From positions 43,013 through 107,012 of the forward strand of contig JAQUPS010000002.1 of assembly GCA_028716485.1 (NCBI GenBank): DNA of 64,000 bases. The letters are read 5' to 3'. The notes below the pieces were generated by a model. That model had not been told where the DNA came from. It ran no database searches and saw nothing but the letters and a program-made list of their open reading frames with translations. Both the position numbers and the translations under genes were made by a program. Shown one piece after another: positions 1 to 64,000 of the stretch (within the stretch, counting starts at the first letter, position 1; every line of letters starts with the position of its first letter). The DNA comes from Patescibacteria group bacterium (GTDB lineage: Bacteria > Patescibacteriota > Patescibacteriia > Patescibacteriales > WJLG01).

Positions 1-871
1 GCGGCCGCTTCGCCCGCTTAAATTCTTTAAAATCCGCCTTGACGAAAGCCTTAGTGATCTGCCGCGAACGATCCCGGCGAAAATTAAAACAAATCACCGC
101 GTCATTTTCCTTAATCAAAGCGACCGGCTCGCCGTTATCCGCGGTTAAAATCACCGGCTCCAGATACTCATCGAAAATTCCCCGCTCATATTGGCTGTCG
201 ATCGCTTCATGGGCGTTTTTTTCCGTGATGCCGATGCCGGCGGTCAGGGCTAAGAATGATTTCTCGATTCTATCCCAATTATTATTGCGATCCATGGTGA
301 AATACCGGCCGCTGATAGTGGCGATTTTGCCAAGGCCGATTTCTTTGATTTTATTTTCCAGCATCGTCAAAAATTTCTTGGCGCTTTGCGGGTGCGTGTC
401 GCGGCCGTCGGTAATGGCATGGATAAAAACCTCCTTAACCTTATTATTTTTAGCCATTTCCAAAAGCGCGAACAAATGTTCAATGTGGGAATGCACGGCG
501 CCATCGGAAAGCAAGCCAAGAACATGCAGATTGGAATTGTTTTTTTTCGCCCATTCAAAAGCGGCGAGCAGCGCCTCGTTCTTGAAAAAAGAACCATCGG
601 AAACGGCGGAAGAGATTGTCGGCAAAAATTGAAAAACAATCTGACCCGAACCGATAGTCTGGTGTCCAACTTCGGAATTGCCCCGCACGCCCCAAGGCAA
701 ACCGACCGCCATGCCGGAAGCCTGCAGATAGATTTTCGGGTAATGAGCGTTGAGCTCCTCAATTACCGGCAATTTTGCCTTCACGAATGGATTGCCCTTT
801 TCAATGTCCCACTCGCCCCAGCCATCAAGGATAACCAAAACGATCGGCTTCTTTTTTTTAACATTATCCAT
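1..871 (-). CDS. gpmI: 2,3-bisphosphoglycerate-independent phosphoglycerate mutase, N-terminal part (3' end runs off the window)
   Basis: Absent from the ORF track because it is open at the window edge. Reverse-strand translation from ATG at 869-871 gives MDNVKKKKPIVLVILDGWGEW...GNSEVGHQTIGSGQ...LLSDGAVHSH...AITDGRDT, which are typical iPGM motifs. The + strand ORFs 39..632 and 386..928 are antisense shadows. Confidence 0.85.
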   Translation of the reverse strand, partial: MDNVKKKKPIVLVILDGWGEWDIEKGNPFVKAKLPVIEELNAHYPKIYLQASGMAVGLPWGVRGNSEVGHQTIGSGQIVFQFLPTISSAVSDGSFFKNEALLAAFEWAKKNNSNLHVLGLLSDGAVHSHIEHLFALLEMAKNNKVKEVFIHAITDGRDTHPQSAKKFLTMLENKIKEIGLGKIATISGRYFTMDRNNNWDRIEKSFLALTAGIGITEKNAHEAIDSQYERGIFDEYLEPVILTADNGEPVALIKENDAVICFNFRRDRSRQITKAFVKADFKEFKRAKRP

Positions 872-1063
872 ACAAATATATTAATCAATCTTAGCAATCG
901 CTACATTATTAAATTGTTATATGGCTAAATTGTTAGGCGACAAAGATATCAACTTTCAGCAATGTAACAATTTAACAATTCAACAATTTATCTGTTTGTG
1001 CTATAATACTAACATTAACTTCCTTTATATTTTATCACATAATAATCTTATTTAAAAATCGTT

Positions 1064-2041
1064 ATGCAAAAAGTCCACATTCCCTATACCGTGCCCCGCT
1101 CCAAGCGCGCCGAATATTTAAAGAATTGGAAAATCGCCACCCGCGGCACGGGAAAACTGTTCATGTTCGCCTGCGACCAAAAAGTCGAACACTTGAATGA
1201 CGACTTCGTCGGACCGGGTATCAGTCCCGAAGTCGCGGATCCGGCGCATTATTTCGAGATTGCCAAAAAAGCGCAGATCGGCGTTTTAGGCTCCCAACTC
1301 GGCTTAATCGCCAAATACGCCGACCTCTGCCCGGGAGTTCCTCTGATCATCAAGGCTAATTCCAAAACCAACCTGATCAAGAAAACAGCGCGCGATCCGT
1401 TCAGCAACCGCTGGCTGGCGGTGGAAGATATCGTTAACTTCAAAAAAACCTCCGGCTTGAATATCGTCGGCATCGGCTACACGGTTTATATCGGCAGCGA
1501 ATTCGAATCCGAGTCTTTCGGCCAGGCAGCTCGTATCATCTATAAGGCTCATCAGGAGGGCATGCTGGCAGTCGTTTGGATGTACCCCCGCGGCAAGGCC
1601 GTTAAGAATGAAACAGATGCCCATTTATTGGCCGGCGGCGCCGGAGTCGCGGTATGTTTAGGCGCGGACTTCGTGAAAATCAATTATCCTTATGATAAAC
1701 CGACTGCCGAAACCGCCAAAAAATTCCGCGAAGTGGTGGCGGCGGCGGGACGGACGAAAGTCATTCCCATCGGCGGCGCGAAAATGCCGGAAAAGAAATT
1801 CCTCCAGCAGATCCATAATCAAATCCATCTTGCCGGCACCTCGGGCGTCGCCATCGGCCGCAATATTTTCCAGCGCCCGACCGACGAAGCCATCCGGATG
1901 GCCGATGCCATCGCCGCTGTCGCGCTCTATGATTATTCCGTGGAAAACGCTCATAAAATATTCCTTGGCAAAGCGAAGCTGAACGGCAAGCCCCGGCCAA
2001 GCAGCTCAACACTCAAATCGTTTTTGTCGTTATCGTTCTAA
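1064..2041 (+). CDS. class I fructose-bisphosphate aldolase (DhnA/FbaB, DeoC-LacD-type TIM barrel)
   Basis: 325-aa ORF. It has FACDQKVEH near the N-terminus and DFVKINYP, the Schiff-base Lys context of archaeal-type class I aldolases. A terminator follows. Confidence 0.75.
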   Translation: MQKVHIPYTVPRSKRAEYLKNWKIATRGTGKLFMFACDQKVEHLNDDFVGPGISPEVADPAHYFEIAKKAQIGVLGSQLGLIAKYADLCPGVPLIIKANSKTNLIKKTARDPFSNRWLAVEDIVNFKKTSGLNIVGIGYTVYIGSEFESESFGQAARIIYKAHQEGMLAVVWMYPRGKAVKNETDAHLLAGGAGVAVCLGADFVKINYPYDKPTAETAKKFREVVAAAGRTKVIPIGGAKMPEKKFLQQIHNQIHLAGTSGVAIGRNIFQRPTDEAIRMADAIAAVALYDYSVENAHKIFLGKAKLNGKPRPSSSTLKSFLSLSF

Positions 2042-2052
2042 AAATTATTTAT

Positions 2053-2085
2053 AAAGGCTTCTCTGCTTGGGGAAGCCTTTTTTTG
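2053..2085 (+). terminator. rho-independent terminator of the aldolase gene
   Basis: Stem aaaggcttc / gaagccttt followed by a T-run, 12 nt after the stop codon. Confidence 0.7.
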
Positions 2086-2270
2086 TTGAAAAAAATTTTA
2101 GGCGCAAGGCTTATGGCTCAAGGTCTAAAAGATCAGCAATCTTAGAAATCTTATTAAAAAATTTTCAAATATCTTTGCCACTTTTTTTAGAAAAAAGTGG
2201 CGCAAAAAATCGCGCGCCGGACAAATTTCCTATCACTCCGCTAAGAAACCTAGCAAAATTGCTATACTTG

Positions 2271-2310
2271 CCTCTCACCAATTTTGTTTGATAACAAAAT
2301 TGGTGAGAGG
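2271..2310. repeat. perfect inverted repeat (18-bp arms, 4-nt spacer)
   Basis: cctctcaccaattttgtt-tgat-aacaaaattggtgagagg. It is flanked by a second inverted pair, gcaaaattgc ... gcaattttgc. No T-run follows on either strand. Confidence 0.8.
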
Positions 2311-2581
2311 CTTCGGACAACGCAATTTTGCACGGTTTCCACGCTACGTGATTACGGAAATTTTCCAATGCGCGCTATAAGGAAAAAATAATCCAATTAG
2401 ACCTCCAAGTATCAAAAGAGCTGAAGCGCATTATCGCCTCAGCTCTTTAATAATTTATATGAATTTTTACTTTTTACTTTCGACTTTAATTTTCAGATGC
2501 GCCCCTTTTCGTAACGGGGCTCCGCCACTAAAATTCGCATGTCCCGCATTCGTAGCGCGGATCCGCCCCAGGCGGATAACG

Positions 2582-3769
2582 TTACTTCATCTTCTTCCGA
2601 ATAAATGCCGGGATGCCCAATTCCCCTTCTTCCGATTCTTCGTCCGGCAGTTCTTCCTGCGCCATTTTCACCGGGGAAATTTTGCTTTTCCGCGGCGCGT
2701 CGGCCGTTGAATCCGTCTTGTTCCCGAACCAACCGCGGCTTTTTTCTTCTTTCTCCGCGATAAAACTGTTCGGGGTGTAGGCGGGACGCAGCTGTTTGCC
2801 GGCAAGATCGTGCGCCTGGCCGTCAAAACCGGTGGCCACCACCGTAACTTTTATTTCATCTTTCAATTTATCGTCTATCACCGCGCCGAAAATAATCTTG
2901 GCTTCGGCATCGGCGGAAGCGGTAATAACTTTGGCGGCTTCGGAAACTTCGGTCATACCCAAACTGGGACCGCCGGTGATGGTAAAGACAATGCCGCGGG
3001 CCCCATCAATCGACATATCTAAAAGCGAAGAATTGATCGCCGCCTTGGCCGCTTCAATGGCGCGATTTTCTCCCGAAGCCTGGCCGATACCCATCAAAGC
3101 CGAGCCGGCATTCTGCATCACCGCCCGGACATCGGCGAAATCCACATTGATCAAGCCGGGAATGGTGATAATTTCGGCAATACCCTGCACGCCCTGGCGC
3201 AAGACATCGTCCGCCACCGAGAAAGCTTCCATCAGGGAAGTTTTTTTATCGATAATCTGCAATAATTTATCATTGTTGATAGTGATGATCGTATCAACCT
3301 TGTCGGCCAGTTCGGCAAAACCGCGTTCAGCAATCGCCTTTCTTTGTCCACCTTCAAAAGAAAAAGGCCGGGTGACGACCGCAACGGTAAGCGCGCCCAA
3401 ATCACGGGCGATTTCCGCCACCACCGGCGAAGCTCCCGTGCCGGTGCCGCCGCCCATGCCGCAAGTGATGAAAACCATATCCGAACCTTTCAAAATATCC
3501 CTGATTTCGTTCTGCGATTCTTCCGCCGCCTGGCGCCCCAATTCCGGATTCATGCCCGCGCCCAAACCCCTGGTAACCGATTTGCCGATATGCAATTTGT
3601 CGCCGGCTTTATTGTAATGCAAAGCCTGCACATCGGTATTAATGGCGACAAATTCCACGCCCCTGATTCCTTTGTCGATCATTCTTTGGATGGCGCTTCC
3701 GCCGCCGCCGCCGACCCCGACAACTTTTATCTTGGCGAATGTTTCGGCCAATGGTTTTATTTCGGCCAT
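2582..3769 (-). CDS. ftsZ: cell division GTPase FtsZ
   Basis: 395 aa with the tubulin signature [21 protein letters not shown] and NTDVQAL. The acidic/basic C-terminal tail ends in IPAFIRKK. Confidence 0.97.
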
Positions 3770-3985
3770 AAAATTGAAGATGATTTATGACGCCAAGCAT
3801 GGCGTATAAATTAATTGCACACTAAAAATATTATACTATAAGTTTATCCTATTGTAAAAAAAATATCAAGCCTGTTTAAGGCTTAATAGCTTACAAATTT
3901 TTATGCTTATTTTAGCCTATTTTAAGATGTATAAATTTAGCCGGAAAGCTGCTGAATAAAAAACTTGTACAATCGATAATTATTA

Positions 3986-5248
3986 TCAGGGGGCGAAGCG
4001 GGAAAAAATATCCCTGATTTTTTTATTGGCATCATCCAAAAAATTTCCCAAACCTCTCAAGGCGCCTTTGCCGGATCTTTTAGCCATGAAAGAATTTCCC
4101 CAGATGACCAATCCCAGAGCGGTTAAGTATTTGGAATCATTCACTTTATCAAAAATAATTTCCGCGTTGCGGCAAATGCCCACACTGGCCGGCAAACGTA
4201 ATTTATCTTTGGCAACCTCGATTAATCCCGCCAATTTAGCGCCGCCGCCCGCCAAAACAATGCCGGCCGGCAGCAATCCGGAACGGTCAATCTTTTTCAG
4301 CTGCTCGTCGATGCGCTCAAAAATTTCCTCGGCCCGAGCTTCGATTATTTCCGCGACATATTTTTTGGAGATGATTTTAATATCATCTTCCACCTCTTCT
4401 TCGCGGGCCAGTTCAGTGATATCAACCTCTTCCTTGCCGGAAAAATTCTTGGGCACGGCATTGCCATGCTCGATCTTCACCCGCTCGGCCAAATTGATCG
4501 GGCAGCGCAAACCGATGGCGATATCCGAAGTGATATGTTCCGAACCGATGGGGATAACTGCGGCATGAATCAACTTCCCTTCTTCATAAACCGCCAAAGT
4601 CGTGGTCGAAGCGCCAATACCGGCCACCGCCACGCCCAAATCTTTCTGCTTGGCGCTCAAAACCGCTTCGCCCAAAGCGAGCGAAGATAAAACCAGATCA
4701 TCGATATTCAAACCCGTGCGATAAATCGCCTTGGTCAGATTCTTTATCTGGCTGGTCATTCCCTGCACAATCAAAGCCTCGACTTCCAAACGAATCCCGC
4801 TCATCCCGATCGGGTCTTTGACGTCTTCCTGGTTATCCACAGTGAACTTTATCGGAATGACGTGCAAAATTTCGTAATTCGGCGGCATGCTCAAGGTCCG
4901 CGCCGCTTCAATCGCCCTTTCCACGTCTTCCTGGCTGATTTCGCCGTTATTCTTGCTCACCGCCACCACCCCCTTGCTTTTCTCGCACTTGATATACGGG
5001 TCATTAACGCTCACGTAAACATTGCCAATCGGCAGACCGATCAAACGCTCGGCCTTTTCCAAAAGCGAAGAAATCGAAGACGTGGTGTCATCGATGCTTT
5101 TGACCATTCCCTTGGTAATACCTTCGGATGGCGACGAAATCGCCCCGATTATCTGCAATCGGCCGTCATTTTGCTCTATTCTCTGCCCCACCACCAATCT
5201 AACCTCCGTCGAGCCGATATCCAAACCGACAATTGAATCATCTTTCAT
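3986..5248 (-). CDS. ftsA: cell division protein FtsA (actin-like ATPase)
   Basis: 420 aa with VGLDIGSTEVRLVVG phosphate-1 and GGGAKLAGL motifs. It lies immediately upstream of ftsZ on the same strand. Confidence 0.93.
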   Translation of the reverse strand: MKDDSIVGLDIGSTEVRLVVGQRIEQNDGRLQIIGAISSPSEGITKGMVKSIDDTTSSISSLLEKAERLIGLPIGNVYVSVNDPYIKCEKSKGVVAVSKNNGEISQEDVERAIEAARTLSMPPNYEILHVIPIKFTVDNQEDVKDPIGMSGIRLEVEALIVQGMTSQIKNLTKAIYRTGLNIDDLVLSSLALGEAVLSAKQKDLGVAVAGIGASTTTLAVYEEGKLIHAAVIPIGSEHITSDIAIGLRCPINLAERVKIEHGNAVPKNFSGKEEVDITELAREEEVEDDIKIISKKYVAEIIEARAEEIFERIDEQLKKIDRSGLLPAGIVLAGGGAKLAGLIEVAKDKLRLPASVGICRNAEIIFDKVNDSKYLTALGLVIWGNSFMAKRSGKGALRGLGNFLDDANKKIRDIFSRFAP

Positions 5249-5348
5249 AAAAACATTTAGTGAAAATTGATAAATTTGTTAATATAATGCTGATATTATA
5301 AATTATACGCTAATAATGCGCGTTCCACAAGTCAAATTAATTTTTTGA

Positions 5349-5726
5349 TTATGATGTAATTCTTCTTTTTGCAAACAAAATTGCCTCCCCTAAAATAATT
5401 GCGATGAGAGAGGCACAGGCATCCACTATTAGGGGTCCGAAAGATTGTATTACTAAAAGTAATAATGATTCCAATCCTATAACTATGGCAAAAATCCAAT
5501 ATCTGAATTTACCGGCAAAAAGAATTATCCCCAAAGTTAAAATAAATGCCGAGCTTAAAAAGAATCCTTCAAAATATTCAGGATGCCCAAAACCAACATC
5601 CGCCCAGCTACCAGATCTTATATTAGTTCCTGTAATCATTTCATACAGAGTCGCGAAAGATGGGGTTAAAAAAAAAGTTAAAACAACAAATAAAAATAAA
5701 ATTAAAACATTTCCTTTTTTAAGCAT
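5349..5726 (-). CDS. small polytopic membrane protein
   Basis: 125 aa with about four hydrophobic spans. It is the third small membrane gene in the tandem module series downstream of the giant protein. Confidence 0.5.
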   Translation of the reverse strand: MLKKGNVLILFLFVVLTFFLTPSFATLYEMITGTNIRSGSWADVGFGHPEYFEGFFLSSAFILTLGIILFAGKFRYWIFAIVIGLESLLLLVIQSFGPLIVDACASLIAIILGEAILFAKRRITS

Positions 5727-5730
5727 AAAA

Positions 5731-5964
5731 TTATAAATTACTTAATAAATAATTAATATCTGCTTTTATCATATCATAACCGGCCTGGTTTATCCCATTC
5801 TTTTCTTTTATTTTATCCAGAGTTTTCAAAATAAAATCTAAATTTAGCACTATTGCTTTTTGCTTTGCCTCGCTATTTTTATCCAGTAATTTATTTAAAG
5901 CGTCAATAATTTTTTTCTTGGCTGTGGGATTTATTTTTTGGTTATTTTCAGCCTCTTTGACCAA
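5731..5964 (-). CDS. degenerate copy of the C-terminal helical module of the 1398-aa protein
   Basis: The 77-aa ORF ends in NQAGYDMIKADINYLLSNL. Compare WINQAGYNIIREDIKYLLNKI at the C-terminus of 7049..11245. Confidence 0.4.
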   Translation of the reverse strand: MVKEAENNQKINPTAKKKIIDALNKLLDKNSEAKQKAIVLNLDFILKTLDKIKEKNGINQAGYDMIKADINYLLSNL

Positions 5965-6047
5965 CTTTTTAATTACTTCTCTCCCTTTCGCGAGCAGTTC
6001 AAGCCAGAAACCAAAATAGCTGAATTAAAACAAATAACCCGGCTTTT

Positions 6048-6281
6048 TTAACCCAAAGGAATTAAATTGGTGTTACCATTATATAAATTTATTATAGCGA
6101 AAACTAATAAAATAAAATAAAATAAATGGCGTTTTTTATCGCCTAACTTAATCAGCAAAAATGGAAATATGAAAATAAAATAAACAATGTAGATAAAAAT
6201 ATCAAACAAATGAAAGACAAATAACAAAAGAAAAGGAATTAAAAATAACAAGAAAATTATAACTTCTTTGTACTTTTTCAT
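6048..6281 (-). CDS. small membrane protein (paralog of 6762..7043)
   Basis: 77 aa and very hydrophobic. It shares FIFIFP and the C-terminal TNLIPLG with FIFIFP ... TNFIPFG in the paralog. Confidence 0.5.
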   Translation of the reverse strand: MKKYKEVIIFLLFLIPFLLLFVFHLFDIFIYIVYFIFIFPFLLIKLGDKKRHLFYFILLVFAIINLYNGNTNLIPLG

Positions 6282-6285
6282 AAAT

Positions 6286-6765
6286 TTATATTTTACTTAA
6301 TAAATATTTTATATCCTCCCTAATTATATTATACCCTGCCTGATTAATCCATTTTACCCGCAAGAATACATCCAGCTTGGTTAAAACCAAGTTATATTTT
6401 AATTTGATTACGACTTGATTAATTTTGTTCAGTCTATATTCGAACCTGTCAAATGTTTTTCCGATTTTGGCATCGCACCAGGCCCGATTTTTATGCTTCA
6501 AACATTGCGCCATTGCCTTGTCCCGCATTATTTTTTCTTTATCGATTCTCTGGCCGTATTTTTCCTGGAAATTTTTAATATCAGTCAGATCGTTGATTAA
6601 GCTATTCTTTGCTTCAACCTTTGTGATCATTTTCTCGTCGTAGGCGCGACTGACATCAGCGATTGTTCCGTTAACGTCGGTGATAAAAGAAAAATTTACT
6701 ATTTGCTCGGCTTGATCGCCGGCTGAATAATTTTTACCGTGCTTAGCTATTGTATTTTTTATCAA
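6286..6765 (-). CDS. stand-alone copy of the about 145-aa C-terminal module of the giant secreted protein
   Basis: From GDQAEQ onward it is almost identical to the last about 145 aa of 7049..11245. Shared strings include AYDEKMITKVEAKNSLIN, QCLKHKN.AWCDAKIG and WINQAGYNIIREDIKYLL. Confidence 0.6.
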   Translation of the reverse strand: MIKNTIAKHGKNYSAGDQAEQIVNFSFITDVNGTIADVSRAYDEKMITKVEAKNSLINDLTDIKNFQEKYGQRIDKEKIMRDKAMAQCLKHKNRAWCDAKIGKTFDRFEYRLNKINQVVIKLKYNLVLTKLDVFLRVKWINQAGYNIIREDIKYLLSKI

Positions 6766-7043
6766 CCAAATGGTATAAAATTTGTTTTCTCGCTAAAAAA
6801 CATTGAAATAACATACATAAATAGGCTCAGATAAAAAAATATAAACAAAAATATATTTACCGTTTTTGAAGCTTTATTTTTTTTGTAAAAAAAGATAAAA
6901 ATAATCGGAAAAATAAAAATAAAGTAAAAGAAGTAAAAAGCTATGTCTATAAAAGTAGTAAACACCAAAAGCGAAACAGGCAATAAAAATAATATTGCCC
7001 AAAAGCTGAATATCTTAAATACCAATTTTTTTTTCTCTGTCAT
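6762..7043 (-). CDS. small membrane protein
   Basis: 93 aa and hydrophobic. Its stop overlaps the next gene's start. It is a paralog of 6048..6281. Confidence 0.55.
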   Translation of the reverse strand: MTEKKKLVFKIFSFWAILFLLPVSLLVFTTFIDIAFYFFYFIFIFPIIFIFFYKKNKASKTVNIFLFIFFYLSLFMYVISMFFSEKTNFIPFG

Positions 7044-7048
7044 ACTTT

Positions 7049-10000
7049 TTATATTTTATTTAATAAATATTTTATATCCTCCCTAATTATATTATACCCT
7101 GCCTGATTAATCCATTTTACCCGCAAGAATACATCCAGCTTGGTTAAAATCAGATTATATTTTAATTTGATTAGAGCTTGATTAACTTTATTTAGCTGAT
7201 ATTCGAATCTATCGAATATTTTTCCGATTTTGGCATCGCACCAAGCTTGATTTTTATGCTTCAAACATTGCGCCATGGCCTTGTCCCGCATTATTTTTTC
7301 TTTATCGATTCTCTGGCCGTATTTTTCCTGGAAATTTTTAATATCAGTCAGATTGTTGATTAAGCTATTCTTTGCTTCAACCTTTGTGATCATTTTCTCG
7401 TCGTAGGCGCGGTTAACATCGGCAATTGTACCGTCAATATCGGTAATTATGGAAAAATTAACTGTTTGCTCGGCTTGATCGCCGGCCAAATCTTGAATGG
7501 TGATTTTAACCTGATGCGAGCCAAGGCCTTGTAGGAATAGATCAATTAAATTTGTATTGACAAGATTGCCATCCAAATAAATTTTGGCGGTAGCTGTGTC
7601 AACGCCGGAAAAATTATCAACGGCAAAATACTCGACATCCAGCGTGTCGTTGCGCAATATTTCTTGCCCTTCCTGCGGCAATAAAACGCTGATGGTTGGT
7701 TTGGTTTTATCTATCGCGAAAGTTATTTCCTTATTTTCTTCGCGATTTCCAGCTCGATCAGTCGAGGAATATAAAATAGTCGCAGTTCCATCTTGGGAAA
7801 CCGTAAATTCTCCCGTATAATTAGTCCAAATTTTTCCGCCATCCAAACTGTATTCCGTTTTCAGAACGCCGGAATTATCATCGGCGGCCGCGAGATTAAT
7901 TTTCACAGCAGAAACGTAATAATCATTGTTCCCTTTTATCCCGACAATATTTATAGTTGTGGCTGGCTTAACCAGATCGTTCATCTCATTGCCAGCCAAA
8001 ACGGCATCGGGGGTTTTATTTTCCTCAAAAACTCCATCGCCATTTTCATCAACTTTTACAACTTGACTTTCTTGACCGGGAATTAAATTAATTTGTGTTC
8101 TGGTTAGATCGGATTGGAGCGGAATGCTGTTAAAATATTCCGTATTGGTGTATTGGTTGTTTTCTACTGTTTTTATCGCCACTTCCAGAGTGCCTGTTCC
8201 GACCGCCTCGCCGGTTATCCGATAATTACCGCTCGCGGGCAAAAAAGCAAATTTATTGCCGTCAACAATATCATACTGAACGCCGGGGACATTGTTTTCG
8301 ATATCGCCATTGGCGGTCGGCCCGGTATGATTGCCTTGATCGTCATAAATATTCATCTCCACCGGGCAATGATATTCAATGACTTTTCCGGAAATTCCGC
8401 AAATACTGTCATCGGCCTTGAAATTTTGGGATTGCGCAAACGGATATTCCGCTTCCTGATTATTTAAAACCAAATAAACAAAATCTTTCACTTCCTGCGC
8501 GCCGGGAATCTGCGAATGGTCTTTTCCAGAAAGATAATATTTTTTATCGCCAAAATAATCAGCGCTCTTCAAGGGTACTGTGCCGTCGCCGTCAACATAT
8601 TCTAAGCCGTATTCATCCCATAAAAATGCTTTTTTGCCTAAATTATCAATTTTGCCGATAGTAGGTGTGCCGCACCCGGAAATGGTATAGGAATTATTGA
8701 TTTTCACATCATCTATCTGTGAATGTAAAAGCGAATTTTTATTTATGAAATATGATGATATTCCATTATTACTGGCAATAAGATACGAGAGCGAATCATT
8801 ATAATTTAATTCTCCTTGCAAACTCGTGCCGCCGATATTTGAATTATTGTATAAATAATGTCCATAGCCGTCGCCAATGAGATTAAAATATTCTGGGCTA
8901 GGCAGCAGTTGATAGATCGAGGGCATTTGCAGGGAAATTTCTTGAATTTTACTTGGACTTAAAAAATAATAGCCTTTTAAATTTATGCCCAAATTATCCC
9001 CATATTCCAAAATCTTTGCCGCTTTTGGCGCGCCCAAATTCGGTGTGGCAATGTCGATAAATTTATCAATAGAATCCTGCCCGAATTTGGCGGCATAATC
9101 TTTTACCACCAGTCCGCCCATACTGTGAGCGACAATATCAACTTTATCCGAATTTGTTTTTTGTTTAACCTCTTCTATTAAGCATTTTAAGGTTGTGGTT
9201 GATTCGCAGGACGTATTATCACCAGCAACTTGATCTAAATCCAAACGCCAATCATATGGAAAAACAAATAAATCTTTATTTTCTTCATAACCGTTGGCTT
9301 TTAGATAATTAATCAGTCCGCCATAAAAATCCATATAGAAACCTAATCCCCCAACCTTTCTTATGACGTCGGTAGTAAAAATATTTTTTATGGAATTACC
9401 ACTCCCATCCATTTTTAATTCATTCAACTGCTCATCAACGGGGTCGGCGATATAAGTTGCCGGATCCGGCCAAATTTCTTTATTAAGCAATAATTCCTTT
9501 TCATCAAGAGAGCTCCCCAAAATCCCCGGCACGATGATTACCGGATTATGCGCGAGCGGTGGCGGGCCATAGGTGATATAAAGGTCGGGGTTTTTTACTC
9601 CCAGGTAACCCTGCTTGTTATAAGGTTCGGTCTGATCATAATCATATTGATCGCGCATGACCAAAGAAAAATTATTTCCGATCTGGGAATTAAGCCAGGA
9701 AACTCCGGAAGAATTAAAATTGAAAGTAAGGGTATTGGAACCGCCGTAAAAATAATAACTTACGTCTGAAAGGGAGGAGGCGGAGCCTTGATAACCGCCG
9801 AAAGAATCATCGGCATTGGATTGAGGAAATAATTCGCGATCAATATGAGGTGGATTGTCATTATCATCATTAGTTTCAGCCCGCAAATAAGCGCTTTTGA
9901 CAACATTGCCGGCAGGAATCAAATCGGCCAGATTGAACAAATAAGACGGACGAAATATTCTTCCCCCGCTCCCCTGATATTGCGAGTTCGAGAAACAATT

Positions 10001-11245
10001 ACCTGCTTCTCCGTTAAACGCGCAATCATCGGTATCGGCTTTCCAGTAGCAATAATTATCATTTCCAGTATGGTTTAATTGCGTAGCGCGCGGCCAAGTG
10101 ACTGACTTATACCAGCTGCAGGAAAGAAAAAAATTCAAATTTTTCATTTCATCCGGGCGGATTAGGATTTGATGATCGGCTGAAGCCAGAATCACAAAAT
10201 CAGTATTTATGGCGGGGTCGCTTATTGTTTTCCACACCGAGGCGTTGCCTTGCGAATCCATTGCCCTGGCCTGCCAGTGATACCGGCCGGGTAAGAGATT
10301 TGATACATTAACCGAAGCCATCTGGCCGGAAGCGAAGAAACTGCTGAATGCGGTGGGCGTGCCGGTGAACGAATTTTCTGACGGCTGAACTTCAACCTGC
10401 AACTGCGCTTGATCGCCCGTCGGGCTTGTTGGCATCGCCCGAAATACGACGGCGTTGTCCGTAATATTAACCCCCTCATCTATGATTGTTGCCCCGCCTG
10501 ATTTGAACTGCCCGAGATTTGAAAGAGCTGGAATCGGATTTGGGGCGCTGTCATCAAAAAATTTCAGATCGTCAAAATACAATGATACGGCAGACGCTTC
10601 CAGATAGACGCTATTGAATGGTTGCGTTGCCGGATTTAAGCCGGAAAGATGCCATCCTGAATCAAATGAACCTCCAATGTCGCCATTAATAACAATACGG
10701 CACGTATTATCGGTTTGATTCCAGTATAAATTCATAACATACCATTCATCTTGATTATAATGGCCCAAATCGAGCGAAGGAGCGCCAGCAGGATTGCTTG
10801 AATCAAAAAAGAAATTCAAGTGGTGCTTTGCGGGCCAATCCGAAACCAAAAAACATCCCAAAGGACCAGGGTGGCCAACAGACTCCTGATACATTATGCC
10901 AATCTCTTGATAAGGATTAGAACCGGAACCAATTTTAAAAGTAATCTCAAAATGCCCTAAATCAGGAATACCGCCCCAAGGCGACGAAAACATATAATAC
11001 ATCGCGTACATTGAATCATTGGGCGGAACAATATCGCCACCATAAGGAGGGCTGATGTATTCCGATCCTTGCGTATGCGAATAAATAGTGCCACGCCAAT
11101 AATTCGTCAAAAAATTCAACGAGGAATGTCCCGAATAGAAATCAAAATTTTCATCAACTGGCGTTGATGCTAAAACAGGTTTTTGAGAAGTGAAAAAGGC
11201 GACGGAGAGAGAAAGAAAAAATAGAATAAAAAATTTATTTTTCAT
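7049..11245 (-). CDS. giant secreted multidomain protein with an LCAT/PGAP1-like alpha/beta-hydrolase (lipase/acyltransferase) core and Ig-like repeats
   Basis: 1398 aa with N-terminal signal peptide MKNKFFILFFLSLSVAFF. The core carries VIIVPGILGSSL, FPYDWRLD and a VDIVAHSMGGLVV nucleophile elbow (coding about 9115-9140). Later segments such as YSLDGGKIWTNYTGEF ... STDRAGNRE resemble bacterial Ig/OmpL47-type domains. Confidence 0.8.
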   Translation of the reverse strand: MKNKFFILFFLSLSVAFFTSQKPVLASTPVDENFDFYSGHSSLNFLTNYWRGTIYSHTQGSEYISPPYGGDIVPPNDSMYAMYYMFSSPWGGIPDLGHFEITFKIGSGSNPYQEIGIMYQESVGHPGPLGCFLVSDWPAKHHLNFFFDSSNPAGAPSLDLGHYNQDEWYVMNLYWNQTDNTCRIVINGDIGGSFDSGWHLSGLNPATQPFNSVYLEASAVSLYFDDLKFFDDSAPNPIPALSNLGQFKSGGATIIDEGVNITDNAVVFRAMPTSPTGDQAQLQVEVQPSENSFTGTPTAFSSFFASGQMASVNVSNLLPGRYHWQARAMDSQGNASVWKTISDPAINTDFVILASADHQILIRPDEMKNLNFFLSCSWYKSVTWPRATQLNHTGNDNYCYWKADTDDCAFNGEAGNCFSNSQYQGSGGRIFRPSYLFNLADLIPAGNVVKSAYLRAETNDDNDNPPHIDRELFPQSNADDSFGGYQGSASSLSDVSYYFYGGSNTLTFNFNSSGVSWLNSQIGNNFSLVMRDQYDYDQTEPYNKQGYLGVKNPDLYITYGPPPLAHNPVIIVPGILGSSLDEKELLLNKEIWPDPATYIADPVDEQLNELKMDGSGNSIKNIFTTDVIRKVGGLGFYMDFYGGLINYLKANGYEENKDLFVFPYDWRLDLDQVAGDNTSCESTTTLKCLIEEVKQKTNSDKVDIVAHSMGGLVVKDYAAKFGQDSIDKFIDIATPNLGAPKAAKILEYGDNLGINLKGYYFLSPSKIQEISLQMPSIYQLLPSPEYFNLIGDGYGHYLYNNSNIGGTSLQGELNYNDSLSYLIASNNGISSYFINKNSLLHSQIDDVKINNSYTISGCGTPTIGKIDNLGKKAFLWDEYGLEYVDGDGTVPLKSADYFGDKKYYLSGKDHSQIPGAQEVKDFVYLVLNNQEAEYPFAQSQNFKADDSICGISGKVIEYHCPVEMNIYDDQGNHTGPTANGDIENNVPGVQYDIVDGNKFAFLPASGNYRITGEAVGTGTLEVAIKTVENNQYTNTEYFNSIPLQSDLTRTQINLIPGQESQVVKVDENGDGVFEENKTPDAVLAGNEMNDLVKPATTINIVGIKGNNDYYVSAVKINLAAADDNSGVLKTEYSLDGGKIWTNYTGEFTVSQDGTATILYSSTDRAGNREENKEITFAIDKTKPTISVLLPQEGQEILRNDTLDVEYFAVDNFSGVDTATAKIYLDGNLVNTNLIDLFLQGLGSHQVKITIQDLAGDQAEQTVNFSIITDIDGTIADVNRAYDEKMITKVEAKNSLINNLTDIKNFQEKYGQRIDKEKIMRDKAMAQCLKHKNQAWCDAKIGKIFDRFEYQLNKVNQALIKLKYNLILTKLDVFLRVKWINQAGYNIIREDIKYLLNKI

Positions 11246-11336
11246 AGCGGCAAAAGGGCGAAAAACCCTTTTTAATCGGGTTATATTCCATCTTTATCAT
11301 ACCATATTCTTATCCTCTTACCAACGTCGAATCCGC

Positions 11337-12149
11337 TTAAAACATCCCCGTATACCAGCCGATAATCCGCTGGCCCCAGAATAAAGTAATCAGCAGAGCC
11401 GGGGCTAAAAAAACGCCGAGGGGGACTTTGGAGGACCAGTCTTTTTTGCCGAAAATTACCAGACCGACGCCGATTATCGAGCCGATAAAATAGGTCAGCA
11501 GGATGGCTAAAATCAATTCATCATAACGGCCGGTGGCGAATCCCAGGAGGATTCCCAGGCGGATATCGCCGCCGCCGACCCACTTGCCTTGCGAAACTAA
11601 AAATTGCAGGAGAAAAAAACCGCCGCCGATTATGGCGCAGATTAATAATGTCAGCCAATTATAGCCTAAAAATATATTGAGTAAAAAAATCAGCAAAGCG
11701 GCAGGCAGAGCGACTTTATCAGGAATGAGATACCAGCGCAGATCATAAATAAAAATTGTGGTTAAAGCGAAAATTATCAGCCAATCCTTGATTAAAGATA
11801 AAATAAATTTATTATCGGCGATAAGGTAAAGATTGTCGGACAGGCTTGCTTCACCGAGCAAATTTTTGGCCAGCAGATAAAAAGACAGGGCAAAAAGGCA
11901 GGCAGTGGAAAATTCCACCAGCGGATATTGCCAAGAGATTTTTTTACCGCAACAGCGCCCGCGTCCGCGCAAAAAAAGAAAGCTTAGGACGGGAATATTA
12001 TCGAACCAGGCGATCAGCTTGCGACATTTAGGGCAATAAGACCTGTCCCACAAGGTCTCGTTTTCATGCAGACGCCAGACAAAACAATTGGTAAAACTGC
12101 CGATGATGGCGCCGAACAAAAACGAAACGAAGATAAAATAATAAATCAT
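11337..12149 (-). CDS. pilD: prepilin peptidase (A24 family)
   Basis: 270 aa with the CPKCRKLIAWFDNIPVLSFLFLRGRGRCC zinc-ribbon segment and polytopic membrane topology. Confidence 0.9.
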   Translation of the reverse strand: MIYYFIFVSFLFGAIIGSFTNCFVWRLHENETLWDRSYCPKCRKLIAWFDNIPVLSFLFLRGRGRCCGKKISWQYPLVEFSTACLFALSFYLLAKNLLGEASLSDNLYLIADNKFILSLIKDWLIIFALTTIFIYDLRWYLIPDKVALPAALLIFLLNIFLGYNWLTLLICAIIGGGFFLLQFLVSQGKWVGGGDIRLGILLGFATGRYDELILAILLTYFIGSIIGVGLVIFGKKDWSSKVPLGVFLAPALLITLFWGQRIIGWYTGMF

Positions 12150-12235
12150 AAAAACTTGTAATTACCGTATCCTTTTAGAGCCAAGATATACCGCATCTTT
12201 CTGGATTACCGCCTTTGCGGGAATGACTTAAAAAT

Positions 12236-14551
12236 CTATTTAATCTTGTTCTTCAAGCCATCAAGCAAGCTTTGCGCTTCCTGATTACCCGGATTCAGTT
12301 CCAAGACTTGATTAAAATAATCGATGGCCGACGCGCTATCCCCTTTCTCTTTATACAATAAACCGATAGCCAGCGGCCAGGAATAATCTTGCGGAGCAAG
12401 CTGATAGCCCTTTTTATTATACCATATGGCTTTGTCCAGATCTTTCCGCTGATAATAAATATCGGCGATTTTTTTATACGCCTGCGGATAGCTGGAATTC
12501 ACGGCAACGATCTTTTCATAATAGCTTAGCGCGCTGTCCGCCTCATTTTTTTGCGCATAGGCCGTTCCTAAAAGATTATAATAGCTGATGAGCTGGGTCT
12601 CGATTTCCGGACGATGCGAAAAATAACCGCGGCTGGCCATTGCGGCTAAGGGCAAAGTTTCGAGTCCCTGATTGGCAATATCGATGGCCGCGTCATTACG
12701 CCCCATTTTAAGCTCAAAATCGGCCCAATCCTCGTAGACAAGGCTGATTTGCGGATATTTTTCCGCTAAGGCGGTGAAGTCCTTTTCCGCCGCCGCGACA
12801 TAAGCCTTATCAGAGCCTTGCGCCAGCAGCGCTTCCACATCAGCTTTGCTTTTAGCGAAAGAAAATAAATTTTCCGCGGGTATCGACTCTAAATAAAGCA
12901 GCATGTTGCCCTTCAATTGATCCTGTTCATTCTTGGGCAATTTATCAAAACAAAGCAAGCCGCCGGCAAGATATTCGCCCTGATAAAACAAGCTGTTTCC
13001 CCCACTCCAGGCAATGGCCTTGGAAATATCATTAAGCGCGTCCGGACAATCGCCATTAATGGAAATAACCGCCCGCATAAAATAACGATCCGCCAACAAC
13101 GGCCGGAGGTTGAAATAAAAAATAAAAATGGCGATAAAAATAAAAAAAGAAATAAAAATGGCGGCGCGGGAAAAAACGGTCAGAGATATTTTTATCTCCT
13201 TTCGCGGAGCGGCGCGGGAAAGCGAAAAAATCAACAAACCGAGAATCAGATAAAAATATAAATACTCGGGAATGTCCGAAAAATTAAATAAATTATTGAC
13301 AAAATATCCGGCCAAAGCAAGGACACAGGCGGCGGCCAGCCAATAATTTTCATCGCGCATAGCAGTTTTGAAAAAACGCCGGGCCAAGACAGCCAAATAA
13401 ATAAATAACACGAGATAAATGGCCAGGCCGACAAGGCCGAAAGACAAAACAATATCCAAGAATACATTATGCGCCCGATCCGGCCAGGTGTTTATTTTTT
13501 CATCAAGCGGCCAGCTGGTTTGATAATGCCGGGCGAAAACGTCCGAAAGAGAATCCGGCCCGTAGCCGAAAAACAGGCGGAAAGAGCTTTCCTCTTTTAT
13601 TTCGCTTGCCGCATATTGCCAGATATTCAACCGAGCTCTAATCGACCCCTGGCTAAAATCAAAAACAGATTCCAGCCGGGATTTTAAAGAGTAGTCAAGC
13701 TGAGCCGGCCGGGGAGAAAAGGAAAAAAAGGAAGAGGCGAAAATACCCGCCGCGATAGAAAAAATCAGCAAGCCGAACGCGATTTTCTTCCGCCCTTTTA
13801 AAAACAGAAAAAACAGCAGGGCTAAAAATATTTCCGCGGCCAAGCCCAGCCAAGCCGAACGGCTATAAGTGAGGAGTAGGCAAAAAATCTGCCCCGCCAG
13901 CAGAATGGCAATTAATGACCTGGTCAAAACGCGGCGCGCCCCAAAAACCAGCGCGTAAACCGAAAAAGGGATAATTAATATCAGCCAATGAGCGAAAAAA
14001 TTCGGCTGTCCCAAAGTGGAAAAAATCCGGCCGGTTTCGGCCCATTTTATCAGATCAAGCCCGAAAAACTGGATTAAGCCATAGCCGCAGGCGAGCAAGG
14101 AAGAAAAAATCATGGCATAGACAAAACGCTTAGCGATAGAAAGACTTTGCAGATTGAAGATCAATAACAAAAAAAATAACAAATAAAAAATCAGGGTGAA
14201 AAATCCGTTTTGGCGCTCATAATTGCCCCAGAAACTAAAGGCCGGAATCGGCGCAAAGATAGCGGAAACGAGCCAGGAACAGGCTAACAAGGCAAAAATT
14301 ACCAAAAAATAACGGTTATAGCGGTATTCCAGCTGGCCAGCCAAAAATATCTTCGCCAGAAAAAACAGGCCGGCAAGGGAAACGAAAATCCGGATGATTA
14401 TTACCTTATCCAGCGCGAAAACATTGTAAGTTCCATGGAAAAAAGCGAAAACCAGCGGAATCCAAAAAACTAAAAACAAAAAAATCCAGTCAATGGCTGT
14501 CTGGCAAAAATTAATGATCTTTTCCCGATTGAATGAATAAAGCATAGTCAA
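12236..14551 (-). CDS. O-antigen ligase-like (Wzy_C) polytopic membrane protein with C-terminal TPR repeats
   Basis: 771 aa. It has about 12 TM spans including SRSAWLGL and a long loop typical of Wzy_C/PglL-type proteins. The C-terminal repeats are TPR-like (AIDYFNQVLELNPGNQEA). Confidence 0.75.
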   Translation of the reverse strand: MTMLYSFNREKIINFCQTAIDWIFLFLVFWIPLVFAFFHGTYNVFALDKVIIIRIFVSLAGLFFLAKIFLAGQLEYRYNRYFLVIFALLACSWLVSAIFAPIPAFSFWGNYERQNGFFTLIFYLLFFLLLIFNLQSLSIAKRFVYAMIFSSLLACGYGLIQFFGLDLIKWAETGRIFSTLGQPNFFAHWLILIIPFSVYALVFGARRVLTRSLIAILLAGQIFCLLLTYSRSAWLGLAAEIFLALLFFLFLKGRKKIAFGLLIFSIAAGIFASSFFSFSPRPAQLDYSLKSRLESVFDFSQGSIRARLNIWQYAASEIKEESSFRLFFGYGPDSLSDVFARHYQTSWPLDEKINTWPDRAHNVFLDIVLSFGLVGLAIYLVLFIYLAVLARRFFKTAMRDENYWLAAACVLALAGYFVNNLFNFSDIPEYLYFYLILGLLIFSLSRAAPRKEIKISLTVFSRAAIFISFFIFIAIFIFYFNLRPLLADRYFMRAVISINGDCPDALNDISKAIAWSGGNSLFYQGEYLAGGLLCFDKLPKNEQDQLKGNMLLYLESIPAENLFSFAKSKADVEALLAQGSDKAYVAAAEKDFTALAEKYPQISLVYEDWADFELKMGRNDAAIDIANQGLETLPLAAMASRGYFSHRPEIETQLISYYNLLGTAYAQKNEADSALSYYEKIVAVNSSYPQAYKKIADIYYQRKDLDKAIWYNKKGYQLAPQDYSWPLAIGLLYKEKGDSASAIDYFNQVLELNPGNQEAQSLLDGLKNKIK

Positions 14552-14580
14552 TTATTATACCACTCAACTAAACAAAAATA

Positions 14581-14637
14581 AAATTCCCCCCTCGCCATTT
14601 TTTAAAAATACTTTAAAAAAATAGTGAGGGGGGAATT
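14581..14637 (-). terminator. strong terminator hairpin after the pilin gene
   Basis: 14-bp stem aaaattcccccctc / gaggggggaatttt, with a T-run on the minus strand. Confidence 0.7.
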
Positions 14638-14684
14638 TTTACAATAGTTTTTCCAATTAATCAAACTGAACGAATCTCAATCCT

Positions 14685-15134
14685 TCACGGCCAGACACCA
14701 TCGGCAGTTCCGTTCGGAGTAGCTATGTGCCCTCCTGCCACAATTCCTCCGGTATTTCCGGCTAAACAATACTTTATGCTATAAGATGTCAGAGAGTCTC
14801 GAGTATAAGCAAAATCAGCCGCGTCAGTACCACTGCATTTGCCATCAATCCAAGGTTTCGGACTAGACGGAACAATGCCCATATAAGTAGCCGTGCCAGA
14901 CGCTATTTTTCCACCAATGGCAACGGTTGTCGGATAAGCACCGGTATCGCTGTAGTAGAGTTCGAGCGCGGTCATCATCTGCTTGATATCAGCGGCGCGC
15001 ACGGCGTCTCTTGATTTCTGCCGGGCATTATTAAGGGCCACGATTGACAAGGTTGAGAGCAGGCCGATGATGGCGATAACCACCAACAACTCAACCAGGG
15101 TGAAGCCTTCGCTTCGTTTGTTTTTTTGAAGCAT
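14685..15134 (-). CDS. type IV pilin / pseudopilin
   Basis: 149 aa with a class III signal and N-methylation motif: KRSEG|FTLVELLVVIAIIGLLSTL. Confidence 0.9.
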   Translation of the reverse strand: MLQKNKRSEGFTLVELLVVIAIIGLLSTLSIVALNNARQKSRDAVRAADIKQMMTALELYYSDTGAYPTTVAIGGKIASGTATYMGIVPSSPKPWIDGKCSGTDAADFAYTRDSLTSYSIKYCLAGNTGGIVAGGHIATPNGTADGVWP

Positions 15135-15212
15135 AATTATTCTTCCGCCTTGCTTTGCCGGCTCTATCGTCCGGCTGAAAAGCGAGTCAGTTATTTATAT
15201 TTAATTAATTAA

Positions 15213-15241
15213 ATTGTAGCACAAACACAAAACTCCAACAA
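15213..15241 (-). promoter_or_regulatory. candidate sigma70-type promoter of the pilin gene
   Basis: On the minus strand: TTGTTG, 17 nt, then TGCTACAAT (extended -10). It lies about 80 nt upstream of the pilin ATG. Confidence 0.45.
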
Positions 15242-15307
15242 TGTTTACTTATCCACACCCTACCTATATTATACAATGTTTAGAGAAAGTTGGTAAGGGG
15301 CGATTGG

Positions 15308-15401
15308 TTAATATCCAATATCCAATAACCAATACTTAAAACAATAGAAAAATATTAAATAATTAAGGATTGGTTATTGGTTATTTGATATTGGATATTA
15401 A
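15308..15401. repeat. long AT-rich imperfect inverted repeat
   Basis: ttaatatccaatatccaataaccaat ... attggttattggttatttgatattggatattaa, abutting the pilC stop. Confidence 0.75.
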
Positions 15402-15402
15402 A

Positions 15403-16608
15403 TTATATCTGTCCGGCCAGATTATACATCGGCATGATTATCGCGGCCACCATCACGCCGACTGCCACGCCCATCACTACCATTATTGAAGGCTCAAGCA
15501 GGGCGACCAGATTGGCCAAAATATTCTGGATTTCCCGCGCGTAAAAATCAGTGACTTTCCGAAAAACCAAATCCAGCTTGCCGGTTTTTTCGCCGACCAC
15601 GATCATTTGCGGCACCATTTTCGGCACCGTGTCGCTGGCCAAGAAAACTTTGGCTAATGAACCGCCTTCTTCCACGCTGCGGCGGCTTTTGTCGATCAAA
15701 TCTTTATAAACGGTATTCCCTACCACTCCGGCCACCACTTCCAAACTTTTAGAAATGGTCACGCCGCCGACAATCAGAGTATTCATCGATCTGGTAAAAC
15801 GCACAATGTAGATCAGCTGAAAAAGATTGCCGAAAACCGGCAGCTTCAATTTGATCAGATCAAAAACCCTTTTCCCCGCTTCAGTATTCAGAAAAACACG
15901 GATAAGAATAGCGGTAACGATGAGTAAAATAACCAACAGCCACCAATAAGCGATCATAAAGCTGGAAATGGCCATCACGATTCTGGTGGATAAAGGCAAA
16001 GTGCCGCCGGTCTCTTTAAGAATACTGGTTAATTGAGGCACTACCACTACCATCATTAAAATTCCGACCGCGACCAAACCCACCAGCACAAAGGCCGGAT
16101 AGATCATCGCCCCCTTGATCTTGGAAGTCATGTCATAATCTTTTTCCATTTCATCAGCCAGGTAATTCAATACCTCGTCCAGGCGGCCGGAAGTCTCGCC
16201 GGATTTGACCACGTTAGTGTAAAAAGCCGTAAAAATTTTCGGCCGCTTGATCATGGCCGCCGACAGAGTCGAGCCTCCCTCCACTTCATAGGCTATTTCG
16301 GAAATATTCATCTTCAGGGAAACGTTGGTTGTCTGTTCGGCCGCGATCCGCAAAGATTGCACCAGAGCCAGATTGGCGGAGATCATCACGGAAAATTGCC
16401 GCGAAAAAACCACCAAATCCCTGGTCTTGACCGGCTGAAAAAAAGTCGTCAGCTTTAATTCCAAGCTGTCCGTCTTATCCTTAAGGCTGATGTCGGTCAA
16501 TGTCAATTCTTCCAATCTTTCATTGGCGGCGCGGCGATTATAAGCGTTCAGCAAACCGTTGACTTTCTTGCCTTGCGCGTTAATGGCATCATAGCGATAG
16601 ATGGGCAT
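15403..16608 (-). CDS. pilC: type IV pilus platform protein PilC (GspF family)
   Basis: The two GspF repeats, three TM spans and MPIYRYDAINAQGKK N-terminus are typical. The track ORF starts 15 codons upstream at 16653, so the start is ambiguous. Confidence 0.9.
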   Translation of the reverse strand: MPIYRYDAINAQGKKVNGLLNAYNRRAANERLEELTLTDISLKDKTDSLELKLTTFFQPVKTRDLVVFSRQFSVMISANLALVQSLRIAAEQTTNVSLKMNISEIAYEVEGGSTLSAAMIKRPKIFTAFYTNVVKSGETSGRLDEVLNYLADEMEKDYDMTSKIKGAMIYPAFVLVGLVAVGILMMVVVVPQLTSILKETGGTLPLSTRIVMAISSFMIAYWWLLVILLIVTAILIRVFLNTEAGKRVFDLIKLKLPVFGNLFQLIYIVRFTRSMNTLIVGGVTISKSLEVVAGVVGNTVYKDLIDKSRRSVEEGGSLAKVFLASDTVPKMVPQMIVVGEKTGKLDLVFRKVTDFYAREIQNILANLVALLEPSIMVVMGVAVGVMVAAIIMPMYNLAGQI

Positions 16609-16739
16609 ATTAGGTTGGTATTTAGTATGAAGTATTAAGTATATGTTTTGCAAAATGATTTTCTTGTGCGCCCAGAAAACAAAGTAATAATCATTTATTT
16701 AATAAACTTTTATTCCGGAAATATACTAAATACTTGATA

Positions 16740-17783
16740 CTATATTTCGATATCCCCTGCTTCGGTTCGATCCACTTCCCCGGACAAAACCAGATCCTTG
16801 ATTGATTTATTCATGCTGATCATCCCCTCTTCGGTCGAATTCTGGATAATTCCTTCCAATTGATAAATATTGCCCTCCCTGATCAATGATTTGACGGCAA
16901 AATTGGACAAGAGCACTTCCAGCGCCAAAGAAAGGCTGCCTTCCCGGTTAGGGATCAGCCTTTGCACGATCACTCCGAAAAACACGTCAGCCAGCATAAA
17001 ATGGACCGCCTCCCTGGTTAGGCTCTGGCTGGAAGTGTTAAGAATTTTTTCCAACGCGCGGATCGAATTTTCCGCGTTGACTTCCAGGATAACCAAAGTG
17101 TTGCCGGAGGCTAATTCCAGAATATACGGCAGCGCCTGCTCGAAATCCACTCTGATCTCGTCAATATAAACGACATCGACGTCTTCTTCCAGGCAATGCC
17201 GCAGGCCATCCAGAAAATTATTGACGTCGCGGCCGACTTGGCGCTGATCGATCAGGCTTTTTTTGTTGACGAAAATTTTCTCGATCGGGTCTTCAAGCGT
17301 AATGACATACTTTTTCTTTTCTTTATTGATCCGTTCGATAACGGAAGCGATGGTGGAAGTTTTTCCCGCGGCCGGCGGACCGGCGACGATCAGCAGGCCG
17401 GTGGCGTTAAGCAGATTTTTTTTGAAAGTATTGGGAAATCCCAGGTCATCCAAATCGGCGATCACTTCGGAAATATAAGACAGGGAAATTGCCGGGCTGT
17501 CTTTTTGATAAAAGATATTGACGCGAAAACGAAAATTTTCCCCGAAATCCCGGACAAAAAGCAATTCTTTTTTTTCCGCCAGAATATTCAGCTCGGCTTC
17601 GGAGAGGAAAGAGCGGACGATCTTTTCCAAATCTTCCTTCACGAGCACTTCCTCGCCGGCAGCTGAAAGCCGCCCGTAAATTCGCAGCATGGGGGCGCTG
17701 CCAACCGACAAATGCAAACCCGAGGCGTTTTTTTTGGCCAAGTCAAGCAGCATCTTTTTGAAAAATTCAACGGGAGAATCCAT
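16740..17783 (-). CDS. pilT: twitching-motility retraction ATPase PilT
   Basis: 347 aa with Walker A GPPAAGKTST, Asp box and Walker B VVYIDEI. It lacks the N-terminal GSPII domains found in PilB. Confidence 0.88.
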   Translation of the reverse strand: MDSPVEFFKKMLLDLAKKNASGLHLSVGSAPMLRIYGRLSAAGEEVLVKEDLEKIVRSFLSEAELNILAEKKELLFVRDFGENFRFRVNIFYQKDSPAISLSYISEVIADLDDLGFPNTFKKNLLNATGLLIVAGPPAAGKTSTIASVIERINKEKKKYVITLEDPIEKIFVNKKSLIDQRQVGRDVNNFLDGLRHCLEEDVDVVYIDEIRVDFEQALPYILELASGNTLVILEVNAENSIRALEKILNTSSQSLTREAVHFMLADVFFGVIVQRLIPNREGSLSLALEVLLSNFAVKSLIREGNIYQLEGIIQNSTEEGMISMNKSIKDLVLSGEVDRTEAGDIEI

Positions 17784-17832
17784 ACGATAAGTTAAAAGTT
17801 AAAAGTTAAAAGTTAAAAATATTTTTTAATTT

Positions 17833-18243
17833 TTATTTTTTAATTGCCCTTTCTATCACTTCCTTTATCTTATCAATTACTTCGGCAAAGGTGAAATTAT
17901 CGCGGACAATATATTCGGCGGCGCCGGCGGCCTGGCCGGCGGCGATATCATTCTCGGACGACAAATCGGTCAAAATCACCGCCGGGGTTGCCGCTATTTC
18001 CGGATGCTTTTTCATCTCCTTGATAAAACCGAAATCTTCGGCTTTGGGCAAACTGATATCCAGAACGATCAAATCCGGCTTTTCTTTTAAGGCCATCTCC
18101 AAACCATGATCCTCGTCGCTCTCCACGATCACCTCAAAACCGGCTTCCTTCAGTTTGGTAACATAAAACTCGATAAAATCCGGATAATCTTCCAGAAGCA
18201 GAATCTTTAATTTGCCTTCATTGCCATTCATTTCTTTAATCAT
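17833..18243 (-). CDS. stand-alone response-regulator receiver domain (CheY-like)
   Basis: KILLLEDYPDF, the phospho-acceptor context LIVLDISLP, and a K in ILTD...; there is no output domain. The start was chosen at MIKEM; the track ORF starts at 18288. Confidence 0.85.
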   Translation of the reverse strand: MIKEMNGNEGKLKILLLEDYPDFIEFYVTKLKEAGFEVIVESDEDHGLEMALKEKPDLIVLDISLPKAEDFGFIKEMKKHPEIAATPAVILTDLSSENDIAAGQAAGAAEYIVRDNFTFAEVIDKIKEVIERAIKK

Positions 18244-18288
18244 AATTAATATATTGTGGATACTGCTAACTTCAAAAATCCGAAGCAT

Positions 18289-18443
18289 GAAATCCTAAAT
18301 CCTAAACAAGCACGAAATTAAAATGTTCGAAATCTAAAATTTTTTCCTGATTTTATGATGTTTGTCTAAAAAAGTTTTGAACATTTGAATTTTGATAATT
18401 CGGATTTGTTTTGGATTTAGAGCTTAGGATTTCGGATTTAATC
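18289..18443. repeat. about 150-bp AT-rich palindromic intergenic element (family copy 1)
   Basis: The arms aaatcctaaatcctaaacaagcacgaaat ... atttgttttggatttagagcttaggatttcgg fold back on each other. It is related in inverted orientation to 22164-22316. Confidence 0.75.
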
Positions 18444-18445
18444 CC

Positions 18446-20209
18446 TTATTCCTGGATCACACGGTAAACCTCCTCCAATGTCGTCAGGCCTTGCAAAGCT
18501 TTAATGATGCCGTCTTCCTTAATGGTAATGAATTCCTGGCTGGCCCGGATGGCGTCTTCGCGGATGATTACTTTGGGATTTAAGATCATTTCCTGAATCT
18601 TCTCATTGACGTCGATAATTTCCAAAATGGCAAGACGACCCTGATAGCCGGTATTCTTGCAATGCACGCAGCCCTGGCCTTTATAAAAAAAGGACTGGTC
18701 GATATCTTTGAGAGTTTTAATGCCTTTCAGCCTTTCTTGCAACATATAGGGAGGAACTTTGGCCAGTTCGCTTTTCACCTGTTCGATAACTTCCGGCGCG
18801 ACCTTGATGTTTTGCTTGCAGTTCAGACAGATTCTGCGAGCCAATCTTTGCGCCACCATTGATTTGAGCGTCGAGGCCAGCAAAAACGGCTCGACTTTCA
18901 TATCCACCAAACGCGGCACGACATCCATCGCGCTGTTGGTATGCAGAGTGGATAAAACGAAGTGGCCGGTCAAGCCGGCATTGACGCAGAGCTCGGCCGA
19001 TTCATTATCTCTGATTTCGCCGACCATCACCACGTCCGGATCCTGGCGCAAAATTGAGCGCAAGCCGTTGGCGAAAGTGTAGCCGATATCCGGCTTGATC
19101 TGCGATTGATTGGTGCCTTTGACGAAATATTCAATCGGGTCTTCCAGCGTGACAATATTGATTTCTTCGCGGTTAAGAATATTCAAAACGGCGGCCAGCG
19201 TCGTGGATTTTCCCGAGCCGGTCGGACCGGTTATCAGAAACAGCCCAAAAGTTTTCTTGATGGTTTTTAGGATGATCCCCATGGCGTGATCGTCGTAGCC
19301 CAGCTCTTCCAGAGTCGGAATTCCCCGGCCCAAATCCAAGACTCTCATCACCACTTTCTCTTCGCCCAAGAGCGGCATGACGGAAATGCGGAAGTCGATC
19401 TCTTTTTTATTGATCAGCAGGCGGATGCGGCCGTCCTGGGGAATTCTGGTTTCGTCCAATTTTAATTTGGCCAGAACTTTTATTCTGCCCACCACCGCGT
19501 TATGGATGCTTTTGGGCAAAATCAGCGAAGTTCTCAATAAGCCGTCGATGCGGTATCTGACTCTGGTTTCCTGCGGCAGCGGCTCGATGTGGATATCGCT
19601 GGCCTTTTCCTCGACCGCGTGCCTGATGATCACCGAAACAATCTTGGCCACCGGCGCGCTGCTGACGCTTTCTTCCATCAGCTCCTCGGTTTGGCCTTCC
19701 TCGATTTGCTCCAATTCGCCGGCCTCCCTGGCTTTGCTTTCCAGCGCCGTGGAAATTTCTTTCTGCAAATTCCGGTACTGATTGAAAATGTTATTCAAAT
19801 TCTCCTCGGAAATAAGGTAAAACTCGACCGTCAGATTCTGCTCATTGGCCAAGAAATTCACCGCCTCAATGGCCCGCGAATTATAAGGGTCGATCAGGCC
19901 GACCTTGATCTTCTTGCCGGTTTTTTCAAAACAAGCGATTCTATAATTCTGCGCCGCTTCAAAAGGAATTATACTCAAGGCCTCTTCGGTAACCGAAACA
20001 TTCTTGATATCGCGATAGGTCATTCCGGCCAATTCGGCTTTAAGAGCGACAATTTCCTCGGCGCTTAAAATTTTTCCTTCAATCAATAAATCATCCGGAG
20101 TTTTCTCCGTCTCCGCCAGCGCGCTCTCCAGCTCAGCCTCTTTGCCCCCGGTAATAATTTTTTTGGCGACTAATAAATCCAGAAATTCTTTTCCTTTCTC
20201 ATTTAGCAT
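18446..20209 (-). CDS. pilB: type IV pilus assembly ATPase PilB (GspE family)
   Basis: 587 aa with Walker A GPTGSGKSTT, N-terminal GSPII-like domains, and the tetracysteine motif CLNC...CVHC. Confidence 0.95.
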   Translation of the reverse strand: MLNEKGKEFLDLLVAKKIITGGKEAELESALAETEKTPDDLLIEGKILSAEEIVALKAELAGMTYRDIKNVSVTEEALSIIPFEAAQNYRIACFEKTGKKIKVGLIDPYNSRAIEAVNFLANEQNLTVEFYLISEENLNNIFNQYRNLQKEISTALESKAREAGELEQIEEGQTEELMEESVSSAPVAKIVSVIIRHAVEEKASDIHIEPLPQETRVRYRIDGLLRTSLILPKSIHNAVVGRIKVLAKLKLDETRIPQDGRIRLLINKKEIDFRISVMPLLGEEKVVMRVLDLGRGIPTLEELGYDDHAMGIILKTIKKTFGLFLITGPTGSGKSTTLAAVLNILNREEINIVTLEDPIEYFVKGTNQSQIKPDIGYTFANGLRSILRQDPDVVMVGEIRDNESAELCVNAGLTGHFVLSTLHTNSAMDVVPRLVDMKVEPFLLASTLKSMVAQRLARRICLNCKQNIKVAPEVIEQVKSELAKVPPYMLQERLKGIKTLKDIDQSFFYKGQGCVHCKNTGYQGRLAILEIIDVNEKIQEMILNPKVIIREDAIRASQEFITIKEDGIIKALQGLTTLEEVYRVIQE

Positions 20210-20263
20210 AATTTAAAAAAATGGGCGATTAACGCCTTGCTGAGGCTTTCGCCGACCCTGATT

Positions 20264-20554
20264 TTATTGCGGCTCGAAAGGATTTCTTTTTCCGCTTTGA
20301 AAACTTTGCGTCGGCGCCACTTCCGATCTCAGATTTAAAAATTTATCATTGCTGAATAGATCAAGATTCATGTTTATCGCGCCATTATTCAAAAAAACGC
20401 TTTTGGATTGCCCGGTAATCACGTTCATTTCGCTCAAATCAAACGGTGTTATCGATGCCTGGCGAAAAAAATAAAAAAAGAAAATAACCACCAGGGCAAG
20501 GATTGCCGAATAAATGATTATTTGATAATTGCGGGGAATTTTTATAATTACCAT
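20264..20554 (-). CDS. small membrane-anchored pilus-operon protein (PilP-like position)
   Basis: The start MVIIKIPRNYQIIIYSAILALVVIFFF lies 1 nt after the pilO-like stop. It has a single N-terminal TM span. Confidence 0.5.
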   Translation of the reverse strand: MVIIKIPRNYQIIIYSAILALVVIFFFYFFRQASITPFDLSEMNVITGQSKSVFLNNGAINMNLDLFSNDKFLNLRSEVAPTQSFQSGKRNPFEPQ

Positions 20555-20555
20555 A

Positions 20556-21206
20556 TTAATATTTCGAATAATAAGTATTAATAGTGAAGCTGGTGCTGCC
20601 GGCATTCGGCGTGAAGCTGATGTTCAAGACATCCATCAAGCGCAGATTATTCTCTAAAGCGGTCAGAAAATTCTTATAGGTCTCGTAGTTTTTTATTCCC
20701 GCGACCGACAAAGTGACAGTTACCGTTTGCAGGCTGTCGGCGATCTTCTGCTGTTCCGGAGAAATTGGCAGCAAGCCAAAATCCTGATAACCGTCGTTGA
20801 CGCTCAAGCTGACTGATTGCAGAAAAAGCTGATTGACCGAAACCAAATAATTCAATTCCGAAAATAATTCTTCTTTGTTTTGGACGGCCGGAGCGATTGC
20901 GTTGACTTTATCAACATATTTTTTATCGATGTTTTTGTAGGCGGCGATCAGCTGCTCGGTTTTATTCAGCTCGTCGAGCTTGGCCGAAGTATCTGAAACC
21001 TGCTGCTGATTGACAATTCTGATATAATTAACGGCTTGTTCGTATTTCGGCAGCAGCAAAGCAAAGAAGCCGAAAAGAAAAACCACGGCCACAATACCGG
21101 CGACAATCCAATTGAAATAATCGCTGAGAAATATATTGAACTGCTTGGTGCGGATCTTTTTTTCTTCAATATCCTCTTCGATTTCTTCGCTGTTTTTTCG
21201 CGCCAT
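20556..21206 (-). CDS. pilO: PilO-like pilus assembly protein
   Basis: 216 aa with an N-terminal TM span, a coiled coil and a C-terminal alpha/beta region. Its position between the PilN-like gene and the small membrane gene supports the call. Confidence 0.6.
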   Translation of the reverse strand: MARKNSEEIEEDIEEKKIRTKQFNIFLSDYFNWIVAGIVAVVFLFGFFALLLPKYEQAVNYIRIVNQQQVSDTSAKLDELNKTEQLIAAYKNIDKKYVDKVNAIAPAVQNKEELFSELNYLVSVNQLFLQSVSLSVNDGYQDFGLLPISPEQQKIADSLQTVTVTLSVAGIKNYETYKNFLTALENNLRLMDVLNISFTPNAGSTSFTINTYYSKY

Positions 21207-21262
21207 ATTATTTCAGGAAACAGGTATCAAGTATCCATGCTACCTGCTATCTGTTCTAATGT

Positions 21263-22153
21263 TCACTTTAAAAATATTTTCGGGTCAATGGCGAACGACA
21301 GGTTGAAGGTGATGACCGGTTTGCCGCTTTCCCCGCCCACTGTCCCGGAATTGACTTCGGCTTTTTCAATATACGGATTAACCAGAAGTTTTTTTATTTG
21401 CGCGTCAATCGCGTCAAGGCTGTTGGTGGTCGCCGACAAGCCATAAGTGCCGTTAACCGTGCCGCTAAAGGAAGAAAAATAGACATTGGATAAAGTATTA
21501 TCTTCCAGGAAACTGAAAAAATTAGTCCAATAGATGTGCCGCTCAAGCAAAAAATTCACCTGGTCAAGCTTGGTTTTGAAAACCAAAACCTCGTTAACTT
21601 GCGGACTGAGATCTTTTATCTGCTTGCTGATTTTGTAATATTGCTGGAGATAATTGCTGCCTTGCGCGTTCTGATTATTAGATCCCCACCAGGATATCCC
21701 CCAATATATTCCGCTCAAAACCGCCAGAGTGATAAAAACGGCGATCAAGAGAACCAAGATCCCCCTCTGCCAATCGAAATATTTGACTATCTCGCCTTTA
21801 ACCAGATTAACTTCCAAAACCCGGGAAGGATTTTTGTCGATCGCCGTCCTCGCGCCGGACTTGAAAAAATCGGCGAGCCGGCTGATCAGGTTCGATTTTT
21901 TCTTCGTTACCGATTCTATCGGGGGGGTATTCCTATCTTGCGGCGTTGCTTCATCCGCCATTTTTACCGCCGCCTTTTCGCCCGGCTTCCTCGGCTCCAA
22001 ATTTTTAAAAAAATCAAAATTACCGCCTTTGCCGGCTTCCTCGCCTTCAACGTCGCTGACGGGCAGCTTGCGCGCGAACTCAATCTTCTTTTCCGCTTCC
22101 GCATCCTGCCCGTTGTTTTGATCATTCTTTTGTCCGAAAGAAAAAATCGCCAT
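21263..22153 (-). CDS. pilN: PilN-like pilus assembly protein with a long disordered N-terminus
   Basis: 296 aa with one TM span (ILVLLIAVFITLAVLSGIYWGI). It lies directly downstream of pilM. Confidence 0.6.
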   Translation of the reverse strand: MAIFSFGQKNDQNNGQDAEAEKKIEFARKLPVSDVEGEEAGKGGNFDFFKNLEPRKPGEKAAVKMADEATPQDRNTPPIESVTKKKSNLISRLADFFKSGARTAIDKNPSRVLEVNLVKGEIVKYFDWQRGILVLLIAVFITLAVLSGIYWGISWWGSNNQNAQGSNYLQQYYKISKQIKDLSPQVNEVLVFKTKLDQVNFLLERHIYWTNFFSFLEDNTLSNVYFSSFSGTVNGTYGLSATTNSLDAIDAQIKKLLVNPYIEKAEVNSGTVGGESGKPVITFNLSFAIDPKIFLK

Positions 22154-22163
22154 AAAATATAAT

Positions 22164-22316
22164 AAATCCTAAATTCTAAACTCTAAATCCGAAACAAATC
22201 TAAAATTCTAAGCATTAAATTCAAAACAGATCCTAATAAAAAAATAGGACATTAATTTGGGGACTCCGACTGTTTTGGATTTTGGATTTCATATTTCGAA
22301 TTTGTTTAGGATTTAG
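22164..22316. repeat. about 150-bp AT-rich palindromic intergenic element (family copy 2)
   Basis: aaatcctaaattctaaactctaaatccgaaacaaatc ... gaatttgtttaggatttagcc. Its left arm resembles the reverse complement of the right arm of 18289-18443, and vice versa. Confidence 0.75.
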
Positions 22317-22410
22317 CCTGCCGGCAGGCAAGGATTTCGTGCTTCGAATTTAATTATTTTGTCGTCAGCCGGCTGATTCACGAACGCCAAATATCTTACT
22401 TCTAAAATAA

Positions 22411-23454
22411 TCAGGATAACTCTCGCAGCGCCGCGCCGATGGCTACCGCGAAACCCGGTCCGATTTCCGCCAAGATCGGCTTTAATTCCGGCTGATAAGA
22501 AATTCTCGCCCAAGGATCGCCGGCAATGACGTTCAAATTAAGCTTTTCCGACAAATAGGAAGTAAAATTGGGAAGTAGGGCCGAACCGCCTGATAAAATA
22601 ATTTTTTCCACCTTGGCCTCGTTCTTGTTCTGATATAAATTCACCAGATATTTGATTTCCTCGATCATCGGCGCCGTGGCGCTGGCGATCGTTTTGGGGA
22701 TAACATCGCCGCTGCTCTGGCTGCCGGCAATCCCCATATCGCGTTTGAATTGCTCCGCTCGCTCCAAGCTGATATTCAGCGCGGTCGCGATCGCCTTGCT
22801 GATCGTCTTGCCACCGATATCCAGACTGCGCGACAGCACCGGAATGCCTTCTTTTATTATAAAGATGTCGGTGTTAACCGCGCCGATCTCGGCTATCATC
22901 AGGGTTGATTTATCCGCGCCGACCAGAGCCCTGATCAGGGCGAAAGTTTCCGGCTCCAGATTGGTCAGATTGACCATGGTCTTGCGGAAAATATTCACGT
23001 ATCTTTTCACCAAATTTTTCGGCGAACCGGTGAGCAGGATCATCGTGTTATTTTTTTCCTTATCCTTGCTGCTGCCGATAATTTTCCAATCCAGGATCAT
23101 TTCTTCCAGGGGCAAGGGAATGAATTTTTTCGCTTCCCATTCCACGGCCGCGGCCATTCCATTCTTGTCCACGTTGCGCAAAGTGATGATGGAAGAAAAA
23201 ACCGAAAAGGCCGGCAAAGTCGCCACCGCCATATCGGTGGTGGCTTCCATTTTTTTATAAATTTTATCGATTACTTTGACGACGTATTCGGTGTTTTTAG
23301 TCCAACCGTCTCCGGCAGCCTCTTTGATATTTTCGCTATACCCGTAAGAAACCAGTTCGATCCTGCCCTGTCTTTTTTCCAGCTCCACCATCTTGATCGC
23401 CGAAGCTCCGATATCCACGCCGATGAAAGCGTTGTTTGATGAAAATAATGCCAT
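22411..23454 (-). CDS. pilM: type IV pilus assembly protein PilM (actin-like ATPase fold)
   Basis: 347 aa with IGVDIGASAIKMVEL and ILSGGSALLP motifs. Confidence 0.9.
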   Translation of the reverse strand: MALFSSNNAFIGVDIGASAIKMVELEKRQGRIELVSYGYSENIKEAAGDGWTKNTEYVVKVIDKIYKKMEATTDMAVATLPAFSVFSSIITLRNVDKNGMAAAVEWEAKKFIPLPLEEMILDWKIIGSSKDKEKNNTMILLTGSPKNLVKRYVNIFRKTMVNLTNLEPETFALIRALVGADKSTLMIAEIGAVNTDIFIIKEGIPVLSRSLDIGGKTISKAIATALNISLERAEQFKRDMGIAGSQSSGDVIPKTIASATAPMIEEIKYLVNLYQNKNEAKVEKIILSGGSALLPNFTSYLSEKLNLNVIAGDPWARISYQPELKPILAEIGPGFAVAIGAALRELS

Positions 23455-23631
23455 ATTTAAATTTTTTGAAAAATTGATATAACAGCGAATATGCCGTATA
23501 ATGTATTATAGCATAGTCCTCTTAAAATTATAACATAAAAAAAAGAATCTTGATAATCGGGCATTGGGGAAAAGCCGGGCCGCAAACATATTCCAATGTT
23601 CTAATGCTTCAAGATTCAAATATTTAATAAT

Positions 23632-24864
23632 ATGATGAACTTTTTCGCTAAATACCAACGCGTCTTTATTATTATCGGATTTCTGATTTTGGTCGCTGCT
23701 TTGGGCTATCTGCTTTATTTTCTTTTTGTCAAACCGACTCTGGCTCCGGCTCCGGCGCCAGGCCCGACTGCTACTACCACTACCGGAAAACTTCCCCCGT
23801 CCGGCACTGGCGCGCCGGTTACTCCGATTGCCACTACCGGCCCGGGCATTATCCCAAGCGCGGCGAATAAGCCGGCCGCCATTGCTTCGGGCGGCATCAC
23901 CCGAGCGCCGGCCATCAATGACAACACAGCGGTTAATCCGACTTTAAGCGCCAACGGTTCCGGCATCCAATATTATAATCAAAACGACGGAAAATTTTAT
24001 CGGGTTGACGCCAGCGGCAATGCCAGCGCGCTTTCCGACCAGGTGTTTTACAACGTCAGCAATGTAGTTTGGGCTCCGCAAAAAGACAAAGCGATTATTG
24101 AATATCCAGACAACTCCAAGATTCTTTATAATTTCGATACTGAAAAACAAATCACCTTGCCCAGCCATTGGCAGGATTTTGATTTTTCCGCCAACGGTTC
24201 CCAAATCGTGCTGAAGAGCATGAATGTCGACACGGAAAATAATTATCTGGCCGTGGCCAATGATGACGGCACGGGCGGTAAATTAATCGAGCAGATCGGC
24301 GCCAATGCCGACACAGTTTACGATTCCTGGTCGCCCAATAACCAGACCATCGCCATGTACACGCAGGGGGTGGATTTGGACCGCCAGGAAGTTTTCTTTG
24401 TCGGCCAAAACGGCGAAAATTTCAAATCAACGATTGTGGAAGGCCGCGGCTTCGAACCGCAATGGTCAACGGCCGGCGATCAGCTGGCCTACAGCGTTTA
24501 TTCCACGGCCACTGATTTGAAGCCGGAATTATGGGCGGTTGACGCGCAAGGCGATTCGATCGGCGCCAACCGGCGGGATCTGGGAATACAAACCTGGGCT
24601 TCCAAATGCGTTTTCGCCAATGACACGACGATGTATTGCGGCGTGCCGCAGAGCCTGGACACCGGCGCCGGCCTTTTCCCGGAAATGGCGCAAAATACCG
24701 CGGACAATCTTTATCAAATCAACATCCAGACCGGAGAGAAAAAATTGATCGCCGTTCCGGACGGCAATTATAATATGTCCAATCTCGTGGTTGCCAACAA
24801 CGGCAACTCGCTGTATTTCCAGGACAGCAATACGAAACTTGTGCATAAAGTTCAATTGAAATAG
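23632..24864 (+). CDS. membrane-anchored TolB-like beta-propeller (PD40-repeat) protein
   Basis: 410 aa. It has an N-terminal TM span, then a Pro/Thr-rich linker, then repeated motifs of the SWSPNNQTIAMY / PQWSTAGDQLAYSV type. Confidence 0.55.
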   Translation: MMNFFAKYQRVFIIIGFLILVAALGYLLYFLFVKPTLAPAPAPGPTATTTTGKLPPSGTGAPVTPIATTGPGIIPSAANKPAAIASGGITRAPAINDNTAVNPTLSANGSGIQYYNQNDGKFYRVDASGNASALSDQVFYNVSNVVWAPQKDKAIIEYPDNSKILYNFDTEKQITLPSHWQDFDFSANGSQIVLKSMNVDTENNYLAVANDDGTGGKLIEQIGANADTVYDSWSPNNQTIAMYTQGVDLDRQEVFFVGQNGENFKSTIVEGRGFEPQWSTAGDQLAYSVYSTATDLKPELWAVDAQGDSIGANRRDLGIQTWASKCVFANDTTMYCGVPQSLDTGAGLFPEMAQNTADNLYQINIQTGEKKLIAVPDGNYNMSNLVVANNGNSLYFQDSNTKLVHKVQLK

Positions 24865-24878
24865 ACAGTTATCATATA

Positions 24879-24919
24879 GCAGGTAACAGGTATCATGCTA
24901 CTTGCTACCTGTTACCTGC
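24879..24919. other. perfect 14-bp-stem hairpin abutting the comF start codon
   Basis: gcaggtaacaggta-N13-tacctgttacctgc ends 1 nt before the ATG at 24921. A related motif, aacaggtatca..tgctacctgct, occurs at 21212-21258. Confidence 0.7.
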
Positions 24920-24920
24920 C

Positions 24921-25634
24921 ATGAATTATGAACTTTTAAAACGTAAATTATTAAATGTTCTTTTTCCCATCGACTGCGCCGGCTGCGGCAAGGAAGACGA
25001 ATGGCTCTGCCAAGATTGCCTGTTAAAACTGCCGCTGGGAAGAAAGGCGGATTGCTTTTTCTGCGAAAAAGAAAATCAATCGGGAATGACCTGCCCGGCC
25101 TGCGCCGCCAATCATAATTTGGACGGTGTTTTTGTTTGCGCCGATTATTCCGACCGGATTGTCAGCGGACTGATCAAAAAACTTAAATATTCTTTTGCCC
25201 GCGAATTAGGCGAAGTACTCGCTGAAATAGCTTGCCGCTATTGGAAGAAAATAGCTGATGAAGATAGGTTTGGCAAATTATCTCCGCAAAAATTCATCAT
25301 AACGCCAATCCCCTTGCATAAGAAAAGATACAATTGGCGCGGCTTCAACCAGGCGGAAATAATCGCGCGCTATTTCGCCGATCGCCAAAATTTTGCTTAT
25401 CAAGACGCGCTCGTCCGCGTCAAACATAAAACCCCGCAAGCCAGATTGGGCGGCGCGGAGCGAAGAGAAAATATCGCCGGCTGCTTTGCCGCCCACGGCG
25501 AAAATCTGACCGGCAAAAAAATTTTATTAATCGACGATGTTGCCACCACCGGCTCCACTCTCGACGAAGCCGCCCGCGTTTTGAAATCCGCCGGCGCCTC
25601 CAAAGTCTGGGGTTTGGTCATTGCCAAAGGCTGA
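24921..25634 (+). CDS. comF: ComF-family competence protein (phosphoribosyltransferase domain)
   Basis: 237 aa with an N-terminal double CxxC zinc finger (CAGCG...CQDC...CFFC...CPAC) and a C-terminal PRTase motif ILLIDDVATTGST. Confidence 0.85.
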   Translation: MNYELLKRKLLNVLFPIDCAGCGKEDEWLCQDCLLKLPLGRKADCFFCEKENQSGMTCPACAANHNLDGVFVCADYSDRIVSGLIKKLKYSFARELGEVLAEIACRYWKKIADEDRFGKLSPQKFIITPIPLHKKRYNWRGFNQAEIIARYFADRQNFAYQDALVRVKHKTPQARLGGAERRENIAGCFAAHGENLTGKKILLIDDVATTGSTLDEAARVLKSAGASKVWGLVIAKG

Positions 25635-25656
25635 AAATTCCAAAATTTCTCAACAA

Positions 25657-25688
25657 AAAATATCCGCTTCTGGCGGATATTTTATTTT
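25657..25688 (+). terminator. rho-independent terminator after comF
   Basis: aaaatatccgc-ttctg-gcggatatttt followed by a T-run. It marks the transition to AT-richer DNA. Confidence 0.7.
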
Positions 25689-25751
25689 CAGCACGGGGAG
25701 AGCTCTTCGAACCGAAATATTTTATTTAAAATTAGCTAATTTAAATATTGA

Positions 25752-26921
25752 CTAACTAATAATAAACTTATTAAAATGCTCTAGGATTTTTCTTGATACA
25801 TTATTCCATAAATATTGATTAAAATCAACAAATTTGACATTTTTATTCTCGTTAATTACTAATATTTTTTCCAATGAATCTTTAATAGCTTCGATCGATC
25901 CGGGACAAATTACTGTTAAGCCATCATAATCCCGCAATACGTCAATTGATCCAGTGACATCTGTGGTGACAACCGTCTTGCCTAAAAAAGCTGCCTGTAA
26001 ATTCACCATGCCAAAAGGCTCATATAAAGAAGGGGTTACAACACAGTCAGCAATATTAAAAACGGAGGACATATCCATCTGATTAACGTGTCCTAAAAAA
26101 TAAAACGATTTTTTATGAATATTATTTTCTAAAAGCGTATTTATTGAACGCCAATAATTTTTATCTTCTAGAGAACCTGCGATAACAACAATAAAATCGT
26201 AATTTCCCAGCAATTGTAAGGCTGCATTGACTAAATAAATCAATCCTTTTTGAGGAACAATCCTACCGGCATAAAGAACAATTTTGGCGGATAACGGAAT
26301 CGATAATCGTTTCTTAAGATTATCATTGGCAATTGCGTTATCAATTTTAAAATTTTCTTTATCTATGCCTCCCGTTATAGTAACAATTTTTTCGGAGTTT
26401 ATATGATAAAGACTGCGAACTTCCATGGCCATAACGCTAGATTTTACAAATATCAATTTAGCATATTGCATGCAGCGTTTTTCAAGGTAAACAAGAATAA
26501 AATGAATTATATTATTAAAAAATGATTTCTTAATTCCCTCCTCCCGCAAAGTTTTTCGCAGGCCGATCATCGTGCTTCTGGCAAAATAAAAGATTGGTAT
26601 CTTAATTTTTTTCATGTCAATCAAGCCAAACTCCAGAGACTGGATGTAAATCAAATCAAATTCTTGTAACCTAAATTTTTCTTTAATAAATCTTTTGAGT
26701 TTAAAATAATAAACAAAAAAACCAATGAGAGGAATTTTCATTATTGGCAAATAAATTGTTTTGATTCTCGAGTCGTAAAACTCGGCAATTTCAGGATTAC
26801 TATAACAATGTACTACGGTAACCGAATTGCCAAAATCCGCAAAAAACGTTGCCTCTTTGTAAGCGGCGTATCCCATGCCGTAACCAAAACCATACCGAGA
26901 TGTGAGCATTAATATTCTCAT
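25752..26921 (-). CDS. glycosyltransferase family 4 (GT-B, group 1)
   Basis: 389 aa with the C-terminal EPFGMVNLQAAFLGKTVV (E-x7-E) motif. Confidence 0.85.
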   Translation of the reverse strand: MRILMLTSRYGFGYGMGYAAYKEATFFADFGNSVTVVHCYSNPEIAEFYDSRIKTIYLPIMKIPLIGFFVYYFKLKRFIKEKFRLQEFDLIYIQSLEFGLIDMKKIKIPIFYFARSTMIGLRKTLREEGIKKSFFNNIIHFILVYLEKRCMQYAKLIFVKSSVMAMEVRSLYHINSEKIVTITGGIDKENFKIDNAIANDNLKKRLSIPLSAKIVLYAGRIVPQKGLIYLVNAALQLLGNYDFIVVIAGSLEDKNYWRSINTLLENNIHKKSFYFLGHVNQMDMSSVFNIADCVVTPSLYEPFGMVNLQAAFLGKTVVTTDVTGSIDVLRDYDGLTVICPGSIEAIKDSLEKILVINENKNVKFVDFNQYLWNNVSRKILEHFNKFIIS

Positions 26922-27595
26922 GGCTTTACAAAATGATCATAAACACAAAGAACGAATGATTCGGCTATTTCCGAAAGATTTTTAATAGGTAGTTGTTTTT
27001 TTGAAAGAAGTTTAGCTCTTCTAAGTTCAGGGAATGATTTGCAAAGCTTTTCGCCACATACCTTAGAATCTAACTCGAGATCACCGTGAAGATATAATAT
27101 TCCATATTGCAACTCACGCAGCCATCTGCTGTATTTTATTTCCCAAAATTCCACATCTTTATCGTTTAAATATACGGCCCTGCAACCCTGTGCTAAATCA
27201 ACGGCACGCTTGTAAATAGAATTTACAGTTATTTTTTCTTCTTTGATATTGCGCAGACAATCTTCGCCCCAGAGTAAAGCATTTCGCTGTTTAATCCAGA
27301 CAAAAAATGTCGGCGGCCTGAAAATGTGCCAGAGATTAAGAAACTCACTCTTAAAAACAATATTAATATCAAGCTTAAATTTTCTTTCCTTGGTACGAAT
27401 TATTTTAATTTTTTTAAAAAAGGCTTGACGATCTTTAATATCCTTAACTATAAATAAAACATCAATGTCACTTTTCTTATGAAAATTATTCGTTAGTATG
27501 CTTCCGTAAAGATAGGCTGATTTTATGCACTTAAATTTTTTAAAATTAACGCACAAATTTTTCTTAACATCTTCAATTAATAAAGTGTTGGGCAT
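26918..27595 (-). CDS. Pol-beta-superfamily nucleotidyltransferase-domain protein
   Basis: YLYGSILTNNFHKKSDIDVLFIV fits the G-S ... D-x-D NTase signature. There is a 4-nt overlap with the next gene. Confidence 0.65.
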   Translation of the reverse strand: MPNTLLIEDVKKNLCVNFKKFKCIKSAYLYGSILTNNFHKKSDIDVLFIVKDIKDRQAFFKKIKIIRTKERKFKLDINIVFKSEFLNLWHIFRPPTFFVWIKQRNALLWGEDCLRNIKEEKITVNSIYKRAVDLAQGCRAVYLNDKDVEFWEIKYSRWLRELQYGILYLHGDLELDSKVCGEKLCKSFPELRRAKLLSKKQLPIKNLSEIAESFVLCVYDHFVKP

Positions 27596-27602
27596 ATTTT
27601 TA

Positions 27603-28481
27603 TTAACTATTTAGACTTGCTTTATAATTTGCCAGATAAAAACTAGGAACAAAGCTGGCGGGACCATACTGACCTATGGGAGTATCTGTTTTTTTTCCAT
27701 GAAAATCAGAACCCCCAGTGTAATGGACCAATTTATCCATAGCTATTCTTTTTAATAAATCGATTTGCTCGGCGGCGGTATTATTGTGATAAACTTCGAT
27801 GCCGGTTAGCCCAATTCTGAGCAAATCATTAATCTCTGGCTCATTAAGCGGCCTAGTAACAACGCTTACAGAAACGAACGGATGAGCAATAATAAGATCT
27901 TGCGCAATGCCCTTAAATTTTTGTATCAGCCATTCAACCGTAACACCGCTTCTTTCTACTGCGCAAGATTTCCCCGGTGCCTGATATTCATAATAAACAT
28001 CTTCCGGAATAAACTGCTTGCCATATTTATTTAAAAAAAGGTTCTGATTAGCGCTGTTAGCGCAAACATCGAGGGCGACCGTCAGACTCACAGGTTGCTT
28101 TTCATTCGGACTTAATTCTGTAGAGACATTAAGTCCGGCCTCGCGAGAAAGATTAATTGTAACCTCCATTTCTTTTACTTTTTGGGAGCGCACAATCTCG
28201 TTGCGCTCTTTTATTATTTCCGCGACTAAATCAATTTTAAAATCATATGCCAAAACATGCACCTCGTTATCATTATATTTTGCAGTAAGCTCGGCAGCCG
28301 GAATAACTTTAATTCCAGAGCCTTTAAGAGCGTTTATCAGTTCTTGTATGCCATCAACACTATTATGATCGGCCAAGGCGCAGTATTCTAATTTTTTTTC
28401 TTTAATGATCAAAGCTATTTCTGGTACTGATAATTTGCCATCCGAATGAGCGGAGTGCAGATGTAAATCGAATCCGGACAT
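27603..28481 (-). CDS. PHP-domain metal-dependent phosphoesterase
   Basis: N-terminal DLHLHSAHSDG and C-terminal GGSDFHG motifs. Confidence 0.8.
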   Translation of the reverse strand: MSGFDLHLHSAHSDGKLSVPEIALIIKEKKLEYCALADHNSVDGIQELINALKGSGIKVIPAAELTAKYNDNEVHVLAYDFKIDLVAEIIKERNEIVRSQKVKEMEVTINLSREAGLNVSTELSPNEKQPVSLTVALDVCANSANQNLFLNKYGKQFIPEDVYYEYQAPGKSCAVERSGVTVEWLIQKFKGIAQDLIIAHPFVSVSVVTRPLNEPEINDLLRIGLTGIEVYHNNTAAEQIDLLKRIAMDKLVHYTGGSDFHGKKTDTPIGQYGPASFVPSFYLANYKASLNS

Positions 28482-28489
28482 AAATTTAT

Positions 28490-29509
28490 TTATGATAAAT
28501 ATTTTTTAAGCGCTTCGAGCTCTTTGTCTAGATTATTTTTAACGCGGATATGAAATTGCTCTTCATTTATAGACGATGCTTTTAACGGCACGTCTTTCAA
28601 CGCTCGTAATCTCCACAAGATCGAATTAACCAGCACCAAGGGCTCGAAAACTTCTATCCTGCTTTCAAAATATTCGTCTTTTTTAGAAAGTTTTTTCTCA
28701 TATTCAACAAGAAAATCCTTCTTTTGTTCTTCATTAAAATTTAATTTTAGAAACATCTTGGCAATATCCATGGCATTATCCCCCGCGGAAGCCTGCTCCC
28801 AATCAATAATAACAATTTGATCGTTCGTTGAACGCAAAATATTATTACTATTTAAATCAAAATGGATGAGAGTAAAATTATTATCTTGAAAAGCCTCCGG
28901 TTTTTTATTGGCCTTATTTTCCGTCTTATTAATAGCCTGCTCGACGGACGATATTATTTCTGATTGTTCTGACGATAAAGTCAAATCTGTACGCAATCTA
29001 TCAAACTCATCATTAAGAAAATCCATTTTAGTGCCTTTCGTCCTTCTTGTTAGCGGCTTGCCATAGGCATTAAGTTCTATTGAGTGAATTTTCGCCAAAG
29101 TTTCTGCCAATTGATCAATAGTACTTTTATCGAAACTCTCTATAGGTTTTCCTTCAATTTTTTCCTCAAAAAGAATAGTGGCTGATTTTAAAAACCCCCT
29201 TGATTGAGGCGTTTCTTGTGGGTTCCGCATTCTTAATAAACGCAAGACGGCGTTTTCGTGTTCCGCTCTTTCCGAATCTTGCTTAGGATTTTTCCAAACT
29301 TTTGCAATAGCTTTTTGTTTATCATCCGGCAATTCAAAAATTAAAGCATAGCTGCCTTCCGCAAAAGACGGACCATCAAGCAACTTCTGTAAATCCTCAA
29401 ACGTCAAACCAAGGTTGTTAATAGTTTTCATCTCTCTGTCGCTAAATTCTAGTTGATCAACTGGTTTTCTCGATTCTGCGAATTTATATTGCTCGTTCAT
29501 ATAAAACAA
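28490..29509 (-). CDS. APH/choline-kinase-family small-molecule kinase
   Basis: Catalytic loop HFDLNSNNIL and IIDWEQA (Brenner motif plus metal-binding Asp). Confidence 0.75.
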   Translation of the reverse strand: MFYMNEQYKFAESRKPVDQLEFSDREMKTINNLGLTFEDLQKLLDGPSFAEGSYALIFELPDDKQKAIAKVWKNPKQDSERAEHENAVLRLLRMRNPQETPQSRGFLKSATILFEEKIEGKPIESFDKSTIDQLAETLAKIHSIELNAYGKPLTRRTKGTKMDFLNDEFDRLRTDLTLSSEQSEIISSVEQAINKTENKANKKPEAFQDNNFTLIHFDLNSNNILRSTNDQIVIIDWEQASAGDNAMDIAKMFLKLNFNEEQKKDFLVEYEKKLSKKDEYFESRIEVFEPLVLVNSILWRLRALKDVPLKASSINEEQFHIRVKNNLDKELEALKKYLS

Positions 29510-29514
29510 TGGAA

Positions 29515-30189
29515 TTATTTATTTTTTTTCAGAATCATGGTGTAGCCATTTTTACGATACCTTTTTATCTTGAATATTTTAGTCAATAATTTAATAATAA
29601 AATCTACGGGAAAAAACTCCGAACCCAAAACAGTTTCATCTTGATCGGTATAACGAAAAATTAATTTTTCCTCGGTATAATTGCGAGATATATTATCCCT
29701 GGTTAAGCACTCGTTTGCACAACATAAATACTTTCTGATTACGCTGGGATTATAAGGTTTAATGTGGCTTAAATCTGAATAAAAACTATTCCACAACATC
29801 GGCGCGCTTATTACCAGTGTTCCGCCGGGTTTTAAAACCTTATCGATTTGTTTTAAAAAATCATACAAATCTTGCGGTTGTAAGTGTTCAATTAAATGCC
29901 CGCAATGAATTAAATCAACTTGATCGATGGGAATAGTATTCGGGGCATGATATTTTATAGCCTTTGCGTTTTTAATTTTATTCAAGGTGGCGTCGTTGTC
30001 ATCCAGGCAATAAACATCATAGCCCTTGTTTTCAAGGTACTTATAAAAAGTATTTTCACCACCTCCCCCGCCGATATCTAAAATTTTTGAACCTTTTTCA
30101 GGCAAGTCTATTATGTCATAAAACGGCTTACGACTCATAGTAGTATGCCGTTTTTTTTCTTGAAATTCTTTTAAACTATTTTTGAGCAT
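29515..30189 (-). CDS. class I SAM-dependent methyltransferase
   Basis: Motif I ILDIGGGGGEN and a post-I acidic residue (CLDDN). Confidence 0.8.
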   Translation of the reverse strand: MLKNSLKEFQEKKRHTTMSRKPFYDIIDLPEKGSKILDIGGGGGENTFYKYLENKGYDVYCLDDNDATLNKIKNAKAIKYHAPNTIPIDQVDLIHCGHLIEHLQPQDLYDFLKQIDKVLKPGGTLVISAPMLWNSFYSDLSHIKPYNPSVIRKYLCCANECLTRDNISRNYTEEKLIFRYTDQDETVLGSEFFPVDFIIKLLTKIFKIKRYRKNGYTMILKKNK

Positions 30190-30259
30190 GCTGGATGCAT
30201 TTAAATTTTATGCGATAATTTAAACGCGAAAAAATGCCTTATTTAAAGACTCCTCTTTT

Positions 30260-30297
30260 CGATTCCCGCCAAGGTGCTGACTGGGCTGCGGGAATCG
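30260..30297 (-). other. 10-bp-stem hairpin containing a tRNA T-loop-like string, just downstream of tRNA-Trp
   Basis: cgattcccgc-N18-gcgggaatcg. The minus strand reads GGTTCGATTCCCGCAGCCCAG, but no cloverleaf can be built. Confidence 0.4.
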
Positions 30298-30347
30298 AAC
30301 CTCGAAAACACTGGGCCTTCGGGTCACTTTGCACGCTTTCGTAAGAG

Positions 30348-30418
30348 CACGGGGTGTAGGAATCGAACCCACGCTAAAGGTTTTGGAGACCCTTGTACTA
30401 CCACTATACGAACCCCGC
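30348..30418 (-). tRNA. trnW: tRNA-Trp (anticodon CCA)
   Basis: Reverse complement: GCGGGGT-TC-GTAT..GTAC-A-AGGGT-CTCCAAA-ACCTT-..-GTGGG-TTCGATT-CCTAC-ACCCCGT-G. All four stems pair and no CCA is encoded. Track ORF 30220..30453 is spurious. Confidence 0.88.
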
Positions 30419-30495
30419 AGATTAAAATTATAAATCAAAAATAAAAAATTCAAAAAATATTCAACATTCTAAATTCCATATTCTATATTCCGACT

Positions 30496-31560
30496 TTACT
30501 TCTCTAAAACATTCTTATATTCCAGCTCGTAAATGTGGAAAATAGTGATGGTGACCGCGACGATCAGCGGGCCGATGATCAGGCCCCAGAAACCGAACAT
30601 GACGATGCCGCCCAAAATGGAAAATAACAAGAATATCGGATGGACTTCGGCTTTCTTGCGCATAATCAGCGGCTTGACGATATTATCAATCGGATGAATG
30701 ATCAGCAAGCCCCAAAGCGTTAAGAAAACCGCCGCCCAAACATGGCCGGTGAAAAAAAGATAGATGGCTCCAGGCAGCCAAATCAGCCAGGCTCCCAAGA
30801 AAGGGATTAGCGAAAGAAAAGCGGCGGCAATGCCCGCAAAAAAAGCCGGCAAGGGAATATTGAAAAAATAGGGCAAAGTGATGATGAAAAACGCGAGCCA
30901 GCAGGCAAACCCCTGCATAATCGCCGTCACGAAAGTCGAGACGATGAATGAAAGGCTGACATCCTGAAATTTCTTGAAAATGGCGCGATCATATTTATTA
31001 GGCAGCGGAGTTAGGCGCATCAGGGTTTCCAGCATCTTCTGGCCGTCAACGAAAAAGAAAAACATCGTCACGATGATCAGTAAAATGGAAACCACGAAAT
31101 TGGTCGTGCCTTTGATAAAGCCGGCGGCGCCGCCCACCAGCCAATTGCTGGATTTCTGGATGAAATCCATGACAAAATTCTGGATGCTGCCGTTGCTTAA
31201 ATTAATGCCGTCGATTTTAGACAGCGGACTGGACTTGATCATGGCGCTCCAATCGGTCTTGCTGAAAAAATCAGCGGCCTGGCCGTAAGACACCACCGAT
31301 TCTTTGGCCGCCAAAATTATGATATTGACCAGCGGAACGATAACCACCGCCACAATCAAGATGCACATGATCAGCGCGGCGATTTTTTTCCGCCCGCCGA
31401 TTTTTCGGGCCAGCCATTCGAATGGCCGGTAAAAAATCGTCGCCAAAATTGCCGCCACTAAAATTTCCGCCAGAAACGGACGGAAAACAAAATAACAGGC
31501 GACCAGCGAGGCGATCACTAATGTAATGAGAAAACCGCGGCTAAGCAAATTGTTGTTCAT
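30496..31560 (-). CDS. AI-2E family (PerM/UPF0118) transporter
   Basis: 354 aa with about 8 TM spans. The C-terminal IHPIDNIVKPLIM ... VHPIFLLFSILGG region is characteristic of the family. Confidence 0.8.
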   Translation of the reverse strand: MNNNLLSRGFLITLVIASLVACYFVFRPFLAEILVAAILATIFYRPFEWLARKIGGRKKIAALIMCILIVAVVIVPLVNIIILAAKESVVSYGQAADFFSKTDWSAMIKSSPLSKIDGINLSNGSIQNFVMDFIQKSSNWLVGGAAGFIKGTTNFVVSILLIIVTMFFFFVDGQKMLETLMRLTPLPNKYDRAIFKKFQDVSLSFIVSTFVTAIMQGFACWLAFFIITLPYFFNIPLPAFFAGIAAAFLSLIPFLGAWLIWLPGAIYLFFTGHVWAAVFLTLWGLLIIHPIDNIVKPLIMRKKAEVHPIFLLFSILGGIVMFGFWGLIIGPLIVAVTITIFHIYELEYKNVLEK

Positions 31561-31620
31561 ATTTTAATTTTGAGGGGGAGCCCCTGATTATTCGAACGCA
31601 AGATATTGCGTTCCTATGAT

Positions 31621-32034
31621 TTATTTGCCTTCTTTGATTAAATTCAAAATATCGGGAAATTTGTTGAGAATATAATCATAGCGTTCGATGGATTTTCCGG
31701 TCGCTTCGTTAAAAAGCGGGGTGCCGCCGGTATAAACCGCGTTGCCGGCATCGCCATAGCGATTTAATCCCTTTTTTGTCAGCCAATCGTCGATCGCTTG
31801 TTTATTGGCCGCGGATAAATCAGCGGAAGTCATCGCGCTATTTTTAGTAGAAGCGCCATTTTGAGAAAAAAAATTGAAAGTCGAGCTGGCTTGATTTTCA
31901 GACAGATTATTCAAGGCCTTGCCCAGATTATCGTTTAGAATATTAAGTCCGTTCGCCACGCTAAGCTGGCAACCTGAAAAAATAAAAATTAAAAAAGAAA
32001 AAGGAAAAAATTTTAACGCTCTAAGATTTTTCAT
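31621..32034 (-). CDS. putative lipoprotein
   Basis: Signal peptide ending in the lipobox IFSGC, followed by a hydrophilic 110-aa domain. Confidence 0.55.
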   Translation of the reverse strand: MKNLRALKFFPFSFLIFIFSGCQLSVANGLNILNDNLGKALNNLSENQASSTFNFFSQNGASTKNSAMTSADLSAANKQAIDDWLTKKGLNRYGDAGNAVYTGGTPLFNEATGKSIERYDYILNKFPDILNLIKEGK

Positions 32035-32097
32035 AAAAATCCAAAAATGAAAATCCTGCCGATTTCCATATTCCTTATTCTATATTCCGCATTCCGG

Positions 32098-32253
32098 TTA
32101 TTTCGTTTCTTTGTGCAGAGTATGTTTTTTGCAATTCTTGCAATATTTTTGCAATTCCAATCTTTCCTTCAAGATTTTCTTGTTTTTGTGGGAAAAATGA
32201 GTGATTTTTTTGCATTCAGTGCATTCAAACTTGATCAAATTGTCTTGAGACAT
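32098..32253 (-). CDS. rpmG: 50S ribosomal protein L33
   Basis: Below the ORF-track size cut-off. The minus strand encodes [51 protein letters not shown] (51 aa). It has the CxxC...CxxC zinc ribbon and the L33-diagnostic RLEL.KYC..C.KHTLHKE.K. Confidence 0.92.
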
Positions 32254-32482
32254 ATCGTTGCTGTTATAATGTTTAATTGGTTAATTATATCTGTATATTA
32301 TTGAATTTTTAGGGAAAAGTCAAGCACTTTGAATTTTTAATTTTTAAATTTTTATAATTTTTAAATAGCTAAGATTTTCTAATTTTTAAAAATTAATGCT
32401 TAAAAATTCTTTAAAAATTATAAAATTAAAAATTTACACAATTTTTTTAACCAGCAATCTCTATTCGCAGTTAATTAAATAA

Positions 32483-33394
32483 TTATTTTTGACAAAATGG
32501 GCAATAATACGCGCCGCGGCCGGATATTTTCAAACTTTTTATCGTTCCGCCGCAGACAGAGCATTTCTCCCCTTCCCGCTCATAAACTTTTAAGAGCTTC
32601 GAAAAATTTCCCTTTTTGCCGCTCGTATCGACGTAATCGCTGAAAGTCGTGCCCCGATGCTTGATGGCGTTTCTTAAAACCGCCTTGGTTGCCTGATAAA
32701 TTTTGGCGACTTCTGGGGCAGTCAGGCTGCCGGCCGGGCGGGTTGGTTTGACTCGGGCGGCATAGAGTATTTCCGAGGCGTAAATATTGCCGATGCCGGC
32801 GATATTTTGCTGATCCATCAGCGCGGCCTTGATATTGATTTTCTTGCCGGCCAAAATTTTCTTCAAGTTGGCCAAAGTAAATTCGGGCTTAAGCGGTTCG
32901 ATACCGTATTTATTTTTAATTTCGGCCAATTCTTTTTGGTCGACGATTTTCACATAGCCGAAACGGCGCGTGTCGTTAAAAAATAATTTCCGGCCGCCGG
33001 CAAAATTCAAAATAAACCGGGTGTATTTGTTGGGCAATTTCCCGCCGATTTCTTCCAGAAACACACCCCGTCCGCGCGGCGCGGCCACCCCTCTTTTTAG
33101 AAGGGAATTATTTATAAATTGGTGGCCGCCGGCCAGCAATTTTTCCCGGTCTTCATAGACCAGCTGGCCAGTCATTTTCAAATGGATCAATAAAAATTTT
33201 CCTCCGGCTAATTTTAAAATCAATAATTTGCCGATTCGTTCGGCGGCGCTGATTTTATTGCCGACTAAAACCCGGGAAAAATTTTTAGTTTCGCCTAATT
33301 TTTTATCTTTGACTTCGACGGAAATTATTTTCTTGCCCACGATTTTTTTCGTTAGATCGCGGCGGATTGTTTCGACTTCGGGCAATTCGGGCAT
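32483..33394 (-). CDS. mutM: formamidopyrimidine-DNA glycosylase
   Basis: MPELPEVE N-terminus (catalytic Pro2/Glu3) and a C-terminal CxxC-x16-CxxC zinc finger. Confidence 0.9.
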   Translation of the reverse strand: MPELPEVETIRRDLTKKIVGKKIISVEVKDKKLGETKNFSRVLVGNKISAAERIGKLLILKLAGGKFLLIHLKMTGQLVYEDREKLLAGGHQFINNSLLKRGVAAPRGRGVFLEEIGGKLPNKYTRFILNFAGGRKLFFNDTRRFGYVKIVDQKELAEIKNKYGIEPLKPEFTLANLKKILAGKKINIKAALMDQQNIAGIGNIYASEILYAARVKPTRPAGSLTAPEVAKIYQATKAVLRNAIKHRGTTFSDYVDTSGKKGNFSKLLKVYEREGEKCSVCGGTIKSLKISGRGAYYCPFCQK

Positions 33395-33549
33395 AGCCTT
33401 GAATTATAAAACTTTAAGCAAAGTAAAAACGACGATCAAGCCGACAAGCTCAACCGCGAATATTTTTAAAAAGGTTATTTCCATTCGATCGGGATCGACG
33501 AACATATTTATAAATCGATATTAATGGTTGCCGGACCGTTATTAATTAT

Positions 33550-33861
33550 TCATTTCAAAGCTTGAACGGCAAAAACAACTATAGTGATCACGCCAAGCCA
33601 GCCGAGTGTGTAGAAAAACAGCTTAACCGCTTCAATTTTGCGATTTTCCAAATATAAAACAGCCGGGCGGCCGAGCGTCAGAGCTCCGGTAATTGCGGCC
33701 GACAGGACGAAAAGCAGGAGAAAAGCCACTGGCCCCAAAAAATTATCCATTTTGCCGAATATCCTTTCGCCGTTCCGGAGAATAAAAGACACGCCGACGA
33801 TATAAAGCGCGACTCCCAGCGCGTTTAAAAAACTGTTGACGATTAATGTTGAATTTTTCAT
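33550..33861 (-). CDS. small membrane protein
   Basis: About 103 aa from MKNSTLIV, with three to four TM spans. The track ORF starts further upstream at 33927. Confidence 0.5.
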   Translation of the reverse strand: MKNSTLIVNSFLNALGVALYIVGVSFILRNGERIFGKMDNFLGPVAFLLLFVLSAAITGALTLGRPAVLYLENRKIEAVKLFFYTLGWLGVITIVVFAVQALK

Positions 33862-33948
33862 AGATATATTTATTAAACGTAAAAAAATATAAAATACGGC
33901 GGGGTGCCGTATTTTAATTATAGCCAATCTTGTTGAAAAAGTCTATTT

Positions 33949-35511
33949 TTAGCGGTGAAATCTGCTATCATGGCGTACCTTGCCGGGACGATTTCTGCCG
34001 CGGCCAAAACTCGGGCGATCATCGCCTTCCCGCAGGCTGGCGCGGAATCTTTCACGATCGGTCATCACTCTGGTTTCCGGACGGTCGGAAAAATATCGCA
34101 CCGGGTCAAAGCCGCCTTTGCTTTCGCTCTTGGTCTTAAATTTATCATAACCGGACGCGGGACGGAATCCTTCTTTCTTATGGCCGAATCGGGAAGGCTG
34201 AAAATCGGCGCGAAAACCGGTATTTTTGGATTTGAATTTGGCAAATCCTGGTTGCGGACGGCCGGCTGCCGGCTTGAATTTATTAAAACCTGATTTCTTG
34301 AAGCCATGGCCGGCAAAACTGAAGCTTTTCTTCCGGAAATGCTTGATGTTTTTCCTTACCGGTGTATTCATCGTAATCGATTCGTTATATTCGGCCAGCT
34401 TAGTCAGCGGAATCGCCTTCTTGATCAGGCGTTCGATCTGTCGGACATCGCGGATCTGATCGGGCGAAGCGAAAGAGATCGCTTTACCGGTTTTTCCAGC
34501 GCGGCCGGTGCGGCCGATACGGTGCACATAATCGCCGGGATCATCGGGCAGATCAAAATTGATCACCAATTCGATGTCTTTGACGTCAATGCCGCGAGCG
34601 GCAATATCAGTCGCCACCAGCACGCGGTATTTGCGGGATTTAAAACCGGCCAGAGCCTTGCGGCGCTGTTCAAGCGAGCGGTTAGAATGGATTTCCGCGG
34701 CGCGGTGGCCCATCATTTCCACTTGTTCGGTAAGTCTTTTAACTCCGTGCTTGGTGCGGCAAAAAATCAAGACTGAACCAGGCGTTTCCTGCAAAAGTTT
34801 TTCCAATTGCGCGACGCGGGCATCTTTATGGATGATCATAATTTCCTGATTGATCTCATCGACAGTCTGCCCGGACGGCGCCACTTCCACTCTGACCGGT
34901 TCGGCCATATGCCTGGCGGCCAATCTGATGATTTCATTGGGCATGGTTGCGGAAAAAAGCATGGTCTGCCGTTCTTTGGGAATTTTTCTGATGATGGTTT
35001 CAATCTGCGGGGCAAAACCCATGTCTAACATCATATCGGCTTCATCCAGAACCAAAACTTTCACATCATCCAATCTGATCCAGCCGCGCATAATAAAATC
35101 ATTCATTCTGCCCGGCGTGGCAATTAAAACATGCGGGTTGCGGCGAAGCATTTCGCGCTGGCGGTTGATCGATTCGCCGCCGATTATCAGAGCGGTGCGC
35201 AAACCGATTGACGCTCCGAAAACGCGCAAATTTTCATCGACTTGCTGAGCCAATTCGCGGGTCGGCAAAAGCACCAAGCCCTTTCCTTTATATAGAGCCA
35301 AGCGCTGAATCATCGGGATGCAAAAGGCCAAAGTCTTGCCTGTGCCTGTTTGGGCAATGCCGATAATATCTTTGCCTTCGACAGCCACTGGAATGGATTT
35401 AAGCTGAATCGGCGTGGGCTGTTGCAAACCCATCTTGTTGATAGTTTCCAAAAGTTTCTCGGCAATACCGAGATCATTGAAACCTAAACCTTCATTTTTT
35501 TGTTCTGACAT
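33949..35511 (-). CDS. DEAD-box ATP-dependent RNA helicase with a basic C-terminal tail
   Basis: Q-motif, AQTGTGKT, PTRELA, DEAD (VLDEADMML), SAT and HRIGRTGRAG, followed by an RG/K-rich tail. Confidence 0.93.
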   Translation of the reverse strand: MSEQKNEGLGFNDLGIAEKLLETINKMGLQQPTPIQLKSIPVAVEGKDIIGIAQTGTGKTLAFCIPMIQRLALYKGKGLVLLPTRELAQQVDENLRVFGASIGLRTALIIGGESINRQREMLRRNPHVLIATPGRMNDFIMRGWIRLDDVKVLVLDEADMMLDMGFAPQIETIIRKIPKERQTMLFSATMPNEIIRLAARHMAEPVRVEVAPSGQTVDEINQEIMIIHKDARVAQLEKLLQETPGSVLIFCRTKHGVKRLTEQVEMMGHRAAEIHSNRSLEQRRKALAGFKSRKYRVLVATDIAARGIDVKDIELVINFDLPDDPGDYVHRIGRTGRAGKTGKAISFASPDQIRDVRQIERLIKKAIPLTKLAEYNESITMNTPVRKNIKHFRKKSFSFAGHGFKKSGFNKFKPAAGRPQPGFAKFKSKNTGFRADFQPSRFGHKKEGFRPASGYDKFKTKSESKGGFDPVRYFSDRPETRVMTDRERFRASLREGDDRPSFGRGRNRPGKVRHDSRFHR

Positions 35512-35666
35512 AGTCTAATAGACGGCTTTAAGCCGTTTTCATTAATTTTCCTTAAAAAAAGGAAAAGCGACCCGAGTTCAACAATGGTCGCTTAACAAAA
35601 TTAATGACACAAAGAGATTCGAATCTTGGCTGACTTAAAAATCAGCCTTATTTATTTAGTAATATC

Positions 35667-35695
35667 ATTGTAGCACGGAAAAAATATTCTGTCAA
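35667..35695 (-). promoter_or_regulatory. candidate promoter of the helicase gene
   Basis: Minus strand: TTGACA, 17 nt, then TGCTACAAT, the same extended -10 as the pilin promoter. It implies a hairpin-rich 5' UTR of about 150 nt. Confidence 0.55.
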
Positions 35696-35737
35696 ACGAA
35701 CGGAGAATAATGAGCAAAGATTAAAGAGCAAGGAGCG

Positions 35738-36307
35738 TTAAATATGCTCTTTGTTTTTTGTTCGATGTTCTATTAATAATATGCCAATACCGGCAATTAT
35801 TACGGAAAATGCCCATGCCAAAAATGTCAAAAATTCCAGCGATCCGGCGCGATTTTCCACCTCCCGCAACGAACGGCCGGCCAAAGCAAAACCTCCGCCG
35901 TTCCCGCTATAATAGGCCAAAACCATGGCGATACGTACGTTTGGAGCCGGCTGCCAGGTTAATTTATCAAGACCATGCGCCTTGGCATAAACGAAAACTC
36001 CGGCTGGCGGAACGGGAATCTTTCCATTTAGCATTGCAGTAGAAACTAAAGTCTGGCCGATACTGTCAAAGGTGATCAAAAACGGAGCCAAACTTTTATT
36101 AAGGTCGATCGTACCATAAGCATTGGCGCGCAAAAAATCCGGCTGCTCGCCTTTCGCCAAAACGGCGGCGGAATCTTCGGCAATCTGGATTTGCGGATCA
36201 TAAGCGCTCTGCCGCATAACCTGCTGAGCCAGCGTATAAGCGAAGCCGAAAACCAAGGCCAGAATAATCGCGATAAAAAATATTTTCTTTAAAATAATTA
36301 TTTTCAT
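35738..36307 (-). CDS. membrane protein (N- and C-terminal TM spans, extracytoplasmic middle domain)
   Basis: The ORF shows normal coding appearance. No motif was recognised. Confidence 0.5.
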   Translation of the reverse strand: MKIIILKKIFFIAIILALVFGFAYTLAQQVMRQSAYDPQIQIAEDSAAVLAKGEQPDFLRANAYGTIDLNKSLAPFLITFDSIGQTLVSTAMLNGKIPVPPAGVFVYAKAHGLDKLTWQPAPNVRIAMVLAYYSGNGGGFALAGRSLREVENRAGSLEFLTFLAWAFSVIIAGIGILLIEHRTKNKEHI

Positions 36308-36500
36308 AAAATATAAAATCAATAATTATGCCATTGATAATAAAATAATCGCGGCAACTGCCAAAATTATTCCGGAAACTCCCGCCCAGTTCAACCTTTC
36401 ACCAAAAATAAAAATAATTGACTGACAAAAAAAACTTTGATCATATTGGGCATAAATTATTTCTTTAAAAAAACGGCAAAAAGTAATTTTGAAAATTATG

Positions 36501-36588
36501 CGGTGGGAGTGAGATTTGAACTCACGATGGGCTTTTGACCCATGCCGGTTTTCAAAACCGGTACATTAAACCGCTCTGTCATCCCACC
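36501..36588 (-). tRNA. trnS: tRNA-Ser (anticodon UGA)
   Basis: The reverse complement begins GGTGGGATGACAGAGCGGTT. The anticodon arm is CCGGT-TTTGAAA-ACCGG. A long variable arm CATGGGTCAAAAGCCCATC follows, then the T-arm GTGAG-TTCAAAT-CTCAC and the acceptor strand TCCCACC-G. Confidence 0.9.
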
Positions 36589-36749
36589 TTAAACATGGTT
36601 ATAGCTTAACAATTACCGCCTTGACGGTCAAATCAGCGCGTAAAAAAAGTTTGACTTATTTTTGTTTGACTTATTTTCAAAAAATAAATATAATGATTTT
36701 TCGGGGTGATTTATTTTTTTAACTTTCAATCAATCGCAAGGAGGAAGTT

Positions 36750-37145
36750 TTGAAAAAAAATATTGTTCTTTTTTCTTTCGGGCATCGTCATGGCGCTTAT
36801 TATCCCAAAGCTCCCGGGGAACGCGCTTATCAAACAATAATCGACCTGCGAATGCTTTATGAGCCTTACCGGGACGGATTCGTTAAATCAGGACTGGATG
36901 AAGAAATTCAAAAAATGGTAAAGTCTAAAAACATTAATTTCTTCGCCGCGCTCCGGCCGGCGCTGGAAGAATTAATCATCCGCTTCCGAAAAAACCGCAA
37001 ATACCGGACTTTCAACATTTATTTCGGCTGTGCCGGCGGCTGGCAAAGGTCGGTCGCTACAGTTGAATATTTCAAAGACTGGCTGAAAGATAATTTTCCG
37101 AAAATTACGGTAACCACCAAGCATTTAACCATGCATAAACGCTAA
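36750..37145 (+). CDS. RapZ C-terminal-domain-like protein lacking a P-loop domain
   Basis: TTG start preceded by GGAGGA. IIDLRMLYEPY and YFGCAGGWQRSVATVEYF resemble the RapZ C-terminal motifs D.RFLPNP and GCTGG.HRSV. Confidence 0.5.
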   Translation: MKKNIVLFSFGHRHGAYYPKAPGERAYQTIIDLRMLYEPYRDGFVKSGLDEEIQKMVKSKNINFFAALRPALEELIIRFRKNRKYRTFNIYFGCAGGWQRSVATVEYFKDWLKDNFPKITVTTKHLTMHKR

Positions 37146-37193
37146 TTTAAAACCCCTCTTTTTTTGGAAGAGGGGTATTTTTTTCGGAAAAAA

Positions 37194-37997
37194 TTATTCC
37201 GTCAGGGGAGGAATGAACGCGTCGAAGCTAACCCGGTCGCCGTAAGAATGCTTCAGCTCGGCAAGCTCCTGTTGCATTTCCGCCAGCTGCTGTTCATCCC
37301 AGGCAACAGCGGCGATGACGAACGGATTTTCCACCGTCAAAAATTCTTTGCCAAAACCATGATCGCCGAAAATAATGTCCAGTGCCGCGCGAACTTCGTT
37401 AAGACAGTTCTCTTTATTCATATAGGCGCGGCTGATGACAAAGCCTTCGGGCAAACCGCTATCCGGGTCGTTATTTATTCTTCCGGTAGCGTCCCAATAA
37501 CAAACGCGGGCGTCATGGAATTTTCTGCCCATTTCTTCCGCCGTGATATGGCGATGGGGTAAATCGAATTTTACCGCCATCTGCTCCGCCCAATCGCGGG
37601 CGATTTGGTCGGAATTTTCTTCCGGCAAACCGTGCGCCCGGCAATAAAGTTTTCCCGCGCCGCAGCCGTCATGGCTGGAAATGGCATCGGGCTGAACGAC
37701 TTTCATATAAGTGGCAAAGTCTGCCTCTGATAAAAGAATGCCTGACCCGGCGGAATGGACTCCATAAGGCGTGCGCTCATCCATGCAGCAAACGCAATTC
37801 TCAAAATCATCAAGCTGATGCTTTTTCAAATCAAAAGCTTCAGCCAAGCGCGGCAAATTTTCGGCATAACGGGCAAAACCGATTGTTTTAATCTTGTCCA
37901 TTATCCTTTGCTGTTCGGCAAAAGCCTCTTTTTTTCCAGCATCATGTTTTTCATGAAGCGTCATTGTCTGCTCTTGGCTCATGGCGTTCCTTTCCAT
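37194..37997 (-). CDS. hypothetical protein with beta-carbonic-anhydrase-like CxDxR / HxxCG motifs
   Basis: 267 aa containing CCMDER and, about 45 aa later, SHDGCGAG. The functional call is tentative. Confidence 0.6.
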   Translation of the reverse strand: MERNAMSQEQTMTLHEKHDAGKKEAFAEQQRIMDKIKTIGFARYAENLPRLAEAFDLKKHQLDDFENCVCCMDERTPYGVHSAGSGILLSEADFATYMKVVQPDAISSHDGCGAGKLYCRAHGLPEENSDQIARDWAEQMAVKFDLPHRHITAEEMGRKFHDARVCYWDATGRINNDPDSGLPEGFVISRAYMNKENCLNEVRAALDIIFGDHGFGKEFLTVENPFVIAAVAWDEQQLAEMQQELAELKHSYGDRVSFDAFIPPLTE

Positions 37998-38064
37998 TTG
38001 TTTAGTTGATTTTTTTAATAATTATATATTCTTAAAAAAATTTGTCATCCGCCGGCTGGCGGAA

Positions 38065-38892
38065 TTATTTATTTATGGCTGGTCCGGATTGAAAAGTTTT
38101 CAGCCAGGCGGCGCTTACCGTGTTCACCGCCTCCCATTTCCAATGATGATTCACGAAAACGCTCGGCGCCGTGATATATTGCCAAATATTATCATGCAGA
38201 TAATAAATCCTCGGGCTGCCGGCAACCTTGACTAATTTCGGATAGGTAAAAATCGCGCGCGCCGGACCGTTGGCTTTCTTGGTTTTATAGCTATAATCGT
38301 GAATCGTGCCCATAAATAAATCATAACCATATCGATAACCCTGGCCGTCAACCGTATCGCCCGGATCATTAACGATGAATTGCCGCGCCGCATCGTCATA
38401 GCCGGTGATGACCATCATATGATACGAGGTGCCGGTGCGCAAAAAAGGAATATTCGGGTTATGCAAATCAAAACCGTAATGGGGCGTGATCACCGGCCGG
38501 CCGGCGTCAATTTCGCTTTTAATTTGAGCGATAGTCGGATTGTCAATAATTTTGGCATTGTAATCGGTGTAAGTATTGATTAAATATTTGCTTTGCGCCG
38601 TATCAGAATTGACGTTCGAGCCGTATAAAATATTTTCTTTATTAAAAAACATCGTCATCATCGCTTTGCCTTCGGCCAAATTCATCACTTTTTTGCCAGT
38701 ATAATATTTTTCCAGCATCGTGAAGCTCGCCTCTTCGCAGGCGTTTTTCCACGGCCCGCCCGAAGTTCCGGCCGGAACTTCCTTGATATATGGCACGGTC
38801 AAATTAACCGCGGCCGACGCTGAATCAGGCATCCCGATGATTGCCAAAAAAATAAATGCGCCGAGCGCGCAAAATATAAATTTATTCTTCAT
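38065..38892 (-). CDS. secreted C39-like (papain-fold) peptidase-domain protein
   Basis: Signal peptide MKNKFIFCALGAFIFLAII. Catalytic-type residues occur in WKNACEEAS (Cys), SYHMMVITGYD (His) and IVNDPG (Asp). Confidence 0.65.
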   Translation of the reverse strand: MKNKFIFCALGAFIFLAIIGMPDSASAAVNLTVPYIKEVPAGTSGGPWKNACEEASFTMLEKYYTGKKVMNLAEGKAMMTMFFNKENILYGSNVNSDTAQSKYLINTYTDYNAKIIDNPTIAQIKSEIDAGRPVITPHYGFDLHNPNIPFLRTGTSYHMMVITGYDDAARQFIVNDPGDTVDGQGYRYGYDLFMGTIHDYSYKTKKANGPARAIFTYPKLVKVAGSPRIYYLHDNIWQYITAPSVFVNHHWKWEAVNTVSAAWLKTFQSGPAINK

Positions 38893-39010
38893 CTTTGTAT
38901 ATTTTATCACAAAAAATAATCTTCCCTCAAATAATAACACGAAAACTTGACCGTTGCAAGTGTCTGCCGTAAGATTAGGATAGCGCTAAACAATTTTAGT
39001 ATTATTAGTT

Positions 39011-39985
39011 GTGAAAAAAAACATTAAAACATCAATCTTGATCGTCATTATTCTGCTGGTTATCAGCGGTTTGTTTTTCTGGGCAAGCCGAGCGGTCAGA
39101 CAAATATCGAATCCATCGGGGAAAATTCCGGTGGCCGCCAGTTTTTATCCGCTCTATTTTTTCGCCGCGGAAATCGGCGGCGACAAGGCAGCTGTAATAA
39201 ATATCACTCCATCAGGCACTGAGCCGCATGATTACGAACTGACCGCGCAAGATATCGCCAAAATAGAACAAAGCAAATTATTAATTTTAAACGGTATGGG
39301 ACTGGAAGCGTGGTCGGAAAATATTCAAAAAAATATCGATCCGAAAAAAACTTCGGTGCTTACGGCCAACTTGGGAATGGATCAAGTCTGCTCAATTGAC
39401 GCAAAAGCTCATCCCCTGCCCCTGACTGAGAAACAAAAAGAAAGCATTTGCCAGAGACAGGCCGACCCGCATATCTGGGTCGCGCCATTTATGGCGGAAA
39501 ATATCGTACAAAATATTTTAGACGGATATATAAAAATCGATCCGGCCAATGCCGCGTATTATCAGGCCAATGCCGCGGTTTTAAAAAATAAATTGTCGGA
39601 ATTGGATTTGCAATATCAAAAAGGTCTGGCGAACTGCCAATTAAAAACTTTTATCACTTCTCATGCCGCTTTCGGCTATCTGGCCGCGGCATACGGATTA
39701 AATCAACTTTCGATTGCCGGACTTTCGCCCGACGCCGAGCCATCGCCCGCGCAATTGGCTGACATCGCTAAACAGGCGAAAGCTGATAATATCAAATATA
39801 TTTTCTTTGAAAGCTTGGCCAGTCCGAAATTATCCCAGACGATTGCCGCGGAAATCGGCGCGCAAACTTTGGTGCTTGATCCGCTGGAAGGCCTGACTAA
39901 AGAGGATATCACGGCGGGAAAAAATTATTTTACCGTGGAAGAAAATAATCTAAAAAATTTACAAACCGCATTGCAATGCCAATGA
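39011..39985 (+). CDS. znuA: metal (Zn/Mn) ABC transporter substrate-binding protein, cluster A-I
   Basis: GTG start and N-terminal anchor. Metal-ligand contexts are GTEPHDYE, DPHIW and SHAAFGY. Confidence 0.8.
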   Translation: MKKNIKTSILIVIILLVISGLFFWASRAVRQISNPSGKIPVAASFYPLYFFAAEIGGDKAAVINITPSGTEPHDYELTAQDIAKIEQSKLLILNGMGLEAWSENIQKNIDPKKTSVLTANLGMDQVCSIDAKAHPLPLTEKQKESICQRQADPHIWVAPFMAENIVQNILDGYIKIDPANAAYYQANAAVLKNKLSELDLQYQKGLANCQLKTFITSHAAFGYLAAAYGLNQLSIAGLSPDAEPSPAQLADIAKQAKADNIKYIFFESLASPKLSQTIAAEIGAQTLVLDPLEGLTKEDITAGKNYFTVEENNLKNLQTALQCQ

Positions 39986-40746
39986 TAGATCACGATAAGA
40001 ATATCATCGAAGTAAAAAACATCTCCTTCGCTTACGGCGCGGAAGAAGTTTTGTCAAATATCTCCATCAATGTCCATCAGGGAGATTACTTGGCTTTCGT
40101 CGGGCCGAACGGCGCGGGCAAGACGACTTTGCTGAAAATAATTCTCGGATTGCTGTTGCCGAAAAAGGGTTCGATAAGATTATTCGGCCGTGATATCAAG
40201 GATTTCAAGGACTGGCGAAAAATCAGCTACGTCGCCCAGGGCGTCAATAATTTTGACCATAATTTTCCGGCCACGGTCTTGGAAATCGTTTTAATGGGAC
40301 GCTATAGCAGAAAAGGATTATTAAAAAATATAAATTCCAGCGACAAAAAAATAGCGGAAAAAGCGATTGAGCAGGTTGGATTGAGCGGATTTAAAAACCG
40401 GCTGATCGGCGATTTGTCCGGCGGACAGAAACAGCGCGTCTTCATCGCCCGGGCTTTATGCGCCGAGCCGGAAGTTATTTTTCTCGATGAGCCGACGGCC
40501 GGCGTTGACCGCCAGAGCCAGGACAATTTTTACATGCTCTTAAAAAAAATGAATGCCGAACTCGGCATCACTTTGGTTTTAATTTCCCACGACGTGGAAA
40601 GGATGTTAAAAGAAGCGATGCATATCGCCTGCATCGATCATACTTTGACCTGCCATACTTCGCCGGAAGAATTCTTGCGCGAAAGCGCGGCCGCCGATAT
40701 TATGGGAGAAAAAGTCCGCCTCATCGCCCATCACCATAACAATTAA
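39976..40746 (+). CDS. znuC: metal ABC transporter ATP-binding protein
   Basis: Walker A GPNGAGKTT, signature LSGGQKQR and Walker B VIFLDEP. Confidence 0.9.
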   Translation: MPMIDHDKNIIEVKNISFAYGAEEVLSNISINVHQGDYLAFVGPNGAGKTTLLKIILGLLLPKKGSIRLFGRDIKDFKDWRKISYVAQGVNNFDHNFPATVLEIVLMGRYSRKGLLKNINSSDKKIAEKAIEQVGLSGFKNRLIGDLSGGQKQRVFIARALCAEPEVIFLDEPTAGVDRQSQDNFYMLLKKMNAELGITLVLISHDVERMLKEAMHIACIDHTLTCHTSPEEFLRESAAADIMGEKVRLIAHHHNN

Positions 40747-40777
40747 AAATTAAGAATGAAGAATTAAGAATATTCCA

Positions 40778-41584
40778 ATGTTCATAAATATTCTCCAATA
40801 TGGCTTTATCGTCCGCGGGCTGGAGGCCGGCGTAATTGTCGCTCTCATCGCGCCGCTCATCGGAATTTTTTTGGTTTTGCGCCGCTATTCCTTGATCGCC
40901 GATACGCTGGCGCATGTTTCGCTGGCCGGCATTGCCATTGGTTTGTTTTTCGGCATCAATCCGGTTATGACGGCTTTGGGCACTGCCGTCGTCGCTTCGC
41001 TCGGCATAGAAAAATTACGCGTTTCTAAAAAAATTTATGGCGAATCGGCTTTGGCGCTTTTTCTTTCCGGCAGTTTGGCCCTGGCGATAGTCATTTTAAG
41101 CTTGGCTCGCGGCTTCAATGCCAATCTTTTTAATTATCTGTTCGGCAGTATCGTCACCGTAACGCCGGCCGATGTCTGGACGATCGCGATTCTGGCTCTG
41201 GTCACGATAATTATTCTTTTCGCCTTTTTCAAGGAATTGGTTTTTATTTCTTTCGACGAAGAAGCGGCGCGCGTCGCCGGCATTCCGGTTCGCTTCATCA
41301 ACGCGATTCTGATAATTCTCGCCGCCCTAACTGTTTCTTTGTCCATTCCGATCGTCGGCGTGCTTTTGATTTCCGCCTTGATCGTCATTCCGGTCGTCAC
41401 GGCTTTGCAATTAAAATTAAGCTTTATTAAAACAATAATTTGGGCGGAAATATTTTCCGTCGCTTCGGTCATCGCCGGAATTTTTACTTCGTTCTATTTC
41501 AATCTTTCCACCGGCGGCGCGATCGTTCTGATAATGCTGGCGATTTTTATTATTATTTATCTATTTAAAAAAAACTCAAATTAA
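40778..41584 (+). CDS. znuB: metal ABC transporter permease (ABC-3 family)
   Basis: 268 aa with 8-9 TM spans and a FDEEAARVAGIPV loop. Confidence 0.88.
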   Translation: MFINILQYGFIVRGLEAGVIVALIAPLIGIFLVLRRYSLIADTLAHVSLAGIAIGLFFGINPVMTALGTAVVASLGIEKLRVSKKIYGESALALFLSGSLALAIVILSLARGFNANLFNYLFGSIVTVTPADVWTIAILALVTIIILFAFFKELVFISFDEEAARVAGIPVRFINAILIILAALTVSLSIPIVGVLLISALIVIPVVTALQLKLSFIKTIIWAEIFSVASVIAGIFTSFYFNLSTGGAIVLIMLAIFIIIYLFKKNSN

Positions 41585-41610
41585 TCTTGCGGCTTCTGAC
41601 ATAAAAAAAT

Positions 41611-41644
41611 AAAAGCGGTTTGAGTTTAACCCATACCGCTTTTT
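41611..41644 (+). terminator. terminator after the znu-like operon
   Basis: aaaagcggt-N15-accgctttt followed by T residues. Confidence 0.6.
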
Positions 41645-41661
41645 GGTAATCGCTTCGCGAA

Positions 41662-41862
41662 TTATCGCCTGGCCGCCTCGTTCGCGACATCGCGTTCATA
41701 GGTGGCAACTCCGCGCTTAACCAGACTTATCAGCTGCTCGGTCGGAGTCTGTTCGCTATGCGCCGGAATTATTTTATCCCAATTCGCGACTGCGAATATT
41801 GCTATCGCGCAAACCACGATAGCAATCAAATAAAATTTTTCATCCATTGACAGCCTTCTCAT
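41662..41862 (-). CDS. small single-TM protein
   Basis: 66 aa, with AGGAGG upstream of the ATG and the TM span LIAIVVCAIAIFAVA. Confidence 0.4.
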   Translation of the reverse strand: MRRLSMDEKFYLIAIVVCAIAIFAVANWDKIIPAHSEQTPTEQLISLVKRGVATYERDVANEAARR

Positions 41863-42021
41863 CTTCCGCCTCCTTTGTTTAAAAAATATTTATAAAAAAC
41901 GATGTAATTTCGATATAATCATAATAGCATAAATGATACAATCTGTCAACGGTTTTATTGTCCAGTAAAAAAAGCTCCCGTAATTGTTTACAGGAGCTTG
42001 AAGAAGGAACAAATTATTCGA

Positions 42022-43983
42022 TTACTTTCGCAAGACAATCTTGGTTGTCAGGTTTTCAGTCCCAGCTTTTAGCTTAAAAATGAAAGTTCCGGCAGAAAGA
42101 CCGGACGCCTCAATGTTGAAAGAGGAATTATGGCCGATAATGGCTTCTCTAACCATTCTGCCCCGCAAGTCGAAAATCTTCAGCGACGCGCCCTTCTCGA
42201 CATCGCCGACGAAAATTCTTTCGCCGTTAACGCGGAAAAGCTGTCCCCTGCCTTGCGTCAAGAACGGTGATTTAACCCCGGCGGCGAATCTCCACGGCAT
42301 TAAATACTTATACAAAGCCGAAGGCTTGGTCATGGTATAGTCGTAGAAATAGGAAATATCATTAAAGAACATGAAATAACCGTACTTCGCCCTGGCTTTC
42401 CGGAAAGCCAAATAGGTAGACATGTTCGGGCTGTTTGAACTACCATCAAACGAATTAATACCCATGTTTATCATCAGCTTTTTTCCTGGCAATTTAGCCT
42501 GGAAATTACCAATCAAGCTATCAACATAATGATCGATGTTGGTTATTCCGCTAAAATAATAGGAGCCTAAAAACGTTTCCAACATCACACCATCATAGCT
42601 CTTTAAAATCTCTGGGTATTTTAACAGAGAATCAGCGTAAGCGGTGTTAGCAGTAGTGACGTAAGCGCCGACAAAAACCGAATCGCCGGGCAAACTCTGC
42701 CGCAACACCGAAATATTATGGCGGATATTATCTAAAGTTCGCTGACGAGCCAGCGAATCGCTCCTGCCATAATCCCCAAGCTGGGACTCAATGTTGGAAA
42801 AAATCATCCTTGAAGAAAGGCTTGTGGCGTCCGCCTTCTTCACGCCTGGCTCTAAAACAGTCTTGTCAAACAAACCGACACTGTTACCGTTATCGCTAAA
42901 GATCTTGACGAGCTGACCGTTCGCCGCGGAAAGATCTCCGGAATTAAAAATAGTATACTTGGCGATCTCTTTGAGCGTGTCGGCCCAATAACCGATTTGC
43001 TTTTCCAGGGCCGGTAAGGAAATGCCGCTGGCATAGCCGAAACTCCTATGGTCATAAACAATCCCGTCAAGCCTTAACGTATCGGTCGGGAAAAAATTGG
43101 AAAGATTTAGCAAGCCCGAACTGCTGTCTAAAAAAAGTTTAGGCTGGCGCAAATCGGTAACCAAGCCATAGCTGGCCGCTGTCCCGCCCTTCCAATTCTC
43201 ATCGGTGAACTCGAACAAAAAATAATCGAAAGTCGCATTAGCAGTCAGACTTTCCAAAAATAATTTCTGCTCGCTTTCGCAGGACGCGCTGGTCGCCCAG
43301 CCAACCGAGGTTACCTTCACTTCCTTGTTGGGAAAATGGCTTTTCACCGAATCATAGCATTGCTGAACATAAGCGGCCGCGATACTCGCTTTGATGCCGT
43401 CATCTTGGGGCATTATCCGGATCGAAACAAAGTCCAAACTGTCGGCCAAATCCGGATGACGGCAATAAACGTCCCAATTTTCTTCATGCGTCAGCTTCAC
43501 TTTGAATGGCCGGATGGCCGCCTTGCAAGTGTTGATATAAGTCTTGAGCGACGCAACCACAGCAGCTTCCGAAGTATAACTGTTGTCAAAGCTATTGTCA
43601 TAACCGTACATCACCGCTTCGCAATGGGAATACTTTAAAGAATCGGCCTTTTTCAAAAATGCCGCTAAATCGTTTTGCGCCTGAGCCCAGGTATTGGAAT
43701 AGCTGAACGAAGTCCAGCCCGACACGATATAGTTGACCGACAGGCTTTCGCAGATCGCCGGGATACGCTTAAGATAATCAGTGTCGATGCCGAAAGTCCT
43801 GATCCGTGGCACGATTGTTTTGACCTTGACTATGTCCGCGACCATTTGGCTGTCAGCCGGACTCGCGCCATTAGGAGATTGCCCAGAATGGAAAGGGCTG
43901 TAACACAGACCTTTAATGCCGGCGGCGCAGATTGCCGAAGTAAAAACAGCCAGAATCAAAAACGACTTGATTGCGCGTTCCAT
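42022..43983 (-). CDS. secreted glycoside-hydrolase-like (GH17-like TIM barrel) protein with a T9SS-type C-terminal sorting domain
   Basis: The protein has a signal peptide. N-terminal KGLCYSPF ... IRTFG ... VTSVGWAT resembles the GH17 layout, although the usual catalytic Glu positions are not obvious. The C-terminal about 75 aa (SLKIFDLRGRMV...LSAGTFIFKLKAG...TKIVLRK) matches the Por/T9SS CTD pattern. Confidence 0.6.
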   Translation of the reverse strand: MERAIKSFLILAVFTSAICAAGIKGLCYSPFHSGQSPNGASPADSQMVADIVKVKTIVPRIRTFGIDTDYLKRIPAICESLSVNYIVSGWTSFSYSNTWAQAQNDLAAFLKKADSLKYSHCEAVMYGYDNSFDNSYTSEAAVVASLKTYINTCKAAIRPFKVKLTHEENWDVYCRHPDLADSLDFVSIRIMPQDDGIKASIAAAYVQQCYDSVKSHFPNKEVKVTSVGWATSASCESEQKLFLESLTANATFDYFLFEFTDENWKGGTAASYGLVTDLRQPKLFLDSSSGLLNLSNFFPTDTLRLDGIVYDHRSFGYASGISLPALEKQIGYWADTLKEIAKYTIFNSGDLSAANGQLVKIFSDNGNSVGLFDKTVLEPGVKKADATSLSSRMIFSNIESQLGDYGRSDSLARQRTLDNIRHNISVLRQSLPGDSVFVGAYVTTANTAYADSLLKYPEILKSYDGVMLETFLGSYYFSGITNIDHYVDSLIGNFQAKLPGKKLMINMGINSFDGSSNSPNMSTYLAFRKARAKYGYFMFFNDISYFYDYTMTKPSALYKYLMPWRFAAGVKSPFLTQGRGQLFRVNGERIFVGDVEKGASLKIFDLRGRMVREAIIGHNSSFNIEASGLSAGTFIFKLKAGTENLTTKIVLRK

Positions 43984-43989
43984 AAAATC

Positions 43990-44124
43990 CTCCTTTGCCT
44001 TGACGGCAGTTTAAACCGATTGTTTGATTAACTGATTGTTGGATTAACTTGCGGAATGGAAAGCAACAGCACGCAAAAAAACTTGGTTACAGCCAAATAC
44101 AGCTCCTTTGCCTTTACGGCAGTT
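43990..44124. repeat. 22-bp direct repeat duplicating the RBS/5' leader of 42022..43983
   Basis: ctcctttgccttgacggcagtt (43990-44011) and ctcctttgcctttacggcagtt (44103-44124) differ at one position. Confidence 0.85.
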
Positions 44125-44380
44125 GGCAAATTATATATACCAGATTTAAGCTTGGCTCTAATAATTTTCGCTTAAAAAAGCCTAAACCGCTATAAATCAT
44201 CAACTAAAAATTTCTCCCCCTTTCAAGGAGATTGAATTGTCAAAGAACGGAAAGAACCAAGCTATAAAAAGTGCATTTTGAAAACATCTTAGCACTAAGA
44301 GGATTTTTGTTCAATAGGCAAGCTTTTCCCGATATAGTCAAGAAAATGGAGTCAAAAAACCATTGTATTTGCATTCTATT

Positions 44381-44410
44381 AAAATAACCTGACGCAAGTC
44401 AGGTTATTTT
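44381..44410. terminator. bidirectional terminator-like hairpin (junction B1)
   Basis: aaaataacctgac-gcaa-gtcaggttatttt, an 11-13 bp stem with a GNRA loop. Confidence 0.55.
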
Positions 44411-44473
44411 AGTTCTCTCCTTCGCGGCCTACTGGCGGACTGCGTCCGCTGTAGCCCGATTCGGCGAGCGAAG

Positions 44474-44532
44474 GCGGGGAGTGAGCGATTTGAACCACTC
44501 GGGTTTGCGCGATAAAAAGTTGTCACTCCTTC
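44474..44532. repeat. junction repeat R-b, copy 1 (59 bp, tRNA-3'-end-like)
   Basis: gcggggagtgagcgatttgaaccactcgggtttgcgcgataaaaagttgtcactccttc matches 48381-48439 at 57 of 59 positions. The minus strand reads GGTTCAAATCGCTCACTCCCCGCC, which looks like a T-loop plus acceptor strand. Confidence 0.9.
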
Positions 44533-44640
44533 CATTGAATTTGGCTAACAATTGTTAAGTTTTCTAGACATCCCAAGCAATATTATTTTTATTCAATGTT
44601 AATGATTAAACAATTCATTACAAATCTCTCTGTGCTTACT

Positions 44641-44682
44641 AATAAATAAAAAGCCCTCACATAGTTGTTACTAAATGAGGGC
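44641..44682 (-). terminator. rho-independent terminator after the precursor-peptide gene
   Basis: Minus strand: GCCCTCA-N16-TGAGGGC followed by TTTTTATTTATT. Confidence 0.7.
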
Positions 44683-44705
44683 CACGCTAGAAGCTAAAGC
44701 CGTGT

Positions 44706-44858
44706 CTAGTCACACGTGCAGCAGATAGTGAGCGCGGAAATCGTCACTTTTTGATATTCAGTCAAATCAGCGTCAGCTTCTGATGCTGATTTGAAGAATT
44801 GCAACGATTCTTTCGTGGCGCAAACCATCTTGGTGTTTTTAACCAATGTGGCTACCAT
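44706..44858 (-). CDS. candidate RiPP precursor peptide (50 aa, Cys-rich C-terminus)
   Basis: AGGAGG lies 5 nt upstream of the ATG at 44856-44858, 13 nt after the rSAM stop. The peptide is MVATLVKNTKMVCATKESLQFFKSASEADADLTEYQKVTISALTICCTCD. The track ORF 44706..44909 is an upstream extension that overlaps the rSAM gene. Confidence 0.6.
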   Translation of the reverse strand: MVATLVKNTKMVCATKESLQFFKSASEADADLTEYQKVTISALTICCTCD

Positions 44859-44871
44859 TCGCTCCTCCTTT

Positions 44872-46203
44872 CTATGTTGGAATTGTAACAAGAGCTTTCG
44901 CCTTGTCAAGCTTGTTTAAAAATAAATTAAACTTTTCTGAATTTAAGCCATAATCCTTAACAATTTGCCCGGGGTTAAAGGATTGCATAGAATAAAGATG
45001 CTGAAAAAATTCAAATTCCTGAAAATTAAGAATGGCGAATTTTTCCGCTCTAAGAATAAAAGTGTCCTCTGAATCCTTTCTCCATTTGATACTTTCTCTA
45101 ATGGCAAAAATTTTCCCGTCCAGCAAGTTCGCATTAGTCATAACCTTCATGAATAATGTATAATCTTTCTGAACATTCTTCTTGTATCGACTCCTCATTT
45201 TAATATTTTTCCCCATCGCCATTGCTTCAGTCTTACATCCGCCTTTACAGACATCCAAGATGGCGCATTTTAGGCAATCATCAGGAACAACTTTCAAAAA
45301 TGATTCTCGATCACTGCCGTCATACATTGCCATTTTTGACATAACTGTTTTCAAGGAGTCTTCAAAGACATTGGCAATAGGAAAACTCATCACTGGGCAA
45401 CACTTAAGATTACCATTCAAATCGACAGTCATACCATTAACAACCCCAATCGTGCACCCCCTGAACAAATCATGCTTGGCAAATTTTTCATTCATTCCTT
45501 CCAAAAAGCAAATTGGCAGAGGCCGAGAATTTCTAATATCAACTCCGAACTCTTCATGCACTTTAACCATTTGCTCAAATATAGTTTCAATGTCTGAAAT
45601 AGAAACTATATGAGCTTCTTGCTCTTTGTAGCGAGGACTAATCGGGGCCGCACAAAAACGCAGAATACCAAACCTTTCGACGAGCATTTTGGCCGTGTCA
45701 TAAACAAGATCAATATTGTTAACCGGATTTTTTACGACCACCATATTCGCTGAAGTTCTTATTCCTTCCCTGGCAAGATTTTCAAATCCGACAAGGGCTC
45801 TTTCATAAGAACCTTCCGTTCTAGTCATGGCCTCAAAAATATTTTTGTCAATACAAGGAAAAGAGGCGAAGACGCTGGCAACGCCAAGATCCTTTAATCT
45901 TCTGGCGTCTTCCCTGGTGATTAACGTCGCGTTCGTATTGATTCCGAAATCCATTTCCGTTTCTTTGACCGCTGAAATACCTTCATACAAAACTTCCTTG
46001 CGCAGAAACGGCTCCCCTCCGGTAAACGTAACGTCGAAGGTTCCCCAGCCATTAATAATCCCGACAAGTCGCCGAATCCTTTTTTTTGCCTCAATAATCG
46101 ATAACTCTTCCGCGTCAAGAGGATTGTAACAGTAGGGACAGTCATGATTGCAAAGCATCGTGCTTTCAATGCGAACCACTAACGGATTAATTATTTTGAC
46201 CAT
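44872..46203 (-). CDS. radical SAM / SPASM-domain peptide-modifying enzyme with a C-terminal RRE (PqqD-like) region
   Basis: CNHDCPYC (CX3CX2C) and SPASM cysteines (KCCPV ... DDCLKCAILDVCKGGCKTEA). The C-terminal about 110 aa (ILNFQEFEFFQHL...GQIVKDYGLNSEKFNLFLNKL) resembles a peptide-recognition winged helix. Confidence 0.88.
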   Translation of the reverse strand: MVKIINPLVVRIESTMLCNHDCPYCYNPLDAEELSIIEAKKRIRRLVGIINGWGTFDVTFTGGEPFLRKEVLYEGISAVKETEMDFGINTNATLITREDARRLKDLGVASVFASFPCIDKNIFEAMTRTEGSYERALVGFENLAREGIRTSANMVVVKNPVNNIDLVYDTAKMLVERFGILRFCAAPISPRYKEQEAHIVSISDIETIFEQMVKVHEEFGVDIRNSRPLPICFLEGMNEKFAKHDLFRGCTIGVVNGMTVDLNGNLKCCPVMSFPIANVFEDSLKTVMSKMAMYDGSDRESFLKVVPDDCLKCAILDVCKGGCKTEAMAMGKNIKMRSRYKKNVQKDYTLFMKVMTNANLLDGKIFAIRESIKWRKDSEDTFILRAEKFAILNFQEFEFFQHLYSMQSFNPGQIVKDYGLNSEKFNLFLNKLDKAKALVTIPT

Positions 46204-46206
46204 GAT

Positions 46207-46827
46207 TCACTCTCCTTCTTTAACAATGTTATTGGATTTACTCCCCATTTCAACTTCCTGAGCAACATCTGCCTTCGTTTCTTTTTCAAGGAGTTGAATG
46301 TGTTCAAGAATCTTCTTAGCCCTCTCTCCCGCGTTTTCCAAATATTCTATGCGCTGGATTTTAAAACCAAGTTCGCGAATAACATCTTCTGTTATTTTGT
46401 GATAACGCAAAGACTCCTCAAAACTAAAATGTTTTCTTGGCCAACCGAGTCGATGTTTTTTTAAAGGAATAGGGTCGACTAAAAAAACTGTCGGACAAAT
46501 ATTAACATTCTTTGCCAAATCATAATACCTACCAGGAACGCTTAGACCAAGAAATTTTCGCAAAATAATCGGAGCAAAAATAACTCTATCAAAAAAACCA
46601 AGCTTCACGTCTGATTGCAGAGCACTCTTAAGTTGATCTTCCTTTAGGGAAAGAAATAAATTCGTAAAATCTTCCGCCTCAACCCTTGGAGAATACGCTT
46701 CCCCTTTTGCTCGATAAATATCTGGTACAACACTCTTATAGGCCTGAAAACCCATTTTACCAATCTCCCGGAGAATACTAGTTTTTCCGGCAGCCCACGC
46801 GCCCTCCAAGCTGTATATTTTTAGCAT
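46207..46827 (-). CDS. P-loop NTPase/kinase-like protein
   Basis: Walker A at the N-terminus, LEGAWAAGKTS. Size and layout match small nucleotide/nucleoside kinases (AAA_28/dNK-like). Confidence 0.6.
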   Translation of the reverse strand: MLKIYSLEGAWAAGKTSILREIGKMGFQAYKSVVPDIYRAKGEAYSPRVEAEDFTNLFLSLKEDQLKSALQSDVKLGFFDRVIFAPIILRKFLGLSVPGRYYDLAKNVNICPTVFLVDPIPLKKHRLGWPRKHFSFEESLRYHKITEDVIRELGFKIQRIEYLENAGERAKKILEHIQLLEKETKADVAQEVEMGSKSNNIVKEGE

Positions 46828-46850
46828 TATAGACCTCTTTCTGGTTTAGT

Positions 46851-47477
46851 TTACAATGGTTTTTTTGCAATCATGGAAACCATTCCGTGCTTATGCAACT
46901 TTTCATCTCCATGCTTATGTATTTTTGACATATATTCCGAATACTCAAGAATTTTCCAATCACTAAAAAAATTCCGCATCTCCCCTTTCTTGAAGAGATA
47001 ATATTCACAATAAGATCCGTCCGGCGATGGATAAGGACATTTCTCGAGAGGATTATCTACTGTAAATGATGAAATCGCAACAAGCCCGCCCGAGGTAACA
47101 TTTTCTTTTATCGCAGCAATAACCTTTTCAATATCTTCTATACTGAAAAGCTGTAAAACACCTAAACAAATAACAGCATCGTAATTATGCTGAAATTTAA
47201 AACGCCTCGCATCCCCTTCGCTAACTTTTATTTTAAGTCCGTGCTCACTGGCGATTGAGATCGTCTTTTTTAAGGCGGAAGATGAAATATCCACTCCCTC
47301 CACGGAAAAACCCGATGAAGCCAAAAAAATTGCATCTCTTCCTTCGCCCATACCCAAATCCAACACCGACCCGTGCTTTATGTAACGTAAGAGTCGAGGA
47401 ATGATTTTGTTTGGTGAAGATCCCCAAAATGAACCAAAACCGGAATACAGTTTTTCGAACATTTTATAATTTTTCAT
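46851..47477 (-). CDS. class I SAM-dependent methyltransferase (TehB-like size)
   Basis: Motif I VLDLGMGEGRDAIFLA, with GVDIS as post-I. Confidence 0.85.
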   Translation of the reverse strand: MKNYKMFEKLYSGFGSFWGSSPNKIIPRLLRYIKHGSVLDLGMGEGRDAIFLASSGFSVEGVDISSSALKKTISIASEHGLKIKVSEGDARRFKFQHNYDAVICLGVLQLFSIEDIEKVIAAIKENVTSGGLVAISSFTVDNPLEKCPYPSPDGSYCEYYLFKKGEMRNFFSDWKILEYSEYMSKIHKHGDEKLHKHGMVSMIAKKPL

Positions 47478-47532
47478 TTTTTCTCCTCAATTGTTAAAGT
47501 GCTAACCGTTTATATAAATCATTACTGGATAT

Positions 47533-48087
47533 TTACATTAACTTTTTAAGTGCTTCCAAAAGTAAATTAATACTGCTCAACTTATCCGCAACCACCTCTC
47601 TCGCTTCTTTTAAAGTTAATTTATCATTACAATCTCTGTCCATTTTTTTTATCACCCAATCATATGCTTCCATAAAGTCTTTGCCATTAGATCCGCAATG
47701 AAAGAAAAAATAAGGCATAACGTCAAAATGAGCCATGGCATCAGCATTCGCGATTATCTCCGCCTCTATCGTTTTGGGCTTATTTTCACCTTTAACTTCA
47801 TGGGCCTCCACACAATGAACAATTTCTTCAATAATTTTATCTTCAAAAGAAAAATCTTTTAAAATTTTTCTTGCTTCTATTGCTCCCGTTGACGCATGAT
47901 CTTTTGGCCCAAATTTAAATTTTCCAATATCATGAAGAATTGCAGCAAGCTCAACAATTTCTAAATTGGCATTCATTTTTTTTGCTAAAAAAACAGCGTT
48001 ATTAATTACGGGCTGAAAATGAAATTTTCGCTCATATTCATTTGCTTCGTCGAAAACTATTTTTTTAATTTGCTCTATTTTTGTCAT
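47533..48087 (-). CDS. HD-domain metal-dependent phosphohydrolase
   Basis: LAAILHDIGK (H...HD) and a later VEAHE. The start is ambiguous: ATG at 48087 or TTG at 48144. Confidence 0.8.
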   Translation of the reverse strand: MTKIEQIKKIVFDEANEYERKFHFQPVINNAVFLAKKMNANLEIVELAAILHDIGKFKFGPKDHASTGAIEARKILKDFSFEDKIIEEIVHCVEAHEVKGENKPKTIEAEIIANADAMAHFDVMPYFFFHCGSNGKDFMEAYDWVIKKMDRDCNDKLTLKEAREVVADKLSSINLLLEALKKLM

Positions 48088-48157
48088 TTTATTTAAAAAA
48101 ATTAAGCGGAAAATAACGCTTATTACAAGTTGTTTAAACCCCAATTTTAATGATTAA

Positions 48158-48186
48158 AGTTTACTATATAATTAAAGAACTGTCAA
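48158..48186 (-). promoter_or_regulatory. candidate promoter of the HD-to-peptide operon
   Basis: Minus strand: TTGACA, 17 nt, then TAAACT. Confidence 0.45.
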
Positions 48187-48292
48187 CTGCCAAAACGTAC
48201 CCATAAAATATCTTTTTTCAACACGATCCCCTTCAAAAAAGAAATGGGATTAGAACTAATATTTTTCATATTTTATAGCCTTTTTGACTTAA

Positions 48293-48332
48293 ACAGAAAA
48301 TCCTAGCACAAGCCAGGATTTTCTGTTTTTTT
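48293..48332 (+). terminator. terminator-like hairpin (junction B2)
   Basis: acagaaaatcctagc-acaa-gccaggattttctgt followed by TTTTTT on the + strand. Confidence 0.55.
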
Positions 48333-48351
48333 GCGAACATTCCCAAGGATC

Positions 48352-48439
48352 TCGGGTATGCACGATACTAAATTGTCTCTGCGGAGAGTGAGGGATTTGA
48401 ACCACTCGGGTTTGCGCGATAAAAAGTTGTCACTCCTTC
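48352..48439. repeat. composite junction repeat: R-a (48352-48384) plus R-b copy 2 (48381-48439)
   Basis: tcgggtatgcacgatactaaattgtctctgcgg matches 56894-56926 at 30 of 33 positions. The following 59 bp match 44474-44532. Confidence 0.9.
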
Positions 48440-48496
48440 TCTGATTTTACTTAAATTTATTATTTATCCGTAAAACACGCAAAAGCAAAGACTCCT

Positions 48497-49171
48497 TTAA
48501 ACGCCAAAAAAATATTTTGCCTGACCACTTTTCTTCAAAACAAAACCTATAAAAGGCGGCCTAATAGGAAATAATCCTCTAGTAAAACAATATATTGTTT
48601 CTAAAACTTTATTTTTGAAACAAAAACCGAAAGTTTCCAAGCATTCAGCGCCCGAGTCATTAATTATTTTTTTCCAAAATTTTACACTTAAAAATCTTTC
48701 ATCTCCGTGTATTCTTTGGCTATTAGAAAAATAATTAGTCGGCACAGAAATAATTACTGTTTCTGATTTGGATAGACAATACTGTATTGCTTCCACTATT
48801 CTTTCGTTGGAAAAATGCTCGAGTACGCCATTACTAAAAACTAAATCTTGAAAACCAATTTCGTCTGGCCAGTTAAATAAATCACCAACCCTTATATCAA
48901 CTTTATTGTTGGAAAATCCTACAACTTCTTTAGCGATCCTAATCATATTAACATCTGAGTCAATCCCGGAAACTGAATACCCCAGTGACCCTAAAAAAGC
49001 CAGAGAGGCGCCGGATCCGCAACCGATTTCTAATATTCTCCCTGATTTGCTGGCATGTTTGCATATAGCCTTTATCAGCCTCTTCTTATAACTAATCCTG
49101 CTAAAAACAAAACTCTCGACTGAACCAGCCTTTGCAATTTCTTCACCATAGACATACGACCATTTACTCAT
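48497..49171 (-). CDS. class I SAM-dependent methyltransferase
   Basis: Motif I ILEIGCGSGAS, with GIDSD as post-I. Confidence 0.85.
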   Translation of the reverse strand: MSKWSYVYGEEIAKAGSVESFVFSRISYKKRLIKAICKHASKSGRILEIGCGSGASLAFLGSLGYSVSGIDSDVNMIRIAKEVVGFSNNKVDIRVGDLFNWPDEIGFQDLVFSNGVLEHFSNERIVEAIQYCLSKSETVIISVPTNYFSNSQRIHGDERFLSVKFWKKIINDSGAECLETFGFCFKNKVLETIYCFTRGLFPIRPPFIGFVLKKSGQAKYFFGV

Positions 49172-49175
49172 AAAC

Positions 49176-49820
49176 TTACTTGTTAAAAAAAATTTTACTA
49201 GTCAGATTAATGATACTCTTGGATGACATTTTTTTACCACCCTCATTCTTCAGTCGCACTATCTTCTGCGCCAATTTATTACAACCGCTATTATTCGATT
49301 TAACCACGCAGCCATTAACTATCTCTTTTTGCCATAATGAATTAAATTTTACAACTGCAGAAAAATATTTCTTTTCAATAAACATTTTCGGGGTGCCTCG
49401 TAAAAATGCACTCTGGCCAGCGGAGAATCTTTTTTGGGCAATCTTTCTGTCACAGGAAACAAAAACATAAAAATCAGGAATTACAGTCTTCTTTTGCCTT
49501 AAAAGACTCTTTAGCGACTGTAAATGTTTTTCCCTCAAATCGATGCCGGAAAAAAAATATAAGGCATAAATATGCGCGGAAAGCGAAACAAAGCTTCTGT
49601 CAAGCATAACAATCCCCTTGCCCACTGCCTTCTGACGCAGATTGTCCACTTGCAAATAGCGTAAGTGCTCGTTGAACTCCGGAGAATATTTTTTTTCTCT
49701 CCTTATCTGGTCGACAAAAAATGTATGCTCGGCTATGCGTCGGCAGCCAATCTTTTCTGCCAGACAATTAACCAAGGTTGTTTTACCGGCAAAAACATTG
49801 CCATCGAATGCAACAATCAT
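49176..49820 (-). CDS. thymidylate-kinase/deoxynucleoside-kinase-like P-loop kinase
   Basis: IVAFDGNVFAGKTTL (P-loop) and a MLDRSFVS segment resembling the DRY/DRS motif of dNMP kinases. Confidence 0.65.
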   Translation of the reverse strand: MIVAFDGNVFAGKTTLVNCLAEKIGCRRIAEHTFFVDQIRREKKYSPEFNEHLRYLQVDNLRQKAVGKGIVMLDRSFVSLSAHIYALYFFSGIDLREKHLQSLKSLLRQKKTVIPDFYVFVSCDRKIAQKRFSAGQSAFLRGTPKMFIEKKYFSAVVKFNSLWQKEIVNGCVVKSNNSGCNKLAQKIVRLKNEGGKKMSSKSIINLTSKIFFNK

Positions 49821-50686
49821 AAAGACAATTTACATTTTTTACAAATATTCGGAAATTTTTTTCCTCCTCCATTAATCATTCTTCTTAAATCATTAAATCT
49901 CTTAGACTCCCAAACTTCTCCAATAGTTTGTATAGACAGATCACCAACAATGCATTCACGCCGCCAATCCATACTACAAAGAACTACCTTGCCGTCAAAA
50001 AGAATGTGCATTCTTTCTGTGTCTCTGTTTTGCTCGCAACCGCAAACATAATGGTTGTTGACTTTATTGTCATAAGCAGATACATTTCCTCCCCTGTCTA
50101 AAAATCCCCAGAATTCAAATTTTATAAAATTATCCTGACAATATTTCTTTGCCAAAGCAATATCTTTCGCACTTATCCCAGGATAATCAACCATGATCAA
50201 ACTTATCTGGCCAATCTTTGACCGCAATTTTTTATTAGCGCATAAAAGATCTAAATTATTTTTCGTATTCTCCCATCTTAAGCCAGTCATAGCTTTCTGA
50301 TAAGTCTTCTCTGTAAAACCAAACACGCTCAATCTTAATTCCTTAATACTGCACAATGACAACTCTTTCTGTTTCTTGCCATCAAGAATGGACAAATTGG
50401 TAGAAATTTCGACTTCAGCTGCCGGGCACTTCTCATTTATATATTTAACCCGATCGATAAAAAATTTATCCAAAAATGGTTCATTGTTCAAATAAGGAAT
50501 AATCCTGATACCCCAACAATTGTTACTGCTTATCTGTTCAATAATTTTTTCAAAAAGATCTTGATTCATAGATCCGCATGGCATCAGGCGCGAGACATCT
50601 TCATAAGGACAAACAACACAACCGCCATTGCAATATGAAGCTGTTTGAATTTCAAAAAATTTCGGGTAATCCAAATATTTTTTCAT
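49817..50686 (-). CDS. radical SAM enzyme with a SPASM/twitch-type C-terminal Cys cluster
   Basis: CNGGCVVC (CX3CX2C). C-terminal CGCEQ ... LCSMDW ... CKKCKL. Confidence 0.85.
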   Translation of the reverse strand: MKKYLDYPKFFEIQTASYCNGGCVVCPYEDVSRLMPCGSMNQDLFEKIIEQISSNNCWGIRIIPYLNNEPFLDKFFIDRVKYINEKCPAAEVEISTNLSILDGKKQKELSLCSIKELRLSVFGFTEKTYQKAMTGLRWENTKNNLDLLCANKKLRSKIGQISLIMVDYPGISAKDIALAKKYCQDNFIKFEFWGFLDRGGNVSAYDNKVNNHYVCGCEQNRDTERMHILFDGKVVLCSMDWRRECIVGDLSIQTIGEVWESKRFNDLRRMINGGGKKFPNICKKCKLSL

Positions 50687-51714
50687 TATTTTCTGAAAGT
50701 TATTATTGATTTAATATTCTTGCCAGACCAAGCATCTTTATAAGCTTGCTGATAGTTATCCATACTATAAACGCTGCTTGAGTCTATAAACGTTTCTGCT
50801 TTTAGCCGTCCAGATAAGACGCCTTCTATCACTTCTTCATGAACCGAACCCTCATCATAGTCCAAGCCATCAAAAAAACATATACCACTTCTTACACCAG
50901 GAGTAAAAAAAGCTTGATCTTTTTCTTTGTTTAAGCCATAAAGGCCAACTCTCGATCCAGCTTTCAGTGTTGTCACTAACTTGTTTAACATCCGATAATC
51001 CCCGCAAGCATCTATCACCCCTCTTACACCGAAAACAACCAAAGACTTAAGAATATTGTTCCAATCTTTTTCTTTATAAGAAATAAAGGCTTCGGCTCCG
51101 CAAGACAAAAATTTATCCCTCCGACCAGGATTACCGATAATAACCGTCCTTATCTTTAGATTATGAAGGTGGCATACAAACGACAATGCAACCGCTCCTG
51201 AACTAATAATTACTACATTATCTCCGGCAACAAAATTTAATCTTTTTAAAAAAGCTAAAGTTTCGCGCCAAGTAATAATCATTGTACTGGCAATCGGATC
51301 AAAATTTTTCGGCAAAACGCGATTGGCTGTAAATTTTTTCCATAAATCTTCTTTGCAGCCGTCTTCTTTCATAGCGCGCCAATCAACCGCTGTCCCGAAT
51401 TCCGCCATTCCACCCCAGACCAAATCAATTCCGCAACCTTCTGGCAGGTGATTATTAATCCTTGAAATCAAATCACCTGGTTTAAAATACTTAACCTTGC
51501 TTCCACGAGCCACAACAAGACCGACGGCTTCATGGCCGATGATGGCAGGGAGTTTAACTTTGAAACGATTGTGATTGCAAAAAATCTCATGATCGGTCCC
51601 GCTGCAAATCGCCGAAGCCTCAATCGAACAAAGAACCTCATATTCCCCCAAAATTGGGTCAGGAACATCTTTCAATTCCAACTTTTTAGGTAATTTAAGA
51701 ACAATTGCCTTCAT
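50686..51714 (-). CDS. zinc-type medium-chain alcohol dehydrogenase/reductase
   Basis: CSGTDHE and GHEAVGLVV zinc-ligand motifs, plus a Rossmann segment VVIISSGAVALS. Confidence 0.85.
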   Translation of the reverse strand: MKAIVLKLPKKLELKDVPDPILGEYEVLCSIEASAICSGTDHEIFCNHNRFKVKLPAIIGHEAVGLVVARGSKVKYFKPGDLISRINNHLPEGCGIDLVWGGMAEFGTAVDWRAMKEDGCKEDLWKKFTANRVLPKNFDPIASTMIITWRETLAFLKRLNFVAGDNVVIISSGAVALSFVCHLHNLKIRTVIIGNPGRRDKFLSCGAEAFISYKEKDWNNILKSLVVFGVRGVIDACGDYRMLNKLVTTLKAGSRVGLYGLNKEKDQAFFTPGVRSGICFFDGLDYDEGSVHEEVIEGVLSGRLKAETFIDSSSVYSMDNYQQAYKDAWSGKNIKSIITFRK

Positions 51715-51724
51715 AATACTATGG

Positions 51725-53374
51725 TTAGTTTATCCTATCAAGACCGGTATAGATACAATCAATGATATCAGCTCCTCCGCTCAATCCAATCTTATTTACA
51801 ATCTCGGCATGCTTAACCTTGATCGCCAAATGATATTTTTTAAATTCAGAAAAAAAATCAATTTTCCGATAGCCAAAACTGTCAATTTTTAGATGGCCAG
51901 CAAGAATCAGGTCGATGTAGCCGAGCAAAAAATCAAGCAAACTGTCCATAGCCTTATCCGCCGTCTTCTCTAAAATTGAAAAGTCTTTATCAACTTCTAA
52001 AAATATTTTATTATTATCTTGCTTGAGCAAGCTCTTCAGCAGAAATGCCGTGGTGCAAAAATATTCAAACTCATAAACCTCGTCTTTTATCTCTTCAAAA
52101 ATCGACTTAATTCCTTTTATGAATCTAGCCGTCTTGCGATCTTTATATCTATAACCGTAAGTTATACCGTTAAAATCGGCTTTGGCCTCAAGTAAACCGT
52201 CTTCGACCAGCTTTTTATGAAAACCTGATCCGGGAATCACTCTGACTGGCTCGAGAATAGTCCCCAATCTAAAGAGCTTATCAATCTTTCTCAGGTGCTT
52301 CAAATTTTCAGCAACTGCCGAAAGCCTTGAATATGGTTCAACAACTATATAGCCAATGTGAATATTTATATCGAATTTATCGAATTTGGTTTTTGCCTTT
52401 TCATAAGCATGAAGTGCAATTTTTTTATTCAAAACATCTTGGCTTTGCGAAGAAATATTCTCTATCCCTAAAAAAACTCTAACCAACCCGGCCTGATGCA
52501 AAGCCGACAAAATATCTTCCGGCATTTCTGGCTTAACTTTCAAATAGACATAAAATTTTACAGACAATTTCCTCTTTTTAATTTCTTTGCAAAAATCAAT
52601 AATCCGAGCATTGTCTGCCTTGCCGCGCCAAAAACAGCTATCATTAAAAATAAATAGTTTTTTTCCCAACGAACCGTTAAGCTTCTCCATTTCGTCAACC
52701 ACCAGCCTTGGTGATCGATAATCAATCTTTTCCTGACCGGAAATTTTTGAAACCAAGGGAATGTGGCAAAAACTGCATCCGCCATTGCAACCCCGCGAAG
52801 CCTCAATATTTATAAAGCTTCCTTTCTCTATTTTTTCTACATCTCGAGCTGGGAAAGGCAGGCCATTTAATCCGAGCCTTGAATTCCGAAAAGTAAAATC
52901 AGAAAAGAAATCTCCTCCTGATTTGCGCCAAACTCCGCCTGAACAATTTTGCGGCGTAAGTTTTTTACCAGCAGATATCAATCTTGCCAAATCCAAAGAA
53001 GTTTCTTCAGCATCACCAATCAATATTCCATCCAACCATGGCAGCTTTTTCATTATTGAATGATAATTCAAGCAAGCAAAAGGCCCGCAAAAAAAGACAC
53101 TATCAACCTCCCGTTGCTTCTTTAACTCGGCAAGTAACGGCAATAGCAGGGAATAATCCTTAAAATTTGGTTTAGCGATAACGATCTTTCTTCCCTCTCC
53201 TTGCAATATCTTTTCCGCGTTATGCAATCCTTGTCTTTCCATTAGACATAAATCGCAAACAAACCCGTTTTGACGCAGAAAAGCGGCAACAGACCCCATG
53301 GTCAAGGAGGCAGCCGATTGAGAAAAAAGGGTGCGGTAAAAAACTAATTTGAAAGTAATTTTTTTATTTTTCAT
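51725..53374 (-). CDS. cobalamin-binding-domain radical SAM enzyme (class B type)
   Basis: 549 aa. An N-terminal flavodoxin-like B12-binding-type region is followed by EASRGCNGGCSFC (CX3CX2C). Confidence 0.8.
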   Translation of the reverse strand: MKNKKITFKLVFYRTLFSQSAASLTMGSVAAFLRQNGFVCDLCLMERQGLHNAEKILQGEGRKIVIAKPNFKDYSLLLPLLAELKKQREVDSVFFCGPFACLNYHSIMKKLPWLDGILIGDAEETSLDLARLISAGKKLTPQNCSGGVWRKSGGDFFSDFTFRNSRLGLNGLPFPARDVEKIEKGSFINIEASRGCNGGCSFCHIPLVSKISGQEKIDYRSPRLVVDEMEKLNGSLGKKLFIFNDSCFWRGKADNARIIDFCKEIKKRKLSVKFYVYLKVKPEMPEDILSALHQAGLVRVFLGIENISSQSQDVLNKKIALHAYEKAKTKFDKFDINIHIGYIVVEPYSRLSAVAENLKHLRKIDKLFRLGTILEPVRVIPGSGFHKKLVEDGLLEAKADFNGITYGYRYKDRKTARFIKGIKSIFEEIKDEVYEFEYFCTTAFLLKSLLKQDNNKIFLEVDKDFSILEKTADKAMDSLLDFLLGYIDLILAGHLKIDSFGYRKIDFFSEFKKYHLAIKVKHAEIVNKIGLSGGADIIDCIYTGLDRIN

Positions 53375-53444
53375 GCCTTTACTTTAATAATACTCTTGTT
53401 ATAATATGCTATATAACGATTATAAATTATAATAATAACTCTAT

Positions 53445-53870
53445 ATGGAAAAAGGTTTAATTGTCCACGCCGCTATCCTCAATAATGATGAATTGCTAAT
53501 CCTTAAAAGAGCCCCTGGAACTTATTTGGAAAAACTGTGGGATATTCCAGGAGGCACACTTGAAGATGGCGAGGAACCAGAAGAAGGCACTATCCGCGAA
53601 GTCATGGAAGAAACCGGCTTAAATCTAAGCAAGGCGGCAATTTTTTATTGCCACTCTAACGTGGACCAAAAAAAGAACAAACAATTCGTGACCCTCATCT
53701 TCTTGGGCAAAACCGACCAAAAAGAAATAAAAATAAATCCTTCAGAACACAACGAATATGCATGGGTTAAGTTAGCTGAAATAAAAAAATATGAAACAGT
53801 TGATTATCTTCTTTCCTGTATTGAATATTTAGCAGAAAAAAAGAGCGGACTCAGCTCCTTAATATCTTAG
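53445..53870 (+). CDS. NUDIX hydrolase (copy 1)
   Basis: NUDIX box GGTLEDGEEPEEGTIREVMEETGL. The 3' end overlaps the convergent GT2 gene by 20 nt. Confidence 0.9.
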   Translation: MEKGLIVHAAILNNDELLILKRAPGTYLEKLWDIPGGTLEDGEEPEEGTIREVMEETGLNLSKAAIFYCHSNVDQKKNKQFVTLIFLGKTDQKEIKINPSEHNEYAWVKLAEIKKYETVDYLLSCIEYLAEKKSGLSSLIS

Positions 53871-55305
53871 TTTTATATTTATCAACTTCTCCGTTCGTAA
53901 TTTTTGCTTTAGCGGCCAAAAAAATTGAATAGTACGCCGACGCGCCATGCATAACATAGGCAAAAAAAGATCCGAACAATAAAAAAATTAAAGCCTCACC
54001 GGCTTTAATTTTTTTATCAGGAAATAACAAATATACCAGAAACCCTGGCAAAACCAAAAAGGTAAAATAGGCTAACAGAAAAGGCTCAAAATTTAAGGTT
54101 GCCAAGGAATATAAAAAAATAAATAACAAGCAAGTCGGCCCTATGACCCAAAAAATAGCATGAAAAAAAAGTTTGCTGGATAGAAAAAACAATCTTGCCC
54201 CATCAACCTCCGGAATCATGCCTTTCAATTTTTTAAAGTATAAAGGAGCCTGAAACGGCCCAAAAAACCAAGTAGCCTTCTGAAAAAATAAACTCTTAAC
54301 CGTATTGGGGGCGTCCGCAACATCAAAAAAAGGTATAGGAAAAATTGTTTTTTTCGCATAACTAAGTCCTAGGCCAAAAATCGCATCTTCATTGTGCGTA
54401 TCCTCGAAAAAATGATATTTTTCATAAATATCTCTGGTAAAAAACAAACCGTGGCCGATACAATAATTTAAGGGGTGCAAAAACCTCTCGCCGATAATCT
54501 TTTTTTTAAGAAAAATAAATTGCTTCAAACTGTTGAACATCTCAAAACCGACGCTCCATCTATTTTGCCAAATACACGATGAAATAAGAATCGCCCTGCT
54601 AATAAAATCACTCTTTAAAATCGATTCGGTATTTCCAAAATATTTTCCGTACTGCTGAAAAACCAAGCTGGAACCATTGCTTCTTTGATTCAACCAAAAA
54701 AATGTTTCCGAGTCAGGACGAGAATCAGCATTGTAAATTCCTAAAAGTTCGTTATGCCAAAATCCTTTATTAATCAATAATTTCAAACAATAATTAAGCT
54801 GATGCGCCATCTTCCCCGAAATAAAAGGATAATTAATCACCATCACCCCTTCCCGGTGGCAATCCTTCAAAACATCGATGGTATTTTTATACTCACTAAT
54901 CACTTCTAGCGCTTTGTTCTTTAAAATTTCAATATCTTTAAAACCGCTCAGGTCTGCACCGAAATCAGATTTAATAAGAGAAACGATTTCATTCCTTACT
55001 CCCTTAGACGCTAAAACCTTAACAGCCTCTTTGTTCTTTTTACAAATCTCATCTTCCTTTGCCGTAGTGACAATAATTAATTTTGATCCAGGAAACGGCT
55101 TAATCAAATTTAAAAAATAATCTATAGTGGCAAAAATAATATCTTTTTCTTCTATGACTGGAATGACCACAAAAAAAGGACGATTAGCTTTTCTCTCGCC
55201 ACCATAAAAAGCTCTCTCGCTTCTTTTCATCCAAAAAAAAGAAACTAATATTTTAACCAACCAATAAACCGATAACAAAATAAATAAATATAAAATTATT
55301 TTCAT
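53851..55305 (-). CDS. membrane-embedded family 2 glycosyltransferase, processive (synthase-like) type
   Basis: N-terminal TM span, FFVVIPVIEE, a YNADSRP (DxD-like) segment, the Q-x-x-RW motif CIWQNRW, and 4-5 C-terminal TM spans. Confidence 0.72.
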   Translation of the reverse strand: MKIILYLFILLSVYWLVKILVSFFWMKRSERAFYGGERKANRPFFVVIPVIEEKDIIFATIDYFLNLIKPFPGSKLIIVTTAKEDEICKKNKEAVKVLASKGVRNEIVSLIKSDFGADLSGFKDIEILKNKALEVISEYKNTIDVLKDCHREGVMVINYPFISGKMAHQLNYCLKLLINKGFWHNELLGIYNADSRPDSETFFWLNQRSNGSSLVFQQYGKYFGNTESILKSDFISRAILISSCIWQNRWSVGFEMFNSLKQFIFLKKKIIGERFLHPLNYCIGHGLFFTRDIYEKYHFFEDTHNEDAIFGLGLSYAKKTIFPIPFFDVADAPNTVKSLFFQKATWFFGPFQAPLYFKKLKGMIPEVDGARLFFLSSKLFFHAIFWVIGPTCLLFIFLYSLATLNFEPFLLAYFTFLVLPGFLVYLLFPDKKIKAGEALIFLLFGSFFAYVMHGASAYYSIFLAAKAKITNGEVDKYKTKILRS

Positions 55306-55340
55306 GTTTATAAAAAAGGCATTGAATAAAAATCAATGCC

Positions 55341-55970
55341 TTATTCAGAGTAACCAACTTTGGCAGCAAGTTCTTCTTGCTTAAAAAACATCAACGATTC
55401 CCTGATTGCATCTTCTTTACTGTCTGCACAATGAATCAGGTTGTAAACAGGGTGCTTCTTCTTTTCGTCTTCATACTTGAACCGGACGTGATTTCTCAAA
55501 TTCAGAAGCTCTCTGAAAATATCCGAGCCAGAAACCAACAAGCAGAGCGACGGTCCAGAAGTCAAATAGTTTAAAAAATGAGCCTCCCATATTCTTTCAA
55601 AGAAGTAAGGATAAAGGCGGAAAGCCATTTGCTGATCAAGCACTATTGTCTTTTCTGCAAGAATCTTAAAAGAACTGGCGACAATAGATCTTATTTCTTT
55701 GACCAATCCGCGCTCCCCGCAATCGGGCTTCAGGATACAGAGGCTAAAATCTTTGAGCAAAAAAAGCTCATCCGGAAACGACATGGAAATCCCCCTCCAA
55801 TACCGTTTCTCGTTTTGAACCATAATGTATTCACCATCGCTGTCGGTTTCAATAAACCCTTGAATGGTTGAACCAACATAATACCAGCGATCCTTACCGC
55901 CCAAAAAAACCTTACGTACTAGACGCCCTTTTTCATCGACAAGATATTTGCATTCGCTTTCCATATTCAC
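55341..55970 (-). CDS. nucleoside-diphosphate-kinase-like protein with an about 70-aa N-terminal extension
   Basis: LCILKPD ... LTSGPSLCLLV ... NLIHCADSKEDAIRESLMFF parallels the NDK strings IKPD ... MTSGPVVAMV ... NIIHGSDSVESAEKEIALWF, including the catalytic His. Confidence 0.6.
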   Translation of the reverse strand: MNMESECKYLVDEKGRLVRKVFLGGKDRWYYVGSTIQGFIETDSDGEYIMVQNEKRYWRGISMSFPDELFLLKDFSLCILKPDCGERGLVKEIRSIVASSFKILAEKTIVLDQQMAFRLYPYFFERIWEAHFLNYLTSGPSLCLLVSGSDIFRELLNLRNHVRFKYEDEKKKHPVYNLIHCADSKEDAIRESLMFFKQEELAAKVGYSE

Positions 55971-56190
55971 CCCCCTCCTTGATTTTTTGGTTATTATTAA
56001 TGGGAGACTCTTTTAAGGAGCTAATTTTGTTTCTATTAATTTACGTATCTTATACATACCACGTATTATCTATTTATGTCAAGTCTACAACAAAAACAAT
56101 AACATCCGTAAAAAACTTGATTATATCGCGCTATTTGTTTAATATGGTTAAGAGAAGCTGAACATTAACATTTTACAAAAGAGGTTTAAC

Positions 56191-56610
56191 ATGGAAAAAG
56201 GAATAATAGTCCATTCCTTAATCATAAATCAAGGAAAAATTCTAATTCTAAAAAGGGCAAAACAAGAAGATCCTCTTAAAAATCACTGGGATTTCCCCGG
56301 TGGTACGTTAGAGGATGGTGAACAACCAATTTTGGGCGCAAAAAGAGAAATACGGGAAGAAACCGGCCTGGTAGTAAAAGATTTACAACTGTTTTATTGC
56401 GTTTCCAATATTGATGCTAAAAAGAAAAAACAGTTCATTACCCTAATATTCTTAGGGAAAACAAAGGCTAACCCAAAAAAAATTAAGTTAAGCAAGCGCG
56501 AACACGGAGAATTCAAATGGATTGAATTAGATGAATTCCAAAATTATCAGGTTGTTGATTTCGTGAAAGGATGCGTGTCCTATCTAAAAAGTCACGATTA
56601 TGCAATTTAA
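56191..56610 (+). CDS. NUDIX hydrolase (copy 2, paralog of 53445..53870)
   Basis: NUDIX box GGTLEDGEQPILGAKREIREETGL. It is colinear with copy 1 from MEKG(I/L)IVH to the C-terminus. Confidence 0.9.
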   Translation: MEKGIIVHSLIINQGKILILKRAKQEDPLKNHWDFPGGTLEDGEQPILGAKREIREETGLVVKDLQLFYCVSNIDAKKKKQFITLIFLGKTKANPKKIKLSKREHGEFKWIELDEFQNYQVVDFVKGCVSYLKSHDYAI

Positions 56611-56632
56611 TAAAGTTGGATATTATTGCACA

Positions 56633-56662
56633 AAGGCCGTCACCGAACAGACGGCTTTTTTA
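56633..56662 (+). terminator. rho-independent terminator after NUDIX copy 2
   Basis: aaggccgtc-N8-gacggctt followed by TTTTT. Confidence 0.7.
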
Positions 56663-56733
56663 TTAGCGTTAACTAACCATTGCGGCTACAAAAAAATGGC
56701 TATTTTTCTACAATTACTAAAAATGTTGATTTT

Positions 56734-56755
56734 TGAAGCACACGGGATTCGAACC
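56734..56755 (-). other. isolated tRNA 3'-end-like fragment
   Basis: The minus strand reads GGTTCGAATCCCGTGTGCTTCA: T-loop, 3' T-stem, 7-nt acceptor strand and discriminator. No matching 5' half is present. Confidence 0.45.
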
Positions 56756-56776
56756 AAAATTACACATATTTTTCAC

Positions 56777-56839
56777 ATCTTTGACTAAATCTTTGACTAA
56801 ATCTTTGACTAAATCTTTGACTAAATCTTTGACTAAATC
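56777..56839. repeat. tandem 12-bp repeat, five full copies plus a partial one (iteron-like)
   Basis: (atctttgactaa) x5 then atc. TTGACTAA recurs at 56872-56879, and TTGACTA at 57569-57575. Confidence 0.95.
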
Positions 56840-56866
56840 AAAAAAATCTGACATAAATCAGATTTT
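56834..56866 (-). terminator. rho-independent terminator oriented on the minus strand (junction B3)
   Basis: Minus strand: AAAATCTGA-N6-TCAGATTTT followed by TTTTTGATTT. Confidence 0.65.
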
Positions 56867-56893
56867 CTCTATTGACTAACAATAGCCAACCAA

Positions 56894-56935
56894 TCGGGTC
56901 TGCACGATACTAAATTGTCTTGGCGGGACACTCGG
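56894..56935. repeat. junction repeat R-a copy 2 followed by a CACTCGGGT motif
   Basis: tcgggtctgcacgatactaaattgtcttggcgg, then gacactcgggt. CACTCGGGT also occurs in both R-b copies and at 57004-57012. Confidence 0.9.
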
Positions 56936-57107
56936 GTTAAGTGCCCCAGTTATACAATCATTATAAGGGTTTTATGCGCCTTAGTCCAGAGGCAAAATTG
57001 AAGCACTCGGGTCGGGGGTCTAAAAGCAAAATGAGACAAATGAGACACTATAAGGGGCTTTTTGGATTGTCTCATTTTGGGGCATAATGCAAATGGATAA
57101 AAGATAA

Positions 57108-57137
57108 GGCTATAGACTAGATATCTAGTCTATAGCC
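57108..57137. repeat. perfect 30-bp palindrome
   Basis: ggctatagactagat|atctagtctatagcc, with no spacer. Confidence 0.95.
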
Positions 57138-57220
57138 AAGATAATTAAGTGTAACGTTTTCCTGTTTTCATCGTATAATTAAGTATAAGCAGTTAAAGCA
57201 ATCTGTTGCTTTTTTTGCTA

Positions 57221-57248
57221 TTGCTTTTTTCTATATAAATGCTATAAT
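57221..57248 (+). promoter_or_regulatory. strong sigma70-like promoter
   Basis: TTGCTT, 16 nt, then TGCTATAAT (extended -10 with a consensus hexamer). Confidence 0.55.
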
Positions 57249-57254
57249 TATAAT

Positions 57255-57738
57255 CATAAAAGTACCATTAAAATTCATAAAATCAAGCCTCTCGGGAGAG
57301 ATCTGCGAGAGGGGGAGTATCGGGATTATTAGATGCTGATTCAATTCTCGGGCCTTCAATGTCTTTGAAACAAGGCGAAAAAACGGCAATATTTGCTATT
57401 CCCTTGCGCGGGGTTAAAGCGCGGCAAATATCAGGCATTTCGCTTACTGAGTAAGTTTCCGGGGGATTATCCCCCCGCCCTGCAGGAGAAATTCTGCAAG
57501 GAGAGCCATTGAAATCAGCAAAAAATAATTAATTCACCAGTTAATCCGATATTTTTGAAACAAAACCTTGACTATTAAAATTGCTCATCTGCTTTTTCTT
57601 ATAGCAGTAAAACAATAAGTAGGGCAAAATTAATATTCCGGTATCTGGGTAGTTTCCAAGATCGCTTATTTATTTGAGCGTTTTTGGAATTTACCCTGAT
57701 AGGGTAAAAAAGAACGCCTCAATAAGCGTTCTTTTTTT
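57255..57738 (+). ncRNA. candidate about 480-nt structured non-coding transcript or long leader upstream of the ParB-like gene
   Basis: Bounded by the promoter at 57221-57248 and the terminator at 57709-57738, with no ORF over about 11 codons. It contains many local hairpins: cctctcg/cgagagg, ggggg-attat-ccccc, cttac-tga-gtaag, tgcag/ctgca and ttaccct-gat-agggtaa. Confidence 0.35.
57709..57738 (+). terminator. rho-independent terminator immediately upstream of the ParB-like gene
   Basis: aaagaacgc-N8-gcgttcttt followed by TTTT. Confidence 0.65.
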
Positions 57739-57764
57739 CATTTATAAACTAAAAATTAAAAAAT

Positions 57765-58232
57765 ATGTTGAATAAAAACAATCTTAACATCGTTTATGTT
57801 TCTATAAGTTCATTGCGCCCATCAGAGTATAATCCGCGTAAATGGGGCAAGGAAGCAAAAGAACAATTGAAACAAAGTATTAGCCGATTCGGGCTGGTTG
57901 ATCCGCTTCTCGTCAATTCCGCCAAAGGCCGGGAGGGCGTGGTCATCGGCGGCCATTTCCGTCTATTCATAGCCAAAGAATTGGGATACGTCAAAGTACC
58001 TGTTGTTTATATTTGTATTGACGACCTAGAAAAAGAAAAAGAACTGAATATTAGGCTTAATAAAAACTTGGGGGAATTTGATTGGGATATGCTGGCTGAT
58101 TTCGGCAATTCCCTGCTAACTGATATCGGATTTTCCAGCGAAGAATTGGATAATATCTTTGGTATTGATGAAAGCCCGGAAATGTTTAATTTGGACAAAG
58201 AATTGAAAAAATTAAACATCAAAAAAATCTAA
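57765..58232 (+). CDS. ParB-like nuclease/partition N-terminal-domain protein
   Basis: VSISSLRPSEYNPRKW ... VIGGHFR, the ParB/Srx-fold box. It ends at a TAA that is in frame with the next ORF. Confidence 0.8.
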   Translation: MLNKNNLNIVYVSISSLRPSEYNPRKWGKEAKEQLKQSISRFGLVDPLLVNSAKGREGVVIGGHFRLFIAKELGYVKVPVVYICIDDLEKEKELNIRLNKNLGEFDWDMLADFGNSLLTDIGFSSEELDNIFGIDESPEMFNLDKELKKLNIKKI

Positions 58233-58256
58233 ATCCAAAAAGGAGATGTTTGGCAA

Positions 58257-59096
58257 TTGGGAAAAAATCGCTTAATGTGTGGCAATTCGACTATGGAAAA
58301 CGATGTTTTAAAACTCATGGGCGATGAAAAAGCCGATATGTGCCTGACTGATCCGCCATACCTTTTAGACTATCTAAAAGGTAAAAAAAAGAAAAATGGC
58401 GAAGTGACCAAGGGTTTCGGATTAAAACGTGACCGCGTTTATCTCGGCACCGAAACTTTGCCGGATAATTTCACTGAATTATGGATGAATAATGTCGCTA
58501 AAATTCAAAAACCGGACTTCTCCATAATTGTCTATGAAAATCCAAAAAATCTAAGAACGATTTGGAATGAATTAGAAAAGCATTGGAAATATCGCAATAC
58601 GATTATTTGGCACATTCCCAACCGGGTCCAAGGATTTAGCGCGAAATATAAATTATTCAATAAGCATGATTTTGCAATTGTCGGAACTTCGGGGAAGATT
58701 GGGCTGAATACCGAATCGGAATCAGACGAATTGCTGCAAACCGAATATGAAACGGCCCTATTCGCCACTTCTGGCTCTCCACAGTGGGAAAGCTACGGCA
58801 AGGGAAAAAAATACTGCCCAACCGATTTTATTGAGCATATCGCGGCCGATGAAAAATCTTCGGGACAAGGCATTATTTTCGGAACCAAGCCTTTAGAAAT
58901 TCTAATCCCCTACATAAAAGTAATGACCAGGCGCGATGCCCTTATTGTGGAACCATTCGGCGGAAGCGGATCAACCCTGATTGCCGCCCAAAAAATGAAC
59001 CGGCGCTGTTTTCTAATGGAAAAATCGCCAGTCTATGCCGAAGTGATTAAAAAACGCTGGGAAAATTTAACCAACCTTAAAGCTGAAAAAATATGA
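58257..59096 (+). CDS. N4/N6 DNA methyltransferase (beta-class order), phage ParB-methylase type
   Basis: Catalytic motif IV is CLTDPPY, and the C-terminal SAM-binding motif I is VEPFGGSGSTLIAA. Homology-like sequence (KGDVWQLG) starts at 58239, upstream of the TTG called by the track. Confidence 0.85.
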   Translation: MGKNRLMCGNSTMENDVLKLMGDEKADMCLTDPPYLLDYLKGKKKKNGEVTKGFGLKRDRVYLGTETLPDNFTELWMNNVAKIQKPDFSIIVYENPKNLRTIWNELEKHWKYRNTIIWHIPNRVQGFSAKYKLFNKHDFAIVGTSGKIGLNTESESDELLQTEYETALFATSGSPQWESYGKGKKYCPTDFIEHIAADEKSSGQGIIFGTKPLEILIPYIKVMTRRDALIVEPFGGSGSTLIAAQKMNRRCFLMEKSPVYAEVIKKRWENLTNLKAEKI

Positions 59097-59506
59097 AAAC
59101 AGACAAAGAAAAGCAATTGTTTCTTGAACAGCTAAAAAAAACTCCGATTGTCCAGATCGCCTGCGAAAAAACTAGTTTGAGCCGGGCCACCTATTACCGC
59201 TGGAGGCAAGCTGATTCGGAATTTACCAAAGCGACTGATGAAGCTATTTTTGAAGGCGGACTGTTAATTAATGATATGGCCGAATCCCAGTTAATTTCCG
59301 CCATTAGAGATAAGAATTTTTCGGCGATCGTTTATTGGCTCAAGCATCACCATCCCACTTATGCCAATCGCTTAGAAATAACTGCCCAGCTGAAACAATC
59401 AGAAGAATTAACGCCAGAGCAAGCAACGATAGTGCGCGAGGCTCTGCGCCGATCTTCTCTATTGATTGATCAGGAAACTGCGGGCAACCAAGAATATGAA
59501 AAATAA
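59093..59506 (+). CDS. terminase small-subunit-like HTH protein
   Basis: 137 aa with an N-terminal HTH (IACEKTSLSRATYYRWRQ). Its start and stop overlap the neighbouring genes, and it lies directly upstream of the large terminase. Confidence 0.6.
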   Translation: MKTDKEKQLFLEQLKKTPIVQIACEKTSLSRATYYRWRQADSEFTKATDEAIFEGGLLINDMAESQLISAIRDKNFSAIVYWLKHHHPTYANRLEITAQLKQSEELTPEQATIVREALRRSSLLIDQETAGNQEYEK

Positions 59507-60551
59507 TGAAATAAAGGCGTTGGATGATCAAAAATTAATGGAAGAAATTGCTAAGGATCAAAAAATCCGCACGGCCATTAGCCGCAAGGATCACTTTTGG
59601 TTCTTTAATATTTATTTTTCTCACTATCTAATTTATCCTCCGGCCTTGTTCCACAAAGAAATGTTTGAACTCTCGCAAAGGGATGATCTTCGACTTATTG
59701 CTATCATGGCCTTTCGTGGCTCGGGTAAATCAACCATCATGAATTTATCCTATGCTCTATGGTCAATCTTGGGAAAATTTGAAAGAAAGTTTGTTCTAAT
59801 TGTCAGCGAAACTCAGAGTCAAGCCGAAGTACATTTCTCCGACATCCTTCATGAGCTAAAAACTAATGAACTATTAAGTGCTGATCTTGGACCATTTGAA
59901 GAAACAAGAGAACCTTACTCCGTACTGCTAAAGAATCTCAATGCCAAAATCATGTTCGTCTATCGCGGACAAACGATTCGGGGCATGCGCCACGGACCAC
60001 ATCGACCAGACTTAATTATCATTGATGATATTGAAGACAGTTGGTCTGCACAACCAGGACTAACGCGTGATACTACTTTTGAATGGTTCGAAACTGAAAT
60101 TATTCCAGCGGGAAACTCCGACACGACCATTGTAATTCTTGGAAACCTATTGCATGAAGATTCGTTCCTAATGCGCATTAGAGAAAACGTTAACGATGGA
60201 AAGATGCTCGGCGTATTCAGGGCCTACCCCTTGCTTGATGATTTAAATCAGAATCTCTGGCCGGAAAAATTCACCGAAGAAAATGTTGAACAGCTCAAGA
60301 AGAACAATTCGGCCTGGAAAAAAGAATATCTCTTGGAACTTAAAAAACCAATAACCACGATTATCGATTTGCTTGATCTAACAGAGCAAGGATCTTCAGA
60401 TAAAAAAAACGGTCAAACAAAAAAGGCTGTCCGCTTAGGAAAATATGTAATCAGCGCGCCGATTACAGGATGTTATGACTTAGGCAAGATTGATAAAATA
60501 TTAGATGAGATTGAAAATAAAAATCACTCTAAGGAAAATCACCCTCCCTAA
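59496..60551 (+). CDS. terminase large subunit, short (about 351 aa), probably C-terminally truncated
   Basis: Walker A AFRGSGKST, Walker B DLIIIDDIED and the coupling segment IVILGNLLHEDS. The ATGAAAAATAA overlap with the upstream stop supports a start at 59496. Confidence 0.75.
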   Translation: MKNNEIKALDDQKLMEEIAKDQKIRTAISRKDHFWFFNIYFSHYLIYPPALFHKEMFELSQRDDLRLIAIMAFRGSGKSTIMNLSYALWSILGKFERKFVLIVSETQSQAEVHFSDILHELKTNELLSADLGPFEETREPYSVLLKNLNAKIMFVYRGQTIRGMRHGPHRPDLIIIDDIEDSWSAQPGLTRDTTFEWFETEIIPAGNSDTTIVILGNLLHEDSFLMRIRENVNDGKMLGVFRAYPLLDDLNQNLWPEKFTEENVEQLKKNNSAWKKEYLLELKKPITTIIDLLDLTEQGSSDKKNGQTKKAVRLGKYVISAPITGCYDLGKIDKILDEIENKNHSKENHPP

Positions 60552-60562
60552 AACTTAATTAA

Positions 60563-62476
60563 TTATTTTGTAATACTTATAATATCAATATTAGGTGCGC
60601 AACCAAACCCCCACCCACAATCGATACCCTCAACCTTGCCCACTATTGTATATAATTTATTATAATAATCATCCTTTTCATTAAACGGCACCTTATAATA
60701 GTTTAATATGTCGGTAACAAAACCGTTTTTATACGTTGGATCATTTGAAACATCGTTCGAGTCTGCCCAAAACCAATCACAAGGCTTATTATTGTCTACG
60801 TTTTGATGATCTTTATCAATAATACAAAATTTAATTCCACCAGCCTGGGAATAGGCGTTACTAATCTTTCCTTGCCATTTAATAACTTTGCCGTCGTATT
60901 TGCTGTTATAACCCCCTCCATCCGATGTTCCTTCTTTGGAACCAATAACTTGATTATAGGTTAAGTCTGTCAATATAGACGTTGGAGGAAGACAAATGTC
61001 CCCAACTAAATCCGAATAAGGGACGAAAGCTTCAACCACTCCGGCAGCGCCAGATGACACGGTATAGGGCTGGAAATAAACGCTAATCCCCAAGCCCCCT
61101 ATTCCAATAATTTTATAATTTTCACTAGAGGGTGCGGCATACTCATCAATCTCATTGTCCCAATTATCGGTTGGGCCCCAGTGCTGAGCATACACTTCAG
61201 CTCTTACTATCGGAGCTATTTTATTTAAATAGTCTTCCCCGCAAAACAACTTATCGTTTTTTACTTCTTGATTATTTTTTAAATCGTAGTTTATAACAAC
61301 AACGTGGTCATGGTTGCCATTTCCTCCGCCGGTATAATCCGAGAAAATTATTTTAATGCTGACAATATCATTGGTAATGGAATTGATTTCGTAACTCGAG
61401 CTCAAATTAACACTACATTGGTAGTCGTATTCTTTAGCATCTCGGCATTCCCACTTATCGGCATCGGAATCATCGTAGTATTGCTTGTTGCCGTTGCCGT
61501 CTATGGTATAAAATCCGTTATCAATCCAGCCTTTAACTTCAGCCCGATCATCCGCTAAAATTTTATCAACAGTGCTTTTTATCAGTTCGTTCAATTTTTG
61601 CACTTCGACACCGCCAATAAATTTTGGGTATGCAATATTAACATCCGCATAAGTATTCTCTTCTTTAGTAATTTCATTTTGCCATTTTAGAGATTGGTAT
61701 TTATTTGATTTAGAAAGCTCTTTATGAAGCCCCTCGTTTTGATTATAAAATTCTATATTTTTAGACATGTCTAAACTATCGAGGTAGGTGCCATATTGCT
61801 CTAAGTTATCCAATAGCCATTTATTTGCTAGCTGCTCGGCTTCTTGGTCGTTGCTTGCTTCCAGATTTTGACTGAAAATTAAGGAATAAGTTGATTTGTT
61901 ATCTTCAAAAACTTTAATTACATTAATAGTAACGTCGGCTATATTAGTTCCGCTCGAAGTAGCATAAGAAGTAATACAATATGATTCTCTTTTTTGGGAA
62001 TCTGGAGCGACAAAAGGCTGAAAGACCTTAGAGCCATCTCGTTTGTTCTGCTCAACAATTCCATCCGCTAAATTTTTGGCTGAAATGTTGTTTCCGTATT
62101 GATTGATAATTAATTGTGCCTTAGCACTAAAATTCAATTCGTCTGCTGAATAATACATTGCCAACCCCTCATTGATTGGGGTTATATAATATGGAGTAAA
62201 ATCTTTGCCGGCAAATTTTAATACACCGCTACTTAAAATTATTGCCGACCGCTCCTTTTCCTCGTCGCTTGTTGAAGTTGCGTTCATCCCTGCAACTCTA
62301 GCGTCAAACATAGCGGCTCCCTTGTTAACTTTAGCCCAATCGATTTTATTACTTTCAGGCAACTGTTTTTTTTGAGAAACTGTATATATAAATCCCGCGA
62401 TAAAAACAAAATAACAAAGCAGGGATATTGTTAAAATATAACGATAAAATATTTTCTTAAATTTAATGATACTCAT
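60563..62476 (-). CDS. membrane-anchored extracytoplasmic protein with a DUF4163/DUF3298 (RsiV/PdaC-like) central region
   Basis: The start MSIIKFKK lies 2 nt after the upstream stop, and there is one N-terminal TM span. NIAYPKFIGGVEVQKLNELIKSTVDKI ... ISVYFQPYTVSSGAAGVVEAFVPYSDL fits that architecture. Confidence 0.55.
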   Translation of the reverse strand: MSIIKFKKIFYRYILTISLLCYFVFIAGFIYTVSQKKQLPESNKIDWAKVNKGAAMFDARVAGMNATSTSDEEKERSAIILSSGVLKFAGKDFTPYYITPINEGLAMYYSADELNFSAKAQLIINQYGNNISAKNLADGIVEQNKRDGSKVFQPFVAPDSQKRESYCITSYATSSGTNIADVTINVIKVFEDNKSTYSLIFSQNLEASNDQEAEQLANKWLLDNLEQYGTYLDSLDMSKNIEFYNQNEGLHKELSKSNKYQSLKWQNEITKEENTYADVNIAYPKFIGGVEVQKLNELIKSTVDKILADDRAEVKGWIDNGFYTIDGNGNKQYYDDSDADKWECRDAKEYDYQCSVNLSSSYEINSITNDIVSIKIIFSDYTGGGNGNHDHVVVINYDLKNNQEVKNDKLFCGEDYLNKIAPIVRAEVYAQHWGPTDNWDNEIDEYAAPSSENYKIIGIGGLGISVYFQPYTVSSGAAGVVEAFVPYSDLVGDICLPPTSILTDLTYNQVIGSKEGTSDGGGYNSKYDGKVIKWQGKISNAYSQAGGIKFCIIDKDHQNVDNNKPCDWFWADSNDVSNDPTYKNGFVTDILNYYKVPFNEKDDYYNKLYTIVGKVEGIDCGWGFGCAPNIDIISITK

Positions 62477-62478
62477 AT

Positions 62479-63072
62479 TCAATATTTCTTTGGAAAATAC
62501 TTTTTTCCAGCTTGCCATAGATATTTATCAATTTGCTTTAAATCAAACATCTCAAGCTCGTAAAATTTCCTAAAATTTTCGAGTATCTTTTTATATTGCA
62601 CATACACTTTTAAATCTTCTTTTGAAAAAAAGTCAAAATTATCTTTATTTTTACAATACACAAGCATTTGATCTACATAAGAATCATATATGGGATAAAC
62701 TGCTGGTTTATGGTGGCTACAGTATTTTGTTGCAAATGAATAAAAATTCTTTGTATTTCCCCCGTTCATTTCAATCCTTGCAATTTTATTTACTATGGTT
62801 AAATCGTTTTGTTTTAAATTATCATCAATTTTCAATTTTACAATATGCTTGGCAACAGTAAAAGGCGAGAAAATATTTGTGCTATAAAAATCATTTAATG
62901 AACATACTTTAATAAGCACATCATCAAGATCGTTATTCGAGGGATATGTTTTTGTAAACAATTTTCTCAAGCTACTTTCTTGTAAAGTATAATTCTCAAG
63001 AGAATCCCATAGCTTGAGATAATATTCAACCTCTTCTTGCGATGGCTTGATTATTTTTAAATCTTTTTTCAT
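62479..63072 (-). CDS. hypothetical cytoplasmic protein
   Basis: 197-aa ORF tightly coupled to its neighbours. No motif was recognised. Confidence 0.5.
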   Translation of the reverse strand: MKKDLKIIKPSQEEVEYYLKLWDSLENYTLQESSLRKLFTKTYPSNNDLDDVLIKVCSLNDFYSTNIFSPFTVAKHIVKLKIDDNLKQNDLTIVNKIARIEMNGGNTKNFYSFATKYCSHHKPAVYPIYDSYVDQMLVYCKNKDNFDFFSKEDLKVYVQYKKILENFRKFYELEMFDLKQIDKYLWQAGKKYFPKKY

Positions 63073-63103
63073 ATTTTCTTAACCCCAAAAAACTTTTATC
63101 ACA

Positions 63104-64000
63104 TTATTCAAGCCGTTTTTGCGAAACATCTCGTGCTTCAGCAATCGTCTTGCACGTAAATAAAGTATCTAGCATTACCCAGTTTCGACCAATAGGAAAT
63201 ATTCCGCCAGCTTCAACAACATTTACTGGCTTAAATGCCTTTCCTAAAAAATATGCAAAATGTGGCCTGCCCCAATTAGTGCTTGGCACTTCTTTTATTA
63301 TTTTGTGCGGATCGGTAAAAACTTCGTAGCCTTCTACGTGATGTATTGATTGTAGCTCACCATTATAGCGGAAAGCAATATAATTTGGCGGTTCAGAAGG
63401 GGCTCCATCGCCAATTTTATGCCAATATCTCAATTTTTTATTTACAATATCCATGTTTGTTATTGTCGCGCCAGGAACCGGAAATTGATTATTTAAAGCA
63501 ACAACATATACCCAATTTGAATCTTTATTTTGCATAGTCATAATATTTTCTAAATATTTATTTAATTCAATTAGTAATCTTTTTTCGGCATGGGAACAAT
63601 TAATCATTGCCTTTTTTGCGTATTTATAAATATCTTTCCATGATATATTTTTCACTTTAATATTATTAATCTGTTTAATATTAAAATGGGCATTAGCAAA
63701 ATCTTCGCTTGATTCAGATAATACTAATATCTTTTTAATCTTTACGGTTGAGTGTTTAAAACTGTCTCTTTTAACATATTTTTCTAATTGTTCCGCTGTT
63801 GGAAAATTCCAGCCTCGTTTAGCTTCAATAATCAGATGAAAATATCCAGGGTATTCAATTTCAAAATCAGTAAAACCACCGCCATCTTCATGTTTTTGCA
63901 AAATTACTTTTACATCATCTGGCAGATATTTTTCTTGCCAATTAATTGTTTCTTTTAAAAAAATATCTAAAAATTTATGAGAATTGGCTAACGCCCAGCC
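63104..64000 (-). CDS. PD-(D/E)xK nuclease-like protein (5' end beyond the window)
   Basis: The reading frame stays open from 63901 to the window edge (GWALANSHKFLDIFLKETINWQEKYLPDDVKVI...). FTDFEIEY...HLIIEAKRG fits a D ... E-x-K nuclease core. Confidence 0.5.
   Translation of the reverse strand, partial: GWALANSHKFLDIFLKETINWQEKYLPDDVKVILQKHEDGGGFTDFEIEYPGYFHLIIEAKRGWNFPTAEQLEKYVKRDSFKHSTVKIKKILVLSESSEDFANAHFNIKQINNIKVKNISWKDIYKYAKKAMINCSHAEKRLLIELNKYLENIMTMQNKDSNWVYVVALNNQFPVPGATITNMDIVNKKLRYWHKIGDGAPSEPPNYIAFRYNGELQSIHHVEGYEVFTDPHKIIKEVPSTNWGRPHFAYFLGKAFKPVNVVEAGGIFPIGRNWVMLDTLFTCKTIAEARDVSQKRLE

Follow-up and report, generated by a model that had tools for sequence, protein, structure and literature searches.

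A giant secreted protein of a Patescibacteria bacterium ends in a helical module that recurs downstream in stand-alone form, each time with the gene of a small membrane protein at its 3' side, and the locus raises the question of what these pairs do and how the array has arisen. The window analysed here, meaning the whole stretch of 64,000 nucleotides, contains all six minus-strand open reading frames (ORFs) that an earlier note on this DNA had placed there, each where that note had put it (Table 1). There is good support for reading the locus as the 3' end of an operon that encodes a giant Sec-secreted LCAT-type lipase, and equally good support for three cassettes in it: the end of the giant gene with tm93, an old stand-alone subtype-A module with tm77, and a 5'-truncated subtype-B module with tm125. 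The gene pair made up of module and membrane protein is undescribed.

Table 1. Genes and modules of the cassette array, in positions of the window.
Feature	Position	Strand	Description	Basis or remark
Giant protein gene, PHO56_00800	7049..11245	(-)	1398 aa	ORF list and public accession
Subtype-A helical module, giant C-terminus	7052..7486	(-)		AlphaFold2 model and family search
tm93	6762..7043	(-)	93 aa, 3 predicted TM, family T1	T1 HMM E 2.4e-17
mod159, PHO56_00795	6286..6765	(-)	stand-alone subtype-A module ORF	homologous part 6289-6723
tm77	6048..6281	(-)	77 aa, 3 predicted TM, family T1	T1 HMM E 1.2e-3
mod77	5731..6003	(-)	5'-truncated subtype-B module	62% identity, 90 codons, to L023/L018 modules
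tm125	5349..5726	(-)	125 aa, 4 predicted TM, family T3	HMM E 6.7e-6

The translated giant protein starts with a Sec-type signal peptide and carries an LCAT-type alpha/beta-hydrolase (lipase) domain at residues 641–783 (Pfam, 7.7e-24), scoring 85.1 bits against LCAT PF02450 at a gathering score of 21, and the GxSxG nucleophile motif is visible in the translation as HSMGG. Further towards the C-terminus lie an OmpL47-type barrel (residues 1110–1178; NCBIfam barrel_OmpL47, 1.4e-23), a Big_7 Ig domain from residue 1183 on (Pfam) and the helical module at residues 1254–1398. Neither a C-terminal hydrophobic anchor nor an N-terminal lipobox cysteine was seen in the translation. It is well supported that the C-terminus of these giant lipases is a basic domain of four helices and about 130 aa that is specific to the family. 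The module family has 90 representatives, of which the long ones carry the match at the very C-terminal end, the others being short ORFs or fragments, and Pfam recovered the LCAT domain in all eight of the long, diverse representatives tested.

The subtype-A module is made up of about 16 residues of the preceding Ig strand and a four-helix bundle, the first helix starting about 17 residues into the repeat. Its helical character, asserted earlier, is borne out by an AlphaFold2 model with four helices (pLDDT 84.7). The two subtypes, A and B, are homologues by hhalign (probability 99.7%). Two conserved cysteines (QCLKHKNQAWC) are found in subtype A; because mod77 is free of cysteines, the label "two-Cys" that had been given to the module is limited to that subtype. 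The 77-aa ORF of mod77 had also been described as a degenerate third copy of the giant tail. It does match the last 43–60 aa of the module with 40–44% identity (tblastn E about 1e-5 to 1e-6, within the window), but it is no local copy in decay; what it preserves is the final 90 residues of a subtype-B module, the first third of the domain being gone, and its 90 in-frame codons are 62% identical to the C-terminal modules of other giants (L023, L018). From its TTG start the ORF runs over 5731–5964, and the in-frame homology reaches 6003.

From profile comparison, the last ~78 residues of the module, which mod77 has kept, appear to be distantly related to the Pfam domain FIMAH (PF22888), the link being weak for the copies in the window itself. 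Seven of ten subtype-B modules matched FIMAH across the whole profile with this stretch, the best at 26.9 bits being the sole one above the gathering score of 24.8; mod77 reached 17.4 bits (E 0.007, profile positions 8–80 of 81), and in Pfam the subtype-A copies had no FIMAH match. Unlike FIMAH, the module includes an additional helical hairpin on its N-terminal side. A search of the literature for FIMAH found neither a published function nor a toxin link.

Each of the three modules is trailed, as had been claimed, by a small hydrophobic membrane protein, with the ATG of tm93 5 nt past the stop of the giant gene and those of tm77 and tm125 4 nt past the stops of mod159 and mod77, respectively. 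The 159-aa ORF of mod159 in turn has a TTG start that overlaps the stop of tm93 (TTGA). These membrane proteins, here called T, measure about 60–130 aa and have 3–4 transmembrane (TM) segments and no soluble domain. tm93 is missing from the public annotation; its orthologue (P0008, 76% identical) lies directly 3' of the giant gene in the related loci L001–L003. tm77 is orthologous to the T79 genes of L001 and L005 and has an 18-nt indel in common with T79 of L001. With 38% amino acid identity, tm93 and tm77 are old paralogues. No similarity of tm125 to either was detectable; judged by its match to an HMM built from L018_127 and L023_130, it belongs to a separate 4-TM family (T3) that follows subtype-B modules. 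A tm125-like fragment, 64% identical, is found upstream of the orphan module in L016.

The pairing of module and membrane protein had been called fixed, and its co-occurrence elsewhere was at issue; it proves to be a conserved association. Over the window and related loci, a 3–4-TM ORF lies 2–14 nt downstream of 28 of the 31 module ends, and a reverse search from the membrane-protein side brought up new members again directly after a module end. Subtype B pairs with T3 in the window, L018 and L023, and subtype A with T1 or T2. Near-identical modules precede different T families (L014 vs L015, L020 vs L021), and 2–4 divergent T paralogues often stand behind a single giant gene (L008, L015, L020, L021). 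Lif, a membrane-bound lipase helper, is a single protein with one N-terminal TM segment and a large helical domain. Lif operons are similar in that a membrane-bound helper is encoded behind the lipase; in the present locus, by contrast, the lipase itself carries the helical domain and the membrane protein is a polypeptide of its own. A lipase-specific foldase was rejected: no Pfam or NCBIfam match of the module or of T pointed to one, and T has 3–4 TM segments and no soluble domain.

The first two units had been interpreted as a recent duplication of about 763 bp. A k-mer dot-plot of the array gives a single dominant diagonal with an offset of 763, and the ~145-aa giant tail indeed recurs in the stand-alone ORF (6289–6723 against 7052–7486; 90% aa and 91.5% nt identity), but the high-identity repeat (7486–7049 against 6723–6286) is about 440 bp long and confined to the module, and the membrane genes behind it have diverged as old paralogues. 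Near-identity of the modules in DNA holds for the overall figure, with 37 differences in 435 nt and only 14 differing residues, and gives way on closer view to a mosaic of ~20%-diverged tracts (nt 1–75 and 239–337) and ~1%-diverged tracts (permutation P ~1e-4). In the diverged, unconverted tracts dS is about 1.15, which speaks against recency, and dN/dS 0.08; over the whole module, mod159 and the giant copy give a dN/dS of 0.135. The mod159 branch alone has a dN/dS of 0.18 (P 7.5e-5 against neutrality), mod159 changes about twice as fast as the copy of the giant, and its 5' junction is degenerate, not clean. By these substitution patterns the duplication is old and the copies are partly homogenised by gene conversion. 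It is well supported, on the same grounds, that the stand-alone A module has long been separate (dS > 1 in the unconverted tracts), under purifying selection and partly homogenised with the giant end. The orphan modules of L016 and L018 are conserved as well as full-length modules are, and the retained parts of the orphans inspected contain no frameshift and no internal stop.

The survey of relatives that the earlier note had called for showed differing cassette numbers, as in L001, L005 and L023. At least seven further contigs (BamEA0Bt, uKYyLjvr, L016, L018, L024, L023 and L030) contain stand-alone cassettes of module and membrane gene, which in L023 form a tandem repeat of module and TM gene. 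The order in L001 is giant–T93–T79, with T93 and T79 adjoining and no module between them, and that in L005 is giant–T79; from gene order both look like deletion variants. Together with the conversion mosaic, these arrangements agree with the earlier description of the locus as recombinationally active. An A giant is combined with a B orphan here, and a B giant with an A orphan in BamEA0Bt, L016 and L018. Following truncation at the 5' end the orphans measure 152, 102, 96, 90 and 70 aa; they have only a TTG start or none, and the translations of the stand-alone modules, mod159 included, show no signal peptide. Several of them (window, P0002, L023, L030) share a starting point in the last Ig strand ahead of the bundle. 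The L030 orphan has 48% GC between flanks of 19–28%. A-type and B-type giants share 20–40% identity and diverge over their full length. In eight comparisons the identity of the module equalled or exceeded that of the body, for example with 68% vs 44% in L006, 63% vs 45% in L012 and 83–86% vs 20–70% in P0009.

The reading that we favour, at somewhat short of even chances, is that the module binds the small membrane protein and that the resulting complex keeps the secreted lipase at the cell membrane, and that recombination between repeats duplicates, converts and deletes the cassettes. Module and T would be produced together from adjacent or overlapping cistrons and would bind into a complex, T most likely being a membrane-embedded docking partner that would retain an otherwise anchorless lipase at the membrane of the producing cell. 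Being direct repeats, the modules would serve as recombination substrates by which cassettes may be duplicated, converted or deleted, and the varied cassette numbers in relatives are proposed to result from this. Such docking is favoured by the LCAT domain in eight of eight representatives, the adjacency at 28 of 31 module ends, the signal peptide and the lack of a visible anchor in the giant. Against it count the T1 proteins, which expose almost nothing outside the membrane, and their evolution, which is much faster than that of the module (T77 and L005_79 are 53% identical, their modules 81%). The occurrence of near-identical modules beside different T families also tells against docking, as do the 2–4 T paralogues per giant, a pattern that suits an immunity array better than an anchor. 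Because stand-alone modules are devoid of a signal peptide, they would, if translated, be cytoplasmic and unable to dock on the outer face, and they are nonetheless under purifying selection.

The main rival, which we hold to be unlikely, is that the pairs are immunity-like: the giant, with its lipase and its basic amphipathic helical tail, would be a weapon against host or competitor membranes, T would protect the producer's own membrane, and extra T genes and orphan cassettes would form a reservoir of immunity and toxin parts. The tight coupling of the partner gene, the strings of divergent T paralogues, the 5'-truncated orphan module and T cassettes at eight loci or more, the foreign base composition of one orphan (L030), the fast evolution of T and the basic module (pI 9.2–9.6) are all in its favour. 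T also recalls in size and topology the immunity proteins of pore-forming colicins. These colicins have a C-terminal helical bundle of about 10 helices with a buried hydrophobic hairpin, and an adjacent immunity partner of about 100–180 aa with 3–4 TM segments. Homology aside, the likeness lies in a large secreted protein with a helical bundle as its final C-terminal part and a 3–4-TM partner beside it. Unlike in colicins, the module has four helices, no hairpin in a hydropathy scan and no sequence or fold match, and module and partner are encoded on one strand with translational coupling; with a maximal 19-residue Kyte-Doolittle hydropathy of 0.94 and a GRAVY of -0.48, a pore-forming colicin-type domain was rejected, and the missing hairpin also weighs against the immunity reading. 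A further resemblance of T is to the arrays of TsaI type in Staphylococcus aureus, where, as reported in PMC9484751, strings of non-identical small to medium polytopic genes stand behind a secreted protein and evolve by recombination between tandem paralogues. Unlike TspA/TsaI, the present locus lacks an LXG/T7SS context, its module has no segment predicted to insert into membranes, and T is much smaller. A T7SS LXG toxin was rejected, the giant having a Sec-type signal peptide and no LXG match in Pfam.

The architecture also invites comparison with the orphan toxin/immunity loci of CdiA and Rhs. As reported in PMC3150448 and PMC3967940, these likewise have a large secreted protein followed at once by a small partner gene, downstream 5'-truncated C-terminal copies with partner genes of their own and starts near a fixed domain boundary, and recombination between main gene and orphans. 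Unlike them, the locus has a C-terminal domain that is conserved, not hypervariable, and is free of any toxin signature, an N-terminal Sec signal directs export in place of two-partner secretion or T6SS, and the partners are polytopic membrane proteins. Two marks of polymorphic toxins were found, namely a small gene directly downstream of the C-terminal domain (28 of 31) and orphan 5'-truncated cassettes (window, BamEA0Bt, uKYyLjvr, L016, L018, L023, L030). The key one, a hypervariable C-terminus on a conserved body, is lacking, since in all eight comparisons the module's conservation equals or exceeds that of the remaining protein; this speaks against a polymorphic toxin. This lack of polymorphism argues against immunity, as do the lack of a match to any toxin family in Pfam, NCBIfam, PADLOC or PDB, the module's sole family link being to FIMAH, and near-identical modules next to different T families.

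Rather less probable is a switching of silent cassettes, in which unexpressed stand-alone modules would recombine into the giant end and so change tail and membrane partner together. Orphans without signal peptide and with TTG starts or none, the start point that several of them share, the demonstrable gene conversion between the giant end and mod159, and the existence of both subtype orders fit such a scheme, and L005 with its giant–T79 order is the expected product of recombination between two module repeats. A precedent, reported in PMC3150448 and PMC3967940, is the activation of orphan Rhs/CdiA C-termini. Purifying selection on orphans would be expected if the cassettes were repeatedly exposed in an expressed gene. 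The suggestion that the locus supplies swappable C-terminal cassettes is nevertheless not supported, since A and B giants differ along their whole length, with no swapped tail on a shared body, and the module is no more variable than the rest. Exchange between the A copies, 14 residues apart, would alter little, and truncated orphans (mod77, L016, L018) lack, on their upstream side, the homology that a clean exchange across subtypes would require.

To our knowledge, Patescibacteria are unable to make their own lipids. It is conceivable, if quite improbable, that the giant together with its basic amphipathic tail as an apolipoprotein-like lipid-binding bundle and T as acceptor strips host lipids into the bacterium's own membrane, the cassettes being variant or spare parts kept by gene conversion. 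Slightly more doubtful again is the notion that the extra modules are decaying leftovers, pseudogene fragments of duplicated or deleted giants that survive only by lying just upstream of useful T genes. The varied 5' truncation of the orphans, the degenerate 5' junction of mod159 and its roughly twofold faster change, and the missing first third of the domain in mod77 would agree with decay; a dN/dS of 0.08–0.18 at near-saturated dS, reading frames intact in the retained parts and a conservation among orphans that equals that among full-length modules would not. We give very little credence to two strain variants of the giant gene end having been joined in tandem by the metagenome assembler, an artefact that the earlier note had named as fatal to the duplication: the window does come from a metagenome-assembled genome, and two Logan run assemblies, which independently reproduce 6038–3497 exactly, both break at 6038 inside the array, but the module copies differ, with different flanks and a decayed, non-identical 5' junction, tm93 and tm77 are distinct genes whose orthologues adjoin in L001, and comparable arrays exist in independent, unrelated assemblies.

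Patescibacteria are mostly known from metagenomes, and the locus may bear on how they attach to and exploit host cells. It defines a conserved and hitherto unannotated three-part unit of giant LCAT-type lipase, family-specific helical tail and coupled membrane protein, which has the architecture of a toxin/immunity array minus the hallmark variability. Should the tail and T indeed bind each other, the unit would represent a novel means by which a bacterium apparently devoid of the usual anchors tethers or controls an enzyme at its surface; if the pairs are instead immunity-like, they would constitute a new antagonism system in Patescibacteria. Either outcome provides concrete proteins for testing.

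The helical module that ends the giant secreted lipase is consistently followed by a gene for a small polytopic membrane protein (T), and the partner families are specific to the module subtype. In the window each module copy is, as had been noted earlier, trailed by a hydrophobic ORF, whose start lies 4–5 nt beyond the module stop. Across the window and 30 related loci, an ORF of 77–130 aa with three or four transmembrane segments (TM) lies 2–14 nt after 28 of 31 module ends, or about 22–23 of 25 when near-identical contigs are removed. The unpaired ends are those of L010 (transposase insertion), L024 (contig end) and L017. The T proteins form three groups, T1 (tm93, tm77 and 15 others), T2 and the 4-TM T3. 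Modules of the Cys-free subtype B precede T3 and those of the two-Cys subtype A precede T1 or T2, nearly identical A modules being found before either family (L014 versus L015, L020 versus L021). A reverse profile search from T1 gave few more members, and both with retrievable DNA directly follow a module end. A single giant gene is often trailed by two to four divergent T genes.

Some loci depart from this layout. In L010 a 321-aa putative IS-element transposase ORF (1394–2359) directly follows the module, in the usual place of the membrane-protein gene, and the giant ORF extends 16 codons beyond its usual end. In L024 (2–4298) a related giant ends without the helical module and a 3-TM gene is still next, followed by a 19-aa remnant of a module end and another membrane ORF. 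In the 123-aa P0082 of the representative library a module fragment continues in frame into the second half of a T1-like membrane protein, which reflects either a fusion by deletion or a chimeric contig.

Features of the array in the window, and gene order around stand-alone modules (orphans) in related contigs
Feature	Positions	Strand	Description
giant ORF	7049–11245	minus	1398 aa
tm93	6762–7043	minus	93-aa 3-TM ORF
mod159	6286–6765	minus	stand-alone module ORF
tm77	6048–6281	minus	hydrophobic ORF
mod77	5731–5964	minus	truncated module ORF
tm125	5349–5726	minus	hydrophobic ORF
BamEA0Bt			1340-aa giant with B-type end, 120 aa, 152-aa A-type orphan (P0002), 59 aa
uKYyLjvr, L016, L018			order as in BamEA0Bt; orphans shortened to 102, 96 and 70 aa
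L023			tandem repeat of module B plus T130, 801 nt, 97.5% identity
L030			module end, T107, 142-aa orphan, T-like ORF

In minus-strand order the genes after tm125 are ftsA and ftsZ. The public record, a Patescibacteria metagenome-assembled genome, lists the giant and four small ORFs as hypothetical proteins (locus tags PHO56_00780 to PHO56_00800) and leaves tm93 alone unannotated; three other contigs carry an orthologue of tm93 at 76% identity. The array is AT-rich (20–36% GC, the window as a whole having 41%), much of which is due to encoded proteins rich in Phe, Ile, Leu, Lys and Asn. Promoter and terminator scans gave signals no better than chance. A Shine-Dalgarno-like motif precedes only 7 of the 42 long ORFs of the window; most genes therefore start without one, and the motif is uninformative. 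A frameshift fusion of tm93 and mod159 at their TTGA overlap was rejected, there being neither a slippery site nor supporting evidence.

The giant begins with a signal peptide of Sec type and carries an alpha/beta-hydrolase domain of LCAT type (Pfam, 7.7e-24), a barrel of OmpL47 type and a Big_7 Ig domain; its C-terminal 145 aa had no significant match in Pfam or NCBIfam. Among 1.84 billion representative proteins a profile search yielded only 90 members of the module family at E ≤ 1e-3, the match being the extreme C-terminus in proteins of about 750–1470 aa and the remaining members short ORFs or fragments. The LCAT domain was present in 8/8 diverse long members tested, behind varying N-terminal lectin or Kelch parts, which makes the module specific to this LCAT enzyme family. 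Two entries listed as stand-alone were discarded: P0007 (104 aa, L004 631–730; named linocin/CFP29 family protein by JGI), where a scaffold run of N cuts off the giant gene, and P0004, the end of a giant gene at the edge of a contig. A frameshift splits the giant gene in L012 (463–4143), though it is intact in the near-identical L013, and an in-frame stop interrupts that of L026 (2–2857); either the sequences are in error or the genes are inactivated.

AlphaFold2 predicts the module as a four-helix bundle (pLDDT 84.7). The bundle is hydrophilic, basic and devoid of membrane-spanning segments or hydrophobic hairpins, and its C-terminal helix is conserved (INQxGYxIIxxDIxYL). The repeated segment starts ~16 residues before helix 1, and by the Pfam Big_7 coordinates these residues would be part of the final Ig strand; an AlphaFold2 model of the Ig domain joined to the module left the Ig region unpredicted (pLDDT below 50) and confirmed only the helix 1 start. 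Foldseek against the PDB returned only generic four-helix bundles (best E 0.06), and neither sequence nor fold searches of the PDB gave anything significant; the sequence-profile hits to CdvA (subtype A, E 0.07) and Skp/OmpH (subtype B, E 0.001) were judged matches of coiled-coil composition. The sole family link is Pfam FIMAH, whose whole profile aligns with the last ~78 residues of 7/10 subtype-B modules, one above the gathering score, and with mod77 at 17.4 bits. PADLOC and NCBIfam had no match for any small ORF, and literature searches on FIMAH, PF22888 and Patescibacteria lipases gave nothing relevant, with none on FIMAH.

The preferred reading, put forward tentatively, is that module and T would form a complex in which T would be the membrane partner keeping the anchorless lipase at the cell membrane. 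Several observations speak against such docking: T1 exposes a minimal outer part, T genes form arrays after giant genes, and stand-alone modules lack a signal peptide. By the positive-inside rule T1 would hold its N-terminus and lysine-rich loop in the cytoplasm, with only a short loop and the tail outside, and T3 would have an outer loop of ~30 residues. Two other readings, holin and lipase foldase, were rejected, given the Sec signal of the giant, a T1 C-terminus without a charged tail and no family match.

An immunity-like role of T is unlikely. In its favour, the architecture matches that of CdiA/Rhs orphan arrays and T7SS immunity strings (PMC3150448, PMC3967940, PMC9484751): a large secreted protein and, coupled to it, the gene of a small partner, 5'-truncated cassettes further downstream with partners of their own, and recombination between copies. 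In those systems, however, a hypervariable C-terminal domain is the defining property, and here the module is conserved as well as or better than the body of the giant; giants with A and B ends differ along their whole length. No toxin signature was found in the module. The locus is genetically like a cassette array, yet not a member of the CdiA/Rhs or T7SS families.

The earlier note had read the array as a recent duplication of a whole unit of about 763 bp with a degenerate third copy; the pairing it described holds, the duplication is neither recent nor one of a whole unit, and the third module is no decayed copy of the local one. The observation stands with these corrections, and its interpretation is supported in part. 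The last 145 aa of the giant do recur in mod159 (90% identity in protein, 91.5% in DNA), and the high-identity repeat is confined to the module, about 440 bp. An 18-nt indel common to tm77 and T79 of L001 in a four-way DNA alignment, and the adjoining T93 and T79 of L001 with no module between, make tm93 and tm77 (38% identity) older paralogues from a separate event. The 37 differences between giant end and mod159 are clustered, with ~20% divergence at nt 1–75 and 239–337 and ~1% at nt 76–238 and 338–435 (P ~1e-4 by permutation for the two longest runs free of differences, likewise for third codon positions alone), which is a signature of gene conversion. Unconverted tracts show dS ~1.15 and dN 0.09, as expected of an old duplication. 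The supposed degenerate copy, mod77, belongs to subtype B: over 90 in-frame codons (5734–6003) it shares 62% identity with the C-terminal modules of other giants. The homology of the two subtypes extends from end to end (hhalign probability 99.7%, E 9e-27). BLAST found no relation of tm125 to tm93 or tm77, and an HMM of the 4-TM proteins after subtype-B modules (L018, L023) matches it (E 6.7e-6). A third subtype-A copy, P0003 (PHO56_02485; 115 aa, sharing 89% identity with the end of the giant), sits on a separate 66-kb contig of the same genome.

Orphans recur in related contigs, and those of the window (mod159), BamEA0Bt (P0002), L023 (second copy) and L030 share a start at the last Ig strand. 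The L030 orphan (521–993) has 48% GC between membrane-protein genes of 19–28% GC, which suggests a cassette of foreign origin. Silent-cassette switching, with which gene conversion is compatible and which could go with either docking or immunity, is rather improbable. That orphans are decay remnants is very doubtful, truncated as several are, since purifying selection acts on them and they are therefore not free-running pseudogenes. Giant end and mod159 differ by 22 synonymous and 15 non-synonymous changes (dN/dS 0.135); the mod159 branch, polarised with four outgroups, has 13 and 10 (dN/dS ~0.18, P 7.5e-5 against neutrality). Compared with each other, the orphans of L016 and L018 are conserved to the same degree as full-length modules, and their synonymous sites are saturated. 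Stand-alone modules are either translated or come under selection at regular intervals by recombining with the expressed gene.

The repeat is real, and a k-mer self dot-plot gave a single strong diagonal at offset 763. Misassembly of the array is scarcely credible. Two independent Logan assemblies, L028 and L029 (SRR22315506, SRR22315509), match the window at 100% identity from 6038 downstream and both stop exactly there, at the boundary of the second and third cassettes; the assembly graph may branch at this point because cassette content varies within the population.

Module and T are a real and conserved gene couple, not described before, with orphan-cassette architecture, in which T would serve as membrane partner of the lipase, and the couple belongs to a poorly known bacterial group.

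Follow-up and report, generated by a model that had tools for sequence, protein, structure and literature searches.

The closest described enzymes to the one analysed here are LPLA2 (PLA2G15, structure 4x90) and LCAT (5txf/4xwg), members of the Pfam family PF02450. These enzymes act at membrane interfaces and yield a lysolipid together with a free or transferred acyl chain. In type VI secretion (T6SS) of Pseudomonas aeruginosa, the antibacterial, membrane-attacking phospholipase Tle4/TplE (4r1d) is encoded beside a protective partner gene, Tli4, whose product is a soluble periplasmic protein. The immunity proteins of the "reverse" lipase toxins TslA/TslM of the Staphylococcus aureus T7SS are not known to be three-transmembrane-helix (3-TM) proteins. 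In these toxins a C-terminal helical domain comes after the lipase domain and is, in TslA, an LXG-like T7SS targeting signal, and several immunity-type genes lie downstream (PMC10730906, PMC13560087). An AHSMG nucleophile elbow in a minimal alpha/beta core is found in Bacillus subtilis LipA (Lipase_2) and in the PHB depolymerase PhaZ7.

We analysed a stretch of 64,000 nucleotides (the window) from a Patescibacteria metagenome-assembled genome (MAG). Patescibacteria have tiny cells and are for the most part unable to synthesize membrane lipids of their own. The window contains an ORF of 1398 aa with an ATG start (7049..11245) that, like all genes and domains located below, is on the minus strand. 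The preliminary description had given these coordinates exactly. The ORF call and the Pfam and NCBIfam matches identify it as a modular LCAT/LPLA2-like exoenzyme. It shares with LPLA2 and LCAT the fold of the whole domain, the insertions after PGxLGxxL, the cap region, and the PYDWR, AHSMG, GDGDGTV Asp and downstream His elements. Unlike them, it is bacterial, has only ~20% sequence identity to either and a different Cys pattern, combines its catalytic domain with beta-sandwich, OmpL47/Big and FIMAH-like parts in one modular exoprotein, and has a small 3-TM partner gene. It resembles Tle4 as a predicted membrane-attacking lipase beside a predicted protective gene, whereas there is no T6SS here, export is by Sec, the partner is 3-TM and the fold similarity (TM 0.45–0.56) is lower than that to LPLA2. 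The likeness to TslA/TslM is one of layout, and the protein here has a Sec signal peptide and a FIMAH-like tail. LipA and PhaZ7 align over only ~50–90 residues, without the LCAT-type subdomains.

The catalytic domain (residues 564–960, 8366..9556) was delimited using Pfam, AF2, Foldseek and profile comparisons. It contains PGILGS at residue 573, DWRLD at 665, AHSMGG at 706, DGDGTV at 885 and KDHSQ at 908, and thus all three motifs from which the family had originally been recognized. The triad is complete. Ser708 (codon 9122–9124), Asp887 (8585–8587) and His910 (8516–8518) are invariant in a 36-sequence alignment and align with the LPLA2 stretches carrying what we take to be the counterparts, Ser165, Asp327 and His359. 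This matches the arrangement of the LCAT family, where AHSMG contains the Ser, GDGDGTV the Asp, and the His follows ~25–30 residues later. The core first proposed (8545–9553) spans the Ser and Asp but ends just before the catalytic His codon. The LCAT family PF02450 matched well above its cut-off (E 7.7e-24, 85.1 bits versus 21), over profile positions 69–204 of 392 only. The PGAP1-like family (PF07819) stayed below its cut-off (20.5 versus 24.3 bits), matching residues 694–741 only, and GPI inositol-deacylase structures reached an E-value of only ~5e-4 in the family profile search. The "LCAT/PGAP1-like" assignment is therefore retained for LCAT, whereas its PGAP1 part is sub-threshold.

The AF2 model of the catalytic domain (pLDDT 91.7, pTM 0.93) has the alpha/beta-hydrolase fold of LCAT and LPLA2, with the membrane-binding insertion and cap/lid subdomains of that family beside the alpha/beta core. 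Foldseek matched it to LPLA2 4x90 with E 1.6e-19 and TM 0.69/0.75. Some 407 columns aligned with 4x90 and 4x92 (TM 0.69–0.76), LCAT structures were next best, and lipases other than LPLA2 and LCAT gave TM ≤0.56. The family profile aligned with chain residues 5–368 of LPLA2 (E 3.4e-28), matching AHSMG, GDGDGTV and EH, and also with Tle4 (E 2.4e-21; Foldseek E 9e-10). Sequence and model support a multi-domain enzyme that is exported by Sec, has a core of the LCAT/LPLA2 fold and possesses the entire Ser-Asp-His triad. A phospholipid substrate is predicted from the fold.

The other modules were defined by several approaches. A hydropathy scan of the predicted signal peptide (residues 1–27, 11165..11245; MKNK / FFILFFLSLSVAFF / ..VLA|ST) distinguished an n-region (MKNK), an h-region (residues 5–20) and a c-region (VLA|ST), in agreement with the earlier proposal and of the cleavable Sec type. 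The h-region is the sole hydrophobic segment of the whole protein. Residues 28–237 (10535..11164) may be jelly-roll/LamG-like, judging by eye against the N-terminus of the relative P0126. Neither this region nor a Cys-containing insertion at residues 354–563 (9557..10186) matched a Pfam family or, using phmmer, a homologue among 147 relatives. Between them is an Ig-like domain (residues 238–353, 10187..10534) with weak PKD/Ig matches and 56% identity to residues 237–351 of the relative P0001. It is the only N-terminal part modelled by AF2 at pLDDT ~50–78, the N-terminal model having a pLDDT of only 32. The insertion is unique to this protein, as in P0001 and P0126 the Ig-like domain runs straight into the catalytic domain.

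A family-specific beta-sandwich (residues 961–1095, 7961..8365) follows the catalytic domain. It was defined by comparison with relatives, matches no Pfam family and recurs in 144 of the 147 top-ranking representatives of the family. The Ig-like repeats of the preliminary description correspond to an OmpL47-type barrel (residues 1110–1178; NCBIfam NF047446, E 1.4e-23) and a Big_13/Big_7 Ig-like region (residues 1183–1270), together at 7436..7918; Pfam matched Big_7 at residues 1183–1232 (E 2.6e-8) and also Big_13. The helical C-terminal tail (residues 1271–1398, 7052..7435) contains a conserved Cys pair (C1327/C1336) and is at the extreme C-terminus in 26 of 147 relatives. We describe it as divergent FIMAH-like from its relatives: 7 of 22 family tails matched FIMAH (PF22888), all sub-threshold (best E 1e-4), and the tail of this protein had no PF22888 match in Pfam. 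Conserved Cys pairs occur in the catalytic loop and also in the beta-sandwich and tail, which fits an extracytoplasmic location.

The catalytic family comprises 7463 cluster representatives. We found 460 relatives in GTDB species genomes, and the best 80 of these 460 were almost all from Patescibacteria MAGs. Family members differ in their N-terminal modules, which include DUF1080, Laminin_G_3, Beta_helix, lectin and Kelch. This delineates, as judged from sequence, a branch of the LCAT/LPLA2 fold that is very large and dominated by CPR bacteria.

Five nucleotides past the lipase stop codon starts a gene for a 3-TM protein of 93 aa (6762..7043), a member of a conserved partner family. A 3-TM gene of ~100 aa was present ≤80 nt downstream of the lipase at 57 of 71 LCAT-like family loci, compared with 4 of 356 control ORFs (p 2.5e-52), and ~20% of family loci are without one. 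Each of the 62 matches to the partner-family HMM was on the strand of an LCAT domain and 0.5–2.7 kb downstream of it, frequently in arrays of 2–5 copies at the family loci. In a reverse test starting from partner homologues, four out of four were directly after a large upstream gene, which encoded an LCAT domain in three cases and, by tblastn, a lipase-homologous fragment in the fourth (L087). Across Patescibacteria the partner is found with the enzyme; it was not found beside non-CPR homologues, and the partner protein has no Pfam family. The partners are 77–125 aa long, nearly all three TM helices and without a Pfam match, unlike a Lif-type lipase foldase. Outside the membrane, only a ~5-residue loop and a ~11-residue tail are predicted.

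The lipase is part of a 6.06-kb variable block (5316..11371), delimited using the gene table and blastn of L096, that also contains small-TM/tail modules. L096 is a close relative (~80% nucleotide identity, identical synteny) in which ftsA is directly after pilD, 166 bp apart and without the lipase. Its blastn alignment with the window ends at 11372 and restarts at 5315; we therefore interpret the block as a 6-kb indel. GC content is 0.29–0.41 inside the block versus 0.45–0.49 in its flanks. Downstream of the partner gene is an orphan copy of the lipase tail (6286..6765; TTG start), with 93% nucleotide identity over 300 nt and 89–91% aa identity, which may be a fragment. It is lacking in the close relative L087, whose two TM genes adjoin. 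A second small TM partner paralogue of 77 aa (6048..6281) starts 4 nt past the orphan-tail stop and is 56% identical to L087's second TM gene. It is followed by a third, diverged FIMAH-like tail fragment of 77 aa (5731..5964), which is 39% identical to the lipase tail's final ~70 aa and has a sub-threshold PF22888 match (E 0.0068, 17.4 bits versus 24.8). A 125-aa TM protein (5349..5726) starts 4 nt after this fragment and may be a diverged partner, although the partner-family HMM does not recover it. The next gene is ftsA (3986..5248), found directly after pilD in relatives.

The preliminary description had located the lipase beside type IV pilus genes, and this is correct. The prepilin peptidase gene pilD (11337..12149; Pfam A24_N_bact and Peptidase_A24) is the last of a string that also contains pilin, pilC, pilT, pilB and pilM genes, and lies 91 nt upstream of the lipase on the same strand. 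A surface phospholipase/acyltransferase coupled to the pilus might harvest or remodel host lipids for a lipid-auxotrophic episymbiont. CPR bacteria have been proposed to take lysolipids from neighbours (PMC7242380), and a 2024 perspective noted that mechanisms of lipid breakdown or uptake had not been identified in Patescibacteria (PMC11665869). An LPLA2/LCAT-type enzyme would make lysolipids and could transacylate, and at one other locus, L013, an LCAT gene and its partner are also inside a pilus string. However, the L013 pair is between pilM and pilN, a junction unlike the pilD/ftsA site, and L096 has the same pil-ftsAZ locus without the lipase. Using tblastn, we detected pilus genes near only that one of 84 other family loci, a rate about equal to that expected by chance when a cluster spans ~12 kb of a genome of ~1 Mb. 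No pilus cluster was found at four loci checked by Pfam gene table or at the later partner-gene loci. We regard pilus-coupled harvesting as improbable, and the suggested functional tie to the pilus machinery is not upheld. On the evidence of gene order, the position of the lipase beside the pilus genes is incidental. Across the relatives compared, the lipase has no conserved co-location with pil genes that would make it a component of the type IV pilus operon.

Two further explanations were considered. The pair could be a toxin and its immunity protein, with the phospholipase killing or lysing competitors or the host, in the way of T6SS Tle4 or T7SS TslA, and nutrition at most a by-product. 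Its gene layout is that of such systems, with a small, adjacent, effector-specific gene and tandem arrays of divergent paralogues, and the similarity to Tle4, the orphan tail-plus-TM modules, the accessory, indel-like, low-GC block and the variable N-terminal "targeting" modules are all consistent with it. Nevertheless, the catalytic and tail domains lack the hypervariability of polymorphic toxin tips, there is only Sec and no dedicated secretion system, and it would be unusual for an enzyme toxin to be countered by a 3-TM immunity protein that exposes hardly any surface. We consider this explanation rather unlikely. It overlaps with the explanation that we prefer, and the physiological payoff is the sole difference. 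The enzyme could alternatively be an esterase for non-membrane substrates (a PhaZ7-like PHA depolymerase, triacylglycerol lipase, cutinase or cell-wall/teichoic-acid deacylase) with modules that bind polymers. Weak matches to PhaZ7 (NCBIfam 27.8 bits; profile E 7e-6) and to class-2 and Pseudomonas-type lipases, the shared AHSMG lipase box and the carbohydrate- or surface-binding-type modules of relatives point in this direction. These matches are limited to the nucleophile elbow (~50 residues) or to TM 0.23–0.4, whereas LPLA2 and LCAT align over ~400 columns, family-specific subdomains included. A dedicated membrane partner would also be hard to account for in a polymer esterase, and we consider this explanation very unlikely.

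In our reading, the lipase is a secreted phospholipase that acts at interfaces, and its partner is a cognate membrane protein, which would be immunity-like or serve in docking. Sequence and structural model make it reasonably probable that this Patescibacteria bacterium uses Sec to export a modular, extracellular enzyme of lipolytic activity that has a membrane partner. The two genes would be closely coupled in translation, given the 5-nt spacing. After export, the enzyme would be either released or held on the cell, and by analogy with LPLA2, LCAT and Tle4 it would act interfacially, on a membrane outside the producer, where it may cleave (or transfer) glycerophospholipid acyl chains of a host or neighbour to give lysolipids and fatty acids. 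The partner would most likely shield the single membrane of the producer or dock the enzyme there. We liken it to immunity genes because of its tight specificity and tandem arrays. With only a ~5-residue loop and ~11-residue tail exposed, it is hard to see how the partner would neutralize a 150-kDa enzyme, and the phospholipase immunity proteins known so far (Tli, TilA) are soluble proteins or lipoproteins rather than 3-TM.

The lipase is a candidate for attacking or harvesting the membrane lipids of other cells. A role in host-lipid harvesting stays plausible and agrees with both published accounts (PMC7242380, PMC11665869). No lipid-synthesis genes were present in the 64-kb window, which is uninformative about the rest of the genome. 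It is conceivable, if quite unlikely, that the exoenzyme and its 3-TM partner together form the lipid-acquisition machinery that has been missing for Patescibacteria. In that case the enzyme would strip or transfer host-membrane acyl chains or lysolipids, and the partner, sometimes arrayed, would receive lipids or insert them into the symbiont bilayer, or shield it. If true, this would account for membranes rich in lysolipids in CPR cells without lipid synthesis. The analysis corrects the tempting inference that the lipase belongs to the pilus machinery. It characterizes a branch that combines a full active site with a secretion signal, N-terminal modules that can be swapped, and a tightly linked 3-TM partner of a previously unannotated family. 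The locus thereby provides a two-gene candidate, testable by heterologous expression, for feeding, killing or both.

The open reading frame at window positions 7049–11245 was recovered with an ATG start and a length of 1398 aa, as in the preliminary description, and lies on the minus strand. The three motifs reported for it, PGILGS at residue 573, DWRLD at residue 665 and AHSMGG at residue 706, were all found, together with two further active-site motifs (DGDGTV at residue 885 and KDHSQ at residue 908). HMM search placed the protein in the LCAT family (Pfam PF02450, E = 7.7e-24; 85 bits, gathering score 21). The suggested PGAP1 membership was not borne out, as PGAP1 scored below the Pfam threshold, like the other alpha/beta-hydrolase families besides LCAT.

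We collected homologues using the catalytic domain (residues 555–960) as the query. A word-index search gave 369 matches, the majority of which are labelled "alpha/beta hydrolase" from "Patescibacteria group bacterium", and an exhaustive HMMER scan retrieved 7463 cluster representatives at E ≤ 1e-3 (557 at E ≤ 1e-30). Ser708 (in AHSMGG), Asp887 (in GDGTVP) and His910 are invariant in an alignment of 36 sequences, as is the PYDWR motif. The AlphaFold2 model of the domain computed from this alignment has a pLDDT of 91.7 and a pTM of 0.93. Its top Foldseek match in the PDB is lysosomal phospholipase A2 (LPLA2; 4x90, E = 1.6e-19, TM 0.69/0.75, ~407 columns), followed by LCAT structures (E = 3e-17 to 1e-13) and, at E = 9e-10, Tle4 (4r1d), a phospholipase effector of the T6SS. 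PhaZ7 and ordinary bacterial lipases rank far lower (TM 0.2–0.4). In the comparison of the family profile with PDB sequences, LPLA2 aligned over its whole length (E = 3.4e-28) and Tle4 matched with E = 2.4e-21. In the LPLA2 alignment, AHSMG falls on AHSMG, gdGDgTVPlkSA on GDGDGTVNLKSA and the family histidine on the EH of LPLA2. The predicted Ser-Asp-His triad is thus complete, with invariant residues aligned to the LPLA2 motifs. Two outcomes had been named as speaking against the assignment, the lack of a significant family match and an incomplete triad; given the significant LCAT/LPLA2 matches and the aligned triad, neither was observed. The family assignment of the preliminary description was right, and the catalytic domain adds a member to a known fold; databases already tag it as PF02450 or "alpha/beta hydrolase".

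The enzyme is embedded in a modular extracellular architecture. The proposed signal peptide is present, with a basic n-region, a hydrophobic stretch at residues 5–20 that is the only one in the protein, and a VLA|ST c-region; these features are those of a standard Sec signal peptide, and a lipobox is absent. It is followed by residues 28–237, which have no domain assignment, an Ig-like domain (residues 238–353, 56% identical to the homologue P0001), an insertion that is missing from P0001 and from a second homologue, P0126 (residues 354–563), the catalytic domain (residues 564–960) and a beta-sandwich (residues 961–1095). Pfam scans assigned no family to residues 28–237, the insertion or the beta-sandwich. 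An AF2 model of residues 28–565 (538 residues, 2-sequence alignment) reached a pLDDT of just 32, too low to support the beta-rich character proposed for the N-terminal region. Downstream are an OmpL47-type beta-barrel (residues 1110–1178, NCBIfam E = 1.4e-23), a Big domain and a helical tail of 128 residues at the extreme C-terminus. The Ig-like repeats noted previously correspond to Pfam matches to Big_13 and Big_7. Among the 147 top family representatives, the beta-sandwich occurs in 144, the OmpL47-type barrel in 88 and the C-terminal helical tail in 26. Of 22 family tails, 7 matched PF22888 (FIMAH) below threshold, with E = 1e-4 at best, and the PF22888 profile is spanned in full by a diverged tail copy in the window; by this similarity the tail is a putative divergent FIMAH-like module. 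The N-terminal modules vary even among close relatives, with Kelch-like repeats in the homologue P0128, DUF1080 in P0001, and Beta_helix, Laminin_G_3, legume-lectin or CarboxypepD_reg modules in others. A 70%-identical relative (locus L090) has none of the N-terminal region of the lipase in common.

GTDB species genomes contain 460 relatives, and the best 80 of these are nearly all from Patescibacteria, including Parcubacteria/Paceibacterota, Falkowbacteria, Magasanikbacteria, Nomurabacteria, Komeilibacteria and others. Several of those genomes encode two copies. Some contigs with the Patescibacteria-type gene pair (the lipase-like gene and the small membrane protein gene described below) are deposited under other names: seven as "uncultured Gammaproteobacteria" (L006, L016, L022, L027, L029, L037 and L038) and one, L007, as "Methanoregula sp.". 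The non-CPR names on such contigs probably reflect mis-binning or mislabelling of MAGs.

The lipase is tightly linked to a membrane partner. Starting 5 nt past its stop codon, orf6762 (6762–7043, minus strand) encodes 93 aa with three hydrophobic helices. Basic residues occur N-terminally and in loop 2, and its predicted topology is N-in/C-out, which would leave only ~5 and ~11 residues exposed outside. We defined a partner as an ORF of 70–130 aa with ≥2 TM segments that starts ≤80 nt downstream of an LCAT-like gene. Such an ORF was found in 57 of 71 evaluable family loci, compared with 4 of 356 control ORFs (≥250 aa) from the same loci (Fisher p = 2.5e-52). A single phmmer-connected family joins 43 of 65 such small ORFs, including the two of the window (orf6762 and orf6048). 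An HMM of this family matched 62 of the 5945 ORFs of the loci and the window, all of them 0.5–2.7 kb downstream of an LCAT domain and on the same strand. Pfam has no model for the family, whose members in the databases are Patescibacterial proteins without a name. When four members were looked up in reverse, three directly followed an LCAT-domain gene of ~1100–1165 aa and the fourth (L087) directly followed a lipase-homologous fragment. The partner is missing beside the non-CPR homologues from Clostridiaceae and Roseiflexaceae. In loci such as L064, L073, L060, L039, L037, L053 and L014, one LCAT-like gene is followed by a tandem array of 2–5 divergent paralogues of the partner. We considered orf6286 as the conserved partner owing to tblastn matches downstream of LCAT genes and rejected it, since these matches are the homologues' own tails. 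orf6286 duplicates the C-terminal tail of the lipase; the gene conserved beside the LCAT-like genes is instead the small TM ORF.

Tail and partner are repeated together in the window. Three tandem units occupy 5349–7490 on the minus strand; in each, a FIMAH-like tail ends in a TAA stop and a small TM ORF begins with ATG 4–5 nt later. The first comprises the lipase's own tail and orf6762, the second the orphan tail at 6286–6765 and a 77-aa TM paralogue at 6048–6281, and the third a diverged 77-aa tail fragment at 5731–5964 and a 125-aa TM protein at 5349–5726, all on the minus strand. The orphan tail is 93% identical to the 3' end of the lipase gene over 300 nt (~90% at the amino acid level). 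In L087, from a 76%-identical relative, the lipase is followed by two TM genes with no tail copy between them, which makes the orphan tail a recent duplication or a remnant left by recombination. Homologous recombination between the tail copies would delete the first TM gene. The layout is similar to that of orphan modules of toxin tips and immunity genes, but the tips of polymorphic toxins are hypervariable whereas the lipase tail is conserved, so we did not class the array as a polymorphic toxin.

The proximity to type IV pilus genes was confirmed in the window. On the minus strand, the order is pilM, two or three pilN/O-like ORFs, pilB, a response regulator, pilT, pilC, pilin, a Wzy_C+TPR protein and pilD, and then, after a 91-nt gap, the lipase, the small ORFs, ftsA and ftsZ. 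A functional coupling to the pilus is unsupported. The related locus L096 (GCA_028707065.1; PilT ≥90% identical, ~80% nucleotide identity across the region) has the order comFC, pilM and following genes, pilB, response regulator, pilT, pilC, pilin, Wzy/TPR, pilD, ftsA and ftsZ, with deoC further along. This is identical to the window apart from the pilD–ftsA gap: ftsA follows pilD after 166 bp (positions 16352–16517 of L096) and window positions 5316–11371 have no counterpart. A tblastn search of all pil proteins of the window against 84 family loci (each with ≤10 kb of flank) detected the pilus cluster in L013 alone. Pilus genes were not found at four loci checked by gene table or at three fetched later, and a metagenome scan for close relatives gave only four short contigs, without flanking pil genes. 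In L013, from a more distant relative, pilD also adjoins ftsA and an LCAT-plus-partner pair lies between pilM and pilN, which is a second, independent insertion site within the same cluster. This LCAT-like gene (1011 aa) and its 106-aa TM partner are at 174–3547 of L013, in the same conserved pil–ftsA string.

Because pilD is next to ftsA in both L096 and L013, the pilD–ftsA junction is ancestral and the block of the window, a 6.06-kb indel relative to L096, was inserted and is accessory. Its GC content is 0.29–0.41 (0.29 in the TM/tail modules) versus 0.45–0.49 outside. No direct or inverted repeats of ≥9 nt were found at the borders of the indel, and there is thus no evidence for a transposon-type element. 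Including the window, 2 of ~85 family loci are inside a ~12-kb pilus cluster. CPR genomes are estimated at ~1 Mb, and this frequency is about the chance level for a cluster of that size. The pilus adjacency is real in the window, yet it is no evidence of function. A promoter and terminator scan gave background levels only. The 91-nt pilD–lipase spacer contains a hairpin (AAAAGGG-TTTTTCG-CCCTTTT, 11251–11272) just upstream of the lipase ATG that could act as a weak terminator, parting the lipase from the pil transcript.

Other features of the window were recorded. The 771-aa Wzy_C (O-antigen-ligase-like) and TPR protein between the pilin gene and pilD (12236–14551, minus strand) is conserved in L096 and may glycosylate or otherwise modify the pilin. 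The stand-alone response-regulator receiver gene between pilB and pilT (17833–18288, minus strand) is conserved in L013 and L096. Two stretches have low GC (0.34–0.39): 26000–30200, with nucleotidyltransferase, PHP, APH/choline-kinase-like and methyltransferase genes, and 44000–56000, with three clustered radical-SAM/SPASM proteins, methyltransferases, an HD protein, an ADH and a strongly negative GC skew. Three large ORFs, at 42022–43983 (653 aa), 53851–55305 (484 aa) and 23632–24864 (410 aa), gave no Pfam match that passed the thresholds applied.

The available literature yielded nothing relevant on LCAT/PF02450 in Patescibacteria. What appears to be undescribed is a Patescibacteria-specific variant that combines a fixed beta-sandwich, swappable N-terminal modules and a FIMAH-like tail with an almost obligatory, often multiplied and unannotated 3-TM partner gene. 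We suggest that the enzyme would act outside the cell, at a lipid interface, on the glycerophospholipids of another cell, releasing lysolipid and fatty acid or transferring an acyl chain. The variable N-terminal modules would supply targeting, and the 3-TM partner may shield the producer's own single membrane or dock the enzyme there. The main biochemical rival, that the lipase is a polymer or triglyceride esterase, is less likely, as the modelled match to the LPLA2/LCAT fold over the whole domain would count against it. No lipid-synthesis genes were detected among the ~55 window ORFs scanned, although 64 kb is uninformative on lipid auxotrophy. Action on the phospholipids of another cell agrees with the proposals that lysolipids of neighbouring cells are taken up by CPR bacteria (PMC7242380) and that their secreted phospholipases act on hosts (PMC8080830), and with the statement that the mechanisms of lipid uptake and breakdown in these bacteria are still unidentified (PMC11665869). 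The lipid harvest from a host put forward in the preliminary description is a reasonable hypothesis, and the payoff of such an enzyme for its producer may be feeding, killing or both.

Follow-up and report, generated by a model that had tools for sequence, protein, structure and literature searches.

Tandem accretion of accessory DNA at tDNA sites is established (PMC4383910, PMC7192596). Only tyrosine integrases were known to target tDNAs according to PMC4383910, which also treats an exact duplication of the tRNA 3′ end alone as the signature of tDNA-targeting integration. The stretch of 64,000 nucleotides analysed here (the window), from a Patescibacteria group bacterium, holds between 44.4 and 57 kb what is, on balance, probably an array of two cargo cassettes in tandem, neither with a recombinase, at an attachment module that stems from the 3′ end of a tRNA-Ser gene. 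Its junctions (B1, B2 and B3) are leftover tRNA-Ser 3′ ends plus a 25-base motif, at a hot spot that stacks accessory blocks. We refer to the tRNA fragment, the T-loop and acceptor 3′ strand of tRNA-Ser, as t3, and to the copies of the motif as M and M′. M lies after tRNA-Ser genes in many ultra-small CPR/Patescibacteria.

As a genomic-island array the locus is of a familiar kind, though some of its details are unusual. As in tRNA/tmRNA tandem islands (Islander/TIGER; PMC4383910, PMC7192596), displaced 3′ tDNA fragments sit in tRNA orientation at the borders of accessory blocks, breakpoints fall in the region of the T-loop and T-acceptor junction, units are arranged in tandem and composition is anomalous; relatives headed by an intact tRNA-Ser show the full signature. 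Unlike such islands, neither cassette carries an integrase, the array in the window has no intact tRNA head, and the repeat overruns the tRNA on both sides, where M′ and M form direct copies of 25 nt, each at a constant distance of 4 nt. A large serine recombinase is the sole recombinase to recur near these modules, which separates them from tyrosine-integrase islands.

SCCmec composites share other features with this locus. Their Ccr large serine recombinases target the 3′ end of rlmH/orfX, and SCCmec cassettes lacking a recombinase are mobilised in trans. Here too, cassettes accumulate one behind another at a conserved gene's 3′ end, each is bounded by a site-containing direct repeat, many lack their own recombinase, and the recombinase of relatives is nearest to CcrB among named families, although at 136 bits against a family cut-off of 900. 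Here, however, a tRNA-Ser end takes the place of rlmH as the target, and the repeats are compound as well as longer. Integron cassette arrays and their attC sites likewise hold co-oriented cargo between recurring structured sites and may lack an integrase, but the units here span 4 to 8 or more genes with their own terminators and promoter-like boxes, their junctions are direct repeats with tRNA-derived sequence and not attC palindromes, and IntI was not found. Finally, tRNA-linked or tRNA-like processed RNAs (3′ external transcribed spacer sRNAs) resemble the modules in having a conserved trailer after a tRNA or a GCCA-ending acceptor-stem mimic, a terminator after that trailer and a position on the coding strand; the modules differ in having no covariation-supported structure, in their sporadic distribution and in being tied to t3 duplications and a recombinase.

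Repeat units at the three junctions

An earlier note on this DNA had described paired repeats (R-a and R-b), a 9-mer and hairpins at the junctions. All are confirmed, far beyond chance by expectations and shuffles, and all read along the minus strand. R-b (59 nt) has copies at 44474-44532 and 48381-48439 (57/59, 97% identity), and R-a (33 nt) at 48352-48384 and 56894-56926 (30/33, 91%). The note had overlooked that R-a matches the second half of R-b at 73% identity; one 25-nt unit, which reads GACAAYTTnnTATCGYGCAnACCCGA on the minus strand, thus underlies all junctions and occurs four times in the window against 0.00 expected. There are exactly four copies of the 9-mer CACTCGGGT (ACCCGAGTG on the minus strand), one at each junction and one beyond (44496, 48403, 56929 and 57004), where 0.07 were expected and 0 of 100 shuffles reached four, and two copies of the T-loop-like block GAGTGGTTCAAATCSCTCACTC against 0.00 expected.

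On the minus strand, R-b consists of GGAGTG, the 25-nt M′, GTGG and t3, and R-a of a 4-nt spacer and M. The part of R-b suspected of being tRNA-like, t3 (GGTTCAAATCCCTCACTCTCCGCA), does come from the 3′ end of a tRNA-Ser: an intact tRNA-Ser(GGA) at locus L017 of a related MAG terminates in the identical sequence. The offset is fixed in many CPR genomes: at every locus examined, M begins exactly 4 nt past the ...CCGC of t3 and M′ stops exactly 4 nt ahead of TTCRAATC. Just as the note could complete no cloverleaf, neither ARAGORN nor Rfam found a tRNA at any of the three junctions, which also matched no Rfam family even at relaxed thresholds. The hairpins that it placed beside each junction (44381-44410, 48293-48332 and 56834-56866) are there, and by nature they are terminators, with stems of 8, 15 and 13 bp that lead into U runs on the minus strand. 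The features are listed below by coordinates, strand, description and basis.

44376-44414, minus: terminator T2, AAAATAACCTGACTTGCGTCAGGTTATTTT, at the distal array end; 8-bp hairpin, then U run
44417-44473, minus: G+C-rich hairpin insert of ~57 nt (CCTTCGC...GCGAAGG) between B1 t3 and T2; predicted stem
44474-44494, minus: t3 of B1, TTCAAATCGCTCACTCCCCGC; pattern match
44499-44531, minus: M′ of B1, ACAACTTTTTATCGCGCAAACCCGA, with prefix AAGGAGTG; nhmmer 38.6 bits, E=4e-11
44706-48144, minus: cassette 1; Pfam and gene calls on the identical Logan contig L030
48243-48292, minus: post-terminator block of B2, AAGTCAAAAAGGCTATAAAAT...; conserved in L017, L002, L010 and L022
48293-48332, minus: terminator hairpin of B2, 15 bp; predicted fold
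48352-48380, minus: M of B2, ACAATTTAGTATCGTGCATACCCGA, plus AGAG spacer (R-a); repeat, pattern and nhmmer matches
48381-48401, minus: t3 of B2, TTCAAATCCCTCACTCTCCGC; identical to the tRNA-Ser(GGA) 3′ end of L017
48406-48467, minus: M′ of B2 with GGAGTG prefix and conserved upstream sequence TTTAAGTAAAAT; pattern match
48497-56610, minus: cassette 2; Pfam, NCBIfam and PADLOC
56740-56866, minus: 3′ part of the B3 unit, with hairpin, 12-bp repeats and T-loop relic; repeat, fold and T-loop scans
56894-56920, minus: M of B3, ACAATTTAGTATCGTGCAGACCCGA, with AG just before; nhmmer 43.5 bits
56921-57055, minus: B3 head module in four pieces; same module 5′ of M in relatives
57765-60551, plus: remnant of a phage-like element; Pfam and NCBIfam

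At B1, T2 is 92% identical to the terminator directly 3′ of an intact tRNA-Ser(GCT) in L018, and G+C-rich mini-inserts comparable to the one beside it follow tRNA-Ser(GCT) in L018 and L079, each closing with a duplicated tRNA-Ser 3′ end. The t3 of B1 comprises the T-loop, T-stem 3′ strand, acceptor 3′ strand, G73 and C of tRNA-Ser, the same layout as the intact tRNA-Ser 3′ ends in L001-L022; its TCACTCC could pair with GGAGTGA over 7 bp. G+C content falls here from ~45% to ~37%.

The B2 block at 48243-48467 is 81% identical over 226 nt to positions 541-764 of L017, whose 25-nt displaced duplicate is also identical to the t3 of B2. A −10-like TAAAAT upstream of the B2 M′ (48444-48449) is conserved between the window and L017. 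The T-loop scan placed a relic, GTTCTAATC, at 48248-48256 within the post-terminator block, and in the homologous hairpins of relatives pairing is kept despite changes (ATCTGA/TCAGAT versus ACCTGA/TCAGGT).

Cassette contents and the element beside B3

Cassette 1 (36-39% G+C) encodes an HD phosphohydrolase, a TehB-like methyltransferase, an AAA_28 kinase-like protein, a radical SAM/SPASM-like enzyme and a 50-aa ORF; its PADLOC matches, pVip and mad2, are both weak. Cassette 2 (32-39% G+C) encodes a methyltransferase, a dNK-like kinase, an rSAM-SPASM protein, a Zn-ADH, a B12-binding rSAM protein, a 484-aa membrane protein and an NDK-like protein, with two NUDIX genes on the plus strand. As the earlier note had remarked, no integrase is visible: the ORFs scanned from 42 to 64 kb contain no integrase domain, and the recombinase of relatives has no tblastn match within the window. 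No intact tRNA that could anchor the array was found in the 64-kb window. The host tRNA-Ser(TGA) at 36.5 kb is without M, so M is not required by tRNA-Ser in this genome.

The array in the window is not headed by a tRNA. The B3 head combines a sigma-70-like promoter (TGGACT-17-TATAAT, 56988-56960) with an 8-bp micro-helix (GGGGCACT/AGTGTCCC, loop TAACCCG) and the GCCA in which it closes, and has a degenerate M′/T-loop relic upstream (ACCCGAGTGCTTCAATTT, 57012-56995). The same type of module precedes M in L084 (80% over 154 nt), L075, L049, L006 and L054. The 3′ part of the B3 unit includes, besides the terminator hairpin, five copies of the 12-bp repeat AGTCAAAGATTT at 56777-56839 and a post-terminator T-loop relic, GTTCGAATC, at 56746-56754. 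Next to the head lies the phage-like remnant, with genes for ParB_N, an N6_N4 DNA methylase, an HTH small-terminase-like protein and a large terminase truncated to 361 aa (478 aa in L014). The ParB/methylase/terminase module of L014 and L081 shares one element with the large serine recombinase, beside tRNA-Ser and M. A decayed element of this ParB/methylase/terminase kind has its end at B3.

Motif M and a serine recombinase in related loci

A census of 79 public CPR loci and the window comprised 93 copies of M. Forty lie 2-5 nt past an intact tRNA, which is tRNA-Ser in 38 cases (five anticodons), tRNA-Trp in one and tRNA-Asp in one; 40 follow non-tRNA sequence that still closes in ...CCGC(CA)nn (pseudo-tRNA ends) and eight are M′. 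The earlier proposal of a private site, reconstituted from the left of B1 and the right of B3, does not survive this census, as no fewer than 79 loci, spread over many CPR lineages, share R-a/M. The strict pattern occurs at 22 loci, in ~14 of 185,579 species genomes; that it is rare yet spans several CPR lineages fits horizontal spread.

Relatives contain insertions flanked by exact t3 duplicates, together with the same compound junction. L017 runs from tRNA-Ser(GGA) through a 2.4-kb island (peptide/rSAM/methyltransferase), an exact 25-nt t3 duplicate, M and a 4-kb cassette to a homologue of B2; L018 has two mini-inserts, each closed by a 17-nt t3 duplicate, and then M; and contig JBAZHE010000006 (L022 and L012) runs tRNA-Ser(GCT)-M, cassette, M′-t3-M, recombinase-carrying segment. 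Content downstream of M is highly variable. Four loci at the tRNA-Ser(GCT) site have common upstream genes and four different downstream contents, and the genes downstream of M fall into 121 clusters and 156 Pfam families, among which radical SAM, B12-binding and methyltransferase domains recur. Many M units lie between tRNA-Ser and housekeeping-type genes (AlaRS, AspRS) without an obvious island; M is thus not simply the 'left end of an island'.

M is linked in fixed orientation to the CcrB-like large serine recombinase. Of the 79 loci, 20 encode it, all of them on the opposite strand to M, and in eight its distance from M is 86-89 nt. The classic tyrosine integrase has no counterpart here: none recurs near M. 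The crossover site of the serine recombinase was not located, because its own terminator, which adjoins the stop codon, is retained there even where M is kilobases away.

Origin of the array

The cassettes in the window would have arrived through site-specific recombination at t3, with M and M′ as candidate protein-binding arms of that site and a recombinase acting in trans, possibly the serine recombinase, as for ccr-less SCCmec cassettes. Each unit, on the minus strand, would begin with the 4-nt spacer, the 25-nt M, a hairpin, a terminator and a post-terminator block with a T-loop relic, and continue through cargo genes to GGAGTG, M′, GTGG and t3. B2 (M′-t3-M) would then be the border of two units, matching the attP expected of a circular unit; B1 (M′-t3, G+C-rich hairpin, T2) would be the distal end beside the higher-G+C core genome; and B3 (promoter, micro-helix, GCCA, M) would be the proximal end, where the tRNA may have been replaced by the ParB-side end of the decayed element, whose version in relatives carries the large serine recombinase. 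The array may be a fossil or still mobilisable in trans. The model in the earlier note is partly supported: tandem site-specific insertion agrees with the tRNA-Ser origin of t3, the tDNA-insertion signature of L017, the B2 homologue, the G+C drop and the recombinase link in relatives, but its private site is lost, the array has no tRNA head, and the recombinase that recurs near such modules is not the classic tyrosine integrase. Serine-integrase sites have inverted-repeat symmetry; as read from the sequence, t3-spacer-M has none, and this counts against insertion at t3, as do the missing recombinase gene and anchoring tRNA, the island-free M units, the separate terminator of the serine recombinase, the lack of a recurrent tyrosine integrase and a conservation of M well above that expected of a neutral scar. 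Neither an excised circle nor an empty site came to light, and the 3,921-bp Logan contig matching cassette 1 is an expected assembly break, exactly the product of a k=31 break at a 46-nt exact repeat.

We consider it unlikely that the modules are functional RNA genes or 3′-UTR elements, operon-end punctuation of this lineage rather than recombination scars, although the earlier note had raised a repeated small RNA at operon ends as its alternative. A tRNA-Ser or acceptor-stem mimic (the M′-t3 pseudo-tRNA, or micro-helix plus GCCA) would then be an RNase P/Z-type processing handle, co-transcribed with a conserved structured trailer (M and hairpin) up to an intrinsic terminator. Every module does lie on the cassette coding strand with a terminator at its end; promoter-like boxes stand just 5′ of B2 (the TAAAAT kept in L017) and of B3; the 7-bp GGAGTGA/TCACTCC stem varies only C/T opposite G, preserving G-U pairs; and the island-free M units beside housekeeping genes and the micro-helix, GCCA and M of five loci also suit such RNAs. 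A hand-drawn class-A long hairpin, rich in G-U pairs that would be workable only on this strand, has 83% of cells paired against 23-47% with partners slid, but its covariation is weak (6 cells, equalled by 12/500 shuffles), and RNAalifold gave no consensus structure (−0.8 kcal/mol, zero compensatory pairs). The folding register differs from one unit class to another, whereas all keep the 25-nt primary sequence, which argues for recognition of sequence rather than structure. Further, the pseudo-tRNA T-stem is not kept in L010 or L017, Rfam family matches are zero, and M is found neither at the host tRNA-Ser nor in the vast majority of CPR genomes. Exact t3 duplications at inserts and the fixed-orientation recombinase link would also go unexplained.

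That same link, with one orientation relative to M in all 20 loci, weighs against regarding the modules as short dispersed repeats of 100-230 nt, a doubtful alternative in which the intervening cassettes came by repeat-promoted capture, duplication or exchange. Copying between tRNA-Ser flanks, by gene conversion or homologous recombination, or small non-autonomous mobile units would suffice without dedicated site-specific integration of each cassette. Genomes do hold several copies with 75-93% identity over 100-230 nt, L020 and L087 have cargo-free units (M, ~40 nt, GGAGTG, M′), degenerate M copies and T-loop relics are scattered about the junctions, cassettes in L037 and L059 are flanked by duplicated terminators, and the window has no recombinase. 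Breakpoint positions, however, are the same to the nucleotide each time (the edge of the T-loop, and 4 nt past CCGC), a precision typical of site-specific and not homologous recombination, and L017 and L018 duplicate exactly the tRNA 3′ end alone. Chance similarity, or an assembly chimera joining unrelated low-G+C DNA to the contig, is barely credible. The G+C shift at 44 kb is sharp and short-read assemblies break at the repeat, but shuffles never reproduced the repeats, the same compound junction recurs in independent assemblies from other studies, and cassette 1 was assembled identically in two independent runs.

Junction anatomy and the array model

The region is best read as a tandem array of islands or cassettes at a site derived from a tDNA, a structure of a known kind. 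Its unusual features are the CPR host, the compound junction in which a 25-nt motif, M, stands on both sides of a tRNA fragment, the replacement of the tRNA by acceptor-stem mimics, and the link to a recombinase of the large serine type, not to a tyrosine integrase. What the earlier note observed is confirmed, and its interpretation is partly supported. Repeat R-b recurs at 44474-44532 and 48381-48439 (59 nt, 97% identity) and repeat R-a at 48352-48384 and 56894-56926 (33 nt, 91% identity); the 9-mer CACTCGGGT occurs exactly four times in the window (44496, 48403, 56929 and 57004) against 0.07 expected, and folding returns the three junction hairpins at 44381-44410, 48293-48332 and 56834-56866, with stems of 8, 15 and 13 bp. 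The R-b copies differ at positions 5 and 13, and the R-a copies at three positions. Overlooked at first was the resemblance of R-a to the distal half of R-b (73% identity), so that all junctions are made of one 25-nt unit, which has four occurrences in the window against 0.00 expected.

The layout of the junctions is listed below; M' is the second copy of the motif and t3 the T-loop and acceptor 3' strand of a tRNA-Ser.

Layout of the three junctions, read along the minus strand
B2, 48467 down to 48243, minus strand: TTTAAGTAAAAT, GGAGTG, M' (ACAACTTTTTATCGCGCAAACCCGA), GTGG, t3 (TTCAAATCCCTCACTCTCCGC), AGAG, M (ACAATTTAGTATCGTGCATACCCGA)
B2, 3' rest, within 48467-48243, minus strand: after M, a small hairpin, a 15-bp terminator, AAGTCAAAAAGG... 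and a T-loop relic, GTTCTAATC
B1 (R-b at 44474-44532), minus strand: GGAGTG-M'-GTGG-t3, then a G+C-rich hairpin of ~57 nt, then a terminator
B3 (R-a at 56894-56926), 5' part, minus strand: promoter-like TGGACT-17-TATAAT, an 8-bp micro-helix (GGGGCACT/AGTGTCCC) ending GCCA, AG, M
B3, 3' rest, minus strand: after M, a hairpin and terminator, five tandem copies of AGTCAAAGATTT, and a T-loop relic, GTTCGAATC

Spacing is rigid, with M starting 4 nt past ...CCGC and M' ending 4 nt before TTCRAATC, and the t3 copies (44474-44494 and 48381-48401) are in tRNA orientation. The cassette genes are on the minus strand, the two NUDIX genes of cassette 2 being listed as plus. That no tRNA is present at the junctions also holds: ARAGORN and Rfam (RF00005) call neither a tRNA nor a known RNA family at any of them, only 38 nt lie between the acceptor strands, with no D or anticodon arm, and Rfam 15 families give nothing there except terminator-driven matches far under threshold (BSnc120, for instance, scores 26-30 bits where the cut-off is 114). 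Two other candidates were rejected. A small ORF across M'-t3, of 38 aa in B1, stops in frame after 21 codons in the B2 copy and meets an in-frame TAG in R-a; dif/pdif-like Xer sites and attC need a dyad symmetry that is missing. The five perfect 12-mer copies at 56777-56839, directly past the B3 terminator, are an iteron-like amplification ~0.9 kb from a ParB_N gene, and AGTCAAAGAGG stands as a single copy at the same post-terminator place in homologous units of six related loci (L002, L017, L022, L041, L060 and L062).

On the plan that we propose, each unit would read spacer-M-hairpin-terminator-post block-cargo-GGAGTG-M'-GTGG-t3, and the array would run from the head (B3) through unit 2 (8,542 bp), unit 1 (3,907 bp) and a tail of G+C-rich hairpin and terminator into the core genome. 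A circular unit would then carry M'-t3-M as its attP, and repeated site-specific insertion at a tRNA 3' end would yield such an array; a tRNA-Ser of matching type would have the acceptor GGAGAGx/...CTCTCCGCCA. Islands in tDNAs are bounded by the regenerated gene and a displaced fragment and form tandem arrays (PMC4383910); because every integration leaves a restored core at either end, further elements can join (PMC7192596). The tandem integration proposed in the earlier note stands in one part, B2 fitting as a unit-unit junction, and falls short in another, the window having neither a recombinase nor an anchoring tRNA. For recombinase-less cassettes, the closest precedent would be the ccr-less cassettes of SCCmec composites, which are moved in trans; the filamentous phage phiRSM has a small serine recombinase acting at a tRNA-Ser 3' end. 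Neither a circle nor an empty site was seen for the window cassettes. A 3,921-bp Logan contig was considered as cassette 1 in excised, circular form; it spans 44503-48423, made up of 3,861 unique bases and 30 more on either side, and its ends are the k=31 break expected at a 46-nt exact repeat, so it was dropped as evidence of a circle.

An insertion hot spot at the tRNA-Ser 3' end

A degenerate pattern for M, run on one genome per species, found 22 loci, and a scan of JGI metagenomes added 57. Nearly all of the 22 are in CPR/Patescibacteria MAGs (Parcubacteria, Zambryskii-, Nealson-, Buchanan- and Falkowbacteria), several coming from evidently mislabelled TPA bins. Forty of 93 M copies lie 2-5 nt past an intact tRNA called by ARAGORN, and the tRNA is Ser in 38 (anticodons TGA, GGA, CGA, GCT and ACT), Trp in one and Asp in one; in another 40 the sequence before M is not a tRNA yet retains the ...CCGC(CA)nn ending, eight are M' with GGAGTG before them and four are at contig edges. 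By this census R-a is, at the sequence level, a conserved trailer of tRNA-Ser 3' ends. The T-loop-like half of R-b, which had been likened to a tRNA end, proves to be a genuine tRNA-Ser 3' fragment: GGTTCAAATCCCTCACTCTCCGCA of B2 is identical to the 3' end of a tRNA-Ser(GGA) in the related locus L017. IMG/VR scans gave no match to the M pattern or the T-loop junction pattern, and a separate scan of JGI metagenomes for a strict M' pattern had none. M is also rare: the host's own tRNA-Ser lacks it, as do nearly all CPR genomes. In an IMG/VR contig (L023, 5160-5240), M after a tRNA-Ser(TGA) is split into ACAATTTTTTATCG and GACCCGAGT by a 30-nt hairpin insert, which suggests that M consists of two sub-motifs.

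L017 is the best analogue of the window array. Along the tRNA strand, its intact tRNA-Ser(GGA) and terminator are followed by a 2.4-kb island that encodes a small Cys-rich peptide, an rSAM/SPASM protein and a TehB-like methyltransferase. After the island, the 3' end of the tRNA is repeated as an exact 25-nt copy, and this copy precedes AGAG-M, a hairpin, a terminator and a post-terminator block. Then come a 4-kb cassette (glycosyltransferase, epimerase, carbamoyltransferase, CYTH) and TAAAAT-GGAGTG-M'-t3'-AGAG-M, and this terminal element is 81% identical to B2 over 226 nt. JBAZHE010000006 has tRNA-Ser(GCT)-M, a cassette of ~2.4 kb, M'-t3-M, and then a segment with AAA_21/HNH genes, a recombinase and HsdM. 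Four loci with common upstream synteny (a 700-aa gene, tRNA-Arg, a 190-aa gene, tRNA-Ser(GCT)) carry four different downstream contents. Genes within 4 kb downstream of M form 121 clusters with 156 Pfam families, among which radical SAM (5), B12-binding (3) and SAM methyltransferase (3) domains recur; 121 downstream ORFs are co-oriented with M and 45 opposite. Many M units lie between a tRNA-Ser and housekeeping-type genes, with no island.

In the loci L018 and L079, two G+C-rich mini-inserts follow a tRNA-Ser(GCT), each ending in a 17-nt duplicate of the tRNA end, and AGAG-M stands after the last; the terminator directly after the L018 tRNA is 92% identical to that of B1. Such mini-inserts (L018 100-520, also L079; window 44417-44473) are 57-190 nt long and G+C-rich within A+T-rich DNA. 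An inverted copy of the tRNA-Ser T-loop and acceptor (GGATGGGATTCGAA) at the start and a duplicated tRNA-Ser 3' end at the finish would let each fold as a long minihelix, and these miniature inserts seem to form a family of their own at that site.

At B1, G+C falls from 42-51% on the left to 32-39% in the cassettes; in relatives the mean drop is modest (+2.8 points, 13 of 22 loci) and in some it is large. With their foreign composition, both units fall within the 2-200 kb of Islander, and the t3 copies are the displaced 3' tDNA fragment, in the same orientation and at the other end, for which Islander looks. The intact tRNA of that scheme is present in the relatives L017, L018 and L022/L012. 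In the window, ARAGORN and Rfam find no tRNA or tmRNA at the array end, the only calls being a tRNA-Trp (30.3 kb) and a tRNA-Ser(TGA) (36.5 kb), the latter with a different acceptor stem, no M and a position on the distal side. A second low-G+C stretch (25750-30420; 0.32-0.36 against ~0.45 on either side) carries five co-oriented ORFs on the minus strand, ends at the tRNA-Trp (30347-30418, minus) and may be another tRNA-adjacent island; in the locus L040, M directly follows a tRNA-Trp.

A candidate recombinase and competing explanations

The large ORFs at 42-64 kb have no Phage_integrase, Resolvase or Recombinase domain in Pfam, in line with the earlier reading that no integrase is visible, and no IntI-type domain; nor does the relatives' recombinase have a tblastn match within the 64-kb window. 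In the related locus L014, a convergent 456-aa large serine recombinase (Resolvase, Recombinase and Zn_ribbon_recom) lies within 86 nt past tRNA-Ser(ACT), M and terminator, followed by a large terminase, a small-terminase-like HTH protein, an N6_N4 methylase and ParB. Window 57765-60551 is the same module, with methylases 83-87% identical and the window terminase truncated. Of the 79 loci, 20 carry homologues of this recombinase (65-100% identity), and in every case M is on the other strand: eight at 86-89 nt past M, ten at 0.8-4.4 kb downstream with intervening genes, and two as fragments upstream. No tyrosine integrase recurs among the genes within 4 kb downstream of M. The ParB/methylase end of these elements is just upstream of an M in the window, L061 and L052 and beyond the recombinase in L014 and L081, and the B3 head module (~150 nt: promoter, micro-helix, GCCA) also precedes M in five relatives (L084, L075, L049, L006 and L054); on these grounds B3 can be read as the ParB-side end of a decayed recombinase-bearing element that abuts the M of the next unit.

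The t3-spacer-M sequence has no dyad symmetry of the kind seen in serine-integrase sites. A search for the crossover site of the recombinase, by comparison of loci with and without the gene, of viral contigs (L023-L029) and of the recombinase 3' flanks, showed no half-site switch. The recombinase's own terminator, at its stop codon, travels with the gene even where M is kilobases away, and M does not always come along. The closest named relative of the enzyme is CcrB of SCCmec (136 bits, far under the cut-off). As in SCCmec, both cassettes are bounded by direct repeats, R-a and R-b, and in relatives the site abuts the tRNA-Ser 3' end; a ccr-type recombinase is absent from the 64-kb window, and the CcrB-like one of the relatives lies next to M in the 20 loci just described. 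Integrons carry promoterless single-ORF cassettes with palindromic attC, whereas here there are five and at least ten ORFs, terminators and direct repeats.

M is conserved far above expectation for a scar, and it may be a site for the recombinase or an accessory protein, or RNA. The idea that the junction modules work as RNA rather than being recombination scars finds some support, as they sit on the coding strand with promoter-like boxes and terminators, their GGAGTGA/TCACTCC stem changes only in G-U-compatible ways, and in class-A units, one class of M-bearing units, 83% of the cells of a long hairpin are paired, compared with 23-47% when slid controls are used. Yet RNAalifold finds no consensus fold over 23 class-A units, covariation in their hairpin is weak, the unit classes fold in different registers round an invariant primary sequence, the pseudo-tRNA T-stem is not kept, and the lack of M at the host's tRNA-Ser and in nearly all CPR genomes speaks against such a role as well. 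Exchange of dispersed repeats through homologous recombination is weakened as an explanation by breakpoints that are precise to the nucleotide.

It is also conceivable, though in our judgement improbable, that the locus belongs to an undescribed CPR integration system, in which a CcrB-like serine recombinase uses the extreme tRNA-Ser 3' end and the 25-nt motif and stacks recombinase-less cargo, the units of promoter, acceptor mimic and M being functional and not scars. M could there be a duplex site or a folded hairpin, or act through a co-transcribed tRNA-linked or micro-helix RNA. Targeting of tDNAs is not known from the large serine recombinase family.

Cargo, significance and neighbouring genes

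CPR bacteria have tiny genomes and few recognized mobile elements, and their acquisition of accessory genes is poorly known. The window locus and ~80 relatives mark a recurring hot spot at the tRNA-Ser 3' end at which variable cargo is stacked, including radical-SAM/kinase/methyltransferase sets, restriction-modification genes, glycosyl-modification genes and phage-like modules; a compound module, strikingly conserved, delimits each block. Should the linked large serine recombinase be responsible, this would be a tDNA-targeting serine integrase system with trans-mobilized cassettes. Such a system would be important for CPR evolution, and a recombinase of this kind, with a defined site of ~50 bp, could find use in genome engineering. 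A module that works as RNA would instead represent a new tRNA-linked RNA class. Under either reading, the 25-nt motif offers a practical way to locate island boundaries in fragmented CPR MAGs.

Cassette 1 encodes an HD protein, a TehB-like methyltransferase, an AAA_28 kinase-like protein, an rSAM/SPASM-like enzyme and a 50-aa ORF; cassette 2 encodes a methyltransferase, a dNK-like kinase, an rSAM-SPASM protein, a Zn-ADH, a B12-rSAM, a membrane protein, an NDK-like protein and two NUDIX proteins. PADLOC gives the cargo weak matches to kinase-associated viperins (pVip, 59 bits), VakA and mad2, and the cargo rSAM scores equally well or better against many unrelated rSAM families, so a role in nucleotide modification or defence is only hinted at. 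Homologues of the cassette-1 radical SAM (54% identity) occur in defence-island-like contexts without the M/t3 module; the cargo is thus not tied to the module. A pair of AAA_28 kinase-like protein and 440-aa radical SAM (L032 9402-12049, L033 8603-11250, L034 3392-6039) recurs with a 72-aa ORF and a NUDIX gene; its neighbours are a Shedu-like SduA_C gene and restriction-modification genes of type I/IIG. At L005 120-1460 (LCOP01000050), a homologue with 74% identity to the cassette-1 radical SAM lies directly upstream of, and divergent from, an M-bearing tRNA-Ser(TGA), with G+C at 50% upstream of the tRNA and 38% downstream.

The left part of the window carries FtsZ/FtsA and type-IV-pilus genes, which fits its origin in a Patescibacteria MAG, and an exact look-up of the left-flank protein returned no record. 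The last higher-G+C gene before the array (42022-43983) encodes a 653-aa secreted-looking protein with a weak Por_Secre_tail match (24.9 bits, under the cut-off); such a T9SS C-terminal sorting domain would be unexpected in a CPR bacterium. Finally, a very A+T-rich region immediately upstream of a 1,398-aa gene contains a 300-nt direct repeat (6285-6584 and 7048-7347), the two copies being 93% identical and 763 nt apart.
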